Of a DNA stretch of 64,000 nt, positions 1 through 64,000 are shown in pieces. This DNA is from Mytilus edulis (lineage: Eukaryota). The notes beneath the pieces were generated by a model. That model was given only the letters and a program-made list of their open reading frames with translations, had not been told where the DNA came from and did not search any database. Each line of letters opens with the position of its first letter. Positions within the stretch are counted from its first letter, which is position 1. A program made the translations under genes and the position numbers. Location of the stretch: assembly GCF_963676685.1 (NCBI RefSeq), contig NC_092348.1, positions 64,976,001 to 65,040,000 on the forward strand. Direction: 5' to 3'.

Positions 1-259
1 GTGCAATCGACAATTAATGTCTCCTCAGTAATGCTCGATGCCAAAATATTGTAAGGCGTTTGATTATACCACTCGACATTATTAAACATCTGGTAAATAA
101 ACATAGTATAGTATATAACCAAAAAGTAGGAAGGCAGGGAGATACTTGAATTCTATTGGACAATGTTAATTGTATAAATATTTCAATTACTATAATGACA
201 TTTTAGTCGGCTGATTGACACTATTATGTAAGTAATACGTATGTATATGATATGATATA

Positions 260-535
260 CAATGTTAGATCTGTAAATTTGCTTTCGCAAATTTTTGGTT
301 CTTCCCTCGCCGGGATTCCAAAAATTTGCGAAAGCAAATTTACAGATCTAACATTGTTGGGTTGATGTTTAGACGAGTTGTATATTCATTATGTACACAG
401 CCATGTATCACCATCATTGATGGCGATCCGATGGATACATCTGTTGTAGAGTTGTCACTGACTCAGACGTATATATATATATAACTCGTCTAAACATCAA
501 CCCAACAATGTTAGATCTGTAAATTTGCTTTCGCA
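260..535. repeat. Interlocking inverted repeats from a rearranged interspersed element
   Basis: 260-298 and 318-356 are a perfect 39-bp inverted pair with a 19-nt loop; 483-535 is the reverse complement of 327-379. Confidence 0.85.
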
Positions 536-1140
536 TATATATATTTAAATAAAAAAGTCCGATATTACAATTCAATATATATATATATATATGTTTATTG
601 ATTTTTATTCTATATAGATAATCCCTTGATTGCATTTATTATACTTATATTTTGATGAATTTCATTCAAAGAAATAAAGTAACAGATTGTCGTATGATAT
701 ATATTTTGAATCATTGAATATTCAATTTAACTAACATAATTTTAAGCAAAAACATACATGTATCAAACCAGATACCGAAGGACAGCTTACAAGCATTTGC
801 TTCTTGTAGATACATCGTATGGCTCTTTTGTTTTCACTTATTTATAAATATCTTTATTATCTTAAACCAATTTTATTGTTAACTCATCGTAACCAAAATT
901 ACTACAATAACAATAATCTATAATGTATACAACTGTATGATGTACAATAGTTAATTAAAGTTTCAGCTTAAATTATTATCAATACATAATTACATATATA
1001 CACGTTAATAATGTTTCCCCTTACAAGCTCTGTCATTTGTTAATCAGGCTGATTAATTTACAAATGTCATTATATCTAAGATATAAGTAAAGTGTGTTTT
1101 CGGGGATAGGGTATACAGCAACATACTGCAATATCATTAA

Positions 1141-1294
1141 TATATATACATACAGTATCTCAATGATGTCTTTGTAAGTATAAAATAAAGCATTTGTATT
1201 ATTGCTACAAGGAATCTTGGTTTTTGCAAATATTCTGTATTTAGCATGTCTATTATCATTTCAGCGATTTGTCACAAGTAGTCATAGTTGTAAG
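1141..1294 (+). promoter_or_regulatory. Probable TATA region, short non-coding first exon and 5'UTR intron of the apextrin-like gene
   Basis: TATATATA at 1141, consensus donor GTAAGT at 1174, polypyrimidine acceptor tttcag ending 1264, 30 nt before the ATG. Confidence 0.5.
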
Positions 1295-3669
1295 ATGCTG
1301 TCCATATTGACATTGGTCCTCACAGTTTCCTTAGCACATGCTGGTAATTTTAATGATCTAGATCAACACACATGTGTATCAATTAATATAAGCAATTTAT
1401 TTGATTTTAAATAAATACATAACTTACAAAAAAAAATAGTAAGATGCTTATGTATTATGAATATAAAAGGAATTATCTATCAGATTTTAAATGTTTGCAG
1501 TAATTAAAGAAAAATCAACTGAAGACAGATTATTTCAATCCCTTTTCAAAATCCTGGTATCAAACAAATGTAGCGGACTTTCCAGTTATATTTTGAATTT
1601 CTATACTCAAGTAATCTTCGAAAAAACTTATCAAACCAATAAAAGGAATGAAAATATGAATGCATGTAATAGTTTTGCCAAAGAAGAAATATGAACCAGA
1701 AACAAAATAACGTTCAAAGAAGCACTAAGTATTGTAGGATAAAATATGTCCACCAAAGATGAGCAAAGTCAATACCGTAAAAGTAAACTATAAATTGGCC
1801 GACATGAAAAGTATAAGATTCTTCGACAACAAACAACAGTTATATATACAACACAATTAACAAAAATAAATTTGACATATACAAACAATTATGAATAACT
1901 CTGAATTATATGCTTCTCACTTTCGACAAGCTCATACATAATGCGGCGAGGTTAAACTTGTTTGAAAATGCTGAAACCCACGTTTCATTTTATTTTTCAA
2001 TATAAGACATAACAAGATATGCACACTGAGAATTTTGATAATTTTGTAGTACTTTGGCCAAAGGGAACTTATACACTAGTCAAACCGAAATCTGGATGTC
2101 CGTATGGATGGAAGGAAGGATGGAGGCATCAAGATAATGAAGACAGTAGAAATTCCAACTCCATTCCACCAAATCATCAATTCTACGGTATATGATAAAT
2201 CTATTAAGAAATGTGCTATATAAATTTAGACTAAAATTGAGAAATATTGCCTCAATGTTAAATACAAGAAACTTAGAATTCCAAAAATCTAAAATTTCTT
2301 TAGAGTTCTTTTGAAAGTAAGAAATTTCCAAGAAATTGTGAAATGTTAACATGTTTAGTTTTTCTAACAACATAAGAGTTTTTAAATTACAGGTACCTTT
2401 GGACGAAACATGCAGTTTTATTATTGTACTAAAGATGCACATTCCACATCCGGATCTCAAAATTGGCCAAGAGGAAATTACTGTATTCTGAAACAAATAT
2501 CTTGTCCACCAGGTAAATATGCGTACATAACAATAAAACAAATATCTTGTCAACCAGGTAAATATGTGTACACAACAATTAAATAACCCATTGAAAGTAT
2601 AGATACACATCAAATTGCTATTTTTTGGAAAATTAAAGTCAAAGTAAAACGAAGTATGCTTGATTATTCTAAAACTACTGTTGTAATTCAAACAAAGTAA
2701 ACAGAATATTTCATTAGATTTTTTGTTTGTTAATTTGAATCTCTGAAATATTATTTGTTGTTTTATTCTCAGAGATGTTATTTACTGATAATGGTTAATA
2801 CCTGCATATATGTTCTAATTAGATGAAGTTTAAATGAGTAGACAAAAAGTTTAGATATACTTGAAAAAAAAAGTAAGAAGAAAACATTTGATGAGCATTT
2901 AAGGAAATTTGAAATAAAGGCTCTACTAAATATTGATAAGGTCATCTATCTCTGGAGGAGAAAATCCCAATTTTATACAATAATTCAACATTTATAATGA
3001 AGTCGAGTAATTCTAGATTATAGTCACTTTATTATAGCCAGTTGATGATAACATAGTTATAGTTTACTCACCTTTAGATATCATTAATTGATAAAAAGGA
3101 AACAAGTCCTGACAAGAGAGTAACAAACACTATCAACTCGAGTGTAAAACAATAAAACGATTACTTTTTCAGGCTTCGAAACCGGATATATTAAATGGGA
3201 TGATGAGGACAGTAGAAATGCAAACTCGAAAGGTGGAGTACTTCCAAGTGGACATTTTGATAGAAACACCCTCATATATTACTGTTGCAGGTATTACATT
3301 TTGAATGTTTATGTAAACTTAAATCAGTAAAAGCAACAATTAACGATATGTAACTGACGTAGAATAGAGAAAACGGCACTTATTAGATTCTCAAAACTTC
3401 GTGCTGCGTATATGATAATGAAATCTTCTTTTATTCACAGATCTGACGGATACTACATGAATGGAATTGATCTTCCAAAAAATAAACCGTTCTATTTGTT
3501 ACGCTACACATCACCATGTCAAAGGGTCAAAGGAATGTCTGTTCTAGAGCATGCGGTACTTACAGATGATGAGGACAAGCGTAACGCAAACGGTCAAGGT
3601 GGAAGTCACCCTCTAAAAACTGGAGGCAAAAACACCAAACTCTACTACTGTTACTATCAAAAGTATTAA
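1295..3669 (+). CDS. Secreted apextrin-like protein (ApeC domain only), 5 coding exons, 217 aa
   Basis: Exons 1295-1343, 2050-2187, 2393-2512, 3173-3290, 3441-3669, all GT-AG and phase-compatible (654 nt). Translation: signal peptide MLSILTLVLTVSLAHA, then VLWPKGTYTLVKPKSGCPYGWKEGWRHQDNED...YYCTK...WPRGNYCILK...WDDED...YYCCR...PFYLLRY...TDDED...LYYCYY. Three DxED motifs and 8 Cys match the known ApeC signature. AATAAA near 3800. Confidence 0.93.
2491..2580 (+). repeat. 45-bp tandem duplication spanning the exon-3 splice donor
   Basis: aaacaaatatcttgtccaccagGTaaatatgcgtacataacaata followed by aaacaaatatcttgtcaaccagGTaaatatgtgtacacaacaatt. Confidence 0.9.
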
Positions 3670-5439
3670 TAATATGCTGGAAATCACTCACTGAATGAAG
3701 GAGACGGCAACAACATACTTTACTACTGTTGAAATTTTTGAAACATTGCTCTAAATATTAATAAGATATAGACTCTTAAAAAACCACTTATTTTATTTAA
3801 ATAAAAAAAGATACAAACTTTACAAACATAGCAACAAATGAAAGCGTTTGCTTTTGGTGTAGTTCAGTGATTCTGTTGTTCCTTTGTTTTCCTCTTGTTT
3901 GTAGTTGATGTGTTTCTCTCGGTTTAACTTTATTGCCTGGATTTGCTTTCTCTTAATCGAATTATGACTATGAAACATCGGTAGACTACAGTTCAGTTGC
4001 CTATATTTTAACGAATGAAATAGAGCATAAGATGTCCGAAACTAATCCAAACAAACAATGGTAGTCTAATAATGTTGATATTTTCTTTTATTTTTATGGA
4101 AAAACACTCTTTTGAACTATAAAGATATTAAACAAAAACCTAATCAGAGAAACTAAGCAAATAATTCTAAACTCTCAACACTCGTTTCGTCTACGTAAGA
4201 CTCACTAATGACGCTCGAATCAAAATAGTTTGAAAGCCAAATTAAGTTTAAAGTTGAAGAGCTTTTGACACGTTTCAATAGTAACTTTCAAAGTATATGT
4301 TGGAATGTTAACGTTGTCCCCATACGAATAATAAGCCAAGAAATCACCATTTTTATGTTGACAAAAAGACTTTTTGAATTGTTCAAAAAAAACTAATTTT
4401 GTACCTTTTCCATAGAAAACGGTAGCTGTAAATTTGCATTTTGGTCCTTAATGCTTTCAATTTTTCATACTTGTTTTAATCCATCATATACTTTTATTCG
4501 AGGATCATTGGATAAGTATTGTGTAGAGGAAATGTGCACAATTATAGGCCTTGTAACTTAATACGTTTTTACAAAAATGCATACCAAATAACCACGAATA
4601 CATAATTTCCATTAGAAGTAGCCTTAGAAGTAGCCTTCTAGTCCATATAATTATGTTTTATTACTTACTTAAGGTCCATTTTAACAACTATTTACCAATC
4701 CAGAACATCTGTGTTTATTCTAGTTTATGTTGTTTGCGAATTGCTTAGTGTTTAACTTCCATGCTGTGTTTTAATGACTGTTGTTTGTCTTTTTTCCTTT
4801 TCAATTTGTATTTTACATAACTTTGTTATGTTGTTTTCGACATTACATTAACATTAATTGTTTATATTCTAGCCTTAACAAGCTTGTCAAGTTGTTATAT
4901 ATCATTTGAATAATACTCAATTAATTTTAAGAAAAGCTGATATAAGTTTTGTTTTATAACTATAATCAATCGACTAAAATACATAAAGATCAAGAAGTTC
5001 GCCCTATGTATCATTCAAAATAGTATTAAACATTTATGGAACTCTCAAGTTAAATGATAATGAATTTAGACTAACGTAAGTTCGAAAAAGGAATAAACGA
5101 AGAAAGGGCGTTACAAAAATCATCTTTACTTCTTGAATGAACTATAAATGCTTTAATTTTAAAACTTAAAGAACGTTATGTCTCACATTGTCAATATAGC
5201 AAATGATACTAATACAAGGCCGTTTTCATTTTATCGAAGCTCAGTCCGTCCGTTGATTGTCGTCATTTGTTATGAGATTTAAAGGAGATTAATCTGTTGA
5301 TCGATTAAGCTACGTCTGTGAAGAGTATTTTGTCAAAAGATTTATACAAAACCCGAATTCATTGATTTTTTTTTATTAAAAACACAACTGTTTGCAATAT
5401 AGTTGAGAGTCTGGCATAAATATTCAATTTATAAAATAA

Positions 5440-5775
5440 GAAGTTGTGGTGTGATTGCCAATGAGACAACTTTTTATCTAAGACCAAATGTAGTTGATGG
5501 AAGCAATTGTTTACGGCACGGCCTTCAATGCAGAACCTTAGCTCACACCGCATTTTTAAACACCATAATAGGCCACAAAATGACGAGAGTTAAACAATCC
5601 AGACTAGAAAACCAACCGCCTGATTTTTATACAAAACAATTAACAAAAAATATATAAAATCCACAACAAACCACAACCTCTCAAATAACAGGCTTCTGAC
5701 TTTGGACAAGAACTTATAGTATTTTTCAGCGGGGTTAAACATATTTGCTGGATACCAATCACCATCTTACACCTT
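5440..5775 (+). mobile_element. Interspersed repeat family (copies at about 13270-13580 rc, 17283-17358, 19445-19580, 24020-24355, 28262-28560 rc, 38178-38310, 55742-55856, 63610)
   Basis: Shared aagatgtggtatgattgccaatgagacaact...ggccttcaacaatgagcaaagcccat. Confidence 0.75.
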
Positions 5776-7241
5776 GTATTAAAAATTCCACACTGTTTTA
5801 ATTGACGCTTTTCTGCTTGTATGATGGTAATATGCTGCATTTGCTGTTATATTTTAGAAACAAAAATTACAGTAAAATAGTTTATCTTTGTAATTTTTGT
5901 ACATTGAAAATATACGTAAAATATTTAACTAATAGAAAACTCAAAAAATATTTTCATACGAAACGATAACCAGAATTCTTAACAAAATTAAGAATTCATA
6001 TACATAGAACAATAACAAGAAGTTGTAAAATATAGTAGAACAGATCGACATAAAGATAGAAACCACTTACAAAACAATTTCTGAGATAGAAAGTATCGAT
6101 TCACGAGTTAGTTTAGCTACTGAAAGATGGCTCAAAACCAATAACAATGGTGTATTGATGTACGATACACATGATGTATAAAATAAATATGTAAAAAAAC
6201 ACATTATAGCAAGTAATGACGAAAGTACAAAAGTTTACTATAATTGGTTTTAAAAGTATTTTGTTCAGTATATAACCAGCCCTTTTTTAATTGACGCTTT
6301 TCTGCTTGTATCATAAATGATCGCAATGTGCTGCATTTGTTGTTATATTTTGAATACATAAGTTACAGTTAAATAGTTTATCTTTGTAATTTTTGTACAT
6401 TGAAAAAGTACGTTGATGGTGTATTGATGTACGATACACATGATGTATCATAAATGATTGCAATATGCTGCAAAAAAAAAAAGTATAAATTGTGCCTAAG
6501 GAGGGCATATGGGATTGTAGAAACCAGTAAAGGTTTTAAGCTATTTAAATGAATGTTTTAAATTAACAAGCTTTTTGTATATTTCAATTACACGTATGGC
6601 TTATCAGTTGGTAATTTCTGTAGGCAATTTCTTGTGGCTTGAAAAATTGTGATTGGCGCGAAAACATGTATTTTTCAATGGGTATATTACATTTGTCAGT
6701 ATAAAAAGGGAGCATGTCAATTATTAACACGTATTTGATACAAATACGATGGGTTTTGCATATGTGATAAGTGCATATTTGCCTAGGTCATAGCATGCCA
6801 TGAACCGGGGCCAATATAGGCTTCCCATGCCTTTTCAATGGGAGAGCCATATCAGCCCTCGCATGCAATATCCATATTGGCTCTCGCGTGCAAAGCCCCC
6901 TCCGCTGTGGGGAGTCATATACAGTCTGCGAAACATACTTAATCAATCGTTTATAAAGAATGTTTTAAAAGCACAGCGTTCAAACAAAATAAAGTTATCC
7001 TTTAGTTTTGAAGCGTCATACTATATTATGACGTCGCTACTAGAAACTATGAATATTACTTGATTGTCGGAGAAGAGCAGATGAGGTTACGGACATTATG
7101 AAGGTATCTTATAAAATGCGAAAACACAAAATATTTGTGTTCTGTAAAGAAAGTGTGGACGGACGAAAAGGGAGATCTGACTAGTTGTGATGTCAATGGT
7201 ACTATAAAACTACACACAAAACTAAAACTACGTTGATTACT

Positions 7242-7730
7242 AATAAAAGAGGGACGAAAGATACCAAAGGGACAGTCAAACTCATAAATCTAAAACAAAC
7301 TGACAACGCCATGGCTAAAAATGAAAAAGACAAACAGAAAAACAATAGTACACATGACACAACATAGAAAACTAAAGAATAAACAACACGAACCCCACCA
7401 AAAACTAGGGGTGATCTCAGGTGCTCCGGAAGGGTAAGCAGATCCGGCTCCACATGTGGCACCCGTCGTGTTGCTTATGTGATTACAAATCCGGTAAATC
7501 GTCTAATTCGGTAGGTCACATTCATGAAAGGGAAGGGGATTGAAGTTACGACGTAAGGAACATATTCGATATCATTTGTGAAACGGTTATTCCATAACGG
7601 TCAACCAACTCGTGATGGCGTCCGTAAAATTTACGAAGGGATGATTTCAACTTCACCATTTGGAACTCTTGGTTTAATAGCTTCCTTGTGAGCAGTAACC
7701 CTCTATCAAGAAAATCGTGATAGGAAATGC
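7242..7730 (-). mobile_element. Retroelement remnant (Penelope-like RT C-terminal region plus 3' sequence), copy 1
   Basis: Encodes ISYHDFLDRGLLLTRKLLNQEFQMVKLKSSLRKFYGRHHELVDRYG, resembling the post-RT helical region of Penelope-like elements. Near-identical copies elsewhere in the window. Confidence 0.7.
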
Positions 7731-8961
7731 TAATAAACTTGTAATACAAATTCTTTCAAAACACATACAAACTTGTATAAAAAGCACGATCAATTGGCAA
7801 AAAAGTTCCGAAATACGTCTAAAAATTATCAGATCTCGAGATTGACTTAAAAAGAATGATATGTGATTAAATCTCCGTCTTCATGATGTAAAATATTTCC
7901 TACTAATTGTTTGGTTTCATGATGGTTAGTTGTCTAATTAGCAAACATAACGTGGGATATTTCCTTATACGTATACGTGATCATGTGAAATTGTCAGAGC
8001 GACTAACAAAATTGAAATGCAGAAAAAACATTATTGTTTCGTCTCGTTATATTTTTGTCATTATAATTACTTTGAAGTTACAGTTAAATAGTTTATCTTT
8101 GTAATTTTTGTACATTGAAAAAGTACGTTGATGGTGTATTGATGTACGATACACATGATGTATCATAAATGATTGCAATATGCTGCAAAAAAAAAGAGTA
8201 TAAATTGTGCCTAAGGAGGGCATATGGGATTGTAGAAACCAGTAAAGGTTTTAAGCTATTTAAATGAATGTTTTAAATTAACAAGCTTTTTGTATATTTC
8301 AATTACACGTATGGCTTATCAGTTGGTAATTTCTGTAGGCAATTTCTTGTGGCTTGAAAAATTGTGATTGGCGCGAAAACATGTATTTTTCAATGGGTAT
8401 ATTACATTTGTCAGTATAAAAAGGGAGCATGTCAATTATTAACACGTATTTGATACAAATACGATGGGTTTTGCATATGTGATAAGTGCATATTTGCCTA
8501 GGTCATAGCATGCCATGAACCGGGGCCAATATAGGCTTCCCATGCCTTTTCAATGGGAGAGCCATATCAGCCCTCGCATGCAATATCCATATTGGCTCTC
8601 GCGTGCAAAGCCCCCTCCGCTGTGGGGAGTCATATACAGTCTGCGAAACATACTTAATCAATCGTTTATAAAGAATGTTTTAAAAGCACAGCGTTCAAAC
8701 AAAATAAAGTTATCCTTTAGTTTTGAAGCGGACGGTCATACTATATTATGACGTCGCTACTAGAAACTATGAATATTACTTGATTGTCGGAGAAGAGCAG
8801 ATGAGGTTACGGACATTATGAAGGTATCTTATAAAATGCGAAAACACAAAATATTTGTGTTCTGTAAAGAAAGTGTGGACGGACGAAAAGGGAGATCTGA
8901 CTAGTTGTGATGTCAATGGTACTATAAAACTACACACAAAACTAAAACTATGTTGATTACT

Positions 8962-9450
8962 AATAAAAGAGGGACGAAGGATACCAAAGGGACAGTCAAA
9001 CTCATAAATCTAAAACAAACTGACAACGCCATGGCTAAAAATGAAAAAGACAAACAGAAAAACAATAGTACACATGACACAACATAGAAAACTAAAGAAT
9101 AAACAACACGAACCCCACCAAAAACTAGGGGTGATCTCAGGTGCTCCGGAAGGGTAAGCAGATCCTGCTCCACATGTGGCACCCGTCGTGTTGCTTATGT
9201 GATTACAAATCCGGTAAATCGTCTAATTCGGTAGGTCACATTCATGAAAGGGAAGGGGATTGAAGTTACGACGTAAGGAACATATTCGATATCATTTGTG
9301 AAACGGTTATTCCATAACGGTCAACCAACTCGTGATGGCGTCCGTAAAATTTACGAAGGGATGATTTCAACTTCACCATTTGGAACTCTTGGTTTAATAG
9401 CTTCCTTGTGAGCAGTAACCCTCTATCAAGAAAATCGTGATAGGAAATGC
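8962..9450 (-). mobile_element. Same retroelement remnant, copy 2 (made by the tandem duplication)
   Basis: Nearly identical to 7242-7730. Confidence 0.7.
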
Positions 9451-11330
9451 TAATAAACTTGTAATACAAATTCTTTCAAAACACATACAAACTTGTATAA
9501 AAAGCACGATCAATTGGCAAAAAAGTTCCGAAATACGTCTAAAAATTATCAGATCTCGAGATTGACTTAAAAAGAATGATATGTGATTAAATCTCCGTCT
9601 TCATGATGTAAAATATTTCCTACTAATTGTTTGGTTTCATGATGGTTAGTTGTCTAATTAGCAAACATAACGTGGGATATTTCCTTATACGTATACGTGA
9701 TCATGTGAAATTGTCAGAGCGACTAACAAAATTGAAATGCAGAAAAAACATTATTGTTTCGTCTCGTTATATTTTTGTCATTATAATTACTTTGAAGTTT
9801 TTACATTTGTTTAAAACTACATGTATGTGTTATACCAAAAAGGTATCTAGTTCACTCTACCAAATGTGCAATCGACAATTAATGTCTCCTCAGTAATGCT
9901 CGATGCCAAAATATTTTAGGGCGTTTGATTATACCACTCGACATTATTAAACATCTGGACTGGGTTGCTCAAATCTATGGCTTAAATTAGCCATAGGTTA
10001 GCTTATCCAACGGCTTATTATGTAATCCAGTGGCTTACTATCCGTTGGCTATTTTTCAATTGCACAACTGGCAAAATGGGAGTATGGTTAGTAAGCCACT
10101 GGATAAGGTAATTTAACCAGTGGATAACAGCTACTCTCTTTTAATTTGTCTTCATGTAGACGTTGATGTTTTTCCCCAAGTTATTTACACTAATCAGAAA
10201 TAATCTGTAAATATTACATATAACCCTAAGTTCAACTTAAGATTGCAACTGTGAGTGTTCCTAAACACAGGTGCAATAGGAGATAGTATTTAATGCAAAA
10301 ATATACTGAATATTAGTTAAATATTACGGCTATTTATTTTACTACAGAAAATCTCAACCTTTATTTCTTGTATACCTTTAGTCACTGGCAACGTAAACTT
10401 ACAAAGAAAAAAGGGTGCTCTCTAACACGACCGCGTTGATGTCTAAAAAAAGATTTTTTGTAAACCCGGAAGAAAACTCATCACAGATTATTTTAAAATT
10501 CAACATCAAATTTTTTTCATCATCAGTCATTTCTTATATTGTGAATAGATATTTATTTTTAATTGTTTTAATTTTTATTTTCGGGGGGAAGGGGACTGAC
10601 TGCTATTTTATTTATTTTTTGGGGTGCGGTGGGGGGATATAAAAAAAAAGCTGGGTCTGTTTTGAATATTGTTTTTTACTTTTATGTTTAAAAATAAATA
10701 AAGATAAGAGTGTAGATCTCCTAAATTTTTCTTAATTATCAATAATGTTCCCAAGAAAATTATACTCTATAACTTCAAAAGTTGCGCACAATATTCCTAC
10801 ATCACCATTAAGTTCGACGTCAACATGGTCAACGAGCGTTTTCTGAAATTTTGAAATCGCTTAATAAAATTTGTTAGTTCCATTCATGTGTTTTTTACAT
10901 GTTGTTGGTTGATTCTGTCTGGTTCTTTTTGATGTCTTTTAACCATATATTTTCCTCAAGTTGTGGAAATCGATTTAACAATGTTTACCCTCAATTCAAT
11001 TTTAGATGTGCAAAAATATAATCACAGGCTGCTAAAATTTCATGGTGCATATCATCTGTCATTGTTAATTTTCCATATTTTGATTCAAATAAAAAAGATC
11101 TGATACTCTGCAAGTAAATCAAACATTTTTACTCTTAATTCATTTGAAATGAATAATATTTTCCCTGACACACACTTTGTTGAAATACAACCCTTCAATC
11201 ACTTGAAACCCAGCTTAAAAATTATGTGCTTGCTTTCCAACGTCTCCTGATGTACATTTTAAAATTAAGTAATATTTTCTTGGGTCGTCTGTAAACATGG
11301 TAAAACGGCTAATATTATCCTGGGTTGTAT

Positions 11331-11583
11331 TACAGCCAATTTCATTGAGCGTGTAGATAAAGGTAATACCTTTGATTAAATTGAAGTCATTATAAGGTTA
11401 GGTAAACTACCCTCCTTTAAAAATTGACTAGTCCGATAGACAACTAATTTATCTGTCTGTAGGACTAGGCCACTTCGAAAGGAGGGTAGTATACCTTACC
11501 TAACAACGACTTCATGGTTCAGCTAGCAAGCAAGCTTACCAAAGATATGACCTTTAGCTACACACTCATTGAAATCAGATGTA
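11331..11583. mobile_element. ~250-bp imperfect palindromic (foldback/MITE-like) element
   Basis: Left arm tacagccaatttcattgagcgtgtagataaagg...tgaagtcattataaggttaggtaaactaccctccttt...ctagtccgatagaca pairs with right arm tgtctgtaggactag...aaaggagggtagtataccttacctaacaacgacttca...cctttagctacacactcattgaaatcagatgta. Confidence 0.75.
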
Positions 11584-11741
11584 ATTCAATGAAATAGTTT
11601 TGGTCGCTGTTTGCGATTAGTCTTTCATTAACCTTCGTTTCATGTACAAGTTTATATTAACGAAAAGGCCCAACTTTCGCTAGTACAGGAATAAGTTCCA
11701 TTATGACAGCTATAACATGAGTAGCAGGACAAGTCGCGAAC

Positions 11742-14700
11742 TACGGGACTCCAACTGAACAGCTGTTAGAATATGTGAGTATGTAAGCAAAATAGATGAC
11801 ACAGTTGAATTGTATACATACGGGAATGACCATTGAATTTTCAGAGGAAGTATCATTACTCTAAATGTACTTTAATTTTAGTGATTCTGCAATTTGTTAA
11901 GGGACTACCGTTTTCAATTTTCTTTTAGTCGAATATTTTTGTAATTTATTTTTTTAGTATGTTAAGTGGTTGTTTGCCTTTGAAAATTCGATCTTTACTG
12001 TTGAGTCTTATGTAGACCAAACGAGCTTCTGGCGAATAAAATGCAAAGCCAGGTACCTTTGATAAGTTTTAACTATTTTTTAGATTGTATTTCAAGATTT
12101 AAAGCCACAGAAATGGCCATGCATCCCCAAAGACGTACATGATATCATAATAAGATGTTGCATGACAAATCCAGAGGACCGTATAGATATATGTAGGATA
12201 GGAAAATTACTTAACAGTATACTAATTTCTCTTAACGGAGGTAACATTCATCAGCATTTTGGTAAATTATTTCAAAAAAAAATTCTATTCAATCGCTACA
12301 AAACTATTGCATTACAGGTACGAAGTAAGCGAAATCTTAATCTACAAAGTGATGTCGTCCCTAAATAGATTATAATTCTATGAGTTGTACTTCAATCAGT
12401 AACGTTTTGGGAGAGTATTTTTTGTTCGTGCAAAAAACCTTATTTTATTATTCGTTCTGTTCATTTGTTATTTGGGACGAACGTTAATCCTTGCCGAAAG
12501 ATATTAAAAAATATGTTTGGTGTACTTCAACGAAAAAGCATCGGAACAACAGTCATTAAGGGGTTAAAATACGAACTTCATCAATAGGTATTTGTGTATA
12601 CAATATGAAGGTATTCCTACAGGAAAACTGTAACAAACATTTTAACCGACGTGTGTGTGTTATGATTACATTTAAGTTTTCCTATGCGGCAGGCAAAGGG
12701 AAGTACCGTTCTGGATAAATGTTAATTTTTGTTTGAGATAAGTTAAGTAAGTTTGAGTCGACGAAAATTAAGTAGTTGTGTGATATCCATGTTCTAGTTT
12801 TTCCATGTGATAATGCTTGGACAATACGGCATAACTCGGATCACTTTTGGTATAAACTACAAGTGTTAACCACTATCTTTGTTGTTTTCATTGTAACAGT
12901 TAAATAACACGAATAATAAGAAACAAAACTTAAAAAGGTGAGTTTTAATACCAATCGGTAGATGAAAGTACTGGTGTGACTATTAATTTTCACTTTTGCT
13001 TTTTTACTTGGAACAACAAAATTAATTATTTTGTAAAAAAATGTTTCCGGTCTGTATTTATACTGTATATATTACTACAAAATTATTGTCCTTTACCTGT
13101 GTACATTATTCTGTTTGGCGACATTTTTTTCAAGGTAAGGTTGTTTTTTTGAAATTTGGAAACATCTTACCCCTTATTTTGTAGTTACATTGTGTCATAT
13201 ATCAAATGTATTAGTTCAGTGTATGTTCACTTGTGTTCATATGTCTTTTGGTTGGAATGAGCGTTTTCAATTGCAATGTTATAGTGCGTCTTTTTATATT
13301 GTGATGTTAAAGTATAAATTTAGATAAGGGTGAAGATTGGTACGTTTTTAAATGTTTAAACCTGCTGCATTTGTTTACACCTGTCCTAATTCAGGAACCT
13401 GATTTTAAATAGTTGTTGAAGGTTGATGTGTTACTCGTTTTTTATATAGATTAGACTGTTGTTTTTCCCGTTTGAATGGTTTTACACTAGTAATTGTTGG
13501 GTCCTTTATAGTTTGCTGTTGTGAATTGGATGGAGAGTTGTCTCATAGACACTCATACCACATCTTCTTATATCTATATAGTAAGTTTTAATGCTTGGCT
13601 GTTACACCACTGTCCCGTTTTTTGGTCCTCAGTGCTCTTCAACTTTATTCTTGTTTTACTTTCTAATTATTTTCATCTGAGCGTCACTGGTTAGTCTTAT
13701 GTAGACGAAACGCATGTCCGGCGTATCAAATTATAAGCCTGGTACCTTTGATAACCATTTTGAGGGATAACACATGTTATGTTTGCGTTTTTTATAACTT
13801 TCTTTACTGTATAGACTTTGATCATTGTTTAAGGCCGTAACAGGGTCTATAGTTGTGTTAAGCCACTTCATTTGGTCGCTAACGAATAATTGGTACTAAT
13901 ACATTTTCTATCTTTTATATCAGCCATTAACTTTGTTTGTTTGAACTAATGCTTTGTTAACGTATTACTTTAGGAAGACGTAATTTGATCTCGCATATAT
14001 TTGAGGAAGACAAAAAATACCCCGAATTAGATCTTCAGCATGATGTACCTGAAAGTGTATGTTTCCTGAATGATTTTTCTTACGTTATTTTTTTAATGCC
14101 AATTTATTTATATATTTCAACTGCTTGAATATCTGGTAATCAATGAAGTGCCTGGTATTTTTTTTTTAATGCGGTTAGATATCATACTCATGTTATATCA
14201 AGTATTATTTCTTTCTCTTGTTTCAAAATACCAGATATGTCCATTTTTATTTTTTTTTAAATGGATTGTTGTGTATTTTTTGCGGCATAAAGATAATTCG
14301 GATGATATTGACACAAAGAACATATAAATTGTTATTGTTGTTTTTATTAAAGACAATAATATGCTTTACCCAAGATAGACTTTGTATGCCCAATGAAACA
14401 ATTACCGATTTTTTTACAATATAATTCAAAAACGTATTCATACTTGCATGCAAAAATGATATTATTTTCAATTTTTTAGGGACTGCCTTCCTTGTTTGAA
14501 CAGCTTAAACATAATAACACACAGGACAGAGGTATGAATGTTTTCCTTAGTTTAAACATATTTATTTAAAGTGGATTGGGAAACAAGTTTTGCAACTTAT
14601 ATTAATCCCTTTCCACTTTGTGGGTGCGAGTGCTGCCTTGTAGCGGCATTAGCCTGCTCTTTTTTAAAGTCTACAAGTGTGTCTTTAACTCGCAAGAGAT

Positions 14701-17700
14701 ATGGCCCTCTCTTAACACGGGTCAGCCATTAATCGTCCCCTTCCGACGGACTATCATCGTTTCCTCAAGACCATTCTCGCAAATGGTGTCAGGGAGAGCC
14801 GAAAATTCAGTCCCTGAAATTTTCATCCCAGAACGGGAATCGAACCAGAAACCTTTTGGTTAGTAGTCCAATGACATAACCACTACACCACGGCTCTCAT
14901 AAATGTTTTCCTTTATTCGTTTGTGTCCGTGGAATACAATAATCTATCTTACATTGGTCGGTAAATGACTAAGTTTTCCTTATATTTCAAATAATTTTAG
15001 GTTAAATACATTTCTAGCTGTATATAAGATTTAATAATAATAATAATTTAATTAATTGTCATTAAATATTTACAAAGTTTGTTGCAATACAAGTTTCAAC
15101 AAACAATAAACAACAAAATAAAAACAAAATACTACGAAATTTAATCAAATGTTGACACAAAAACAGGTGATATATTTATGATATTACAATATTCAATATC
15201 CATGTTACAATAAGACCGCTGTCCTCAGTTCAATGGCCTCTTAATAATGAAGCCTATAATTCGAACATGTCTAAAGGAAGTGGGGTTGAAAATAATTTAT
15301 GATCATCAGCGAAATGAATAAAATGTTTGTCATCTAATTGTATATCATTATATAAATTTTGTCTGACATTTTCGTTTACCTTGCAATTGAGAATAAAATG
15401 AAATTTGCTTCAAGTGAAGGTTTTAAGTTTTTATACAGAAAAGTTTGCTACTTTTCATTTTTTTTTCTATTTTACTTTTATATACATCTTTACAAAATAG
15501 GTATACACAAATGTGCTTCTTTAGAAAAAAAAATGTATCTTCCTGTCCGCTAGCTAACAAGGTTCATAAAAAGTAATGTAAAAACAAACTGTTTTTAACT
15601 GCAACAATGTGTATTCAGATAAAATTCAAAACTGCTTGAGTTTATCACGAACGAATACATTTTTCTTTATTTTTGTAAATTGGCTTCTATACTATCTTTT
15701 GAAATGTACTATTCTGTATGATGAAAAGTTGTTCTCATTTAAAAAAGTTATCGATTTTTATTAAAAATATAACTTTACGGTTTAGTAATTACTTTAATAG
15801 GGGGGGAAATCTCCACATTTCATAGGTTAATTGAATTTTTTTCAAAAATTGAAGAAAGGAATCAGAACATCTCCGTTTAGAATGCTTAAAATAACATATG
15901 ATATGATACTTGAACTATAATATACTTTGCTAAATATCTTATCAACTTTTCCTCCTTTATCAGCACAATTTTATTGCGGTTACTGAACCAGTGACTGTTG
16001 ATTTTGTTCAGTCTTTACCTCATCTCGACAAACAGACATGTACAGAAATACTTCAATTGTTGGATACTCCAAGTAGAGAGGAAAGAAGAAATATGCCTGG
16101 AAATTATCAATTAGTACTGGTAAGTAATATACCATCTGAGGCAACCCAAATGTCGAGATTGAATAAACAAATTGAGAATATATAAATCAATAGCATAAAA
16201 AATAATAGATTGTTGGGCAATTGAACGGATTTATTTAAAGTACAGGGATAGAGTTTAGCTTTATATTATTACATTTAAACAAAAATCGCATAGAACAAAT
16301 TGTGGCATAAACAAGTATAATTTCTTACCGAAAGAATTCTTGAGTATAGCCTGATGGGGAGATTGTTTCCACCATAGCGCGCATTATACGTAAAAGATTT
16401 CATGTTTTTTATTCAGTCCAAGATTTCAATAATTAGTTCAAATTGTTTCATTTATAGAAATACAAACTTCATAAAAGTTCAAATCTGTTGGAACTAGCAT
16501 TCAAACATTTTTGTGGTGATCCAGACGAAAATGGATATGAATACCTGAAGATAGTACAAAAAATAGTAAAATTCATTGGTGAGATGCATAAGCGTAACTG
16601 GATACTCAGAGATCTGTGTGCTGATAATATCTTCGTATTGGATACAAATCAGGCGGTAATTTCTTTTTTCATTTTAGGAACGATTGTAATTTTTTTTCTG
16701 TCTATGAAGAAATAACATAAAAAAATGTGGTGCACACTGAATAATCAACCCGCGAAGCGTGTTATTTTAAAGTTTGAAATAGACAGAAAAGGTATAACAG
16801 TCATTACTTATAATTTAATTCTAAATTCCAATTTCAGCCGGAGTAAATTGAAAAAAAAACGTTGATGACGTCACGGTCATATTACAAAATTAGGTCTATG
16901 AGCTGATAGGCAAAACACTGTCAGCAAATCAGAGGATGCGTTACATCCATTAGAAGATAACAGTAGTGTTCATCATAAAGGTTGAGAGCGTTATTGTTCA
17001 GGAACCATCCATAATCTACTTATATCAGTCGACTGATCTTCAAATCTTATAAATTAATATAGAATATAAATATTATACTAGAACAGAAACTTGTAAAATG
17101 GCATAAATTCTTCAAAGAGCTAAACTTGGAGCGATGACTGCTGTGAATAAATCACCTGCCACCTATATAGCTATTATTGTGAATATCAGAATAATAATTA
17201 AAAAAAAGACGGACACATTACCTTGAAGTTTCAATAAGCTGGTTCAATTCAAAAGTAATGTTCGATGTAAAGATAAAAAAAAAGAAGATGTGGTATGATT
17301 GCCAATGAGACAACTATCCACAAAAGACCAAAATGACACAGACATTAACAACTATAGGTTATCGGTTTGCTCTCTTTGTTAATCTATAAATTTGTAACAT
17401 CTGAACGATATTTTACAAAATGTAGTAACATCGACAACCAATTAAATTGTGAATAAAATTCATGTGTAGAATTAAATTTTAACTTCTTACATTATTTGGT
17501 AGCAATAAGTCCTGTTTGGAAAAACAGATCAAAGGCTTTCAATTTAGCACTCTAGACATGCGTTATGACTGCACGAGATCCATCATCTTAACAATCAGAA
17601 ATGAGTTGAAAAAAAAAAAAAAATATTTAGATATGAATAGAAGATTTTTTTTTTATCTCATTTGGATAAAAAGATATGTTGGATCGATATCTTTATACTG

Positions 17701-20700
17701 CGGAACTAAAATATACCCAGGAACTTCATTATTATCTTTAAAGAATGCGATTCGATTTTTTCAGAACAACAATTAGCAACCTAACTGAATAAATGAAATA
17801 ACACAGTTCCTATTATAATATCTTAAATGTCAATTTAATTATGATTACAGATAACTATGCCACGACTTGGTCGAATGTTGTGGTTTGATTCAAATGGCGT
17901 ATTGGACGATTGTATCATAGATGAAGTAAAAGAGGACAGGCGACGCTGGTGAGAACGTTATACCTTGCATATATGTATAGTTCTTATGTCTATGGCGGGT
18001 TTAATATCTTTGTCGAGCTCTTAATCTAAGATAAATATCGCGTCACAAACGCCGGACAAACCATTAATCTATGGCAGTTTCCCCTCTCAATCAATGGCAG
18101 AACTTGAAATAATAATAATTTATCCGGGGAAAGATTTAACTATAGTGTTTAGAAGGCAAGTTTTCAAGGCCCATAATCCATAAATTCAAATGTATTTCAG
18201 AAATTCAAGTTCCGGTGACGGATTCCTGCACATGAGAAAAATGTACTCATCTTTTACGGATGATATACGAATACTAGCGCGAAATCGATACGGTTGTCCA
18301 TTAGTCAATGTCTATTACACAAATAGTTATGGATGTCGTACTCCTCAACTGTTTTTCTTGTGCAGGTTTAAAAAAAACCAGCTAATTTGTCAGATATGTA
18401 CTGTGACTAGTCTTCTTTAAAATGTCATTGATATGAAAACTTGAAATCCGTCATAGATAAGAATTTTTTATAGTTTGCATAACGTTGGATTCTCAAACTT
18501 CTGCCATGGATTTTGGGTGAATTGACGTCTTACTTATCATAGATAACGAATCTGCCATTTACCAGAAACCACCATAGATTTGAGTCATGCAAATTTAAAT
18601 TTCATTTGCTCTGATAACTAAGTATTCACATCTAAAAACTTCCAGTGTCAGTTTTTACATTCTTGTAGCATACAAGGGGGGCAATCTGAAGGACGCCTTC
18701 GGGTGCGAGAATTTCTCGCTGCATTGAAGACCTGTTGGTGACCTTCTTGCTGTTGCTTGTTCTATGGTCGGGTTGTTGTCTCTTTGACACATTCCCCATT
18801 TCCATTTTCAATTTTATGTGATGGCTAATCATAAACAACTTACAAAACAACAATAAATACCAAGAGTTGAAATACACATAAAACCTGTATACACAGATCC
18901 ATAGAAAGATAGAGATATTCATTGTAACTTGATGTTACATGCTAAGATGAGTTCTCCAAAAAAAAAAAATAACAAAAATTAACGAAATTAGACTGCATAA
19001 TTGATTTGTGTTTTTAAACAACTTTGCTGTGATCCTGTCAGTTATATGGTCTTGATTTAAGGATTTCAAAGTAATGACATGTTGGTTTGTAATCCGGATT
19101 TGTTTTCGCTTAATCGATTTATTAGTATTAAACAGAGGTATACTAATGTTTTTTTTATCTATCTATATGCATTCAGATAGAGAAAACAATCACATAATTT
19201 TAAATGAAATATGTAATCTCTTAAAGCTAAGGGTTCCACAAGTTAAAAAAAGATAGTCAATAAATTATGTTATATACTAGTTGAGCAGCATGTACCCTTA
19301 TGAACATAAAAGGTGAACCCAGGTTCTTGATAAGGTAAGCACACCATTTCACACACGTGTCGTCTTTACAAACTATGATGAAGATCATAATAATGTGTAA
19401 TAAATATTGATTAAAAAATCTACTATTAAACAAACATCATTATAGAAGAATAAGAAAATGTGATAGGATTGCCTAGATAAATTTCCACAAGAAACTAAAT
19501 TACACAGAAATTAACAACGATATGTCACCATACCGCCTTCAACAATGAGCAAAATCCATACATCATAGTCAGCTATAAAAGCTAAAGACCCATAAAAATC
19601 AATGTATTCTTTGGTTGAAAATGGTTTAATTCGTCAGATCGATACAAAGCAGAAAAACATCTTTCATAGATCGGATGTGGCAGGGTATTTATATATCCCT
19701 AACAACTAAAAAAAAGACACAAAGTACAGTTCTGAGAGTACTTTAAGTTACTGACCGCTGGTTCAAATTGAATAACAACTAATAAAAAATATCTTAGTTT
19801 GAATATACATTTATTTGTTTCAATTGAAATTCAGTGATTGTAAACATTAAACTATTGCAAAACTTGAACCTTTGATTTAATTGAATATAACTCATAATTT
19901 AAACATAATAGGTTACCAATTGAGGTTCTTCAAAATGGCCAATACTCTAAGGAAGGTGATATCTATATGTTTGCAATGGTAATTTATGAACTTTACATGG
20001 CGCTTGATGTTCATCAACATGACAACATGGCTAGCGAGTTAGAATGTGCACCGTTTGCCACCGTTTCAATTTCAGAGGTAAAAGTTATATAATGTTCGAT
20101 AGAAAATCAATGACTTTTATTGACTGATATTAATATAAAATATATAATAAGATAGTGGTGTGTTTTGACTACAAATACTCTCCGACTGATGTAAAACAGT
20201 TGTAGATAAAAAAAAAAAAACATATGGTACAAACCATAATACTCGATTTGAATGAATTCAAAAATCGTTTCATCCGTACAAAGGAAGACACCGTCAGATG
20301 AATGACAAATTTATAAGGTTCCAACTCCTCAATGCAAATTTTACTTAAAAAAATTTGGCGATACTTTTATCCTTTCGTTTCTATGCATTCATACACGATT
20401 GGGGTTCTCGTATTGGGGTTTAATGATTTTCTCAATGACGTTAAATCAATACAAAAAAGCGCGTCAGACACATGAAATAAGATAGATTTGTACCCACAAA
20501 GACAGTTTTTAAATAGCTTACAACAATAACGGCATTACATAGCATTACGTAATACGTTAAATAAAGTATTGATGTGCAAATGTTAATACTGACAAATGTC
20601 AAATGTTAATATTTTGAACATTTTCATTTTACAATGCATAAATGTGTAAAGCATGTCCACAAAATGTCATACCAAATATGGTAGCAGTATACTGATGTCA

Positions 20701-22704
20701 GATAAAATTAGAGTCGGCAATAAACAGACAAACATGGGAAATACACCAACAGACGAAACAACACCGAGCTCTTTACGGAGTACCCCTAATTGCAGCGACA
20801 AAGTAAGTAACCCTTGTCTCGCATTTGACGATATACTCAATGACAAACAAGATAATACGGAAATTGTTTTGTTATAACTAATCTTATCTTCCGTCTGCCT
20901 TTTGTAGTTACTTAAGACCCTTTACAGTGGAAAAGTACCAATGCAACCAGATTACTGTCCTGACTGGTTGTATGATATTATGAAGCTTTGTTGGAACAGA
21001 GACAGAACACGCAGACCAACTACTTATTATATTATCAAAGAAATTAAGAGAAACATGGAGTAAGTTATAGGCGTTATTACAATTCACAATAAAATCAATC
21101 TCTTGAGTAACGCTTTTCAAACAATTTATCAATCACGATTGAATGCTAAATAACAATAGCTAAAAACCTTGTTATCTGATTTTGAACTTATCAGCATACT
21201 TGGTTATTAGGTCTTTCATTTTACACATTTTGAGTGCAAAAACGTTTTGTTCAGTTCTTTTTTCATTATTCAACTGATATGTTTTTTATTGTTTCGACAC
21301 ATACTGGGTGATTTTTGGAACATAATACCATGTAATGTAATGGGTTAATTCATTTTGGACCACAGCAAGCTTGTGATATCTAATGGATAGCTTTTTTTAC
21401 CTTTTTACATTTGATATAAGTTATAAATCGATGCTACTCATAAACCGTAAGTCATAGGGACATTAATATTGCTGTACATGGATCCTTGATCATTATCTAG
21501 CTACAGAATACACAGATATTTGATGTTTACAATTTCAGAACATCAACAAATCAGGTCTCTAGCGACTCTCACCAAGAAAAGTACGAGGTGCCAGAGGGTT
21601 CAGAACCAGAAGGGGGTTATGAACATCTAAAGAAAGCAAACAGTATCGATAGTGAAAACTATGACAGCCTTGATAGTGAAAGCTATGACAGCCTTGACGA
21701 CATCAGTTTAGACAAATTTAATCCATCTGTAGAAACAACATGCCATTTTCCAATAATTTCGATTCCAAAATATGGGAATATTAATCCGTTTAAAGTAAAT
21801 AGACAACACTTGTAGTTTCGAATCTAGAACAAGTTCTTTTACTAAAGACAATGTACAGTTTTCGTGTGTTAATAGCGACACAGAATCAGAGTTGAGTATG
21901 TTCAAACATCATAATGTGCAATCTAAACATAGATCAGCATCAATAAGATCTTTCCCAAGCAATGGTTTTAAATTCGCAGATATAACACCAGAAAGAGAAT
22001 ATGAATATCGGAACGATTATCAGTATCAATATACGGATGCAAAATCCAAAGAAACAAGTCAAACGTTCAAAGGTATTTCATCCCATTCAAACAGTATCTC
22101 AAAAGCAGAAGCTTCGGCAAGTTCTATTAATGGTGCGGCTGTTGTTTTTAAAGAAAAGGATAAACACATCAATGAAGGCATCAACCAAAATTGTAAGGAA
22201 GATCAATTTAACAGTAACAATGCATCTAACGCAAGTAGTTTTTACTGTCATATGGATTTGAATAGCCAGTCATCGACAGAAACATCTCCAAAGAACACAC
22301 AAAAACCAGAAATTTGTAAAACTTCCAAACAATCTACAACACCATGTGATATAAGATCAATAGACTTTCAAGGAAGGGAGACGAGTTCGCCTTCTTGTTG
22401 CAGCAGCAATCGTTTTGAGACACCAGCAAAGATCAATGGTGAAAATACTCCTTATAAATCAAAAACAGAAAGTGGAAAAACAACAAACATGTATACAGCA
22501 GATGACGATAAATTCAGCGATAGGTCTAGAGAAAGCAGCACGTATTGTCATATGGACAATACTGCGGATGAGGATACTGAAAGTGAATCATACAAAGATT
22601 CTGAATCTCTTTCAAATTTATGTTCACGATCGGAAGATAACTATTTGGCTGTTGTGTATGCCGATGTTCAGACTTTTAACAGACGCAAACAGTCATGTAT
22701 GTAA
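11742..22704 (+). pseudogene. 5'-truncated, frameshifted paralog of the tandem-pseudokinase gene
   Basis: Exons: 11742-11774 (remnant YGTPTEQLLEY vs YNTPTDQILEY), 12084-12240, 13974-14056, 14480-14531, 15964-16119, 16458-16655, 17851-17948, 19912-20077, 20908-21059, 21539-22704. Five exons have the same length as in the minus-strand gene (83, 52, 98, 166, 152 nt). Motifs WILRDLCADNIFV, MPRLGR, RRWLPIEV, CPDWLYDIMKLCW. No counterpart found for the 5' exons or the 125-nt exon; frame changes near 21796. Confidence 0.8.
14549..14901 (-). mobile_element. Full-length tRNA-derived SINE with target-site duplication
   Basis: Minus-strand head gagccgTGGTGTAGTGGtta...GGTTCGATTCCcg (Pol III A and B boxes). 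Flanked by aatgttttcctt at 14537-14548 and 14902-14913. Confidence 0.85.
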
Positions 22705-23364
22705 ATGCGCTATGTGTATTTCTAATTACATTAATCATGATGTCAAAAAAAAGTTAACAAGACCTCATTATTAATTACTCGGTATACTTGGATACATAAT
22801 CAACTAAAAAGATATTTATGAAATAAATCTATTTTAGTAACACATGCAGTTATCATAAATTCAACACATATTAGTTTCTATTTTATTAATTTCCGTTAGT
22901 AGTCATTCATTGTACTTTGATTTAGCTATATTTCAAATATAATATAATGTTATAGTACATTTGAAAAAATTGAACAAAGGGAAATTCATTATTCAAGATT
23001 CTGCTTGACATGATCATTTTTAACACATGGATGTTTTTCCTAATGCGTTAAATTGAACATAACTGAAGTGAACAATTTTAAAACATACATGTATCAATTA
23101 AAACAATCTGGATTAATCTGTGTATAATTTCATATATGGCAAGAAAAAGAAAAGACAGGATAAGATTTGATAAGGGGACTTTTCCCAATTAAACTCGAAA
23201 ATCAAAAATACTTAATCTCCAAAAAAGCAACCTTAATATGTTTATCAGACATCAATTTTTTGTATTTCGGATTTTTTGTTGCATAGTTACATTAGGATTG
23301 AAACTATTGATACTTCTTTAATCAGATACAAAACTGAATAGACCGCCAAAATTGTTTGTTAATA

Positions 23365-24906
23365 AGCCCCAGTACCACTAGACCACGATCGCACTACGCT
23401 CACTGCGATCTGATATAAATTCAGATCGTGGTGAGGTCGCCGTTTGAGCGGCATGAAAATGTAAATTTTCGTTGCTTTCACGATGATACTACGTCCTCAT
23501 TACGCTTCTACAACGATCCCGGTACGATTATACCAAGTTCTCACCGCGCTTATTCTGCGACCTCACTACGCTTATCAAGATCTTTCTACGTTTATCACGT
23601 TCTCACTTCGACCATACCACGAGTTATTCGATTGCAACACGTTCATACGACACTTCTACTGCGATTATAGCACGTTCTTACCACGATTATACTACGTTCA
23701 TACCGATCTTACCATGATCTCAGCAATAGTATCAAAATCGTGTTCCATATCAACACAGTTCCATTCCTTCTATTTCTGATTAATACGTAGATTTCTCGGA
23801 AACAAAACAGTCATGCTATCAAAATCTACTAGAACACGTGGGCGTGGTGGTAGGGGTTGATTCAGAGGAAGAGAGAGCTCTGATAGTTACGAACCCTGAT
23901 CTAGCAAAGATGTCGGAACGATATACAACCTGAATTACAACCTATTCCTGGTCCATCAAACTCAAATGACGATATTTTAGTGAACGATATTAAAGATGTC
24001 TCAGATGTGTGAATATAAAAAGAAAATAGAAGATGGCTTGTCTCATTGGCAATCATACCACATGATGTGGTATGATTGCCAATGAGACAACTCTCTACAA
24101 GAGACCAGAAGGACACAGAAATTAACAACTATAGGTCACCGTACAGCCTTTAACAATAAGCGAAGCCCATTCCGCATAGGCCTCGAAATGACAATGTAAA
24201 ACGATTCAAACTAGAAAACTAACGGCTTTATTTATGTTAGAAAAAAGAATGTCAAATATATATGTAACATATTAACATATCAACAAACGACAATCACTGA
24301 TTTACAGGCTCCTGACTTGGGATAGGCACTTGCATACATAATGTGGCATGGTTGAGCAGTTAGAGCAAATGGACAAGAAGTCCTTATTACATAGAGACAA
24401 TCAAAACCTGGAAAGATTTAATATATTGTATGTAAAAATGACAATAAAAATGAAAGTCGTAGTATGAACGTAGGAAGAGCGCGTTGAGGGCGGCAAGGTC
24501 GTGCTAGAATCGTACTATGGTCTTGAACAGCGTGGTGTAAACGTGGTATAGTTGAGTGGAAGCGTAGTTGGGTCGCGGTGAGAACGTGATGGTCGTAATA
24601 ACGTCGCTGTGAGGTCGTAGAACAGTCTCTCCGAAAAGAATACGCTACGATGGTATAGCGACCTGTGCGATCTTACCACGATCTTACTGCGCTCTCACTA
24701 CGCTTCTACTACGACCTGATTTCGCCATGACCGCACCACGATTGTTTTAAACATGTTCAAAGTTGGCCACGCTCATCAAGATCATCAAGACCTCACCACG
24801 ACCGTACTAAGACCTTACTGCGATCTACACGATCGCACTACGATCGTCAAAATTTTCATTTTTTTCACAGATCGTAGAGCGATCGTGGCCTAGTGGGACT
24901 GCGGTA
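23365..24906. mobile_element. Non-autonomous DNA transposon (PIF/Harbinger-like MITE) with a nested repeat at about 24020-24355
   Basis: Imperfect TIRs gccccagtaccactagaccacgatcgcactacg / cgtagagcgatcgtggcctagtgggactgcggt; interior rich in ctacga/cacgat motifs. Superfamily is inference. Confidence 0.7.
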
Positions 24907-25489
24907 TTAGAGTTTGTCATCTGACCTTGACATTAAAAAGGTACATGAATAAGTGGTGGTTAATTTACAAAAACATAGATATGAATCTTTTTTTTTTGTT
25001 TGGAAATCTCTTAGCCGACAAAAGGGGTATGATAGAGAGAAAAAACAAATACAAATATAAACTATACTTTACCGTAATGAAGAAAATACGTGGCTATTTT
25101 CATCATTAAATTTAGCACAAACAACTAAACCAGCTGATCATCATGATATAAAATCATGCGATTTTATGTAAAACTCTCATATATATATAAATATTACTGA
25201 AAAATTATTACACTAGGGTTTTCGATATCACAAACTAGTCAAAACATATACTAAATTTTATCAACGGTATAAGGGTTCAACATCATTCGTAAATATAGCT
25301 CAACATGCAGACTTCTTATACGTTCAGGTATTTCACATCCGATATTTTATGGAAATATTATTTATAAAGCACAAAAATGTCAGTATTCACCTCAGAAGCT
25401 AACAAAACCTTAAAATAGACTTATCAAGAAGGAATATAGTTACGATACTGTTGTCAGGTCATGAAATATTGCATAGTTTGGCGTTGATA

Positions 25490-26090
25490 TTGATTCACTT
25501 ATAGGGTCTTTGCATCGGAACTAAACACATTTATTTAAAAACCAGTTGTTGGCATGACACGGGTTATGTTCTTCTCATATATGTTATGATGGTATGATAC
25601 TAAACCCCTCATGGGAAGGATTGTGCCTGATATTCATATGATGAAGACATAATCTTTCAATCAGTTTAATTGAAGTCTGGAGCTGGCATGTCAGTTAACT
25701 GCTTCTCTTGAACTGAATTTTAATGTGCGTACTGTTATGCGTTTACTTTTCTGCATTGGCTAGAGGTATAGGAGGAGGGTTGAGATCTCATAAACATGTT
25801 AAACCCCGCCGCATTTTTGCGCCTGTCCCAAGTCAGGAGCCTCTGGCCTTTGTTAGTCTTGTATTATTTTTAATTTTAGTTTCTTGTGTACAATTTGGAG
25901 TTTAGTATGGCGTTCATTATCACTGAACTAGTGAATATATATTTGTTTAGGGGCCAGCTGAAGGACGCCTCCGGGTGCGGGAATTTCTCGCTGCATTGAC
26001 GACCTATTGGTGACCTTCTGCTGTTGTCTTCTCTATGGTCGGGTTGTTGTCTCTTTGACTCATTCCCCATTTCCATTCTTAATTTTATAG
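25490..26090 (+). mobile_element. Interspersed repeat family (further copies at about 18675-18817 and reversed at about 63045-63370)
   Basis: Shared gaaggacgcctccgggtgcgggaatttctcgctgcattga...ctatggtcgggttgttgtctctttgac.cattccccatttccatt. Source of the recurring MEMGNVSKRQQPDH pseudo-ORFs. Confidence 0.75.
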
Positions 26091-26849
26091 ATTTATTGTA
26101 AAAATAACCCATTCTGAGTGTGATTTATATGCAAAATATAAATATTCATCGTATACACAAGCCAAAGCTTTCAACTTCCATACCAAAACAATAGACAAAG
26201 TATGATAACTAAAATTCTCTTATGGTTGGGGTCTGTTTTTCTACTTCTTCTCTTTATTTCCTACATACATTAGTTTATCATGTTCAAATCTCACAGATCG
26301 ACCGAGAAGACAAAGACAGATGTCATATCAAGGGAAAAAAGACGGATAGGAAAAAGTATTTATACAAAGGACCAAAGACGGGTACACGGTTCTGCCATCT
26401 TATAAAGTTAAGTAAACTGGACCTTGGTGGCCACGTGGTAAAAGTATTTACATCATCAATCATTCAACATGGATGTTGTGAATATGATCTCCACTTCTGC
26501 AAGTTTGTTCGGTTCTAGTTGACTATGATTACCAGTTATTCCGAAGTTCGATGGTTTTCTTTCTTGCTTTCTTCACTATCAAAAACTAACCACCATGATA
26601 TATGAGTGTGCTTAAACTGCTGTTTTAAAACTAACCATACATTTATTTGTCATTTCGTATTACTAGTAGATTGGTCATCTATTCTAATTCAAGTGGCACT
26701 GTTTAGTATTGTGTAGTCATAATGTTAGACAGACTTACCGAATCATTAGTCGGACTGATAAACAATTGCACTGCAGTAGCAGGAACCACGCTACATCAAT
26801 TTGTCAATGTTGACACAGAAATGTTTCTCGTCTGTATCTTGTTTTAATA

Positions 26850-28026
26850 TACTAGTCAACAAAAGAAACGATACACAACCTTTTTTTCGAATTCAAGATG
26901 AAGTTTGCATGTTTACGACCAATATTGAAGATGGTAATACCGAATGACCACGGAACTATAAGTGTAATACCTCCATTGCTTTCCCCTATTAGTCTTTGTT
27001 AAGTTTGAACTTTTCAAAAAAATGTGTAGAAATCATCTTTGTCTCAAATAAAGAAATACTTTTCATGAGTAAAGTTTTATCCTGTCCAGTACTATAGAAA
27101 AAAATTCACATAACATTTCATTGCATATAAGAAAATAACCATCACTGGAAATTAATAAATCAAATTTCTCCCTTTATTTTATCTGTGTACAAGGTTTTGT
27201 CACCATGTAATCTAAAGATTACAAAATGTTCTATAGAAATCCCCTCTAAAAAAATTACCTACAACTGTCAAATTCAAGGGAATTTTTTTTCGACCTATTT
27301 TCGTATGCAACCGAATGTGACGTACCATGATTTGGTGGTTTTACACCTAAAAATCCTTTTACAAAAAACCCATTTTTTTTTGTTTCCATGACGTCATTGG
27401 GCGAAATTAACAAAAACGACAATTTTAAAAACAGAAGTTCTAACTAATGATGACAACCTCTCATTAACAAGTAAAGACAATGTTTGCCATCAATTTTTCT
27501 TTAAAAATCATACACTTTATTCGTTTATTTGTAATGCGAAATTCGGCCCCATTAGAAATCGGTAAAATATATACATTATCCTTTCATTTACTATATACAG
27601 TATACGTACAGTGAAATTCAAATACACGGTTTCAACCTTAAAACTTATCCGAAAGGTTCCAAATTTACAGTGTGGTGTTTTCATATATAAAGAATTGACA
27701 AATAAACAATATTTCAAACCATAATTTACAACATGGACATAACTTGATTTACCATATTGCATATTTTTGAACAAATTTGAATTTTTGTTATTACTTTGAA
27801 AACTGTGTGTCGATTTGAATTGAATTTTCCGCAAAAAATATTTGAATCCTGTGATCATTTGCGCGGAATTTAGTTTCTTTCCGGCAGGTTTTGATTTTCA
27901 TAATCATATGCACATATATGGCCTATCACAAGTTTCCAAAATAGTGCACCTCATTTTGTTTTACATTAAATGCTTTTTGATCATTTTGATTCAAAAGTCG
28001 TGTATCGGTTCTTTTGTTGACTAGTA
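26850..28026. mobile_element. Tc1/mariner-type MITE, about 1.18 kb, between the two convergent paralogs
   Basis: TIRs tactagtcaacaaaagaaacgatacacaac / gtcgtgtatcggttcttttgttgactagta, each flanked by TA. Confidence 0.8.
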
Positions 28027-28750
28027 TAGTATATTAGTATTGCAAATGTTGAAATTTAAATAACAACACGCAGCTATGCGAATGTTGAAAGCGATATACT
28101 AAAAACGATACACCTGCATGCGAAATAACATTGACTTATCGTAAAGGGTTAATCTTGGTGTTTCCCTCAGACTGAAGTAATCACATAAACTAAACATTTA
28201 ACTATGCAAACGTGTATTGTAATAATGTCTATAGAGTATGACCGATAAAGCGGGACAAAAGTTTAATCCCGCTGCAAATGTTTGCTCCTGTCCTAAGTCA
28301 GGAATCAGATGTACAGTTGTTGTCGTATGTTTATGTAGTTCATACTTGTTTTTCCCTTTTATATAGATTAGACTGTTGATTTTCCCGTTTGAATAGTTTT
28401 AAACTAGTAATTTTTGGGCCCTTAATAGCTTGCTGTTCGGTGTGAGCCAAGGCTCCGTGTCGAAGGCAGTACCATGACCTGTAATGGTTTACCTTTATAG
28501 ATTGTTACTTGGATGGAGAGTTGTCTTATTGGCACTCATACCACATCTTCTTATATCTATTTATTGACGCCGCTGAATAAATTGCCCCAAAATCCGGAAA
28601 CATCACGCTTCTGACAGATACAAAATCAAACAAATCATTTAAAGATTGTTTGAAAGAAACAATACGTCTTTAACTAAGACCATTCTCAATGAACATAAAA
28701 AAGAACATTTTGATTACGGATTTTCTTTTTATGGATTATGAAAACATATG

Positions 28751-31700
28751 TCATACATATTGAACTGCTTGAAGATACAAATTTGATTCGCTTCTCTCTA
28801 TACTCTCGTTTAACACATGTTCATTTCCTGTCGTTGAGACTGACGAAAATTTGTCATTCAATTCGTCAATATATGTTTGAAATCTCTTGTCAGTGTATGG
28901 ATGTGGTGGTTTGAATTGTCTATTTTCTACGTCTTCTTTTCTCCTCCATATTGTCGATTGGTGTTGTGGTAAGTTTGGTGCACTACTAGTTTTAGATGTT
29001 GGATTGTGATTTATTAAAGAACCGACCTGTCTTTGTAAACGTACAGATCCTTGAAAAGGTAACACAGGGGAAAGAACTGGTTGGCTTTTAACATGATGAC
29101 TGCCTAACGATTGTCTTTCTAGTTCCACAAAAGTAGGTTGAGATCGAGGTGCTGTATTACTATGGAGATTGTGCATTAATTGATTCTGTGAAGTATGACT
29201 AAAGGATCCCTTGAAATCTCTTGTTAGATTTTCCAAACTGGGAAATCTTTGAGGCAATGAAAATTCTGTTTTTCCAATAGTCGACGAGTCGCTTTGGCGA
29301 CGATAACTCGACGATCTTCTTCCACTGCGTGTATAAACGGTTGGACCTCTTGATAAGGTAAATCCTGATGACTCGTCATGCCTGTTAGCAGTAGCTGATT
29401 GATCAGATACAGCAGGTTGAAATGAGTGTTCATTTATTGGTTGATCTGTCTTTTTGGAACGAAGAGGTATTTCAGGTCTTGGAGTGTCATAATCAGCGAC
29501 TTCAGTATCTAGTTGTTTATCGAAAAGTGTATGGTCTATATCTAAGAGAGGATCCCTACAAAATAAAATAAACTACTTTGATAAATACATCTTTTAAAAT
29601 CGATAGAAATTGTAGTTAAGCTAGAAACTTGATTGTTTGAGGGAGTTTCATTGGGGGTTCTTATCCCGGATCCCGCTTACTGTTTAGTCATATTCCTGTA
29701 TCCCGCTTACGCTATGAACGTAATCAATTCTCTTTTTTTTTAATTTCCCGTGTCCCGCTAGAATTCATTTCCCGTTTTCACGGCACAATAATTTGACTTT
29801 CACGTGTTGTGCTTACAAAAATCGGTAATCCCGTCTCACGCTGAGACCCCAATGAGATCCACTTGGAGATATCAACTTATCTTTTCTAACAGCAACATGT
29901 ATAACTAACTTTTGAACAGATATATCATGTTAAGGAGGGGTAATTGCGAAAAATACCAGTCGAGAGAATGTTAAATTTCGCGAGCCGTAAGGCGAGGGAA
30001 ATTCATTCTCAAGACTGGTATTTTTAGTAAATACCCCTCAACAACAACCTATATCTGTTTAATTACACCGAATGTTAACGTGCAAAACGCATTGATAATC
30101 GTGTCATTACAAGCGTCCAGTTGAACAGAGTATTTTTTGATTAATACCATAGAAGAGAGGGTAAAAAATGCATATCCTTTTTGCCCGCGTCTTACTGTCC
30201 CGATTTTTACGCCGATGGCAACACGATTATGGAAATTTTCAAAATCGGGACTGATCGTATCCAGATCGGGCTATTCGTAGTGCCATCTTTAACCATCGTA
30301 GAACCATCGGCCACTTTTTCTAGCCTTTGGGGACAACTTCGGGAAGGGTTCTAAATTTTTTAACATGTTAAAAAATCCCCGAAGGTGCGTCCGATGTTGA
30401 GGGTTCGTATTGAGTTCGTATCACCTTCCTCACCATCGTAATGTCACCGGGAATGCATCTTTGAACATCGTATTGCATTCGTGTTTCCATCGTTTCCATC
30501 GGGCAGTTTTGACATTACGATGTCTACACGAATGAATCACGAAGCTACCCGAAGGTCTTACGATGGCAACACGACTTCGTGAAGACCTCGTAATCCCGTC
30601 GTGTTGCCATCGAATAAAAGTACGAAGGCGACAAGATGGAACTACGACGGCAATAAATCCAGCTAAATGTAAATGTAAGTTAATTTTCGCGCTAAAATAC
30701 ATTTAAAGTACCATGCGCGATATGCACTGGTCAGTCTAATACGACAGTTAAGAAAGACGTTAACAAAACATGCAGCTCATATCATATGATTCTATGAGAA
30801 CAAGAAAGGCGACAGCGTTGTTTCTATTAATTCAAATGGAACAAGAAGAGCAGCTATTACAGGCTCAGGATTTACTTTTAGAAGTAAAATATTATTTTTT
30901 GTCAATTTTTCATATCAAGTAACATAATGAAAATCTTAAACGCGCCTCGTACACCAACACTGCAGGTACACGTATATAGGGAAACCAACTTTTTCTTCAT
31001 TATTCTGATTTTTTATGTATCGTCTGAGTTGTTGTCACACGAATGTTTACTCCATAACCATTATGTTTTTTATATGTCATATTTTGCCGCATTTGTTGCT
31101 TTCCCCACATCCTTCCTTTTGTCTATATTATTATGATATTCTCCTGGAAAGAGCTCTTTTTGAATAAAAGGGATCAACGAACCCATTACCTTACCTTTAA
31201 GATAGATCAGTAAACATGGACATAATTATGGGTGATTATTCAGACTAGTGCACACTTTTTGCAGTTCAAACAAGGCAATGCCGAGCGTGGCATCCGCTCG
31301 TATGTAACATATTGGGGACAAATATGGACACTATATTTGTATATGACACATGCAGAAAATGGTAAATTGAATATGCATATGCGATACATAAACTATTTTT
31401 TTTTAGAAATCAACCAAAACATTCAGTAACTGGAAATACCTTTAATATTGTCTTTAGAACCAGCAGGTAAAAAAATGAGCAACCAATTTCCTGTGTATTA
31501 TGCTATTTTAAGAAGAAAAAACAAGTCCATCTGCATGACCTTGACCTTTGGCCTTGAACGTAAAGAATGTCAGATCATTACAATGAGGAACAATCTACCA
31601 AATGTGGTTAAAATCTTTTGAAGCATATTGGTTTTAGAGTGTTCACAAGGGTTATATTGCCTTGTATTACAACTACCACTGTGACCTTGACCTTTGAACT

Positions 31701-34700
31701 TTAAAGTCAATAGCGCTTAAGATATTCTAAACGAGTAACACCATACCAAGTTTTGAGCATTTTGGTTCTAGAGTGTCCATAACAATTTTATCTACACGCA
31801 ACTTACATGTAGTAGGCGAGGGGATAATAAACTAAGTTTTATAAGAATTAGACAAAAAGATCGATTTCCCGACATGCATGGCAGACTTGTACAGAAACGA
31901 TATGTTGTCGAAATTCTGTTCGTATCATAAAAAGTTCAAAACAGGTAGAACGCATTTTTAGATCGTTTGTATACTTGTATTATGTACATACATGTATTTT
32001 ACCAGATTTTGGTGGCATTATATGCAGAGACTCAGAGTCAAGTTTTACCCTTCAAGCCCACGGTCTTCCGTCTTATGATTAAACGAGAAATGAAATGTAC
32101 AATATAATATATATTCAATATTGATCAAACAATTTAAAACGCGTGATGCCATCGGTATATAATTAAAATGCATCGTAAGCTGTACACGACGTCTTTTAGA
32201 CATCGTATGGCCATCGCGCCATCATTGTAATCCATCGTGTAGCCTTCGTAATCCATCGTGTAGCCTTCGTGATCCATCGTGTAGGCTTCGGCTGAGATAT
32301 GAAGCTTAAATACCCGTCTTCGGTTAACCTTCGTATGTCCATCTTTTGCTATCGTATATAATTTCGGCACCATCGTATAGACTTCGTTATTCATCGTACT
32401 TGCTTCGGTCACTTTTTGGTATTTTAACGAGATCGGGGACGACTTCGTACGAACTTACAATGTTCGCATTCGGGTGTCCATCGTATATAAAAATCGGGAC
32501 AGTGTGACGCGGGCATTTCGCATATACCCCAGCGCTGTTGAAAAATGAACGATATTCATTTGATAAAAGTAAATTGGTGAAAAATATACTGGCCACCAGC
32601 CAATCAAAACCCAGAATTCTTGAATAAGGTGTAATTATATTTACTGTAAACAGTCTGAAATATCGTATTATATATCACGAATCCTTGTAAGCGCAGTTTA
32701 CTTGGCATTTAAGTAATAATGCGTAAGTAGGTGATAAGTTAAAAGTTGAAAATGAATATTCTAACTAAAACATTGAGCCAAATTTAATAATATAGTTAAG
32801 TTTTCATATGGGCTAAGTTCGGATGGAACTAGAGTTCTGACTAGAGTTCCATATGAACGGTAAATAATTTTGAAGAGTAAGGTCTCTAGATAACCGGAAG
32901 TACAAGGCCCCTACTCTGAATATGTTTACATTCAAATTTGATTGGATTGACGTCATAACATCCGGGATATCGAGTCGATCTCTAGGAACCCTGCCACAAC
33001 CAAGAGTTCCTCGAGTGTTAATGGCGGGAAAGCTATATCCAATCATAACAGGTGTTATATATGACCATATCAATTCCATCTACTCTAGATATCCATCCGA
33101 ACTTGGCCATATATTTTCCTTGTTTACCATGTATTTATTCACGGCGTCTTTTTATCAGAGTTTTATATTATCAGAAACAAAATTGTAATCAAGTTATGAA
33201 TATACGAAGATTTGGAGTACACCAACCTCATACCACAAAATATTTTGAATAATCATTTACTTACCCCATTTGGCGTGAAATAATATTTTTAAGCCACAGG
33301 GCAGATGGTCTCTGTGTCCTATCCCGATCCCAACACTTAAGTAATATTCCATACAACCAATCAGGGCATAATTTCGGTCTTGGTGGTACTGCTCCATTAT
33401 ATAAAACATCTAGAAGCTGGAATAATAATTGGCAAATTGAAAATATAGAAACACATACTGTTCTTACTTAAAATATGAATAAAAATAATGTTTTAACTAA
33501 GAAAAAATATTTTTGTTTTATGTTATGATTCTTACTTTGATATTTATTCTATTACGAAGTATATCATCTAAACAGTAAAATCACAAAATACTGAACTCAG
33601 AGGAATGTTCAAAAAGGAAAGTCTATAATCAAATGGTACAATCAAAAGATCAAACACATCAAACGAATTGATAACAACTGTCACATTCCTAACTTGGAAC
33701 AGGCATTTTCTTATGTAGAAAATGGTGGATTGAACCTGGTTTTAAAGCTAGCTTAACCTCTCGCTTGTATGACGGTTGCCTCCAAAACCATTATATTGAC
33801 AACGATACGTAAACAAAACAAACAGACACAATAAATCTGTTTAGTTCAAAATAAAAAAAATAATCTTTCAAGTCAAAATGTAGATGTAATGTATTAAAAA
33901 AAACCGCCATAGATGACTTGACTATGCTTCTTAATTTCTATTTTTTACGACATACAAAAACATGTATCTCTTATTTTTCTGGAAATTATCAAGCCCACAG
34001 CGTTTTTTTTGTGTTGAAAACATTTCGTATTTTATTCGCTTTTAAAATTTTAAATATTCTGTCAACAATTATTTTGACAGGTACCACTTTGAAAACACCA
34101 ACACCAATATTTTAGATTTAAGAAAACATATAGTCGAAATCACAAGATAGAGGACAGCTAATAGGATAATAACCTTCTATACATTTTAAGATATATCATC
34201 GTTAATATTTTCTCAGATCGGACTCAATACGAACTTTGGTCTTTTTCGTTTTTTGGCGTGGCGTTGTCAGTTTATTTTTAACTTATGAGTTTTAATGTCC
34301 CTTTGGTATATACCGCATCCTTTCTTTTTATATGGAATGGATATACGGAGAAAGATAGTATAGTAACTGACAGAATACATACTCAGTCCAGTTTGTGAGG
34401 GGAATTGACCTGTCTATGATTTATATATTTCAGTAATTAAATTATTTATCATTAACTGTTTTTTGCACTTCTCCAAGACTGTTTTTTTTATTGTACCTCA
34501 GTCTTAGCTTTGGAGTATATTATTCAATATAACTGAAATCATCATTGATACCAGGCTCAATGAATGTATCTGTAATATTTTTGATTTATCTTTTACTGAC
34601 AGAAATATAAATCTACATAAATGAATTTTTAGTAAAACTAACCACATCACTTTCAACGTAAGCAAATGGAGCACAGTTGAGTTGATCAGCCATTGGGTCC

Positions 34701-37700
34701 TGGCTATGTATATTTAATGCAGTGTAGAACTCATATACAGTCATTGCAAAACGATAGACATCACTTTCGTATGAATATTGTCCATGCTGAAGAACTTCAA
34801 TTGGATTCCTATTCATGATAAAGTTCATCACGTGATAGTTTGCATAATACAACAGATAAATTATTCTACATAGCTCAGCTTATTAATGGCAGCAACATTG
34901 AGATAAAAGTATGTTACAAACGTGAGGATTTCAACTTTTCAATTGTCAAATTGTATTTTTTTAAGTATTATAACATAACAATAACCCCATCGTATGAAGG
35001 AAATTAACATACATGTATATCACTTGTTACGTTACGAACGACGTGTCTTGTTCTAATGACACTAGGGCCATGTTTCTGCGGTCCTAGTTCTTTAGACACC
35101 AGAATAGTCTTCTGATCTTTCATTTTACCAAATGTTTCCTATTCTCCAACTGTAGGAGTAGGTCCGGTAAGGGCCAATTTCGGCCTCAATTTTCAAGTTC
35201 ATCTAACGAAAGATTGTAGAAACTTTCTAAACACTTAAGTGTCTATTTCAATTGATTCAATTAGTTAATGGGGAAGATTTTAACTTAATAAGTCATTTAA
35301 AACGCCCCGATTCAAGCTTAAATATAAAAAATCTATCAAATATGCCAAAAATCGTCACTTTTCAGATGGTTTTTGTCACAAATGAAAGTGGCCGCATCCG
35401 TGTTCATCCTCAACCTTTATATATATTATGTATTATCATCAAATACAACTTACATTTCAATATTATGAATGAACACGAATGCGGCCACTTTCATTTCAGA
35501 CGGAAACCGTCTAAAATTTAACTAAATTGCTACAATTGTGAAGATTTCAGTAATTTAGCATGACTTAATGATGCTAGTACCCGATATATGTGCATTGTTT
35601 TGTCAAAAACAGCACATATTTATGTAGCAGAAGCATTCTACCTTGCAATAAATATCTAAACGATTCTATTTTCACAATTTTCTAAAACTGTTATATTTTG
35701 AGGCCAAAAAGGGGTCTTACTGAACCTACTCCTTTGGCCAGGTGATAATTTACATGGCGGATGATGCGTGTATAGCAGGAGGCGCTGTTGGCTAACCAGG
35801 TATCACTCAACTTGGATTCTTTTTGAGGGCATTAATTGTGTATTTTTTAATCGATTTGTAATATTTGAACTCGATAAAATACTATTCTAAATATCATGAT
35901 AGTTGATAACATAAAAACACATATTTTTGAGAAATTATCTTATTCATTAACACTGTCAACTTTCAAACCTTTTTTTTTAAATTTATGCTTTTAAATGTAT
36001 TTTTGTTATCTTTATAAACCTGTTATTAAATAATTTATTATCTCTTTTGAAAAAAAATAATACTAATTAGGTAAGAACGATATATTTTCGAATACAGAAC
36101 GGAAAAACAACCGTATTCACCCATATTTGTGTCGTTCTGAAATTTTTTACTTGAAGTGAATTACAGTAATTTTTGTTCATGAATGTACGTAGTTATTTAG
36201 AAATTATAAAGCAAGTGCATAACTCACCATCTTCTCCTGTCTTGATACATAGATCCAAGTAAACAATCCTCAATTCCATCAGATTCTTCAAAGTATAACA
36301 CTCTTCCAATTCTTGGCAAAAATACCTTTGAAGATTAGAAGAAACTCTCATACTCATTTTTTATAATAAAACTTTTTGAGAAGATCAAGAATGTATTATC
36401 TAGGCTTTTTTATTTTGTTCCTTTTTTTTTGGTCATAAAACTGTTCTAGTATTGAAGTTTTAATGCACCCTTGAATGATGATTTTAAAGTTTACGCGTTC
36501 CATATCCAGTCAAACCATGAAAAACGCTGATTGACATTCTAAAGTGTATTTCTTTTCTTTATAACATCAATATATGCGCTAGAAAAATCAAAGAGGTAAC
36601 AAGTGTAATGATGGTTTGGTTTTTACTTAAATGTCTCTTAAAATTGTTATATTTTGACATTAGAATATTTAAACAATAGTGTTAAGTGTAAAACAAGAGG
36701 GGTTTTATTCAATCTATAAAAAAACACGCTAATATCTACATCGTAAAATACGTAAAATACCAAAATTTAGTTACCTGTTTTGTGTCGTCAGAAACATATA
36801 AATGTTCAGCACAAAGATCTCCTAAAATGAAATGTCGGCGATGCATTTCGGAAATAAAATGCGCAATTTTGACAACTATGTGAATGAAATCGTCTTGGGT
36901 TGATGCTGGATTTCCATGGCGATGTTTAAAAGGATGTGTAAACGCAAATTCCAATAGGTTATTTCCTCTGATTGTCCTGTATTTCTGCAAGATTTATGAG
37001 GAAATATTATTCTTCAAACGACATGCTGATGAATCCTCAGTAAAAATCGTGCTGTTTTTGACATGCTGCTAGTAATACATGTACTTTTCTCAAAACTTAT
37101 CTACTTGTAATATTAAACATATGTCATTTCATTTTCGCTTTTACCTTTGAAATATAAATACATCTTATAATACTTATAGAATTGTTGACCAACGATTAAA
37201 AACTTTTGATGTTCATTTTTTTTTTATTCAAGTTTTGATACATACTTAAAAGATTGACTATTTTTCGTTATGATTAGTTATTCATAATATAAGACCAACA
37301 CCGTACAATATAATTGAATAACCTACCAAATAAAATGGAAAATTTTGTTCCTGCATTCTTTGGCCTGTTTGTGATAAATGCCTTTCCGGGGAATCATATA
37401 AACACATTACTTCTTTATAAGTTTCTTCGTCAATATTAGGTAAAATCCGAAGAAATTTCAATGTTACTGGTTCTCGTATGTCTAGAAATCCAAACTAGAA
37501 AGAATATTGTCAGTTATTTAGATAGAATTATAATTGTTTTTTTATTTCGGAATATTGCAAATTTGATGATTTGTCACGGCAAATTGATTTGTTTTCAGTC
37601 GGTTTTTTTAAATATATATATATATTCATTTAGGTTAAAGTTTAGATTACAAAGAAATTTCTATAAATCTTATTTTATTTATATTTTCTCGGTTCTTAAA

Positions 37701-40700
37701 TATGAAAGATAAATCTGCCACTGTCCAATTTCACCCCCTTTTTAATTTGTGTCTTTTTTCTTTGCTTTATCAAGATTATTTATTGAATAGAAAAACATAT
37801 AGAAAGATTATGTACAACATAGGGAAATATAGTTCGCTCTCTTCTATTTTCACATACAAAAGGTCGATTAACAAAAATATTAACTAGACTAAGTTCTTTC
37901 ATTTCTTCTTAGTAAACAATGACAATAGGGTAACCAAATTTCTAAAATATGTTGGTGCATGTTTCTATAAGGAACAATTAAGTAAATACATTATTATCAT
38001 TATCAGTTTTAACTTTTGGCTGTCAAAAGTAAATGAGGATAATTAAAAAGAAGGTTTCATACTTGGAAAATTTAAACTAAATAATACTCTGAAAAAGGTG
38101 CTAGTATAATGACTGAAACATATTTTTGAAAAAATGAAGGAACATTCTCATTTTGATGATCAGATTTTTATACAAATAAGAAAATCTAGTATGATTGCTA
38201 ATGAGACAACTCTCCATTCAGGTCACAATGGTCAAGGTACAAATGTAAGTAGATATAGGCTTTTATCAATGAGCAGAACTCGTACCACGTGGTAAGCTAT
38301 AAAAGGCAAAAAAAATGGCTTATGTTCAAGTGGTTTACTCCCTCAGTGTTTGAAATGAATATCCGTTTGAACCAATAACTTGTATAACTGTTTTAAAACG
38401 ATCACTTAAGGTACAATTCAATATTAAAACTGTTAGCACTGTCACTTACTGTCATTTATTGTAAGAATTGTTAGAAAAAATATCAGACATAACATGTACA
38501 AAAGTTACCCTTTTGAGGATTCTAGGTTTATCTTGTGCTGTTAAATCAAGGGGACTGATAGCTAGGCTGTTACTATGCAATCTCTGACTAAGTCGGGTAT
38601 TCACATACGTATGTCCTGATATTTTCGTTGCATCTAATATAAAGAAATGAACTATAAAACTAGTAAATACATAAAAGGACAAACCTAAAAGTTGTCACAA
38701 AAAAGCAATAAGAGAGAGAAACAATCGAGAGAGATGACACCTGGATGCTTTTTTCTCAAATCTCCCATTTGTTTACAGTTTGCAGACGAAATCCACCTTC
38801 TCTCAACCCATATATTCCACATCCCCAAATGTTATAACCTGGGTTCCATGTTAATCAGTCTTTAGTTTTAGATATTGTTTGATGTAAACTGTTGTTTGTC
38901 TGTTTGTTTTATTTTCTTTTTTTCATGGCGTTGTCAGTTTATTTTTTCCTTAAGAGTTTGAATGACACTTTGATCGGACGCCATCACGAGTTGGTTGACC
39001 GTTATGGAATAACCGTTTCACAAATGATATCGGATATGTTCCTTACGTCGTAACTACAATCCCCTTCCCGTTCATGAATGTGACCTACCGAATTAGACTA
39101 TTTACCGGAATTGTAATCACATAAGCAACACGACGGGTACCACATGTGGAGCAGGATCTGCTTATCCTTCCGGAGCACATGAGATCACCCCTAGTTTTTG
39201 GTGGGGTTCGTGTTGTTTATTCTTTAGTTTTCTATGCTGTGTCATGTTTACTATTGTTTTTCTGTTTGTCTTTTTCATTTTTTAAGCCATGGCGTTGTCA
39301 GTTTGTTTTTGATTTATGAGTTTGACTGTCCCTTTGGTATCTTTCGTCCCTCTTTTGATATCTTTGTCCTCTCTGAAGTTATTGGCTTATTATAAAAAAT
39401 CGACACTAGACATAAAAAGAATTAATATAACAACAATAGATACAAAGGACTAATGAAAGAGTACTCGCATTAAATGAAAGCTGATTCAAAGCCAATTACA
39501 ACAAAAAAATAAATCATGTTTTCATGGTCATTTTTGTTTCTGATGTAAAATTACCATTAATAAAAACAAACTGGTTGTTCGAACATTTCACAAACCGAAG
39601 ATACTATTTGTTTTTCTTTATGACGTATACAAACTATAAATGAGGTTAGTTTTTTATAAAATGAAATTCGTTGTTTAGTATTACAGCGTAAAAGCAGAAT
39701 AGTTTATTATGGCGTTAAACACCGATTTCCATACTTACTACTTGATCCACCGTGAATACATTTCAGCTGATAAATCAGTTTTGGTACTTCCTAGGGAAAA
39801 AGATCACAGTTAAATAAGGTATTTGGTGCATCATTAATTAACTGTAATGTAACGGTACCCAAATTGCACCGAGTACCCAAATTGCACCTATTTAGCAAAA
39901 ATAGCAGCGGAAATCTTACAAGATATCCTAGAGACTAAACCATTTGTATTTTTATGATTTGATACTATGCACATCTTTCAACATAGCTAAAAATATTTAG
40001 ACATGCACAAAACATTCACAGTATTTATCAACAGATGAAGTGTTTACTGAAAAAGCAAAATGTACTGAAACGTCGCCATGCGACGTCATCAAAACGTCAT
40101 CTTTTTAAAATGAGCAAATACAATATATTACAAGTATCATTTTTTTTAATAAAGAGTAAGCAGGGACTTATATCCAATTGTTCAAAATATTTGAAGAAAT
40201 TAAACAAAAGCTCTGTTATAAGACTTTTGACGATGCAATTTAAGCATAGATGCAATTTGGGTACTCCTCATTTCAGAATCATTGATGGTTTGGAGGTCAG
40301 TTTAGACCAATTTTTCACATGGATTAAAATCAAATTGGTGTACCAATATAATAAAGAAGGATATGGCTACAAAATAAACACAGAATGGACATTTTTGTCT
40401 TTATCATAAAAAAATGTAGGTGAAAAAACTGTCAAAATAGGTGCAAATTGGGTACCGTCACGTTAGAAACCTTAACGTACGTACTAATATATATCTGAAT
40501 TTTTCAACATTCTAAGGATGTTCTTTCCCATGAGTACATTATCATAGCTGTATTGGGCAAAAACCTTTCGATTTTTTTTTCAGACGAGACATATCTTATA
40601 AAAGAATTTCCTTCTATACATCGATCATTAAATTTAGAAAACACTTTGTAAATGATAAAAAAAATCATAGTCGAAATTGGTCAATCTGAAGGGTTGAACG

Positions 40701-43700
40701 CTAAACTATATCAAAACCTGAAGCCGTGACGTTGTTCTTGACAGAGCAAAATCAAGCAAAAACAACTTTTATAAAAGATACTAGAGGGACCATCAAACTA
40801 ATAGATCGAAAATAAACAGACAACACCATGGCTATAATAGAAAAAGACAAACAAACAAATAAAGTTCACAAAAGGCACAACATAGAAAACTGAAGACTAA
40901 GCAACAGGAATCCCACCAAAAAATGGAGGTGATCTCAGGTTCTTCGGAAGGGTAAGCAGATCCTGCTCCACATGTGGCACCCGTCGTGTTGCCCATGTTT
41001 TTACAAATCCGGTAAATAGTCTAATTCGGTAGATCACATTTGTGAAAATATAGTATAGTACAGTACGTACAAATACGATGATAAGTTATAACGGTCGCAA
41101 ACTTTTTTTTCAACAGAGACGTTGCCATGTAGTTTTTTTTTAAACTAGAACAGTATCGAATATCGGCACTTCAACGTAATTTAAAATTTCAAAATTTCTG
41201 TTGTTATCCTTCAACAGAGAAGTTTTACCTGTTGATTTTTCTTCTGTTGTTTTGCAGCTTTAAAGTTGGTTTACGGTGATCGCTACTCGATCTTTGATAC
41301 TCTCAGGTTCGAAGTTTTTCAGTTTAGCACACAACGGACCAAAAATTCGTAAATTATGCAGAATGTTTATCTATATAGTTATCAAAGGTACCAGGATTAT
41401 AATTTAGTACGTCAAACGCGCGTTTCGTCTACATAAGACTCATCAGTGACGCTCATATCAAAATATTTATCAAACCAAACAAGTACAAAGTTGAAGAGCA
41501 TTGAGGATCCAAAATTATATATCTTGTAACTTTTATTGATTTATGCCTTCTTTTTATATAGATATTAGAATTCAAAATGTTTTTCACAGTTCATTATTTT
41601 ACTATTGAAAACTTACAATTTCAGGATTTCCTTGATTCATATCCAGTTGTGGCAATTCTTGACTTTGTTTTGTGTCGAGTGGAACACTAATTTTTGAACC
41701 TGAAGAATTACATTTAGACTTAATAATCAGAGTCGACTACCGTTATTAGTTCCTTTTTGTGTTCAATTAAAATTAATGCTAATATCCTCACCAGAAGCAC
41801 GGAAAATCTATAGAAGAAACTCTCAAAAATGAATAGCTAGATAGCTTAAGGAGACTACAAACATACAAGATCAACTTTATAGAAATGAAATAAATTTATA
41901 ATTTTTTTGTTCAAGAAGTAAAATATGCAATAGAACACATAGAAATACACTCAATTTGTATTATACAGACACCTTTAGAATGAGTAATAATCTTTTAATA
42001 ATTTGTTCAGAACCTTGCAGATGTATTGTAACCTTTGGCGTATAGCGACGTGTTAGGCTCCTTAGATTTCGACCATGAATGTACCCCATGAAGATTATTC
42101 CAGATACACGTGTTTTGTTTCATGTCATGGACCATGTGGTTATTATACGTTCATAGCACACAACTCGTGAACAAAGGCTAGTTCGGAAGAATTATTTCCT
42201 GCTACAACTACAAACCGACATATTAAAGCGTAAGGGAATATAAATGAAAATAACACTTAATGGAATTCCTGCATCTGGATCAGCATGAAGTCTTTTAAAT
42301 CTTGGGATGTTTGAATACCTACATATATAAATATAATGAGCTGTATGTATATCAATAAGTTAGGCATCAAACGGATAGCAAAACTCATTGAAGATAAACT
42401 TCGCATGGTAGAATATTATTTAGAATATCAGTCGAATCCCATCTCAACCGATAAAAGATAGTGCCATTTATCAAAAACAGACTTAAGCAGGTATATTGGA
42501 TATCGGATATGGAAGTTTCACATGATTCCAACCAGGCACCGATACTTGAAAAACCCAACATAAGATTTTCTTATAAGTAGCTTGCATATAATCATACCTT
42601 GATCCTTGAATTTTTCGTCGTTCAACAACAATCCAATTTTTGTTTTTATCGCTGAAATGTCCGATCTATCGCTTGGTTGTGTTTGTGTTAACCCTAGTAT
42701 TGCGTTGTGAACTTCGTTCGGGATACATGGCCACTTGTACAACTTCAGATGACTGAACAATATCTTTACATAAAAGAGGATACATGTTACTTGTGCCATT
42801 ATTATCTTGAAATACAACAGTATACCCAGAGCAACGTATGATAGTTTTGTTTAGTGATCAACTTCAAAACTAGATGTTTTTGTCCGTTCCAACTTTGTTC
42901 TGTCACTTTCTACATACATTTATCAATATTATCTTGTAACCATATATGGTTTAAACCCCAATTACCCCAACACAATGCCTGAAAGTTTCCCTGCGCAATA
43001 TGTTGAAAATGTAATGCCGGGATAATTTTGTATCGAATGTTAGTGCATTTGATGGTATTTTAATGTATTTCCCTTGTTCGGCGCTTTACACTGCATGTCT
43101 TACCAATGTTTTATACCTCTTGATATTAGATTCACTAACAAAACAGATATTACTTCTTTGTAAATTACTTTAAAAAGCGAATTTGCATTTTGCTGAATGT
43201 ATGAGCAGAATCTTCTCGTAAAATCTTACTTTCTAACCAATGTTCTAAAATGTTAAACTTATAATGTGTCTAACCTTTTTCATTGAATTTACAGCAAAAC
43301 TAATTTTTTTTTAAATATATATTTGTATTATATTACATAAATTTGAATATCATGTTATGCTTACGTATTCCAGAATTTGATCAGTTGGAGTATTATAAAC
43401 TTCTGTGTATGGATGACAACCACGAGTGAATACTTCATACACGACATTACCAAGCATCCATGCGTCTGTCCGTTTGTCAAACCTATCTTCTAAGATACTT
43501 TCTGGAGAAGACCAAAGGACTGGAATTCCTACAACTTCTATAACATAAATTTATACATTTCTATTCTTTTTAATTCCATGATAAGTCAGGTTGTTTTTAA
43601 TTCATAATTAATTGTATCTTGGTGATGACAATGGTAGAGATAATGGATTGCGGAAGTTTTTTTTTAATACAACTTGTTTTTGGTATTGCTCAGTATTTAG

Positions 43701-46700
43701 TTTTCCTTATTGTGTTTTGCAGACGGTTGTCTTTTGATCATTTTTGGTTTATTGCCATGTCATTTCATATTGTCAGTTTGTCTTCAATTAACGAGTTTGA
43801 ATATCTCTTTGGTATCAACCATCTGTATTTTGTCATAGTTCATTACTTTTTCGTGTAAAATTTTCTACGAATCTGTTTAAAGACCGCTACATATTCGTGT
43901 GAATTTTCCAAATAAGGAGCCATACCAATAGATGTATCGTATTTTGACGATATTTCATATTGGAGAATAACATAATGATGTTAGTTATTAATTAGTTTTT
44001 ACTTTTTATTTTACAATTTATCAATGGAAATGTTTTAGTAACAATATATGGGAGTGGTTATTTTCTACAAAAACAGTATTCTGATTCCCAGTTTGAAGAA
44101 AAATATTTAGATCAAAGATAAAGGAAATATTTTTTTTTTATAATCAACAAAATAATAAATAATGTGACGCTTGCGCTGTAAAGAAAGAATATAAAGAAAT
44201 ATTTATTTTAAAAGACTGTTTTTCAACTAAGAGGTACTTTTTGTTATGTATGTCGTTTATATCTGTACCGTGACGTCTAAAAAATCCCCTTTTATTCCTA
44301 CATATATAAGTTGATTTAACTACATGGATCATGTTTCTATAATGTCTTTATCAAATTTTTATGCTTGAAAATAGTTTCTCTCGTTTAATTTATTTTTATG
44401 ACTTTTACTGTCAATTGTCCGGTTGAACTCACTAGATAAATATTATAAACATTACATGTATTGGTTGTTCAATTGTCTCAAATGTAACAACAGATTATTG
44501 ATCGAAAGTTAAATGCCCGTTTTTAGTTTAATCTTGAAGTTTATTTCATTACCTCAGAACAACATCACGATTACGATCTTAACGTTCTATATCATTTTTT
44601 TTGGTGAAAAAATGTCAAAGTTGAGTTTTCATTGTTTTGAACTTCGCTTTCTGGAAGTTTTTTAATGATTAAGATAAAGAAAGAAATGAATATTTTAAAA
44701 TAGTATTTGAAAATGAAGGTATTTTAAATGATTCTAGAATTAAAATGTTATCAGTACTCATTACTTCATTTAAAAAACTTTTGGGTAATTTTTGTGTTTT
44801 TGTGGGTTGTTTGTTTTTGTAATGGCTGGCCAGCGATCAAAATGTTTGAATGTTTCTTTAATGACGTTAAAAAAATTAAAAAAAATATCCAAGGTATTTA
44901 CCTGAAATACTGCTGGTTTGACTAGTGGCAAGACTGAAGTCGTGTAAGAACACCGTCCTTCCTTCATGCCGTATGCTAAATGCTGAGCAGGTTAAATTTC
45001 TATGAATGATTTTGTGTTCATGTAAACATATCACAGCTTCTATAATGTCCACAACTAGTTCTAATAGTCGATGCGTCTGTAACTGATTTTCAACATGTCT
45101 ACTGTTCAATAAATAAGTTAAAAGATCGGGGTCTTTTGACTTTTCAGTCACATAAAACAACGGAATTGGCCGACACTGGAAGGCAAACAATTGCATTATG
45201 CACCGATGGGTTACACCTTCATGTAACGAATGGAGAACTTGTAGAGCACTGGTGTGACGATCAGTATCATACTTCTTTGATTTCCGTATATACTCATCCA
45301 CGTCGCCCTTCGAGAGTGCGTTTAGAGTCGGTAAAAGCATGTGCATAGTCACTATGGTAGAGTCTGCCAATGTTCCTTCATAATCCACCCACTCAGGTTT
45401 AAAATCCTCACCTAGTTCAACACTACTAATTCTTATTTTAAAATTGATTGGATGTAATTTTAAGCTGATTGTTTTGACAAACCTTTGTCTAATTTCATCT
45501 GATTTTACATCATGTTTACGTAATAAATATATGATGTTGACAATAATTTGTTGGCTGCTACTTAACAACAAAGGTTCTATCATGATCAGTAACCTTTTAC
45601 GTAGAGAAAGTCCAATTCTGTCATTGTCTAGGAAAAGATTCAAAATTTTTGCGAGTTTCCAACTCAATTGAGATGGTGTTCTTTGGAAGTCGACATCTGG
45701 AATAAATTAGATATCCATTGGACGTTTCTCTGTACTGATACATCCCGTCATTGTGTTATTGGGCTTTGGTAATTTTTTGTATTTTTGTTTTTCATTTTTG
45801 CTAATGTTCTTTGTCCATATGCCTTTTTGAGTTTCTTTGTTATATATGACGTGGCTTTTTACTTATACATTCTGTCATTGTGTTATTGTGCTCTGGTAAA
45901 TTCTTTTATTCTTGTCTTTCATATGTACCTATGTGCTTTATCTATATGCCTTTTTGTGTTTCTATAATACATATTTTTTTGTTTTTGTAGTGATTAAGAT
46001 TATAACACAACGTTGACTGATGTACCCATTTTTTTTCTTATATTTTTACCTATTATGTCTGTTTGTTTTGTTCACACATCGTTGTCAATATATTGGAGTT
46101 TTATGCGACTGTTATACAAGTGAAAGGTTTAGCTAGCTACTAAACCAGGTTTAACCCACCATTTTCTACATAAGAAAATGCCTTCACCCAGTCAGGATTA
46201 TGACAGTTCTTATTCGACCGTTTGATGTATTTGAGCTTTTGATTTTGCCATTTGATTAGGGACTTTCTGATTAGAATTTTTTTCGGCGTTCGGTATTTTT
46301 GTCATTTTAGATTTAAGAGATTTCCGTAGTATGCAAAACAATTAAAGCTCCCCCTCTATGTATAGCTTCAAAACCGCTAATATCTCCACACAGTTTATGT
46401 TTTTCGTCTATTCTTAAACACATATTGTGTATTTACCTGGTTATTTTCAAAACGAAGGTCTGACCGGTGGTATCGTAAATGTGTTTGAGTAGGAGATGAG
46501 TTGGGTACCAGAAATATTTCTGAATTTTCGGGATTTTTTTTTTATCAAGTTTTAAAGTGGACGACAAAAGATATGCAATGAACTCATATGATCTTACCTA
46601 TATCCTTTCCTAGTCTTAATAGTACTGTTTTAGTTACAAGATGAAGGACTGAAAATAAGACATCATTCATCTTTTGTTTTCGTCTTGCTTTTCTCAATGA

Positions 46701-49700
46701 TTGACGAATTAGCTGATCGAAAAATTCTATGATTTCCATATCCATTGTTTTCATCACCTAAAATATTCAAAACTTGTGTATAAACAAATAAAAATGTGCG
46801 AGTCTTTAAAAGGAGAGTTTTTATCTTTTTTTATTTGTTAAATACATTTAAGAAAGATTTAAGTCAAGCAAATTATTTGAGTTCATTCTATAATGTATTC
46901 TTTGTGTTGTCGTCTGATATTTATTTAAATAGCACCCATAGTTTTGCATTTGTTTCTACTGATGTAGTCAATCAAAGACTATAACTCGAACCGATTCAAG
47001 AGAACAGTCTTGACATAGTGTAAGTTTACATTATTACAAAGAAAGTGTCATTACTTTGCTTCGGGTTTTGACAAGCGTTTGGAGTGATTTTGTTTCTAGA
47101 ATAGCCACATTCCATCTTTTCGAGCACAATATGCAAGATAAAGGAGAGAAGATATTTAAATTATCCAGTGATCTAACAGCGGTACGGTACGAAATAACTT
47201 TTTTTCCAATTAAATGATAATAATATAAAACAAAATGCCAAGCATAATTTGCTAGATTAACCTCTGGTAGCTATCAACTGCTTGAGTTTAAAAAAAGATT
47301 TATCAATTATAAATTTTGATTTTATCTAAATAGTAAAATAGGATTTCAAACTTTATATTGTGACAGATTTTGTAGTTATAATATGAATAAACAGTTCATC
47401 GAACGCAAAATTTGAAAAATAAATTACTTTATCAGAGCAAACCGAAAACGTGACTTGTTTTCTCTTAACGATGAAGAAAGCTCTTTGAGTCATTTACAAC
47501 GTCATTTTTACTTTTAAAACCATTAAAATAACTAGTTACAAATGAACAATCTATCATAAAATTGATTGTTTATCAGGCTTACTGGTTCGACGCAATATAA
47601 GCATTTTTGTGCTGATGCGGTGAAAAGCAACCACCAATCTATCAATCAATCAATCAATCTAGAAACCATTCAATCAATCAAGAAACCATTCAATCAATCA
47701 ATACTAATTAGAAATATTTTCACTTGTGAATATTGACAGATACAAGTGAAGTAATAATTGTCAACTAACCAGATTTGCAACGAAAGCGAGGCACGTATAC
47801 TGTTCGAGGAAGCACATAGTGTTTTGGAAGTCTCGTAATATACGACTTCTATTTTCTTGGATCATCAACGCATCTTTTAAATTTCCAATTTTCAATGACG
47901 TTGATATTCCAACTCTTTGTTTGAAATCAACAAGGAGTACTAGAAGCGAATGTATCAAGCCTGATAATGCATCCTTATTCCCTGCTATGTGATTCGCTAC
48001 TAAGCTTCGCAAAGATTGGTCTGATTCTGCGCAGAATGATTCTATTTCACCTTTTACTTTCTCATGAAGCATAGTAATAGTCAATGTTGACAAATAAAGC
48101 ATAGACATAGTCTCCAGGACAACGGGTAACAAGTTTATCATGATATGAGAGTCTCCAAAATTAGCTTTCACTATTCCTATCAACCACTTTGCTGCTGTGA
48201 AGAGATCGTTCGCTCGTAAGCATCGGTTCATTATATTGTCTTCTAGTTGTAAATGGTTCAAGGTTACTATGATATTTTCCTGGATGTTATAATCTGCAAT
48301 CCCAAGTAGTGTTATCAACCCAAGATAATCCGAACTCATACGTAGTGACTTTAATGTTACATTCTGTATCTGTTTAATCAACTCTTTCTTTTCTTCTTCC
48401 CCAACAATGTAAAACCGTCTTTTCAGATTGTCTAGTGAATCGGTACGTACCAAAACTAATAAAGAACAAACCATTTTATTTAAGAATATTTTGGCAAAAC
48501 AAAACAAGTATCTCAGCTATTGAAAATAGTTTGCTTGTATGTCTTGTTACGACAAACAAAAATACTTCATTAATAAAGTTTTTTGTCTTAATGTAAAAAC
48601 AGTTATCTGTATCTTTCAATCAGTTCTTAAGTAGCAGAATACTAGAGTGTAACTCGTTTTTTATATGTATCGTGTTGCTCAATATTTTGTTTTCGGGGTT
48701 TGTTTTGTGAACCAATGTGTATTGTGCTGATAAGTAGAACTCTCATTGAATATTAAAATATATCAAAGAAAACGCTTGGATTATTATTATTATTCATCTA
48801 CATATTTGTGCCTTTCCTTCTATGAACGGTTAATTATTTTCTCATCGGTATCCTTAAACTTATCATGGGTGTTTTTAATAACAAAACATATTGATAAAGT
48901 GACGTTTGCGTACTTATTTTGAAGTGTGAATCATAGTTATATGTTTCTTTACTTGATTATCCATTTAGAAAAAAGTCTTTGGATAAACATTGGGTTCTTT
49001 AATATAATATTGTATACACCCCTGGGTGGATGTCACTGCTGGTGGACGTTTCGTCCCCGAGGGTATCACCAGCCCAGTAGTCAGCACTTCGGTGTTGACA
49101 CGAATATCAAATACGTGATCATTTTTATAAATTTCCTGTTTACAAAACTTTAAAATTTTCGAAAAACTAAGGATTTTCTTATCCCAGGAATAGATTACCT
49201 TAGCCGTATTTGGCACAACTTTTGGGAATTTTGGATCCTCAATGCTCTTCAACTTCGTACTTGTTTGGCTTTATAAATATTTTGACATGAGCGACACTGA
49301 TGAGTCTTATGTAGACGAAACGCGCGTCTGGCGTACTAAATTATAATCCTGGTACCTTTGATGACTGTATACAATCACAGTAACAACAAAAAATGCATTT
49401 TATATTCAAATAAAGGAATAAGAAAGAACTCATACATGAACGATTTCGCTTTGAATTAGTTATTTGGAGATATTATTAGTTTCTAGTTTCGGATTACATC
49501 AAAAGTTTATTGAATACGGATACAAACACTTCCGTATATTTTTGCGTAATAAAAGACGACCTTTAATCACATAGAAAAGTGTTTTACACTTAAATTTCGA
49601 TATGCAAGATTTATTTTTCATCTTCCTAAAAGAAAAAAAAATGTATAGAAACTGAATTTTAGCATATGAAATAAACGTCACTGTATCTGTTTTCATATAA

Positions 49701-52700
49701 AATGGAGTTCAAAATATTAACAATTTATACTATGGTTAATAGGTTAATATACATAATTAAGTGAAAACCTATTTTTGCCACATATCGGGATAACTTGATA
49801 AGTTTCTTATTTGTTGGAAATTATTTTCAAAATATTTAAACGCGCAAGGAAAAAAATTGAAATTTAGATTACCCGTTCTTTTATTTTTTTAGTTCACAAA
49901 AAACTCTGTATTTGTTGTATTTTCAAAAATATTAAAAAAAAAAACAACTCCCCAAAATTTAAAGTATTTGCACAGAGGTATCTATTCCTTTGCAAAACCG
50001 AGTGCATGAATAATTCAATAATTTTACTGTTTTCAAAAATTGTATGTATGTATGTCTTTAGAAATAGAGCAATATGAATAAAAAAATATGAGAGTTGTGC
50101 ATCAATGAGATTGCAACCAAACAACACACACACACACACACACACAAACAAACGAGCTTATCCAAGAAACTAATGAATATAATATTTTTAGTTTATATTC
50201 TAAATTGTTTAATTTTTTTAAATTTTTAAATCATATGATATAAAGGGACAAAGAAAACAATGACATTAAAAACAAGCAATAAATCCACGATGGGAGCTTC
50301 GATAGATGTTCAGAAGATGGAGGCTCAATTCATTTAACATTGGCAATCAACTTAAAGAAACTAACAGGAACAAATATATGAAGCGAATGAAAGTATAACT
50401 CCTGATCACGATATAAATACATATTTACAGATCGTGCCTTTTTGGAGTGTAAAATTGGATGATTCATCTAATTCCCCTCAACGCGATTTACATATATAGT
50501 AATTCTTACCAGATGGGAAGCAAGCTTTGGCCAAAAGGAAAGTCCCTCTATTATTTTCTCCTGGTTCTAATGTCGACGAATGAACGAACCCACAATGTGA
50601 ATGTTTGAAATGTCTTAGTTTCTTATAAGTTCCACCAATACTGTTGACGTCATCATAATCAGATGAGTGTTGTTTGTAGAATAATTCTTCGTTTCTTTCT
50701 CTATTATCAGAAAGAGTTGTTTTTACGTAAGACGCGATAGGTTCAGCATCGGTTATCTTAAACATTTTGAAATTGTGGAATATTTGTTTGGTTTGAAGTC
50801 CATGAAGATCACCAGATATGATCACCTTATTACTTACATCCTGTAAGTATCTCTTGATTTTTCGGATGTTTTGTTGTAGATGTTTACAGATAACCAGAAT
50901 GATGAAATCTGACTGTTCGACTACTCTCGGCACTTCTAAATTTATAACGTCTGCTTCTACAACGAAGTCTGTTGTCGACAAATCATGTTGCTCGAGAGCC
51001 AAATGGAGGTTAGACGCCCATGTACATCTGTCTAGCAGAAAACATCGCATCACACATACTTGGTGAGAATCCGTATTAATATAGCTTGAGCTTTCCATTG
51101 TACTATCTAGGCATGGTGTAGGTCTAACTTCGTCAGACTGTTCATCTTAAAAGAAATATTTCACACTGAAAATTCCACTATAAAAAATAACCATATCCAA
51201 ATCAATTTTGTTAACAAATAAAAAATACATCTTACAATAATATCAATCCCAAGGTAAACTATAAGTCTATTGAATTAACAGGTCAAGAATATATAATTAC
51301 ACATTGCATGTAAAGCGTGAAGAATATTTGAATAGTTAAGTATTGAATTGTTAAATGCTACGATTTGTTGTTAAGTTGTCAGATATAACCAGGAAGTCGT
51401 AGTCCGTGATTTTAAAGTATATAAAGAAATTAAATAGGTCTATACTTACATGAAAGTCACAATGGCCTTGGTTAGGAGGTTTTAATTTTTGTCGTAATAA
51501 TTTTCAATGCATTGAATGCCACTGTCCTTTTAAAGCATAATAGAGAAAATTTCGAATATATTTTTGTATATAATTATGCAATATTACACCTGAGTTTTTA
51601 CCTACTTTTACAATATTAGTATATATTTCCCACAAGTGATGATGCGAAGACTTTTCTAGGAAGTCGTTGAAAATTAGATGGTTGACCCAAGTGAGATGGG
51701 AAGTAGTACGGATTCTGAACAGTGATGATCAAAAACGAGAAGGATATATTTCGAGTAACTTTTTTGCAACACAGAATTGAGATGGCCACCAAAAGATCAC
51801 AGTTTTCTTACAAGACCTTCACGATTATTTTTTTTTGCAAGCAGATTGTTAAATGGAGAATTACCAATATAGCTCTACATTACGGGAAACCAGTTTCAGT
51901 ACTGTTTATAACGAAGGGTCGTCCTGAACATCCATAAACTATTTGAACCTTGACGTTACGCAATCAAAATTCAATCAGTTTAACTAAGGGAAACTAATAC
52001 TCTTGTAATTAATAACTCGCGAGTTTCAGCTCGAGAGTTTTAAACAATTAATCCATCACATATTTAGTAGTGCTGATTCTTTATATCAATGTTCGCGACA
52101 GAGTATATGCATACCAGTGACGTATACGTAATGGCGTAATAAAATTTGTTTGTTAGTTTATTGTGTCAATTTCATCATGCTTTACTTTTTCATGGCGGTC
52201 AATTATTATTGATCAGAAGGAACCACCGACCTTTAAAATATGAAATTTGCAAATCATTGAAAAATTAAGACAAGCATCCCAAACTGTAGAAATCCCCATT
52301 GGTAAAGTTGCAACATAAGGTTAAAAGTATATCCTTGAATAAATATACAATTACTCATATATTGTCGAGTTTCCTCTTTTGTCAGTACAAACCTATTATC
52401 ATGTCGGAATCTAAAGAGCATTCTCCAGGAACATAAAGCAAGCAATCCTTCATAGCTTTGTCATCATTCACACTAACTACGTCAGGTTCTTTTAACTCTT
52501 TTGCATTTTGAGGTATACAGACATCAACACTTGTTCGTTCTTTGCTTTCTTTAGTTTCGTTGTTTCCATTGTTTTCTGTTGAATTGTGTTTCCTTTCACG
52601 TCTGCGTGACGCTCCTTCATAATTGAAATTGGCATGGACATAACTTGCAAGACTGTCGACTTCAACAACCGGAAAATGTTTGAAATCTTCGGTATTTTCA

Positions 52701-52984
52701 TTCAATGTCTCTTTGAAATTTCCAGCAATAACTGTTTTGCTACTTTTCAAGCACTGAAGAATCGTTTCCAATTTTGGTTTCAAATGGTCACAGAACATCA
52801 AAACCACGTGATCGGAACGTTTTGAAATTAGCAAAAGGTCTTTGAAACTAACCTTGTCGATAATATGTTCTGATGGTACCAGATTAAAATTTTCAAAGAT
52901 TGAGAAAACATTTGAAATAGGAATACAAGAATCTCTCTCCTGACATCTCAAAAATAATATACTGCCCTGGTCTAACTGTGACAT
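28751..52984 (-). CDS. 1688-aa protein: 2x TIR/SEFIR-like repeat + helical region + two tandem tyrosine-kinase-fold pseudokinase domains + disordered tail; 16 coding exons, intact
   Basis: Exons (-): 52984-52393, 51145-50510, 48455-47770, 46757-46598, 45696-44902, 43537-43365, 42763-42598, 41699-41617, 39790-39739, 38633-38509, 37494-37327, 36984-36775, 36325-36228, 34808-34643, 33416-33265, 29555-28751. All GT-AG, phases join, 5067 nt, no internal stop. Kinase motifs: domain 1 IIHRNLTCSAF, HDFSLA, IPVLWSSPES, TDAWMLG, HPY; domain 2 LGDLCAEHLYV, PRIG, RRWNPIEV, SDVYRFA, CPDWLY..CW....QRPS. Confidence 0.88.
29639..29864. mobile_element. Small MITE-like element
   Basis: Imperfect inverted ends gagggagtttcattggggg / ccccaatgagatccactt; internal tcccg repeats. 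Confidence 0.5.
29915..32638. mobile_element. Outer Helentron/HINE-like element split by the 30182-32515 insertion
   Basis: Hairpin aaaaataccagtc...gcgagccgtaaggcgag...gactggtattttt, and inverted pair taattacacc (30060) / ggtgtaatta (32628). Class is inference. Confidence 0.5.
30182..32515. mobile_element. 2.33-kb non-autonomous DNA transposon (Harbinger-like) with 3-bp TSD, nested in another element
   Basis: TIRs tgcccgcgtcttactgtcccgattttta / taaaaatcgggacagtgtgacgcgggca; TTT on both sides; catcgt-rich subterminal regions; 21-bp tandem x3 at about 32227-32289. Confidence 0.8.
32810..33107. mobile_element. ~300-bp MITE
   Basis: TIRs ggctaagttcggatgga / tccatccgaacttggcc; internal ctagagttc-like repeats. 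Confidence 0.65.
35154..35733. mobile_element. 580-bp MITE in an intron
   Basis: TIRs aggagtaggtccggtaagggccaatttcggcctcaa / ttgaggccaaaaaggggtcttactgaacctactcct. Confidence 0.75.
38976..39357 (+). mobile_element. Same retroelement remnant, opposite orientation, intronic
   Basis: ggacgccatcacgagttggttgaccgttatgg...ggtatctttcgtccctctttt is the reverse complement of about 7245-7623. Confidence 0.75.
39847..40463. mobile_element. ~615-bp MITE in an intron
   Basis: TIRs atgtaacggtacccaaattgcacc / ggtgcaaattgggtaccgtcacgt with TA flanks; the 18-bp TIR motif is duplicated at the left end and recurs internally near 40250. Confidence 0.75.
40772..41046 (-). mobile_element. More diverged partial copy of the same retroelement remnant
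   Basis: aaagatactagagggac...agggtaagcagatcctgctccacatgtggcacccgtcgtgttgc matches 7257-7525. Confidence 0.7.
45735..46310 (+). mobile_element. Interspersed element with about 2 diverged ~128-bp internal tandem units; related copy reversed at about 33570-33835
   Basis: atacat.c.gtcattgtgttattg.gct.tggtaa occurs twice; the 3' part ccaccattttctacataagaaaatgcct...cggtatttttgt matches 33580-33760 in reverse. Confidence 0.6.
47637..47702 (+). repeat. (AATC)n microsatellite, probably a retroposon tail
   Basis: aatctatcaatcaatcaatcaatc...caatcaatca. Confidence 0.7.
49020..49365 (+). mobile_element. Interspersed repeat family (partial copies at about 4180-4262, 12000-12065, 13620-13757, 41375-41515)
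   Basis: Shared gagtcttatgtagacgaaacgcgcgtctggcgtactaaattataatcctggtacctttgat. Confidence 0.75.
50122..50146 (+). repeat. (CA)n microsatellite
   Basis: About 12 CA units read directly. Confidence 0.9.
50510..52984 (-). other. Two exons, each encoding one copy of a ~115-aa alpha/beta repeat with a TIR/SEFIR-like pattern
   Basis: Copy 1 vs copy 2: LRCQERDSCIPISN/MRCFLLDRCTWASN, SDHVVLMFCDHL/SDFIILVICKHL, KTVIAGNF/KVIISGDL, FKHFPVVEVDSLASYV/FKMFKITDAEPIASYV. The duplication is seen directly; the TIR-fold assignment is inference from the betaC-like S-D-x-hydrophobic stretch. Confidence 0.6.
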
Positions 52985-53640
52985 TGTCAGTTTGAATAAA
53001 AGACTGAATGTAAAAGTAGAACATAATTTTATAGTTTGTAAACAAAATCATAATGTAAATATATGGTACTTTTAAAATGAAATATATATACAAATAATTA
53101 TTTACAGCTATTTTACCAGTTGAGTCATTTGCATGTTATGTAAAACAACTGTATTTAATACCTCATAAATATTTCAAGTATGTTTTATCTGTTTTGGCAA
53201 AATCATATAATTATAACATTCAATTTGGTACACATATAGTCAGGCTTATAGAAATCTTAATGTGTTCAACATTTAAAGTTCAGTTTTGTTGTTTTTTTTA
53301 AATAGAAGAGATATATTGATTTCAATGTGGATAATAAATAATAATTACAAATACATGTAATAGGTAATTACAAGTGTTCAGATGTCCTTTAAACAGTCAT
53401 ATGAAACGACTTTCTTGTAATTATAATGTTAAGGAAATTATTAAAATCAATGCATTCAAATATATATAAAACTGAGTCATCAGCTCTGGTTTTTTTTATT
53501 ACATTTATAACAAATCTATAACGTATAACTGAAAAAAAGAAAAAAAAAAAGAAAGCAGTAATTGTTGATTGATAATTTGGCTGCAATTAGTTTTCGAGTA
53601 TTGGTGCCGAGGTATACCAATCGTGACGTTTTAAACAATT

Positions 53641-54910
53641 ATACGGCAAGCCGTTCTCGTCAAAACTATGTTTAAACCATTTTTTTCGAGAGAAAAAAAT
53701 ACACAATGAGATTTAAAACCCTAAAATAACACACTGAGAAATCGAAATTACACACTGAGATTTTAAAATTACACACCGAGATTAAATAAATGAAAAACAC
53801 GCACTGAGAAATTAAAATTACACACTGAGATTTTAAAAAGACACACTGAGATTAAATAAATTGAAAAACGCACACTGAGAATTGTTAATTACACACTGAC
53901 ATTTTAAAAATACACATTGAGATTAGTATGCAAATTACTAATGAATACTCATGAGATGAATAATTCACCAGAATAATATCTTGGTCTCTATCATGTCTAT
54001 AGAACTCTTGTCATTATAATGAAATGCGGTTCCTTCAACCAACGTTCATAATAAATTTCAAGACTTAACATCGTTTTTTGCTAACTCATATTCACAAGTT
54101 TGTTGTCAATATGATTCAGATTAATATTATTGCTAACGGCTTATCGGGATTGTTTGCTTAAAACTGTTTAAGCATATGTCCTTTTTCAAAAGTCTTTCAA
54201 CTGTTACCCTGATTTCGCAAGGTAATCTTTTATATTTTTGTTATTACGTTTATATGCTATAATAGACAATTGGGTGAACATGTCATTGCATTGTTGTTTT
54301 TTTGGAGATTGTTCCAATGAATTCTTATAATGTTGATAAAGTGTTCACCATTTGGTTATATCAAAGACATATATAATACATGTCTCTGGTTATATTTTGT
54401 AATGAGTGTAAGTGGGTATTTTTCTTGTTCTATTAGTCTTTAATGTTGTATTGCTAATGTATTTTATAAAACATTTGGCACCAGATTGAAGGACTAACGA
54501 GTTATGTCCCCTAGTTGTTTTAAGCTTGTAATAGATTAAGATTACGTATGCTAATTAGATATGTGCGCATAAAAAGTGGGCACGAATCTCAGTGTGTAAT
54601 TTTCAATTCTCAGTGTGTAAATTCAAATTCTCAGTGTATGTTTTTCAGTTTATTTCATCCCAGTGTGTCTTTTTGAAATCTCAGTGTGTAATTTTCAATT
54701 CTCAGTGTGTAATTTTCAATTCTCAGTGTGTGTTTTTCATTTTTTTCGTAATCTCAGTGCGTCTTTATGAAATCTAAGTGTGTAATTTCTTATTCTCAGT
54801 GTGTGTTTTGAGGTTTTTTAATCTCAGTGTGGGTTTTTTTTAAATTCTCAGTATGTAAAATTTTCGGAAAATGTTTTAAACATAGTTTTGACGAGAACTG
54901 CTTCCCATAC
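53641..54910. mobile_element. 1.27-kb foldback-type DNA transposon derivative with long modular inverted arms and AATT TSD (Sola1-like)
   Basis: Termini atacggcaagccgttctcgtcaaaactatgtttaaa / tttaaacatagttttgacgagaactgcttcccatac; AATT at 53637-53640 and 54911-54914; arrays of acacactgaga units at about 53700-53925 mirrored by tctcagtgtgt units at about 54587-54855. Confidence 0.8.
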
Positions 54911-55555
54911 AATTATAACACGTGTGTATCGACAGGGACAGCACAGCCGGCTTTGCAGTTCTAAACTTTTACCTTATACGATTACAAGTATGACTGATCG
55001 AGAGAACTCGGGGATAAAGAATTTCAACGGTGTCAATTTTCATCAACTCGATTAGATTGAGACCTACTACTAGAGGTTGTTTATCGACCTTGACTTGCAC
55101 GGTCGGACAGGATATACCTAAAATTCTGACAACGCCAAATTTCTACCCTGATTACACGATTGCTCCTTTTCCAGGAGCAACTCAAGTTTACTATGCGCGA
55201 ACATTGGCGACCCACTGCACAATACCTTTTTATGCAATGCTGTTTTCATTTTTGTCGGCAAAAAGCTGTACAGAGCTTATGTTTGTATTATTCATGTAAC
55301 TCAGTCGACTTAAAATCAATTTTCTATTCTATAGTCATCAACATGCAAACCAATTCATTCATAATTATCCAGCATCAAGTGCCTTAGCTAACTGCAAAAC
55401 CAGAAATAACATCAAAGCATTGAGTGTCAACACCAGAGAATGACAAATGACGATACTAATAGCATTCGAAGTCCAGGAAAAACAAAAGAGGTATTTACAT
55501 TAACTACAAATGTCAAAGCCAAAAACTTAAAAGTCAGTGCCAATATCACAGCACC

Positions 55556-55712
55556 AAGTGTCAAAATCAGGGAATTACAAAATTGGTATTGGTATCACTG
55601 CATGAAGTGTCAAACTCAGGGAATTACAAAATTGGTATTGGTATCACTGCATGAAGTGTCAAACTCAGGGAATTACAAAATTGGTATTGGTATCACTGCA
55701 TGAAGTGTCAAA
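55556..55712 (+). repeat. 49-bp minisatellite, about 3.2 copies
   Basis: aagtgtcaaactcagggaattacaaaattggtattggtatcactgcatg starting at 55556, 55605, 55654 and partially at 55703. Confidence 0.9.
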
Positions 55713-56301
55713 ACAAAGGAATAAAAACGACATACATATAAAAAAAGAAGATGTGGTATGATTGCCAATGAAACAACTATCCACAAAAGACCAAAATGAA
55801 ACAGACATTAACAACTATAGGTCACCGTACGGCCTTCAACAATGAACAAAGCCCATATGACTGTTCTTTACAATCCTATCAGTAGTTAGAGCTCTTGAAC
55901 CATTGATTTTAATGATACCATTCAGTATAGATTTTCAGTAGAGAAATTAAAAAAAACGGTTGACCGTAGACTATTTACGACTGTCCTGTTTAAGCCGCTC
56001 TGGTTTTCTATCTTGTATTCTTTTAAAGACTTTTTATGTACGGTTTCTATCGTTCATGATTAAGAATTAGAAACCGTTCATGGTTAAGATATAATAATTC
56101 ATAACTTGTTTATGTGCGGTTTCTATCGTTCATGATTAAAATATATAATAATTCATAACTTGTCGGTCGCACCGAAATCCATATGCATAATGTAATTATT
56201 TTTGGCAAAACCTTACAAAAAATACATGAAAAGAATTTGCAAGAGACGAAAGCAAATGTTTCTTTTTCTAAATATTTGACATAATATCATAAGACTATCA
56301 C

Positions 56302-56400
56302 TTACCTGCAGGTACAGTGTAAAGAACTAAACAAATTGAGGCCCCCATGGTAGTACTAATTACACAAATATCAATGAGGTGTTGAAATATTCCGATGCAA
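56302..56400 (-). promoter_or_regulatory. Possible non-coding first exon of the pseudokinase gene
   Basis: Strong minus-strand donor CAG|GTAAGT near 56307. The first coding exon has an acceptor at 53004-53005, 19 nt before its ATG, so an upstream UTR exon is needed. Pairing the two is inference. Confidence 0.4.
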
Positions 56401-58067
56401 ACATGCGATATGTTTATTTATTAATTACCGATAAATTGATATTTTTATCAAATGTAAAGTCAACTTTGTGACGGTTAGAGTTTATAAATAACACAGTCAT
56501 TGTTATACTTAGCGTTAAATACTTTATTTTGATTGAAATTAAGATACTTTAATAATTAATAATCACACAAAAGGATTGTTTGACTGCTTAAAACAAAGGT
56601 TAGATTAAAGTTTTCATACTCAAATATCATGTACACCAGTGGGTAAACAACACTGCTGGTAGACTATAATAGAATTAAATGCGGACTTAGAAATCTCGAC
56701 CCTCCCTCTGTACCTCTAGCTAATGTGGAATAGGCAAATAAAGGCAACAGTAGTATACCGTTGTTCGAAACTCGTAAATCGATAGAAAAAAGAAAAAAAA
56801 AACCGGGTTACAAACTAAAACTGAGGAAATCGCATGAAATATAAAAGGAGAACACCGACACAAGATTAAAACGTTACACACACAGAGAAACGAACTAAGC
56901 ATTAGACACTATCGGATGAGAATAACAAATATAACATCAAAACTAAATACATGAATTTGGGATAGAAAAGTACTGTGACACGTCTTATAGCAATGCGAAT
57001 TCACACTCAAATATAAGAGGAAACAAATTACACACCATAAACACAACGTTAAAATATAACACACACAGAAACGAACTATTATATAACAATGGCCATATTC
57101 CTGTCTTTGTACAGGACATTTTAGACACACGGCAATACGCACAGCAAAGCTCAGTTTTAAAGATGTCCGAATCCGTGTTAGAATAGGAAACAGGAGAAAT
57201 TATTAGTAAGCAAAATGATAATGATGAACATAGGTAAAAAAACAAATTAAAAAAAAGACTACTTGCAGTTACTGACATTCAAGCGCTTAGCCTCGGACTG
57301 CAACTAATTTGATCGAATGATTGTCTTCATCATATGAAAATCAAGCATACTCCCTCTCGTTAAGGGTTAAGTGTCGTACCATCATGAAATATACGAGAAG
57401 ACCATACTCGCATTATGACAACAACTGCATTGTTTTAGACAATTTAAAGCATCGTCCATTTTTCTCCTGGAAAAGTTCAGGGTGAATAGTGTATTTGGTA
57501 TAAAACAAAAATCCTAGTTTTGCTGTATTAGTTTGGCGTTTAGAAATAATACAATGCTGATCAGAGACTTTATAGATCCAAGATACCCTGTAGCTAAACA
57601 GGTCACCTATATGCATGTTCGTCGTATCTGCAGATACAGATACACGGTCACCTGTTAGACGACATATGTTCCTACAAATTGATGACCGACACTTTTTTTT
57701 AATTTTAAGCAAGCCTTTATCTATTCTTACTCGTCTTTGTAGTGTTATGTATGTGCAATAATAGTTTTTTGTTTTGTTTATTAATATTGACACCTGGGGG
57801 TCACTACACTGTTTTTAACTATAATCCATCTTCATTATGTTTATCACTATAGAGCCCTAATGAAACCTATTCAAACGGCATATTTTGTAAGGTAATTCTT
57901 TTCTTAAACAATACAATTACATGTAAGCAAGATTAAGCTAATAGTATAAGTAAGACATGATTGATGATTGCATAAAAGCCGAGAACATCATTAAAATCAA
58001 ATAAAAAGATTATATCCTATAATGTATAAAGCAGAGCTTAAACAATGCTACTTGTTAATTCACGATC

Positions 58068-59072
58068 CTATCCTGTAACAACTTGTGAAACCTCCTGTCC
58101 TAAAATATCCTGAAGTTTTATTTCAATTGTACTTCCCTGAAAACGTGGATTCTCAACTTTCCTACAACTCGGATCTACAGCTGATTCGATCTCCGACCCA
58201 TTTATGGAGATGCAATAAGAAAATTGAGGTGTGCTCGATTCGTTTACATTCCATTCGATTGCTGATTCTGTAACTTTCACTACTTCAAAACTTGTTGGAG
58301 GTATTTTTGGCCGGCATAAGTTGGTATCCATAGTAATTTGACCTCTTGTGTCATCACATGTTGGTGCTGTTTTTCCTCCCGTTTGCATCATTAGCTCTTC
58401 GCAGTCTTCTGATTCAATTCTGAAATTGTTATTCCACTTTTTACACGCGTCTTCTTGGTTTACCAAATATTGACAATTTTTCAAACATTCCCAGCTTCCA
58501 TCTTTGCTTCTTTTAAAGGTACCCTTGTACTTTGCTCCACGTGGATTTTCACCATTTCCATGCCAATCTTCAACAAAACAAGCTACAGGACTTAAAAAAT
58601 ATATGTCGGGTACTGGAAAAGCCATAGTTATCATTCGTATCCATTTTGATTTTGGTGTATCATATACCCAGAGACCAAAGTGCGTGTTTCCATTCTGGTC
58701 CCATCTTCGAACAACCAAAGTGTACCATTGATCTGGTTCCCATCTGTGTTCAAAGTTCATGTACTTTAACCCTTCTCCTTCCCCGCCAAATCGTTCTGTA
58801 AACGAATTTCCGTCCGACTTGAAAACTGATTCTATCGACCTTTGTGTTCCCACGGGAGGATCCCATAAAGAACAGATGAAGCAGTTACCATCCTCGTGAC
58901 ACTGTATTCCACAGTATCCCCCTCCAACTCCACCCATATTCCAATTAAGACAACAATAATAAGTATATTTAGCGCAAAGATCTTTAGGTACATATACATT
59001 TTGTACTAAGATATCCCCTTCGCCAGAATGGTTAAAATACGTAATCACCGATGGCGCTCTGTTTCCTGCCAT
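58068..59072 (-). CDS. Bacterial-type DUF3472-domain protein, 334 aa, intronless CDS
   Basis: Motifs APS..., YTYY..LNWN.GG.GGGY.GIQ, SLWDP, RFGGEGEGLK, W..D.WY....RRW, HFGLW, M.FPVP, F.EDW.GNG...R.A match Bacillus/Paenibacillus-type DUF3472 proteins as I recall them. Acceptor ttttctctctttttcag abuts the ATG. Minus-strand AATAAA near 57780. Confidence 0.85.
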   Translation of the reverse strand: MAGNRAPSVITYFNHSGEGDILVQNVYVPKDLCAKYTYYCCLNWNMGGVGGGYCGIQCHEDGNCFICSLWDPPVGTQRSIESVFKSDGNSFTERFGGEGEGLKYMNFEHRWEPDQWYTLVVRRWDQNGNTHFGLWVYDTPKSKWIRMITMAFPVPDIYFLSPVACFVEDWHGNGENPRGAKYKGTFKRSKDGSWECLKNCQYLVNQEDACKKWNNNFRIESEDCEELMMQTGGKTAPTCDDTRGQITMDTNLCRPKIPPTSFEVVKVTESAIEWNVNESSTPQFSYCISINGSEIESAVDPSCRKVENPRFQGSTIEIKLQDILGQEVSQVVTG

Positions 59073-60429
59073 CTGAAAAAGAGAGAAAATTATTGAATAT
59101 AATCAGATATAATACAGTGAAAAAAACCTTTAATTACTACTAGTGATTTAAAATACGGAAGAGTTTCATACTTCTCTTCTGGACTTGCACATGTGGATCA
59201 AATTCTGAAATGCGTTTCACACGCAGTAACATTGGTACGTCTTGTTTTGTTTTGTTTGTTATTCTATATTACTTTATTTGGTTTTTGTTTTGTTCTTCTT
59301 TCAATACATTTTATTTTTATTTTCTCAACTTCTTTGTTCCTGTTTCAGATTAATTTAGGTTCGTTCTCCATTATAAATTGTACGTGTCATTTCAGTTTTA
59401 GCCATATAGAATCAAATTGTAAATGACTGGAATGGTGACCCTTTTTCTAGTGAGGCAAAGGAAAATAATGCCTCAGCAAGGACCAAGATCACAATACCTC
59501 TGTGGAAGGAATGGTTCACGGGCAAAATCAGCATATCAAATATGTTTACATAATCTACATAATCAATAAGGTTATTTCTATATTCTCGTAACGTTCAGTG
59601 GCAAATAATTAATTCATACTCCGGATAACAACAAATCAATTATCATGAAATCTAATAGGTATACAAATGTATGTTTTACCCCAAAAAAATGACTGCAGAT
59701 AGAGATGAGGGACGAAAATTTGTACTGCAACTGAAATGAGATGAAGTGTTGGATATGGGTCGAAATGTTGCAACATTTATCAAGGCATCCAGCAAACAAG
59801 TAAGCCCGCATCATGTCAAGCAGGCGGCGACCAAAGGCAAGAATTCACTGACGGACAGCGGAATTCAAAGTTACCAATATATGTCTATACTGGCAGATGA
59901 ATTGTTTAATTAAAGAATTATTTTTTTTGCGGTTGTCTATGTCTATGTCTAAATATTTCAAATCATGATGGCGTTTAATAAATAAAGCAATAACTTTATC
60001 ATCAAGGACCTTCATAGGAAGCAATAATTCAATATCATAAAAATCATTATAAGAAAAACAAGATGTGGCATATTGTATCAACTAGGAGCTATATCAACTC
60101 CACATTGCTAAGCCTATAACGAAAGAAAATGTTAATGTGAAAAGCAACCCTAATTATTTGTGTGGTCCTTTGTTTACTTCAGGCTCAAAGGAATTAATAG
60201 AAGATGCGTTATTAGCATCGTGGTCCGTGTAACACATCAATTCAAAATTTTAAAAAGTTTTCAATTTTTAGTTTGGTCGATTTTTATCAAACCTTAATGA
60301 CTTAATGATATCAAAATTCCTATTTCTTTTTCTTTTTAATTTTTCATTTCGCTTTTTAAAAGTTTGATTTTTTGTTGTTGATTTTTAAAATGTAGGAAAG
60401 GGGAAAGGACTAAAAAGTGAATACCTGTT

Positions 60430-60572
60430 CACAGGCACTTGTCTCAGATTTGTTTTCTCCTTTATACCTTAATATAACACACAGGCACTTGTCTCAGAAT
60501 TTTTTTCCCCTTCATACCTTAATGTTATATTAAGGTATAAAGGGGGGGGGGATTCTGAGACAAGTGCCTGTG
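60430..60572. mobile_element. 143-bp hAT-type MITE with 8-bp TSD
   Basis: TIR cacaggcacttgtctcaga / tctgagacaagtgcctgtg; TACCTGTT at 60422-60429 and 60573-60580; left arm tandemly duplicated. Confidence 0.8.
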
Positions 60573-60909
60573 TACCTGTTACAAGTGCGAAATGTAATTA
60601 AGACGGGAACGAAACGAAATGAAATTTACTAAAATACTGAAATCAAAACGAAAACAATATTTTTTGAAAACTAGATACAATATAATACAGGAGACAAACT
60701 TGTTTTATCTGCTGGGTGAAACTGAGAAATATGCAGTTTCTTAAGTTAAGTCGAACTGAAATTAATAAGGAAGACCAGATTTTGAAACACTTCAATGACT
60801 CGATCTCTGACTTATATTTCAAATATTTTTAAAACTTTGAATCGATAAATGATACACGGACACAGAGGCATGTTTACTAACACACTGTAGTATGACGGTA
60901 TGTCTCTTA

Positions 60910-61983
60910 CAGTGGCGTAGCTAGACTATTTTTAAGTGTACGCCCTAACCCTCGGCGAGTTGGTTGAAGGCCTCAATCGGATCCAGATTATAACACCTAC
61001 TAGAAGTGGGTTCGAGATGGGGAGCTCATTTCAGTCATTAAAAAAATAGTCAATAGCAAGTTGAACATTGGTCCTGGAACACAGTTATCGTCCTTTGAAA
61101 ATAGACCATAGTGTGAACAATGTGTTCCTGGTTACTTGACAACAATCTTTTCATACTACTTTCAAATTTATTTCTTCATGTTTAATGACTAAATAACAAG
61201 AAGGGCGGGGATGAAATTACACTGTAAAACAAATTGTTTCATGCATTTCAAAGCAAAGTAGTTATTTAATTGGTTCAGCTAAAAAAGGTCAAAAAGTAAC
61301 ATTTCGGAAGCTGTCAAAAGATTTCAACCATATTTTTTGTTAGAGCCGACGAAGCTTATTAAAAATAGTACTACTAGTAAACAAAATTATTGAGAACGCG
61401 CACAAGGGCATGTTGGATTTTTTTAATTTTCATTTATTATCTAAAAGAAATGCACTACGACATAACTGTGTTCTCGGAACAAATGTTTAGGTGCATATAA
61501 AAATTCGTAAAGAGTTCCGAATAACTGTGGTTCTGGAGGCTGGGATTACCGCTTCATGCGAAATTTTAGTCCGTTTATCTGTCCATTACAGGATTTTAAA
61601 TAATCAAACACTTTCATCATTTTTTTTTTGTTTTTTTTTTATCAGGATTATTAACCTCTGTCTAAGTTTCACGTCAATATCTGAAGGTTTTTCAAATTGG
61701 TCATGTAGAAAATATTAATCACAGGGCGTGATGCCACCTGTTAATTGCCAAAAGATAAGTCCGTATGCCAATATTTTACTTAAGACATTTATCACATAAT
61801 GTATCTGATTGAAAAGTAAATTTCGTCACCTTTTGTTCGCAGTTACAAGATCTGTAAGAAAGATTTACAAGACTGATGTGCTATATACCAGATTTTTTTG
61901 AATTATTGAGATTAAAATATTTTTTTTAACCCAAATTCATGTGTACGCCCGGGCGTTTTGACGTAAACATAGCTACGCGCATG
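60910..61983. mobile_element. Probable hAT-like non-autonomous element
   Basis: Ends cagtggcgtagcta / tagctacgcgcatg with gtgtacgccc near both ends; no clean TSD found. Confidence 0.5.
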
Positions 61984-62720
61984 TCTTAAAATACAGTGTA
62001 CCTTTAGCCAATGTGAAACAAACAAACACACAGTGCTCAAAACTTTTTATACTGAGATGTATTTTATTAAGACTCTTTCAAGTTCAAAATTCAGAGGATT
62101 TCAACATGGTCTCGTATTTAATCCTGAAGTGAAATAAACACAGCGTACGATGTTCAGACTTTGGCCAGAACCAAGCATCATAAGATGTTTAACCCTGAAT
62201 ATGCTCTATCTTAGTCTGCAAGCATATGATAATACTTTTTTTCTTTTGGCCCTGTGTAAATTAAACATGTTAAACAGGCTATGGTTTGAACTTTCAAAAT
62301 GATATCGACTGACCAATCATTAGCAATATATAAAGGGTATAAAGATTTATTACGAAATCATATCCGCACGGAAATTAACTTATTATTTCCGGCAACTGTT
62401 CCGGAGATTATAATTATGTAATGAAACCTCAATGAAAAGTTTGCGAACAGAACGAACAGTTTAAAAAAAGAAAATAATCCATGGACATGCATAGATTTTA
62501 AAAGAGTATATGAAATGAAACTTCTAAATCAGAAAATGACGTAATTGCGGTGGTAAGAGCATAATCATAATAGTCAAAATAAGTTTTCAACGTGCCAAAA
62601 TCTGACCGAGCTGGCGTGCAGACGACCAGGAAAGAGTTCCATCCACAGAATATAATATAAACTGATGTGTTAGGGTGTTGATCCATATGGAACTCTCATC
62701 AAATTATATAATTGTACTTA

Positions 62721-62785
62721 CGTTTTGATATCTCTCTTAACTTTCGATTGTGTGACTAGACAGGTGTTTTCCCTTAATATCAAGT
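62721..62785 (-). promoter_or_regulatory. Possible non-coding first exon and core promoter of the DUF3472 gene
   Basis: Minus-strand donor AAC|GTAAGTA near 62720, about 60 nt after a TATA-like ATATTAAG. It would pair with the acceptor at 59073. Inference only. Confidence 0.35.
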
Positions 62786-64000
62786 TATTGAGTGACTGGC
62801 CATGCAATATGTTTAATGATTTAACTAAAAACCACCACAACCACAAAAGTAGATGAAACAGAAAATTACTTATAAAATAGCAGTTTGATTTTAAGTTAAA
62901 TGTTAGGTAGTTTAAATCTTATCATTTATTCACAGTACATGTACATGATGTACATGTATGTGCATCAACATCATCAAGTGATCAAAGCTTCCATGCAATT
63001 TTAAAAAAATGCCTCAGTATCATATATTGTTGATATTTAAAATTTAAATTAAGAATTGAAATGTGGAATGTGTCAAAGAGACAACAACCTGACCATGAAG
63101 CAGAAAACAGCCAAAGGCCACCAAAGGGTCTTCAAGACTTCAACACAGCGAAAAATCTCAAACCCAGAGGTGGGCTTCAGCTTGTTTGTGGATCTATGGT
63201 CCGCAAACAGTCAAAAAATAACATAAGGACCTAAGAGCTACGGTTTCCACAGCTAGGCTTCAGCTGGCCCTTAAATAATAATGTATACTAGTTCAGAGAA
63301 AATGGACATCATGCATACTAAACTTCAAAACATAAATAAACTGAAATTAAAAAAAAGATACAAGACTGACAATTTAAGGCCAGAGACTAAGGATAGGTGC
63401 AAAAATGCACAAGACCATTTCAGAATAGGTAACAAAAAAGAATTAAGGCAAACCTATACATAAATTAACTTTAAGATGTACATGTATTACTAGCAGTAAC
63501 TGACATATTACCAACTATGCTAATTGTGTTATCTGTGTTATGCTTTAAGTGCCAGATAGATTACATGTACATTGTTGTACATGTTGTACCAGTTGCAATT
63601 TTATGAAAATAAGGAAATGGGGTATGATTCCCAATGAGACAGCTATATATAATATCCACCAAAGTTCAAATCAAGTAATTGTAACCAATCATGGCAATAA
63701 TTTATACATTCCTAGCAACAAAAAAGACAACAATATGCCAGAGAGTACTGGGAGTTACTGACAGCTAGTTTAAAGCAAAACAGAAAAAATCATGTAACTA
63801 AGACAAAAATATTCATCAGCACACATCCAACTTCCAATAGATATTATAGTGTAAAGATGTAATTAACAGTCTGACATCTGGTATTTTTATTACCATTTAT
63901 AATTATGCTTTCTGTGTTGATTACAGTATCAGTGTGGTCAGTAAGGTCATCTGTTATGGTTTTACCAATTATGTTAAATGTTTTCACTAGTTGGGTTATC

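What the first reader, a model, noticed from the sequence alone, without database searches (positions are those of the whole stretch)
28751..52984. Intact cytoplasmic protein with 2x TIR-like repeats fused to a tandem pair of pseudokinase domains
Seen: 16 phase-compatible exons give an uninterrupted 1688-aa ORF with a duplicated N-terminal alpha/beta module, a helical region, two kinase folds and a disordered tail; no signal peptide or obvious transmembrane segment. Known: TIR domains nucleate Toll/IL-1R signalling; JAKs have tandem kinase folds but keep one active and carry FERM-SH2; IRAKs use a death domain; BCAP/BANK1 have a divergent TIR and phosphotyrosine docking sites but no kinase fold; plant tandem kinase-pseudokinase proteins are immune receptors. 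Inference: this matches no characterised animal family I know and may be an undescribed bivalve immune signalling scaffold or sensor. Best candidate in the window for a new system.
Basis: partly seen in the sequence, partly recalled or inferred. Interest (0 to 1): 0.88.

Follow-up and report, generated by a model that had tools for sequence, protein, structure and literature searches.

The report
Mussel tandem-pseudokinase scaffold gene
This is a real, intact mussel gene for a large cytoplasmic protein with two copies of an orphan alpha/beta domain, a helical region, two dead tyrosine-kinase-like domains and a floppy tail. It belongs to a small undescribed gene family, but the claim that the N-terminal repeats are TIR domains did not hold up in any test.

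Summary
The gene is real. On the minus strand, from ATG 52984 to the stop at 28751-28753, I rebuilt an uninterrupted 14-exon, all GT-AG model of 1660 aa.

- **N-terminal modules:** the two are true duplicates (BLASTP E 2e-10).
- **Kinase-like domains:** both are tyrosine-kinase-derived and lack catalytic residues. PK1 has HRN and DFS, invariant in orthologues of other species. PK2 has PRIG in place of DFG.
- **Gene model:** the order module, helical region, PK1, PK2, tail recurs in two paralogues on the same chromosome, which argues against a chimeric model.

No described family or paper matches this architecture.

Verdict: a lineage-restricted, non-catalytic scaffold and a new variant of the tandem kinase-fold theme. 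Moderate interest.

The parts
52393..52984 (-). Exon 1: start codon, alpha/beta module 1 (aa 1 to about 122) and an acidic/Ser-rich linker
   Evidence: The ATG position is shared with orthologous exon ORFs P0006 and P0007. The donor at the 'G|GTTTGT' site is conserved in P0007.
50510..51145 (-). Exon 2: linker, alpha/beta module 2 (aa about 226-345) and a second linker ending in the conserved FPSG motif
   Evidence: BLASTP against exon 1 gives E 2e-10. Orthologues P0002 and P0003 are 49% identical and their similarity stops at the donor.
47770..48455 (-). Exon 3: helical region, possibly an ARM/HEAT-like solenoid
   Evidence: 31% identical to paralogue P1, E 4.8e-28. No Pfam hit. The nearest ESM-atlas clusters are HEAT/ARM/TPR families at 0.88-0.92, a lead only.
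46598..46757 (-). Exon 4: helical region, continued
   Evidence: It is the only phase-compatible link between E3 and E5, with strong splice sites. It was not detected in paralogues by tblastn, so it is the least supported exon.
44902..45696 (-). Exon 5: end of the helical region plus pseudokinase 1, from the N-lobe to the DFS motif
   Evidence: Pfam PK_Tyr_Ser-Thr at 4e-9. BTK at 8.7e-8, with HRD aligned to HRN and DFG to DFS. HRN and DFS are invariant in orthologues that are 48-55% identical.
43365..43537 (-). Exon 6: pseudokinase 1 activation-segment end, the 'PxxW..PE' motif and helix F
   Evidence: PDB tyrosine kinases TrkA, EGFR, PTK7 and BTK down to 7e-11. 73% identical to P1.
42598..42763 (-). 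Exon 7: pseudokinase 1 C-terminal helices (alternative acceptor at 42805)
   Evidence: Paralogue matches at 50% identity. The acceptor choice is discussed.
38509..38684 (-). Exon 8: inter-kinase linker and start of pseudokinase 2 (acceptor ambiguous: 38684, 38651 or 38633)
   Evidence: Weak paralogue match, E 5e-5. Three in-phase acceptors have equal pyrimidine content.
37327..37494 (-). Exon 9: pseudokinase 2 N-lobe
   Evidence: Paralogue matches at 38-43% identity.
36775..36984 (-). Exon 10: pseudokinase 2 helix E and catalytic loop (LGD...AEH in place of HRD...ARN)
   Evidence: Marginal RYK alignment, E 0.06. Paralogue alignment.
36228..36325 (-). Exon 11: pseudokinase 2, with 'PRIG' in place of DFG and the conserved DRRRW motif
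   Evidence: Alignment of five paralogous copies shows PR(I/L/V)GR in all of them.
34643..34808 (-). Exon 12: pseudokinase 2 helix F region
   Evidence: Pfam PK_Tyr_Ser-Thr at 1.3e-4. Paralogues are 51-64% identical.
33265..33416 (-). Exon 13: pseudokinase 2 C-terminal helices (CP..LY..CW...RP motif)
   Evidence: PDB hits to JAK2 JH1 (1.1e-5), PYK2 and HCK.
28751..29555 (-). Exon 14: 267-aa low-complexity Ser/Thr/Pro/Gln/Arg-rich tail with 7 Tyr, then the stop codon
   Evidence: Composition. No Pfam hit. It is the only in-phase junction from E13.

Best explanation
This is an intact, expressed-type mussel gene for a cytoplasmic, non-catalytic scaffold protein of about 1650 aa. It belongs to a small lineage-restricted family with at least four or five loci, all on the same chromosome. 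The family architecture is: an orphan Cys/His-bearing alpha/beta module (duplicated only in this member), an alpha-helical solenoid-like region, two tyrosine-kinase-derived pseudokinase domains, and a disordered Ser/Thr/Tyr-bearing tail. What is shown: the exon structure, the module duplication, the tyrosine-kinase ancestry, and the loss of catalytic residues, which is conserved across paralogues and species. What is inferred: the protein signals without phosphotransfer. The two pseudokinase domains would act as docking or allosteric surfaces, as JAK JH2, ErbB3 or the decoy domains of plant tandem-kinase proteins do. The N-terminal modules would act as ligand, metal or partner-binding heads, and the tail as a phosphorylatable docking strip. 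The N-terminal module is best described as a new flavodoxin/Rossmann-like domain, not as a demonstrated TIR.
For: Gene model: 14 exons, all GT-AG, one 1660-aa ORF. Exon-by-exon matches to paralogues keep the same order and strand. Paralogue P1 (C5:64933198-64945704) and paralogue B (C5:19919595-19937205) each carry module, helical exon, PK1, PK2 and an S-rich tail. B's module was detected by an HMM that did not contain it (E 4.7e-8). Orthologous exon ORFs occur in other species: the modules at 45-51% identity and E5 at 48-55%. Module duplication: E 2e-10. Module-2-type sequences from the other sources group together with 86/90 support, so the duplication is probably older than those splits. 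Kinase ancestry: PK_Tyr_Ser-Thr is above its cut-off, and the best PDB matches are BTK, TrkA, EGFR, JAK2 and PYK2. Dead motifs: PK1 has HRN, loses the catalytic-loop Asn and has DFS, all invariant across species. PK2 has PR(I/L/V)GR instead of DFG in every copy where exon 11 was found (five of five; the exon was not detected in paralogue A). Module fold: AlphaFold with a 16-sequence alignment gives five strands alternating with helices (no long helix between strands 4 and 5), pLDDT 64.8 and pTM 0.56. C14, C20, C65 and H67 are invariant or nearly so. No transmembrane segment or signal peptide.
Against: Exon 4 and the 5' end of exon 8 lack paralogue support. No full-length annotated protein was recovered from the protein libraries; only exon-sized fragments were, so the cross-species architecture is inferred from pieces. 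The scaffold mechanism is inferred from motif loss alone. HRN pseudokinases such as ErbB3 can bind ATP and keep trace activity (my own knowledge). PK2 of this gene keeps a Lys at the likely beta-3 position and the catalytic-loop Asp. The assignment of the PK1 beta-3 Lys is uncertain, because the N-lobe did not align to profiles.
Confidence: 0.6

Rival explanations
1. One reading: the two N-terminal modules are genuine but very divergent TIR domains. The protein would then be a TIR adaptor or sensor that nucleates Toll/IL-1R-type assemblies and couples them to a tandem-pseudokinase platform.
For: The nearest ESM-atlas feature clusters are bacterial TIR/TIR_2 families, at 0.83-0.89. TIR_2 appears at E 0.11 in 2 of 16 relatives. 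The predicted five-strand alpha/beta order is compatible with a TIR fold. hhalign's non-significant alignment to TIR is topologically sensible.
Confidence: 0.2
2. The model is chimeric: the 5' exons (modules and helical region) and the kinase exons belong to two adjacent genes.
For: No RNA data are available. Exon 4, which bridges the helical exon and the kinase exon, has no detectable paralogue match.
Against: The same module, helical, PK1, PK2 order and strand recur at two other loci, one of them only 12.5 kb long. The E3-E4 and E4-E5 junctions are phase-compatible with strong sites, and for E4-E5 only one in-phase solution exists. The first 90 aa of E5 are helical, conserved pre-kinase sequence and contain no start-codon context.
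Confidence: 0.07
3. One domain, most likely PK1, is a weak or atypical active kinase or an ATP-dependent switch, so the protein is an enzyme rather than a pure scaffold.
For: PK1 keeps the DFx Asp and an HRN catalytic loop like ErbB3, which binds ATP (ErbB3 comparison from my own knowledge). PK2 of this gene keeps a candidate beta-3 Lys and the catalytic-loop Asp.
Against: In PK1 the catalytic base Asp is Asn in every orthologue and in three of four paralogues, the catalytic-loop Asn is lost, and no Gly-rich loop is recognisable. PK2 lacks the DFG Asp in every copy where exon 11 was found, and its candidate Lys is Asp in the paralogues.
Confidence: 0.13

Closest known systems
Janus kinases (JAK: FERM-SH2-JH2 pseudokinase-JH1 kinase)
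   Same: A cytoplasmic protein with two tandem tyrosine-kinase-type folds after a long non-kinase N-terminal region. The last PK2 exon matches JAK2 JH1 at 1.1e-5.
   Different: No FERM or SH2 signal in any N-terminal exon. The second domain is also dead, with no DFG Asp. The JAK2 match is no better than the PYK2, HCK or EGFR matches.
ErbB3/HER3-type and RYK/PTK7-type tyrosine pseudokinases
   Same: Tyrosine-kinase-derived folds with a degenerate catalytic loop. PK1 has HRN as ErbB3 does (my own knowledge). PK2's catalytic-loop exon aligns best to RYK, and E6 hits PTK7.
   Different: Those proteins are single-domain receptor pseudokinases with transmembrane segments. This protein is cytoplasmic, tandem and carries unrelated N-terminal domains.
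Plant tandem kinase proteins (WTK1/Yr15, Pm24, Sr62, Rpg1)
   Same: Soluble proteins built from two kinase folds, at least one of them a pseudokinase (PMC6997164, PMC8956640, found). That they act as immune receptors or decoys is from my own knowledge.
   Different: They belong to a different kingdom and a different kinase lineage. They usually keep one active domain and have no N-terminal alpha/beta modules or solenoid. No homology is implied and no immune role is shown here.
TIR-domain adaptors (MyD88, SARM1, BCAP/BANK1, bivalve TIR-domain proteins)
   Same: A small alpha/beta module at the N-terminus of a signalling-type protein. SARM1 also combines a helical ARM region with a TIR (my own knowledge). 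This genome has at least 150 canonical TIR matches.
   Different: The modules fail every TIR-specific test run here, and no TIR adaptor is known with a tandem pseudokinase.

Membership tests
TIR domain (PF01582 / PF13676) | Significant match to a TIR sequence profile | tested here: not met
   Pfam gives no hit for the window's modules, down to E <= 1 for the full exon-1/2 ORFs and E <= 10 for module 1. The best result is TIR_2 at E 0.11 in 2 of 16 relatives. PADLOC and NCBIfam give nothing. hhalign against 28 TIRs of this genome gives 0.65% probability. The PDB profile search finds no TIR.
TIR domain (PF01582 / PF13676) | Structural similarity to solved TIR domains that stands above other flavodoxin-like folds | tested here: not met
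TIR domain (PF01582 / PF13676) | Conserved box 1, box 2 (BB-loop) and box 3 motifs, or the catalytic Glu of NADase TIRs | tested here: not met
   The family alignment instead conserves C14, C20, C65-x-H67, I75, L79, F101 and F104. No box motifs are visible.
Protein kinase-like fold, tyrosine-kinase branch (PF07714) | Profile match over the curated cut-off, plus the tyrosine-kinase signatures (an AAR-type catalytic loop and PxxW..PE) | tested here: met
   PK1: 36.6 bits against a cut-off of 23.1 on E5 alone, BTK at 8.7e-8, and TrkA/EGFR on E6. PK2 is supported exon by exon: E12 at 21.8 bits, E13 against JAK2 at 1.1e-5, and E10 against RYK at 0.06.
Pseudokinase (sequence definition) | Loss of at least one of the beta-3 Lys, the catalytic-loop Asp and the DFG Asp | tested here: met
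   PK1: the catalytic Asp is Asn, invariant in 6 orthologous sequences, and the catalytic-loop Asn is lost. PK2: the DFG Asp is replaced (PRIG) in every copy where exon 11 was found (five of five; not detected in paralogue A). The loss of the beta-3 Lys in PK1 is inferred only.
JAK family | FERM and SH2-like domains N-terminal to JH2, and an active JH1 | tested here: not met
   No FERM or SH2 profile on exons 1-5 at E <= 1. The second kinase fold lacks the DFG Asp.
IRAK/Pelle family | N-terminal death domain and a single TKL-type kinase domain | tested here: not met
   No death-domain hit. There are two kinase folds, and their best matches are tyrosine kinases.
Plant-type tandem kinase proteins | Two kinase folds in one soluble protein acting as an immune receptor | not testable with these tools
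   The architecture is analogous. Immune function and homology cannot be tested here.

The most novel reading that the evidence does not exclude
The family would be an animal counterpart of plant tandem-kinase immune receptors. In this reading a new Rossmannoid (possibly TIR-related) Cys/His sensor head binds a metal, nucleotide or pathogen-derived ligand. A solenoid then couples it to two decoy pseudokinase domains, which are guarded or targeted during infection. That would make a previously unrecognised class of cytoplasmic innate-immune sensor in bivalves.
Probability: 0.1. Interest if true: 0.85.

Novelty: new variant of a known kind. Interest (0 to 1): 0.5.

Why it matters
Tandem kinase-fold proteins are rare in animals; JAKs are the textbook case. 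None is described in which both folds are dead and fused to an orphan alpha/beta domain. The degenerate motifs here are conserved across paralogues and species, which points to a selected non-catalytic function. That gives pseudokinase biology a new natural architecture to study. It also gives bivalve biology a candidate lineage-specific signalling scaffold. The N-terminal module, with its invariant Cys/Cys/Cys-x-His pattern, is a candidate new domain family worth a structure. The finding is less striking than first claimed, because the TIR link, and with it the direct tie to Toll/IL-1R signalling, is not supported.

Tried and rejected

A metagenome locus search with the alignment had no usable conserved stretch, and with P0006 it found nothing.

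3. Full-length homologues: HMMER against 1.84 billion representatives with exon 2 returned only 7 short exon-sized fragments. The single 948-aa hit is spurious, with no domains. The word-indexed searches are length-limited and also returned only fragments.

4. Single-sequence AlphaFold of exon 2 failed, with pLDDT 30.

7. Complex prediction of module 1 with module 2 gave no verdict, score 0.00. This is not evidence either way.

8. Tail similarity between this gene and the in-window paralogue: none.

9. Ideas considered and dropped for lack of conserved motifs in the alignment: a rhodanese/Cdc25-like Cys loop, a receiver domain, a caspase-like Cys-His dyad.

10. The joined model was used only inside local scripts, for tblastn against loci of this same genome and for composition.
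Full report
**Observation**

The ORF lists for both strands show that the finding lies on the minus strand.

I translated all minus-strand open segments and compared them by tblastn with 88.7 kb of flanking sequence from the same chromosome. Thirteen segments matched paralogous sequence in the same order. I then chose donors and acceptors by phase and consensus.

The result is a 14-exon model in which every intron is GT-AG and the ORF is an uninterrupted 1660 aa. Two acceptors are ambiguous:
- Exon 7 could start at 42763 or 42805 (+14 aa).
- Exon 8 could start at 38684, 38651 or 38633.

The only hydrophobic stretch near transmembrane level (Kyte-Doolittle 1.58) is the T-rich sequence in front of the downstream exon 8 acceptors, so it may be a polypyrimidine tract rather than protein. 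The N-terminus is polar. A cytoplasmic location is therefore plausible.

As required, the joined protein was never sent to a search, fold or complex tool. Exons were searched one by one by reference, and the joined model was used only in local scripts.

**The N-terminal modules**

Exons 1 and 2 each carry a module of about 120 aa followed by an acidic/Ser-rich linker. The two modules align at 25% identity over 116 aa, E 2e-10.

Relatives are scarce:
- HMMER against 1.84 billion cluster representatives found only seven short, exon-sized fragments from environmental or run assemblies.
- A profile search added a few more.
- Some are 90-97% identical and come from the same or a sister species. Others are 45-51% identical and split into module-1-type (P0006, P0007) and module-2-type (P0002, P0003).
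- In a maximum-likelihood tree the module-2-type sequences group with 86/90 support. The duplication is therefore probably older than those splits; module-1-type grouping was not resolved.

The family alignment conserves C14, C20, C65-x-H67 and several hydrophobic positions.

**Is the module a TIR?**

Every TIR-specific test was negative:
- Pfam gave no family for the window's modules, down to E <= 1 for the full exon-1/2 ORFs and E <= 10 for module 1. TIR_2 appeared only at E 0.11 in 2 of 16 relatives.
- PADLOC and NCBIfam gave nothing.
- A profile of the family against all PDB sequences found no TIR.
- hhalign against 28 canonical TIR domains cut from this genome gave a probability of 0.65%.
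- AlphaFold with the 16-sequence alignment gave a moderate model (pLDDT 64.8, pTM 0.56) with five strands alternating with helices (no long helix between strands 4 and 5).
- Foldseek found nothing at E <= 1e-3.

The only positive hint is that the nearest ESM-atlas feature clusters are bacterial TIR families at 0.83-0.89. The tool itself rates that as a lead only.

My conclusion is that this is a flavodoxin/Rossmann-like alpha/beta domain of unknown affiliation. TIR homology is possible, at roughly 20%, but not demonstrated.

**The helical region**

Exons 3 and 4 and the first 90 aa of exon 5 (about 370 aa, 17% Leu and 10% Ile) have no Pfam or NCBIfam hit. The nearest atlas clusters are HEAT/ARM/TPR solenoids at 0.88-0.92, again only a lead.

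**The kinase folds**

PK1 spans exons 5-7:
- Exon 5 alone passes the Pfam PK_Tyr_Ser-Thr cut-off, 36.6 against 23.1 bits.
- Its best PDB match is BTK at 8.7e-8. In that alignment HRD aligns to HRN, the catalytic-loop Asn is lost and DFG aligns to DFS.
- Exon 6 carries the tyrosine-kinase 'PxxW..PE' signature and hits TrkA, EGFR, PTK7 and BTK.
- In orthologous exon ORFs of other species (48-55% identity) the HRN-containing catalytic loop is invariant; DFS is present in every sequence that reaches it, though one fragment ends before it.
- The likely beta-3 position holds His, Asn or Ile rather than Lys. That assignment is inferred, because the N-lobe did not align to profiles.

PK2 spans exons 8-13:
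- The catalytic loop reads LGD...AEH, aligned to RYK.
- PRIG stands where DFG should be.
- The C-lobe exon 13 hits JAK2 JH1, PYK2 and HCK; exon 12 gives only a marginal EGFR match.
- All five copies in which exon 11 was found share PR(I/L/V)GR and DRRRW; the exon was not detected in paralogue A.

Both domains are therefore tyrosine-kinase-derived pseudokinases. Their degenerate motifs are old and conserved, which indicates a selected non-catalytic role.

**Family and gene integrity**

Searches of the whole assembly, followed by fetching of loci, show several related copies:
- A compact paralogue 43 kb upstream on the other strand (C5:64933198-64945704). It has one module, the helical exon, PK1 and PK2.
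- Paralogue B (C5:19919595-19937205) with the same architecture plus an S-rich tail. Its module was detected by an HMM that did not include it (E 4.7e-8).
- Paralogue A (about C5:13211934-13231448), with the helical and tandem-kinase parts but no detectable module.
- A truncated plus-strand copy inside the window (12084-21057, followed by an S-rich ORF at 21892-22704).
- A PK2 fragment at C5:64964336-64966355.

The recurrence of the same domain order at independent loci argues strongly against a chimeric model. The window gene is the only member with two modules.

**Comparison with known families**

No FERM/SH2 (JAK), death domain (IRAK), SAM or canonical TIR was found. Full-text searches found no paper combining pseudokinase, TIR and bivalves. 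The phrase 'tandem pseudokinase' occurs only in JAK and plant tandem-kinase contexts. The pseudokinase review held no mention of tandem, mollusc or TIR, and the oyster kinome paper none of tandem or JAK. I could not check how RefSeq models this locus.

**Mechanism**

What is shown: an intact multidomain ORF and conserved dead catalytic motifs.

What is inferred: the protein acts as a non-catalytic scaffold. The pseudokinase pair would provide docking or allosteric surfaces, the Cys/His alpha/beta heads would bind a partner, metal or small ligand, and the tail, with 7 Tyr and many Ser/Thr, would be a phospho-docking strip.

An immune role is speculative. The supporting facts are only circumstantial: the family is lineage-restricted, clustered and fast-diverging.

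**Verdict**

The tandem pseudokinase and the lack of a described family hold, the TIR label does not, and an immune role is untested.
- Novelty: a new variant of the tandem kinase-fold scaffold theme, carrying a candidate new domain.
- Interest is about 0.5.

Noticed in passing
window 12084-22704 (+ strand): A truncated paralogue of the same family lies here. It has matches to the last PK1 exon (12084-12215) and to PK2 exons (15952-16080, 16446-16670, 17848-17949, 19898-20065, 20917-21057), followed by a 270-aa Ser-rich ORF (21892-22704). No module, helical exon or main PK1 exon was found for it.
   Followed up: partly
G000:C5:64933198-64945704 (+), 43 kb before the window: A compact 12.5-kb paralogue with one module, the helical exon, PK1 and PK2. 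It faces the window gene's family cluster. A further PK2-only fragment lies at C5:64964336-64966355.
   Followed up: partly
G000:C5:19919595-19937205 (+) and C5:13211934-13231448 (-): Two more distant family members lie on the same chromosome. B has a divergent copy of the module (HMM E 4.7e-8). A has a disordered N-terminal exon ending in the same FPSG motif but no detectable module.
   Followed up: partly
window 58068-59072 (-): An intron-less 334-aa ORF has a strong DUF3472 match (Pfam 1.6e-48, 166 bits). It sits 5 kb upstream of the gene's start and is already noted by another first-stage finding.
   Followed up: partly
window 38950-41085 (intron 7) and 7245-9345: An interspersed repeat inside intron 7 has 75-100% identical translated copies at window 7245-9345 and at several places in the upstream 60 kb, in both orientations. 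It has no Pfam domain and is probably a non-autonomous transposon.
   Followed up: no
window 45733-45963, 47635-47702, 32227-32290: Intronic tandem repeats: a 127-bp unit x1.8 just upstream of exon 5, a (CAAT)n/20-bp array in intron 3, and a 21-bp x3 minisatellite in intron 13. A (GT)n run near 50100-50190 shows up as VCVCVC in translation.
   Followed up: no
whole genome G000: The assembly holds at least 150 scored matches each to Pfam TIR and TIR_2, out of about 655 candidates. Many are in long intron-less ORFs of 700-900 aa arranged in tandem clusters, the expected bivalve TLR/TIR expansion.
   Followed up: no

What the first reader, a model, noticed from the sequence alone, without database searches (positions are those of the whole stretch)
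58068..59090. Bacterial-type DUF3472 gene apparently domesticated in an animal genome
Seen: a 1005-nt intronless, intact CDS among intron-rich neighbours, flanked by host repeats. A polypyrimidine tract and CAG sit directly against the ATG, and there is no signal peptide. Known from recall: DUF3472 is mainly bacterial, often fused to carbohydrate-binding modules, with only sporadic eukaryotic members such as a Hydra nematoblast-specific protein. Inference: horizontal transfer followed by capture of a spliced 5'UTR exon and promoter. Function unknown; possibly glycan-binding or glycan-active in digestion or defence.
Basis: partly seen in the sequence, partly recalled or inferred. Interest (0 to 1): 0.75.

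Follow-up and report, generated by a model that had tools for sequence, protein, structure and literature searches.

The report
Mussel mucin-cutting enzyme borrowed from bacteria
This is a real, spliced mussel gene whose protein is predicted to have the fold and active site of a bacterial mucin-cutting enzyme; it likely came from marine bacteria early in mollusc evolution and, unlike its bacterial relatives, has no obvious export signal.

Summary
There is an intact 1005-nt ORF (59072-58068, minus strand; 334 aa; DUF3472, E 1.6e-48), found once in the genome. Public contigs from 3 of 4 likely-RNA runs join it across a 3649-nt GT-AG intron to a non-coding first exon, so it is a host gene (98% identical to Mytilus galloprovincialis). 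Its function is no longer blank. DUF3472 is the catalytic domain of the di-glutamate mucinase HC7 (Foldseek TM 0.85). The mussel keeps Glu168, equal to HC7 Glu200 (the residue mutated in HC7's substrate complexes), and the near-invariant Glu98. The gene is old: bivalves, gastropods and a chiton carry it, and related copies have gained coding introns. Trees nest the mollusc group among marine bacteria, next to Alteromonadales, whose homologs are secreted, carry CBM32 modules and sit beside TonB receptors; support for a single mollusc clade is moderate (89/70). Mollusc copies lack the leader and the CBMs. Best reading: an anciently transferred, leaderless O-glycopeptidase that cuts mucus proteins after non-classical release. 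Activity and location are untested. Transfer of DUF3472 into animals is already published for centipedes.

The parts
58068..59072 (-). Coding sequence (exon 2), 334 aa, HC7-type di-glutamate mucinase homolog without leader or CBM
58326..59066 (-). DUF3472 jelly-roll catalytic domain, residues 3-249
   Evidence: AlphaFold2 model pLDDT 93; Z 37.6 to 8PMU
58779..58781 (-). Codon for Glu98 (FGGEG motif), equal to HC7 Glu131; inferred second catalytic glutamate
   Evidence: E in 342 of 352 domains
58569..58571 (-). Codon for Glu168 (FVEDW motif), equal to HC7 Glu200, the residue changed to Ala in the glycopeptide complexes
   Evidence: E in 352 of 352 domains
58071..58310 (-). Second small all-beta domain (about residues 255-334), also present in the HC7 crystal structure and in the nearest bacterial relatives
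   Evidence: model aligned 5-334 with 8PMU 37-373
59073..59089 (-). Polypyrimidine tract and AG acceptor directly before the ATG
59073..62721 (-). 3649-nt GT-AG intron in the 5' UTR, containing host repeats
   Evidence: joint 59072/62722 in 3 of 4 runs; donor GTAAGT
62722..62796 (-). Non-coding first exon; the 5' end is approximate (45-75 letters joined in contigs); in-frame TAA six codons before the ATG
57846..58067 (-). 3' UTR covered by contigs continuous with the CDS; an AATAAA lies at 57782-57777 (use not shown)
   Evidence: table 8

Best explanation
This is a spliced, single-copy mussel gene whose protein is predicted to fold like the bacterial mucinase HC7 and keeps its glutamate pair, so it likely cuts the peptide backbone of mucin-type proteins next to short O-GalNAc (Tn/T) sugars, likely in mucus after release without a signal peptide, and it likely entered molluscs from a marine bacterium at or before their common ancestor. 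Shown: gene structure, splicing, family membership by sequence, conserved residues, presence in three mollusc classes, and absence of a leader and of CBMs. Predicted: the fold. Inferred: catalysis by Glu98 and Glu168 in the jelly-roll cleft (about 0.85); O-glycopeptide specificity (about 0.7); bacterial donor by horizontal transfer (about 0.8); action outside the cell, for example thinning or digesting feeding and gut mucus, rather than in the cytosol (about 0.55).
For: phmmer against PDB: 8PMU/8PN3/8PN5 at E about 1e-34. Foldseek TM 0.85, E 1.7e-28, to 'HC7-Glu200Ala mutant complexed to a triglycopeptide'; VIA-align Z 37.6, rmsd 2.6 over 316 residues, with the next named family (neprosin) at Z 15. 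HC7 is a di-glutamate Bacillus cereus mucinase active on Tn and T mucins, and its CBM5 only broadens its range (PMC13003899, passages). E168 maps to HC7 E200 and E98 to E131. E168 is present in 352 of 352 domains, E98 in 342, Q57 in 342 and W70 in 341. The mussel matches the family consensus at 45 of 48 conserved columns. The nearest named bacteria (Colwellia, Pseudoalteromonas, Thalassotalea, Lacimicrobium) encode DUF3472 with F5/8-type galactose-binding modules after a TonB receptor; a GH2 gene lies beside one Pseudoalteromonas copy, and GH109 and GH2 flank the Ignavibacteria copy. Careful mixture-model tree of 30 rows: molluscs plus the Alteromonadales group 95/86, inside a 100/97 set with marine Bacteroidota and Ignavibacteria. 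A hydrophobic leader is found in 47 of 55 scorable bacterial-type proteins (74 given) and in 0 of 32 scorable mollusc-type proteins (35 given). Precedent for leaderless export of glycan-binding proteins in mussels: mytilectins (PMC10744619, passages). Of 4 variant sites seen in the CDS, 3 are synonymous.
Against: No activity, substrate, tissue or location data were obtained. Identity to HC7 is only about 31%, and I could not read the HC7 paper, so the sugar-binding residues were not checked and Glu131 as the second catalytic residue is my inference. The lack of a leader, a median Cys content of 3.7% against 0.5% in bacteria with most Cys positions unconserved, and no conserved N-glycosylation sequon fit a cytosolic protein, where mucins are absent. 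Mollusc monophyly has only 89/70 support, and only after long branches were left out. With them in, a Bacteroidota-type protein (P0066) fell inside the mollusc group, and a quick mixture tree also pulled in two Bacillus-type rows. A leaderless EukProt protein (P0071) groups with the molluscs. The root is not inferred.
Confidence: 0.55

Rival explanations
1. The enzyme is catalytically intact but works inside the cell: a cytosolic glutamic peptidase re-aimed at intracellular glycosylated proteins (for example clustered O-GlcNAc regions), or stored there and freed only when cells are damaged, as a defence against parasites or predators.
For: No leader in any scorable mollusc-type protein (0 of 32), and the protein starts at the position of the bacterial mature N-terminus. 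Cys-rich with variable positions and no conserved sequons. CBMs were lost. DUF3472 proteins occur in centipede venoms (PMC7864903, section 10).
Against: The conserved cleft-side columns match the bacterial secreted enzymes; only 3 mollusc-specific columns were found (C41, R123, F262). Mussels are reported to export leaderless lectins. The O-GlcNAc idea rests on my general knowledge, not on a test.
Confidence: 0.25
2. One reading: a lectin or glycoside hydrolase on a GH16-like fold, not a peptidase.
For: Weaker fold matches include GH16 glucanases, galectins and legume-lectin-like domains (Z 9-15); PDB 4QHW/4QHX was deposited as a 'putative two-domain sugar hydrolase'.
Against: The best match by far is the mucinase HC7 (Z 37.6 against 15 or less for characterised glycosidases), and Glu200's equivalent is invariant. 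The 4QHW label is a depositor's guess.
Confidence: 0.08
3. On origin: not a direct bacterium-to-mollusc transfer but an older eukaryotic gene lost in most lineages, or a gene relayed through a protist, or two separate transfers into molluscs.
For: A leaderless EukProt protein (P0071) and an unnamed ENA protein (P0050) group with the molluscs, and a clade holding them is not rejected (AU p 0.45). Many animal and fungal lineages carry DUF3472. The mollusc group splits into a well-supported 8-row set (98/96) and weakly attached gastropod paralogs. Most database rows are unnamed, and names were looked up for only 30 proteins.
Against: Mollusc proteins are about 40% identical over their full length to marine bacterial proteins (E 1.1e-73) and nest among them. 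The published analysis rejects metazoan monophyly of DUF3472. The scallop protein in that study is a short, different subfamily by eye. The family rang in 0 of 14 control genomes.
Confidence: 0.2
4. Bacterial contamination in the assembly, or a recent insertion specific to this mussel.
For: Intronless CDS with close bacterial homologs.
Against: It lies on a 97-Mb contig, is spliced to an upstream exon, has host-like GC3, and has 89-98% identical orthologs in three Mytilus species and homologs in a chiton and gastropods.
Confidence: 0.01

Closest known systems
HC7 di-glutamate mucinase of Bacillus cereus (PDB 8PMU, 8PN3, 8PN5; Narimatsu et al. 2024 Nat Catal, seen only as a title in reference lists and as described in passages of PMC13003899)
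   Same: Two-domain core over the whole mussel protein (TM 0.85, Z 37.6); Glu200 equivalent and Glu131 equivalent; conserved Tyr, Trp, Asn, Gln and Arg columns.
   Different: About 31% identity. No leader and none of the Mucin_bdg, fn3 or CBM5/12 modules seen in the B. cereus ortholog P0103. Many more cysteines. An animal gene with a 5' UTR intron. Activity untested.
DUF3472 plus CBM32 proteins of Alteromonadales (Colwellia, Pseudoalteromonas, Thalassotalea, Lacimicrobium) and marine Flavobacteria
   Same: Nearest bacterial group in the trees; 37-42% identity over about 97% of the protein; same second domain.
   Different: They have leaders, 2-3 F5/8 or ricin modules, and in Alteromonadales an operon with a TonB receptor and a second DUF5077-DUF3472 gene. 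None is characterised in what I could read.
Centipede DUF3472 venom proteins and other animal DUF3472 transfers (Undheim and Jenner 2021, PMC7864903)
   Same: Same Pfam domain; bacteria-to-animal transfer reported as repeated.
   Different: The searched supplements name no Mytilus or Haliotis protein (file 10 is cut). The Mizuhopecten sequence shown is a short other subfamily. The passages I read give no enzymatic function. I could not place those sequences in my trees.
Glutamic peptidases neprosin and eqolisins; GH16 glucanases
   Same: Jelly-roll fold, Z 11-15.
   Different: Under 12% identity and far weaker than HC7; a shared fold only.
Mytilectins
   Same: Mussel glycan-directed proteins without a signal peptide, reported to leave the cell by a non-canonical route; some genes have a non-coding 5' exon (PMC10744619, passages).
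   Different: Unrelated beta-trefoil lectins; an analogy for export only.

Membership tests
Pfam DUF3472 (PF11958) | HMM score above the gathering cut-off | tested here: met
   166.1 bits against 24.8, profile positions 10-256 of 269
HC7-type di-glutamate mucinases | Jelly-roll catalytic domain plus second beta domain superimposable on HC7 | tested here: met
   Predicted model pLDDT 93, pTM 0.92; TM 0.85; Z 37.6, rmsd 2.6, 316 aligned
HC7-type di-glutamate mucinases | Glutamate equivalent to HC7 Glu200 | tested here: met
   Glu168 aligns to Glu200; 8PN3 and 8PN5 carry Ala there
HC7-type di-glutamate mucinases | Second catalytic glutamate | tested here: inconclusive
   Glu98 equals HC7 Glu131 and is in 342 of 352 domains, the only other near-invariant Glu; its catalytic role is inferred because the paper was not held
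HC7-type di-glutamate mucinases | GalNAc-binding subsites as defined in the HC7 complexes | not testable with these tools
   No coordinates or paper text available; only overall conservation was measured (45 of 48 columns)
HC7-type di-glutamate mucinases | Cleavage of Tn/T O-glycosylated mucin domains | not testable with these tools
   Needs an enzyme assay
HC7-type di-glutamate mucinases (typical architecture, not the catalytic definition) | Signal peptide and appended CBM or mucin-binding modules | tested here: not met
   No leader by heuristic and exon 1 is non-coding; Pfam finds only DUF3472. Hence filed as a variant.
Horizontally acquired animal genes | Physically in the host genome and spliced | tested here: met
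   97-Mb contig; GT-AG joint in 3 of 4 runs
Horizontally acquired animal genes | Nested within bacterial homologs with good support | tested here: inconclusive
   Nested in all trees built; sister grouping 95/86 and mollusc clade 89/70 without long branches; unstable with them; no independent root; other animal copies not sampled
GH16 glycoside hydrolases or lectins | Best sequence and fold match to a characterised GH16 or lectin | tested here: inconclusive
   No Pfam GH16 or lectin hit; fold matches Z 9-15 only

The most novel reading that the evidence does not exclude
Molluscs carry, since before chitons, snails and bivalves split, their own mucin-selective protease taken from a marine bacterium and stripped of its export signal and binding modules. 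It would be an animal-encoded di-glutamate O-glycopeptidase, a class of activity so far studied in microbes, used to control or digest mucus in a phylum that feeds, moves and defends itself with mucus, or re-aimed at glycosylated proteins inside the cell. By extension the DUF3472 proteins of centipede venom and of Drosophila Vesanto virus would be mucus- or glycocalyx-cutting enzymes.
Probability: 0.45. Interest if true: 0.75.

Novelty: new variant of a known kind. Interest (0 to 1): 0.58.

Why it matters
Mucin-selective proteases are studied as microbial tools for breaching animal mucus. An animal lineage that has kept one, with its active site intact, across three classes points to a host-controlled way to remodel or digest mucus, which bears on filter feeding, gut function and defence in farmed shellfish. 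The loss of the leader raises a testable question about where a glycopeptidase can work without entering the secretory route. The compact 334-aa CBM-free form is also a candidate reagent for O-glycoproteomics. The parts are known separately (HC7 function 2024; DUF3472 transfer into animals 2021). I did not find the link to molluscs in print in searches for DUF3472 (5 papers), DUF5077 (1), di-glutamate with mucinase (4) and related terms. The HC7 paper itself was not readable and may already list eukaryotic or mollusc homologs.

Tried and rejected
Paralogs in the own genome: searches with the protein, with PF11958 and with a short-subfamily protein each gave only this locus; intron-rich distant copies could be missed. 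A coding first exon that adds a signal peptide: rejected for the observed exon (in-frame stop); alternative first exons were not excluded. Reading the hydrophobic in-frame stretch just before the ATG as a relic signal peptide: rejected, because it is the polypyrimidine tract, is spliced out and has no start codon. A viral carrier: no relative in viral contigs (50 pattern hits, 0 confirmed) or phage records. Five of 24 listed runs held next to none of the words; this is no evidence about tissue. An 85-row mixture tree did not finish. The 40-row mixture tree was read only as a quick tree and showed long-branch joins; one row labelled 'named mollusc' there (P0004) is in fact unnamed. For the final tree I left out the long or unnamed rows P0066, P0103, P0075, P0050, P0071, P0019, P0053, P0004, P0013 and P0017. 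In one search, 1 of 7 junction probes matched a non-exon frame and was not counted. nb001 as the Hydra homolog: rejected, it is a minicollagen. Earlier scan findings: none returned. PMC13355702, PMC13523644 and PMC12518865 (passages) gave no detail on HC7 residues. The ESM Atlas search only returned DUF3472 clusters. No complex prediction was run, since no binding claim is made.

Full report
Observation. The minus strand holds an intact ORF from ATG 59072 to the stop ending at 58068, 1005 nt and 334 aa. Pfam assigns DUF3472 to residues 3-249 at E 1.6e-48. Three searches of the 1.37-Gb own genome found this locus only, on a 97-Mb contig. A 15-nt pyrimidine tract and AG touch the ATG; that pattern occurs once in the window. 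GC3 (0.32) lies within the range of six neighbouring ORFs (0.23-0.36). The flanks and the intron hold high-copy repeats.

It is a spliced host gene. Of 24 runs listed, 19 hold at least half of the sampled words, from 11 studies; one is on record as RNA and most of the rest are guessed to be RNA. In 3 of the 4 runs laid, a contig joins 59072 to 62722, skipping 3649 nt with GT..AG ends on the gene's strand; the fourth contig ends at 59072. The donor reads GTAAGT. Exon 1 has an in-frame TAA six codons before the ATG, so it is 5' UTR and adds no leader. Contigs run on to 57846 in the 3' UTR. Three of four variant sites in the CDS are silent. Alternative first exons were not excluded. The protein's 90% cluster holds Mytilus galloprovincialis (328 of 334 identical), M. 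trossulus and M. californianus, so the host is a Mytilus mussel.

What the protein is. The PDB sequence search gives 8PMU, 8PN5 and 8PN3 at E about 1e-34. The AlphaFold2 model (25-sequence alignment, pLDDT 93.2, pTM 0.92) matches these entries at TM 0.85; their titles are the HC7 apo form and HC7-Glu200Ala complexed with glycopeptides. The wide VIA-align search ranks 8PMU first (Z 37.6, rmsd 2.6, 316 residues), then the uncharacterised 4QHX (Z 30), then neprosin and GH16-type folds at Z 15 or less. HC7 is described as a di-glutamate Bacillus cereus mucinase that cuts mucins with Tn and T O-glycans, with a CBM5 that broadens its range (PMC13003899, passages). The primary paper was not held. Through P0103, a B. 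cereus protein that matches the 8PMU stretch shown almost letter for letter, mussel Glu168 maps to Glu200 and Glu98 to Glu131. Among 352 domains kept from 375 profile hits (near-copies included), Glu168 is in 352, Glu98 in 342, Gln57 in 342, Trp70 in 341 and Arg178 in 348. The mussel matches the consensus at 45 of 48 columns conserved at 80% or more. That Glu98 is the second catalytic residue is my inference.

Age and origin. Named homologs occur in bivalves (Mytilus, Tegillarca, Potamilus, Ruditapes, Mercenaria, Dreissena), gastropods (Haliotis, Gigantopelta, Babylonia) and the chiton Liolophura, at 36-48% identity outside Mytilus. If these have one origin it predates the split of chitons from shelled molluscs, more than 500 million years ago (date from my own knowledge). 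Five metagenome loci closest to venerid proteins are split genes; 6 of 6 correctly located junctions are GT..AG, and one position near residue 85 is shared by four loci. An intronless CDS in Mytilus is therefore no sign of recent transfer. The best bacterial-type hit scores E 1.1e-73 at 39% identity over the full length. A 258-row FastTree, a 62-row LG+G4 tree and a 30-row LG+C20 tree all place the mollusc proteins among marine bacteria. In the last, 12 named mollusc rows form one side at 89/70; the set with the mussel, the chiton, two gastropods and four other bivalves has 98/96; molluscs plus Alteromonadales-type rows have 95/86, inside a 100/97 set with marine Bacteroidota and Ignavibacteria. 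Against this: long rows were left out of that tree; with them, the bacterial-type P0066 sat inside the mollusc group, and a quick tree also drew in two Bacillus-type rows. A leaderless EukProt protein and an unnamed ENA protein group with molluscs, and a clade of molluscs plus these is not rejected (p-AU 0.45), which does not prove it. No independent root was used, and non-mollusc animal copies were not among the proteins I could name (30 looked up; 150 of 499 representatives listed). I put direct or near-direct bacterial transfer at about 0.8.

Context of the likely donors. In 5 of the 5 Alteromonadales long-form loci scanned (L002, L003, L006, L007, L008) a TonB-dependent receptor precedes the gene, and in 4 of them a DUF5077-DUF3472 gene follows; the proteins carry F5/8-type galactose-binding modules. 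A GH2 gene lies beside a second Pseudoalteromonas copy, and GH109 and GH2 genes flank the Ignavibacteria copy (29 of 55 ORFs from 12 loci were submitted). This fits uptake of GalNAc- and Gal-bearing glycopeptides and supports mucin-type substrates for the subfamily nearest the mollusc gene. The flavobacterial loci showed no such neighbours.

What changed in molluscs. The proteins begin where the bacterial mature chain begins. A hydrophobic leader was found in 0 of 32 scorable mollusc-type rows (35 given) and 47 of 55 scorable bacterial-type rows (74 given), by a simple heuristic. CBMs are gone. Median Cys content is 3.7% against 0.5%; only C40, C41 and C54 are well conserved (23 of 25 each) and sequons are not. 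This looks like a protein made in the cytosol. Mucin O-glycans are added in the Golgi (general knowledge), so the enzyme either leaves the cell by a non-classical route, as reported for mussel mytilectins (PMC10744619, passages), or acts inside on another substrate, or is freed by damage. I favour extracellular mucus cleavage slightly, because the conserved columns are unchanged and only three mollusc-specific columns appear.

Comparison with print. Undheim and Jenner 2021 (PMC7864903; passages, section 10, supplement file 3 part 12 of 19, file 10 part 116 of 400, and supplement searches) report DUF3472 in centipede venoms and reject a single animal origin. Their tree lists Crassostrea, Mizuhopecten, Pomacea, Hydra, copepods, Daphnia, Macrostomum and corals, but no Mytilus or Haliotis protein. 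The scallop sequence is by eye a short, different subfamily; the oyster and Pomacea sequences were not seen, and file 10 is cut. Drosophila Vesanto virus also encodes DUF3472 proteins (bioRxiv 10.1101/2020.10.16.342956, passages; its supplements are closed). No paper or 76 (search listings, some passages) links a mollusc DUF3472 gene to mucinase function, but the unread HC7 paper may list eukaryotic members.

Verdict. A real, ancient, domesticated gene; a leaderless, CBM-free mollusc variant of the HC7 di-glutamate mucinase family. It works like HC7 by fold and catalytic residues; membership by activity is untested. Interest 0.58.

Noticed in passing
window 53637-54914: A 1.3-kb element bounded by long inverted arms (47-nt outer arms at 89%, inner arms up to 140 nt) built from about 21-nt subrepeats; it looks like a foldback or MITE-type transposon.
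   Followed up: partly
window 44876-45706 (-): Exon with a partial Tyr/Ser-Thr kinase domain (PF07714, E 4.5e-9); nearby ORFs at 47761-48516, 50478-51146 and 52382-53047 have no Pfam hit.
   Followed up: no
L083:8492-8740 and 9352-9735 (+), about 8-10 kb beyond the window end: Exons of a 5'-nucleotidase C-terminal domain gene on the opposite strand, so head to head with the DUF3472 gene; whether the promoters are shared was not examined.
   Followed up: partly
L084, about G000:C5:65052900-65059800: A tandem array of about 7 kb with a unit near 57 nt (19-residue period in translation) that gives many spurious long ORFs.
   Followed up: no
L002, L003, L005-L008: Alteromonadales operon: TonB receptor, DUF3472 with F5/8 modules, then a second DUF5077-DUF3472 gene; a likely mucin-glycopeptide uptake locus in marine gammaproteobacteria.
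   Followed up: partly
P0006, P0007, P0020, P0023: Four Haliotis rubra paralogs with neighbouring LOC numbers and the same longest-contig length (211,146), which suggests a tandem expansion in abalone; some abalone paralogs are Cys-poor.
   Followed up: no
P0068: Unnamed protein sister to the chiton copy that has lost the Glu98 motif and carries a long insertion; possibly an inactive copy.
   Followed up: no
PMC7864903 supplement file 10, part 116: The Mizuhopecten DUF3472 protein belongs by eye to a short single-domain subfamily and also seems to lack a leader, so bivalves may hold two independent DUF3472 lineages; none of the short type was found in this genome.
   Followed up: partly
P0071: A leaderless EukProt protein that groups with the mollusc proteins on a long branch; its organism is not given.
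   Followed up: partly
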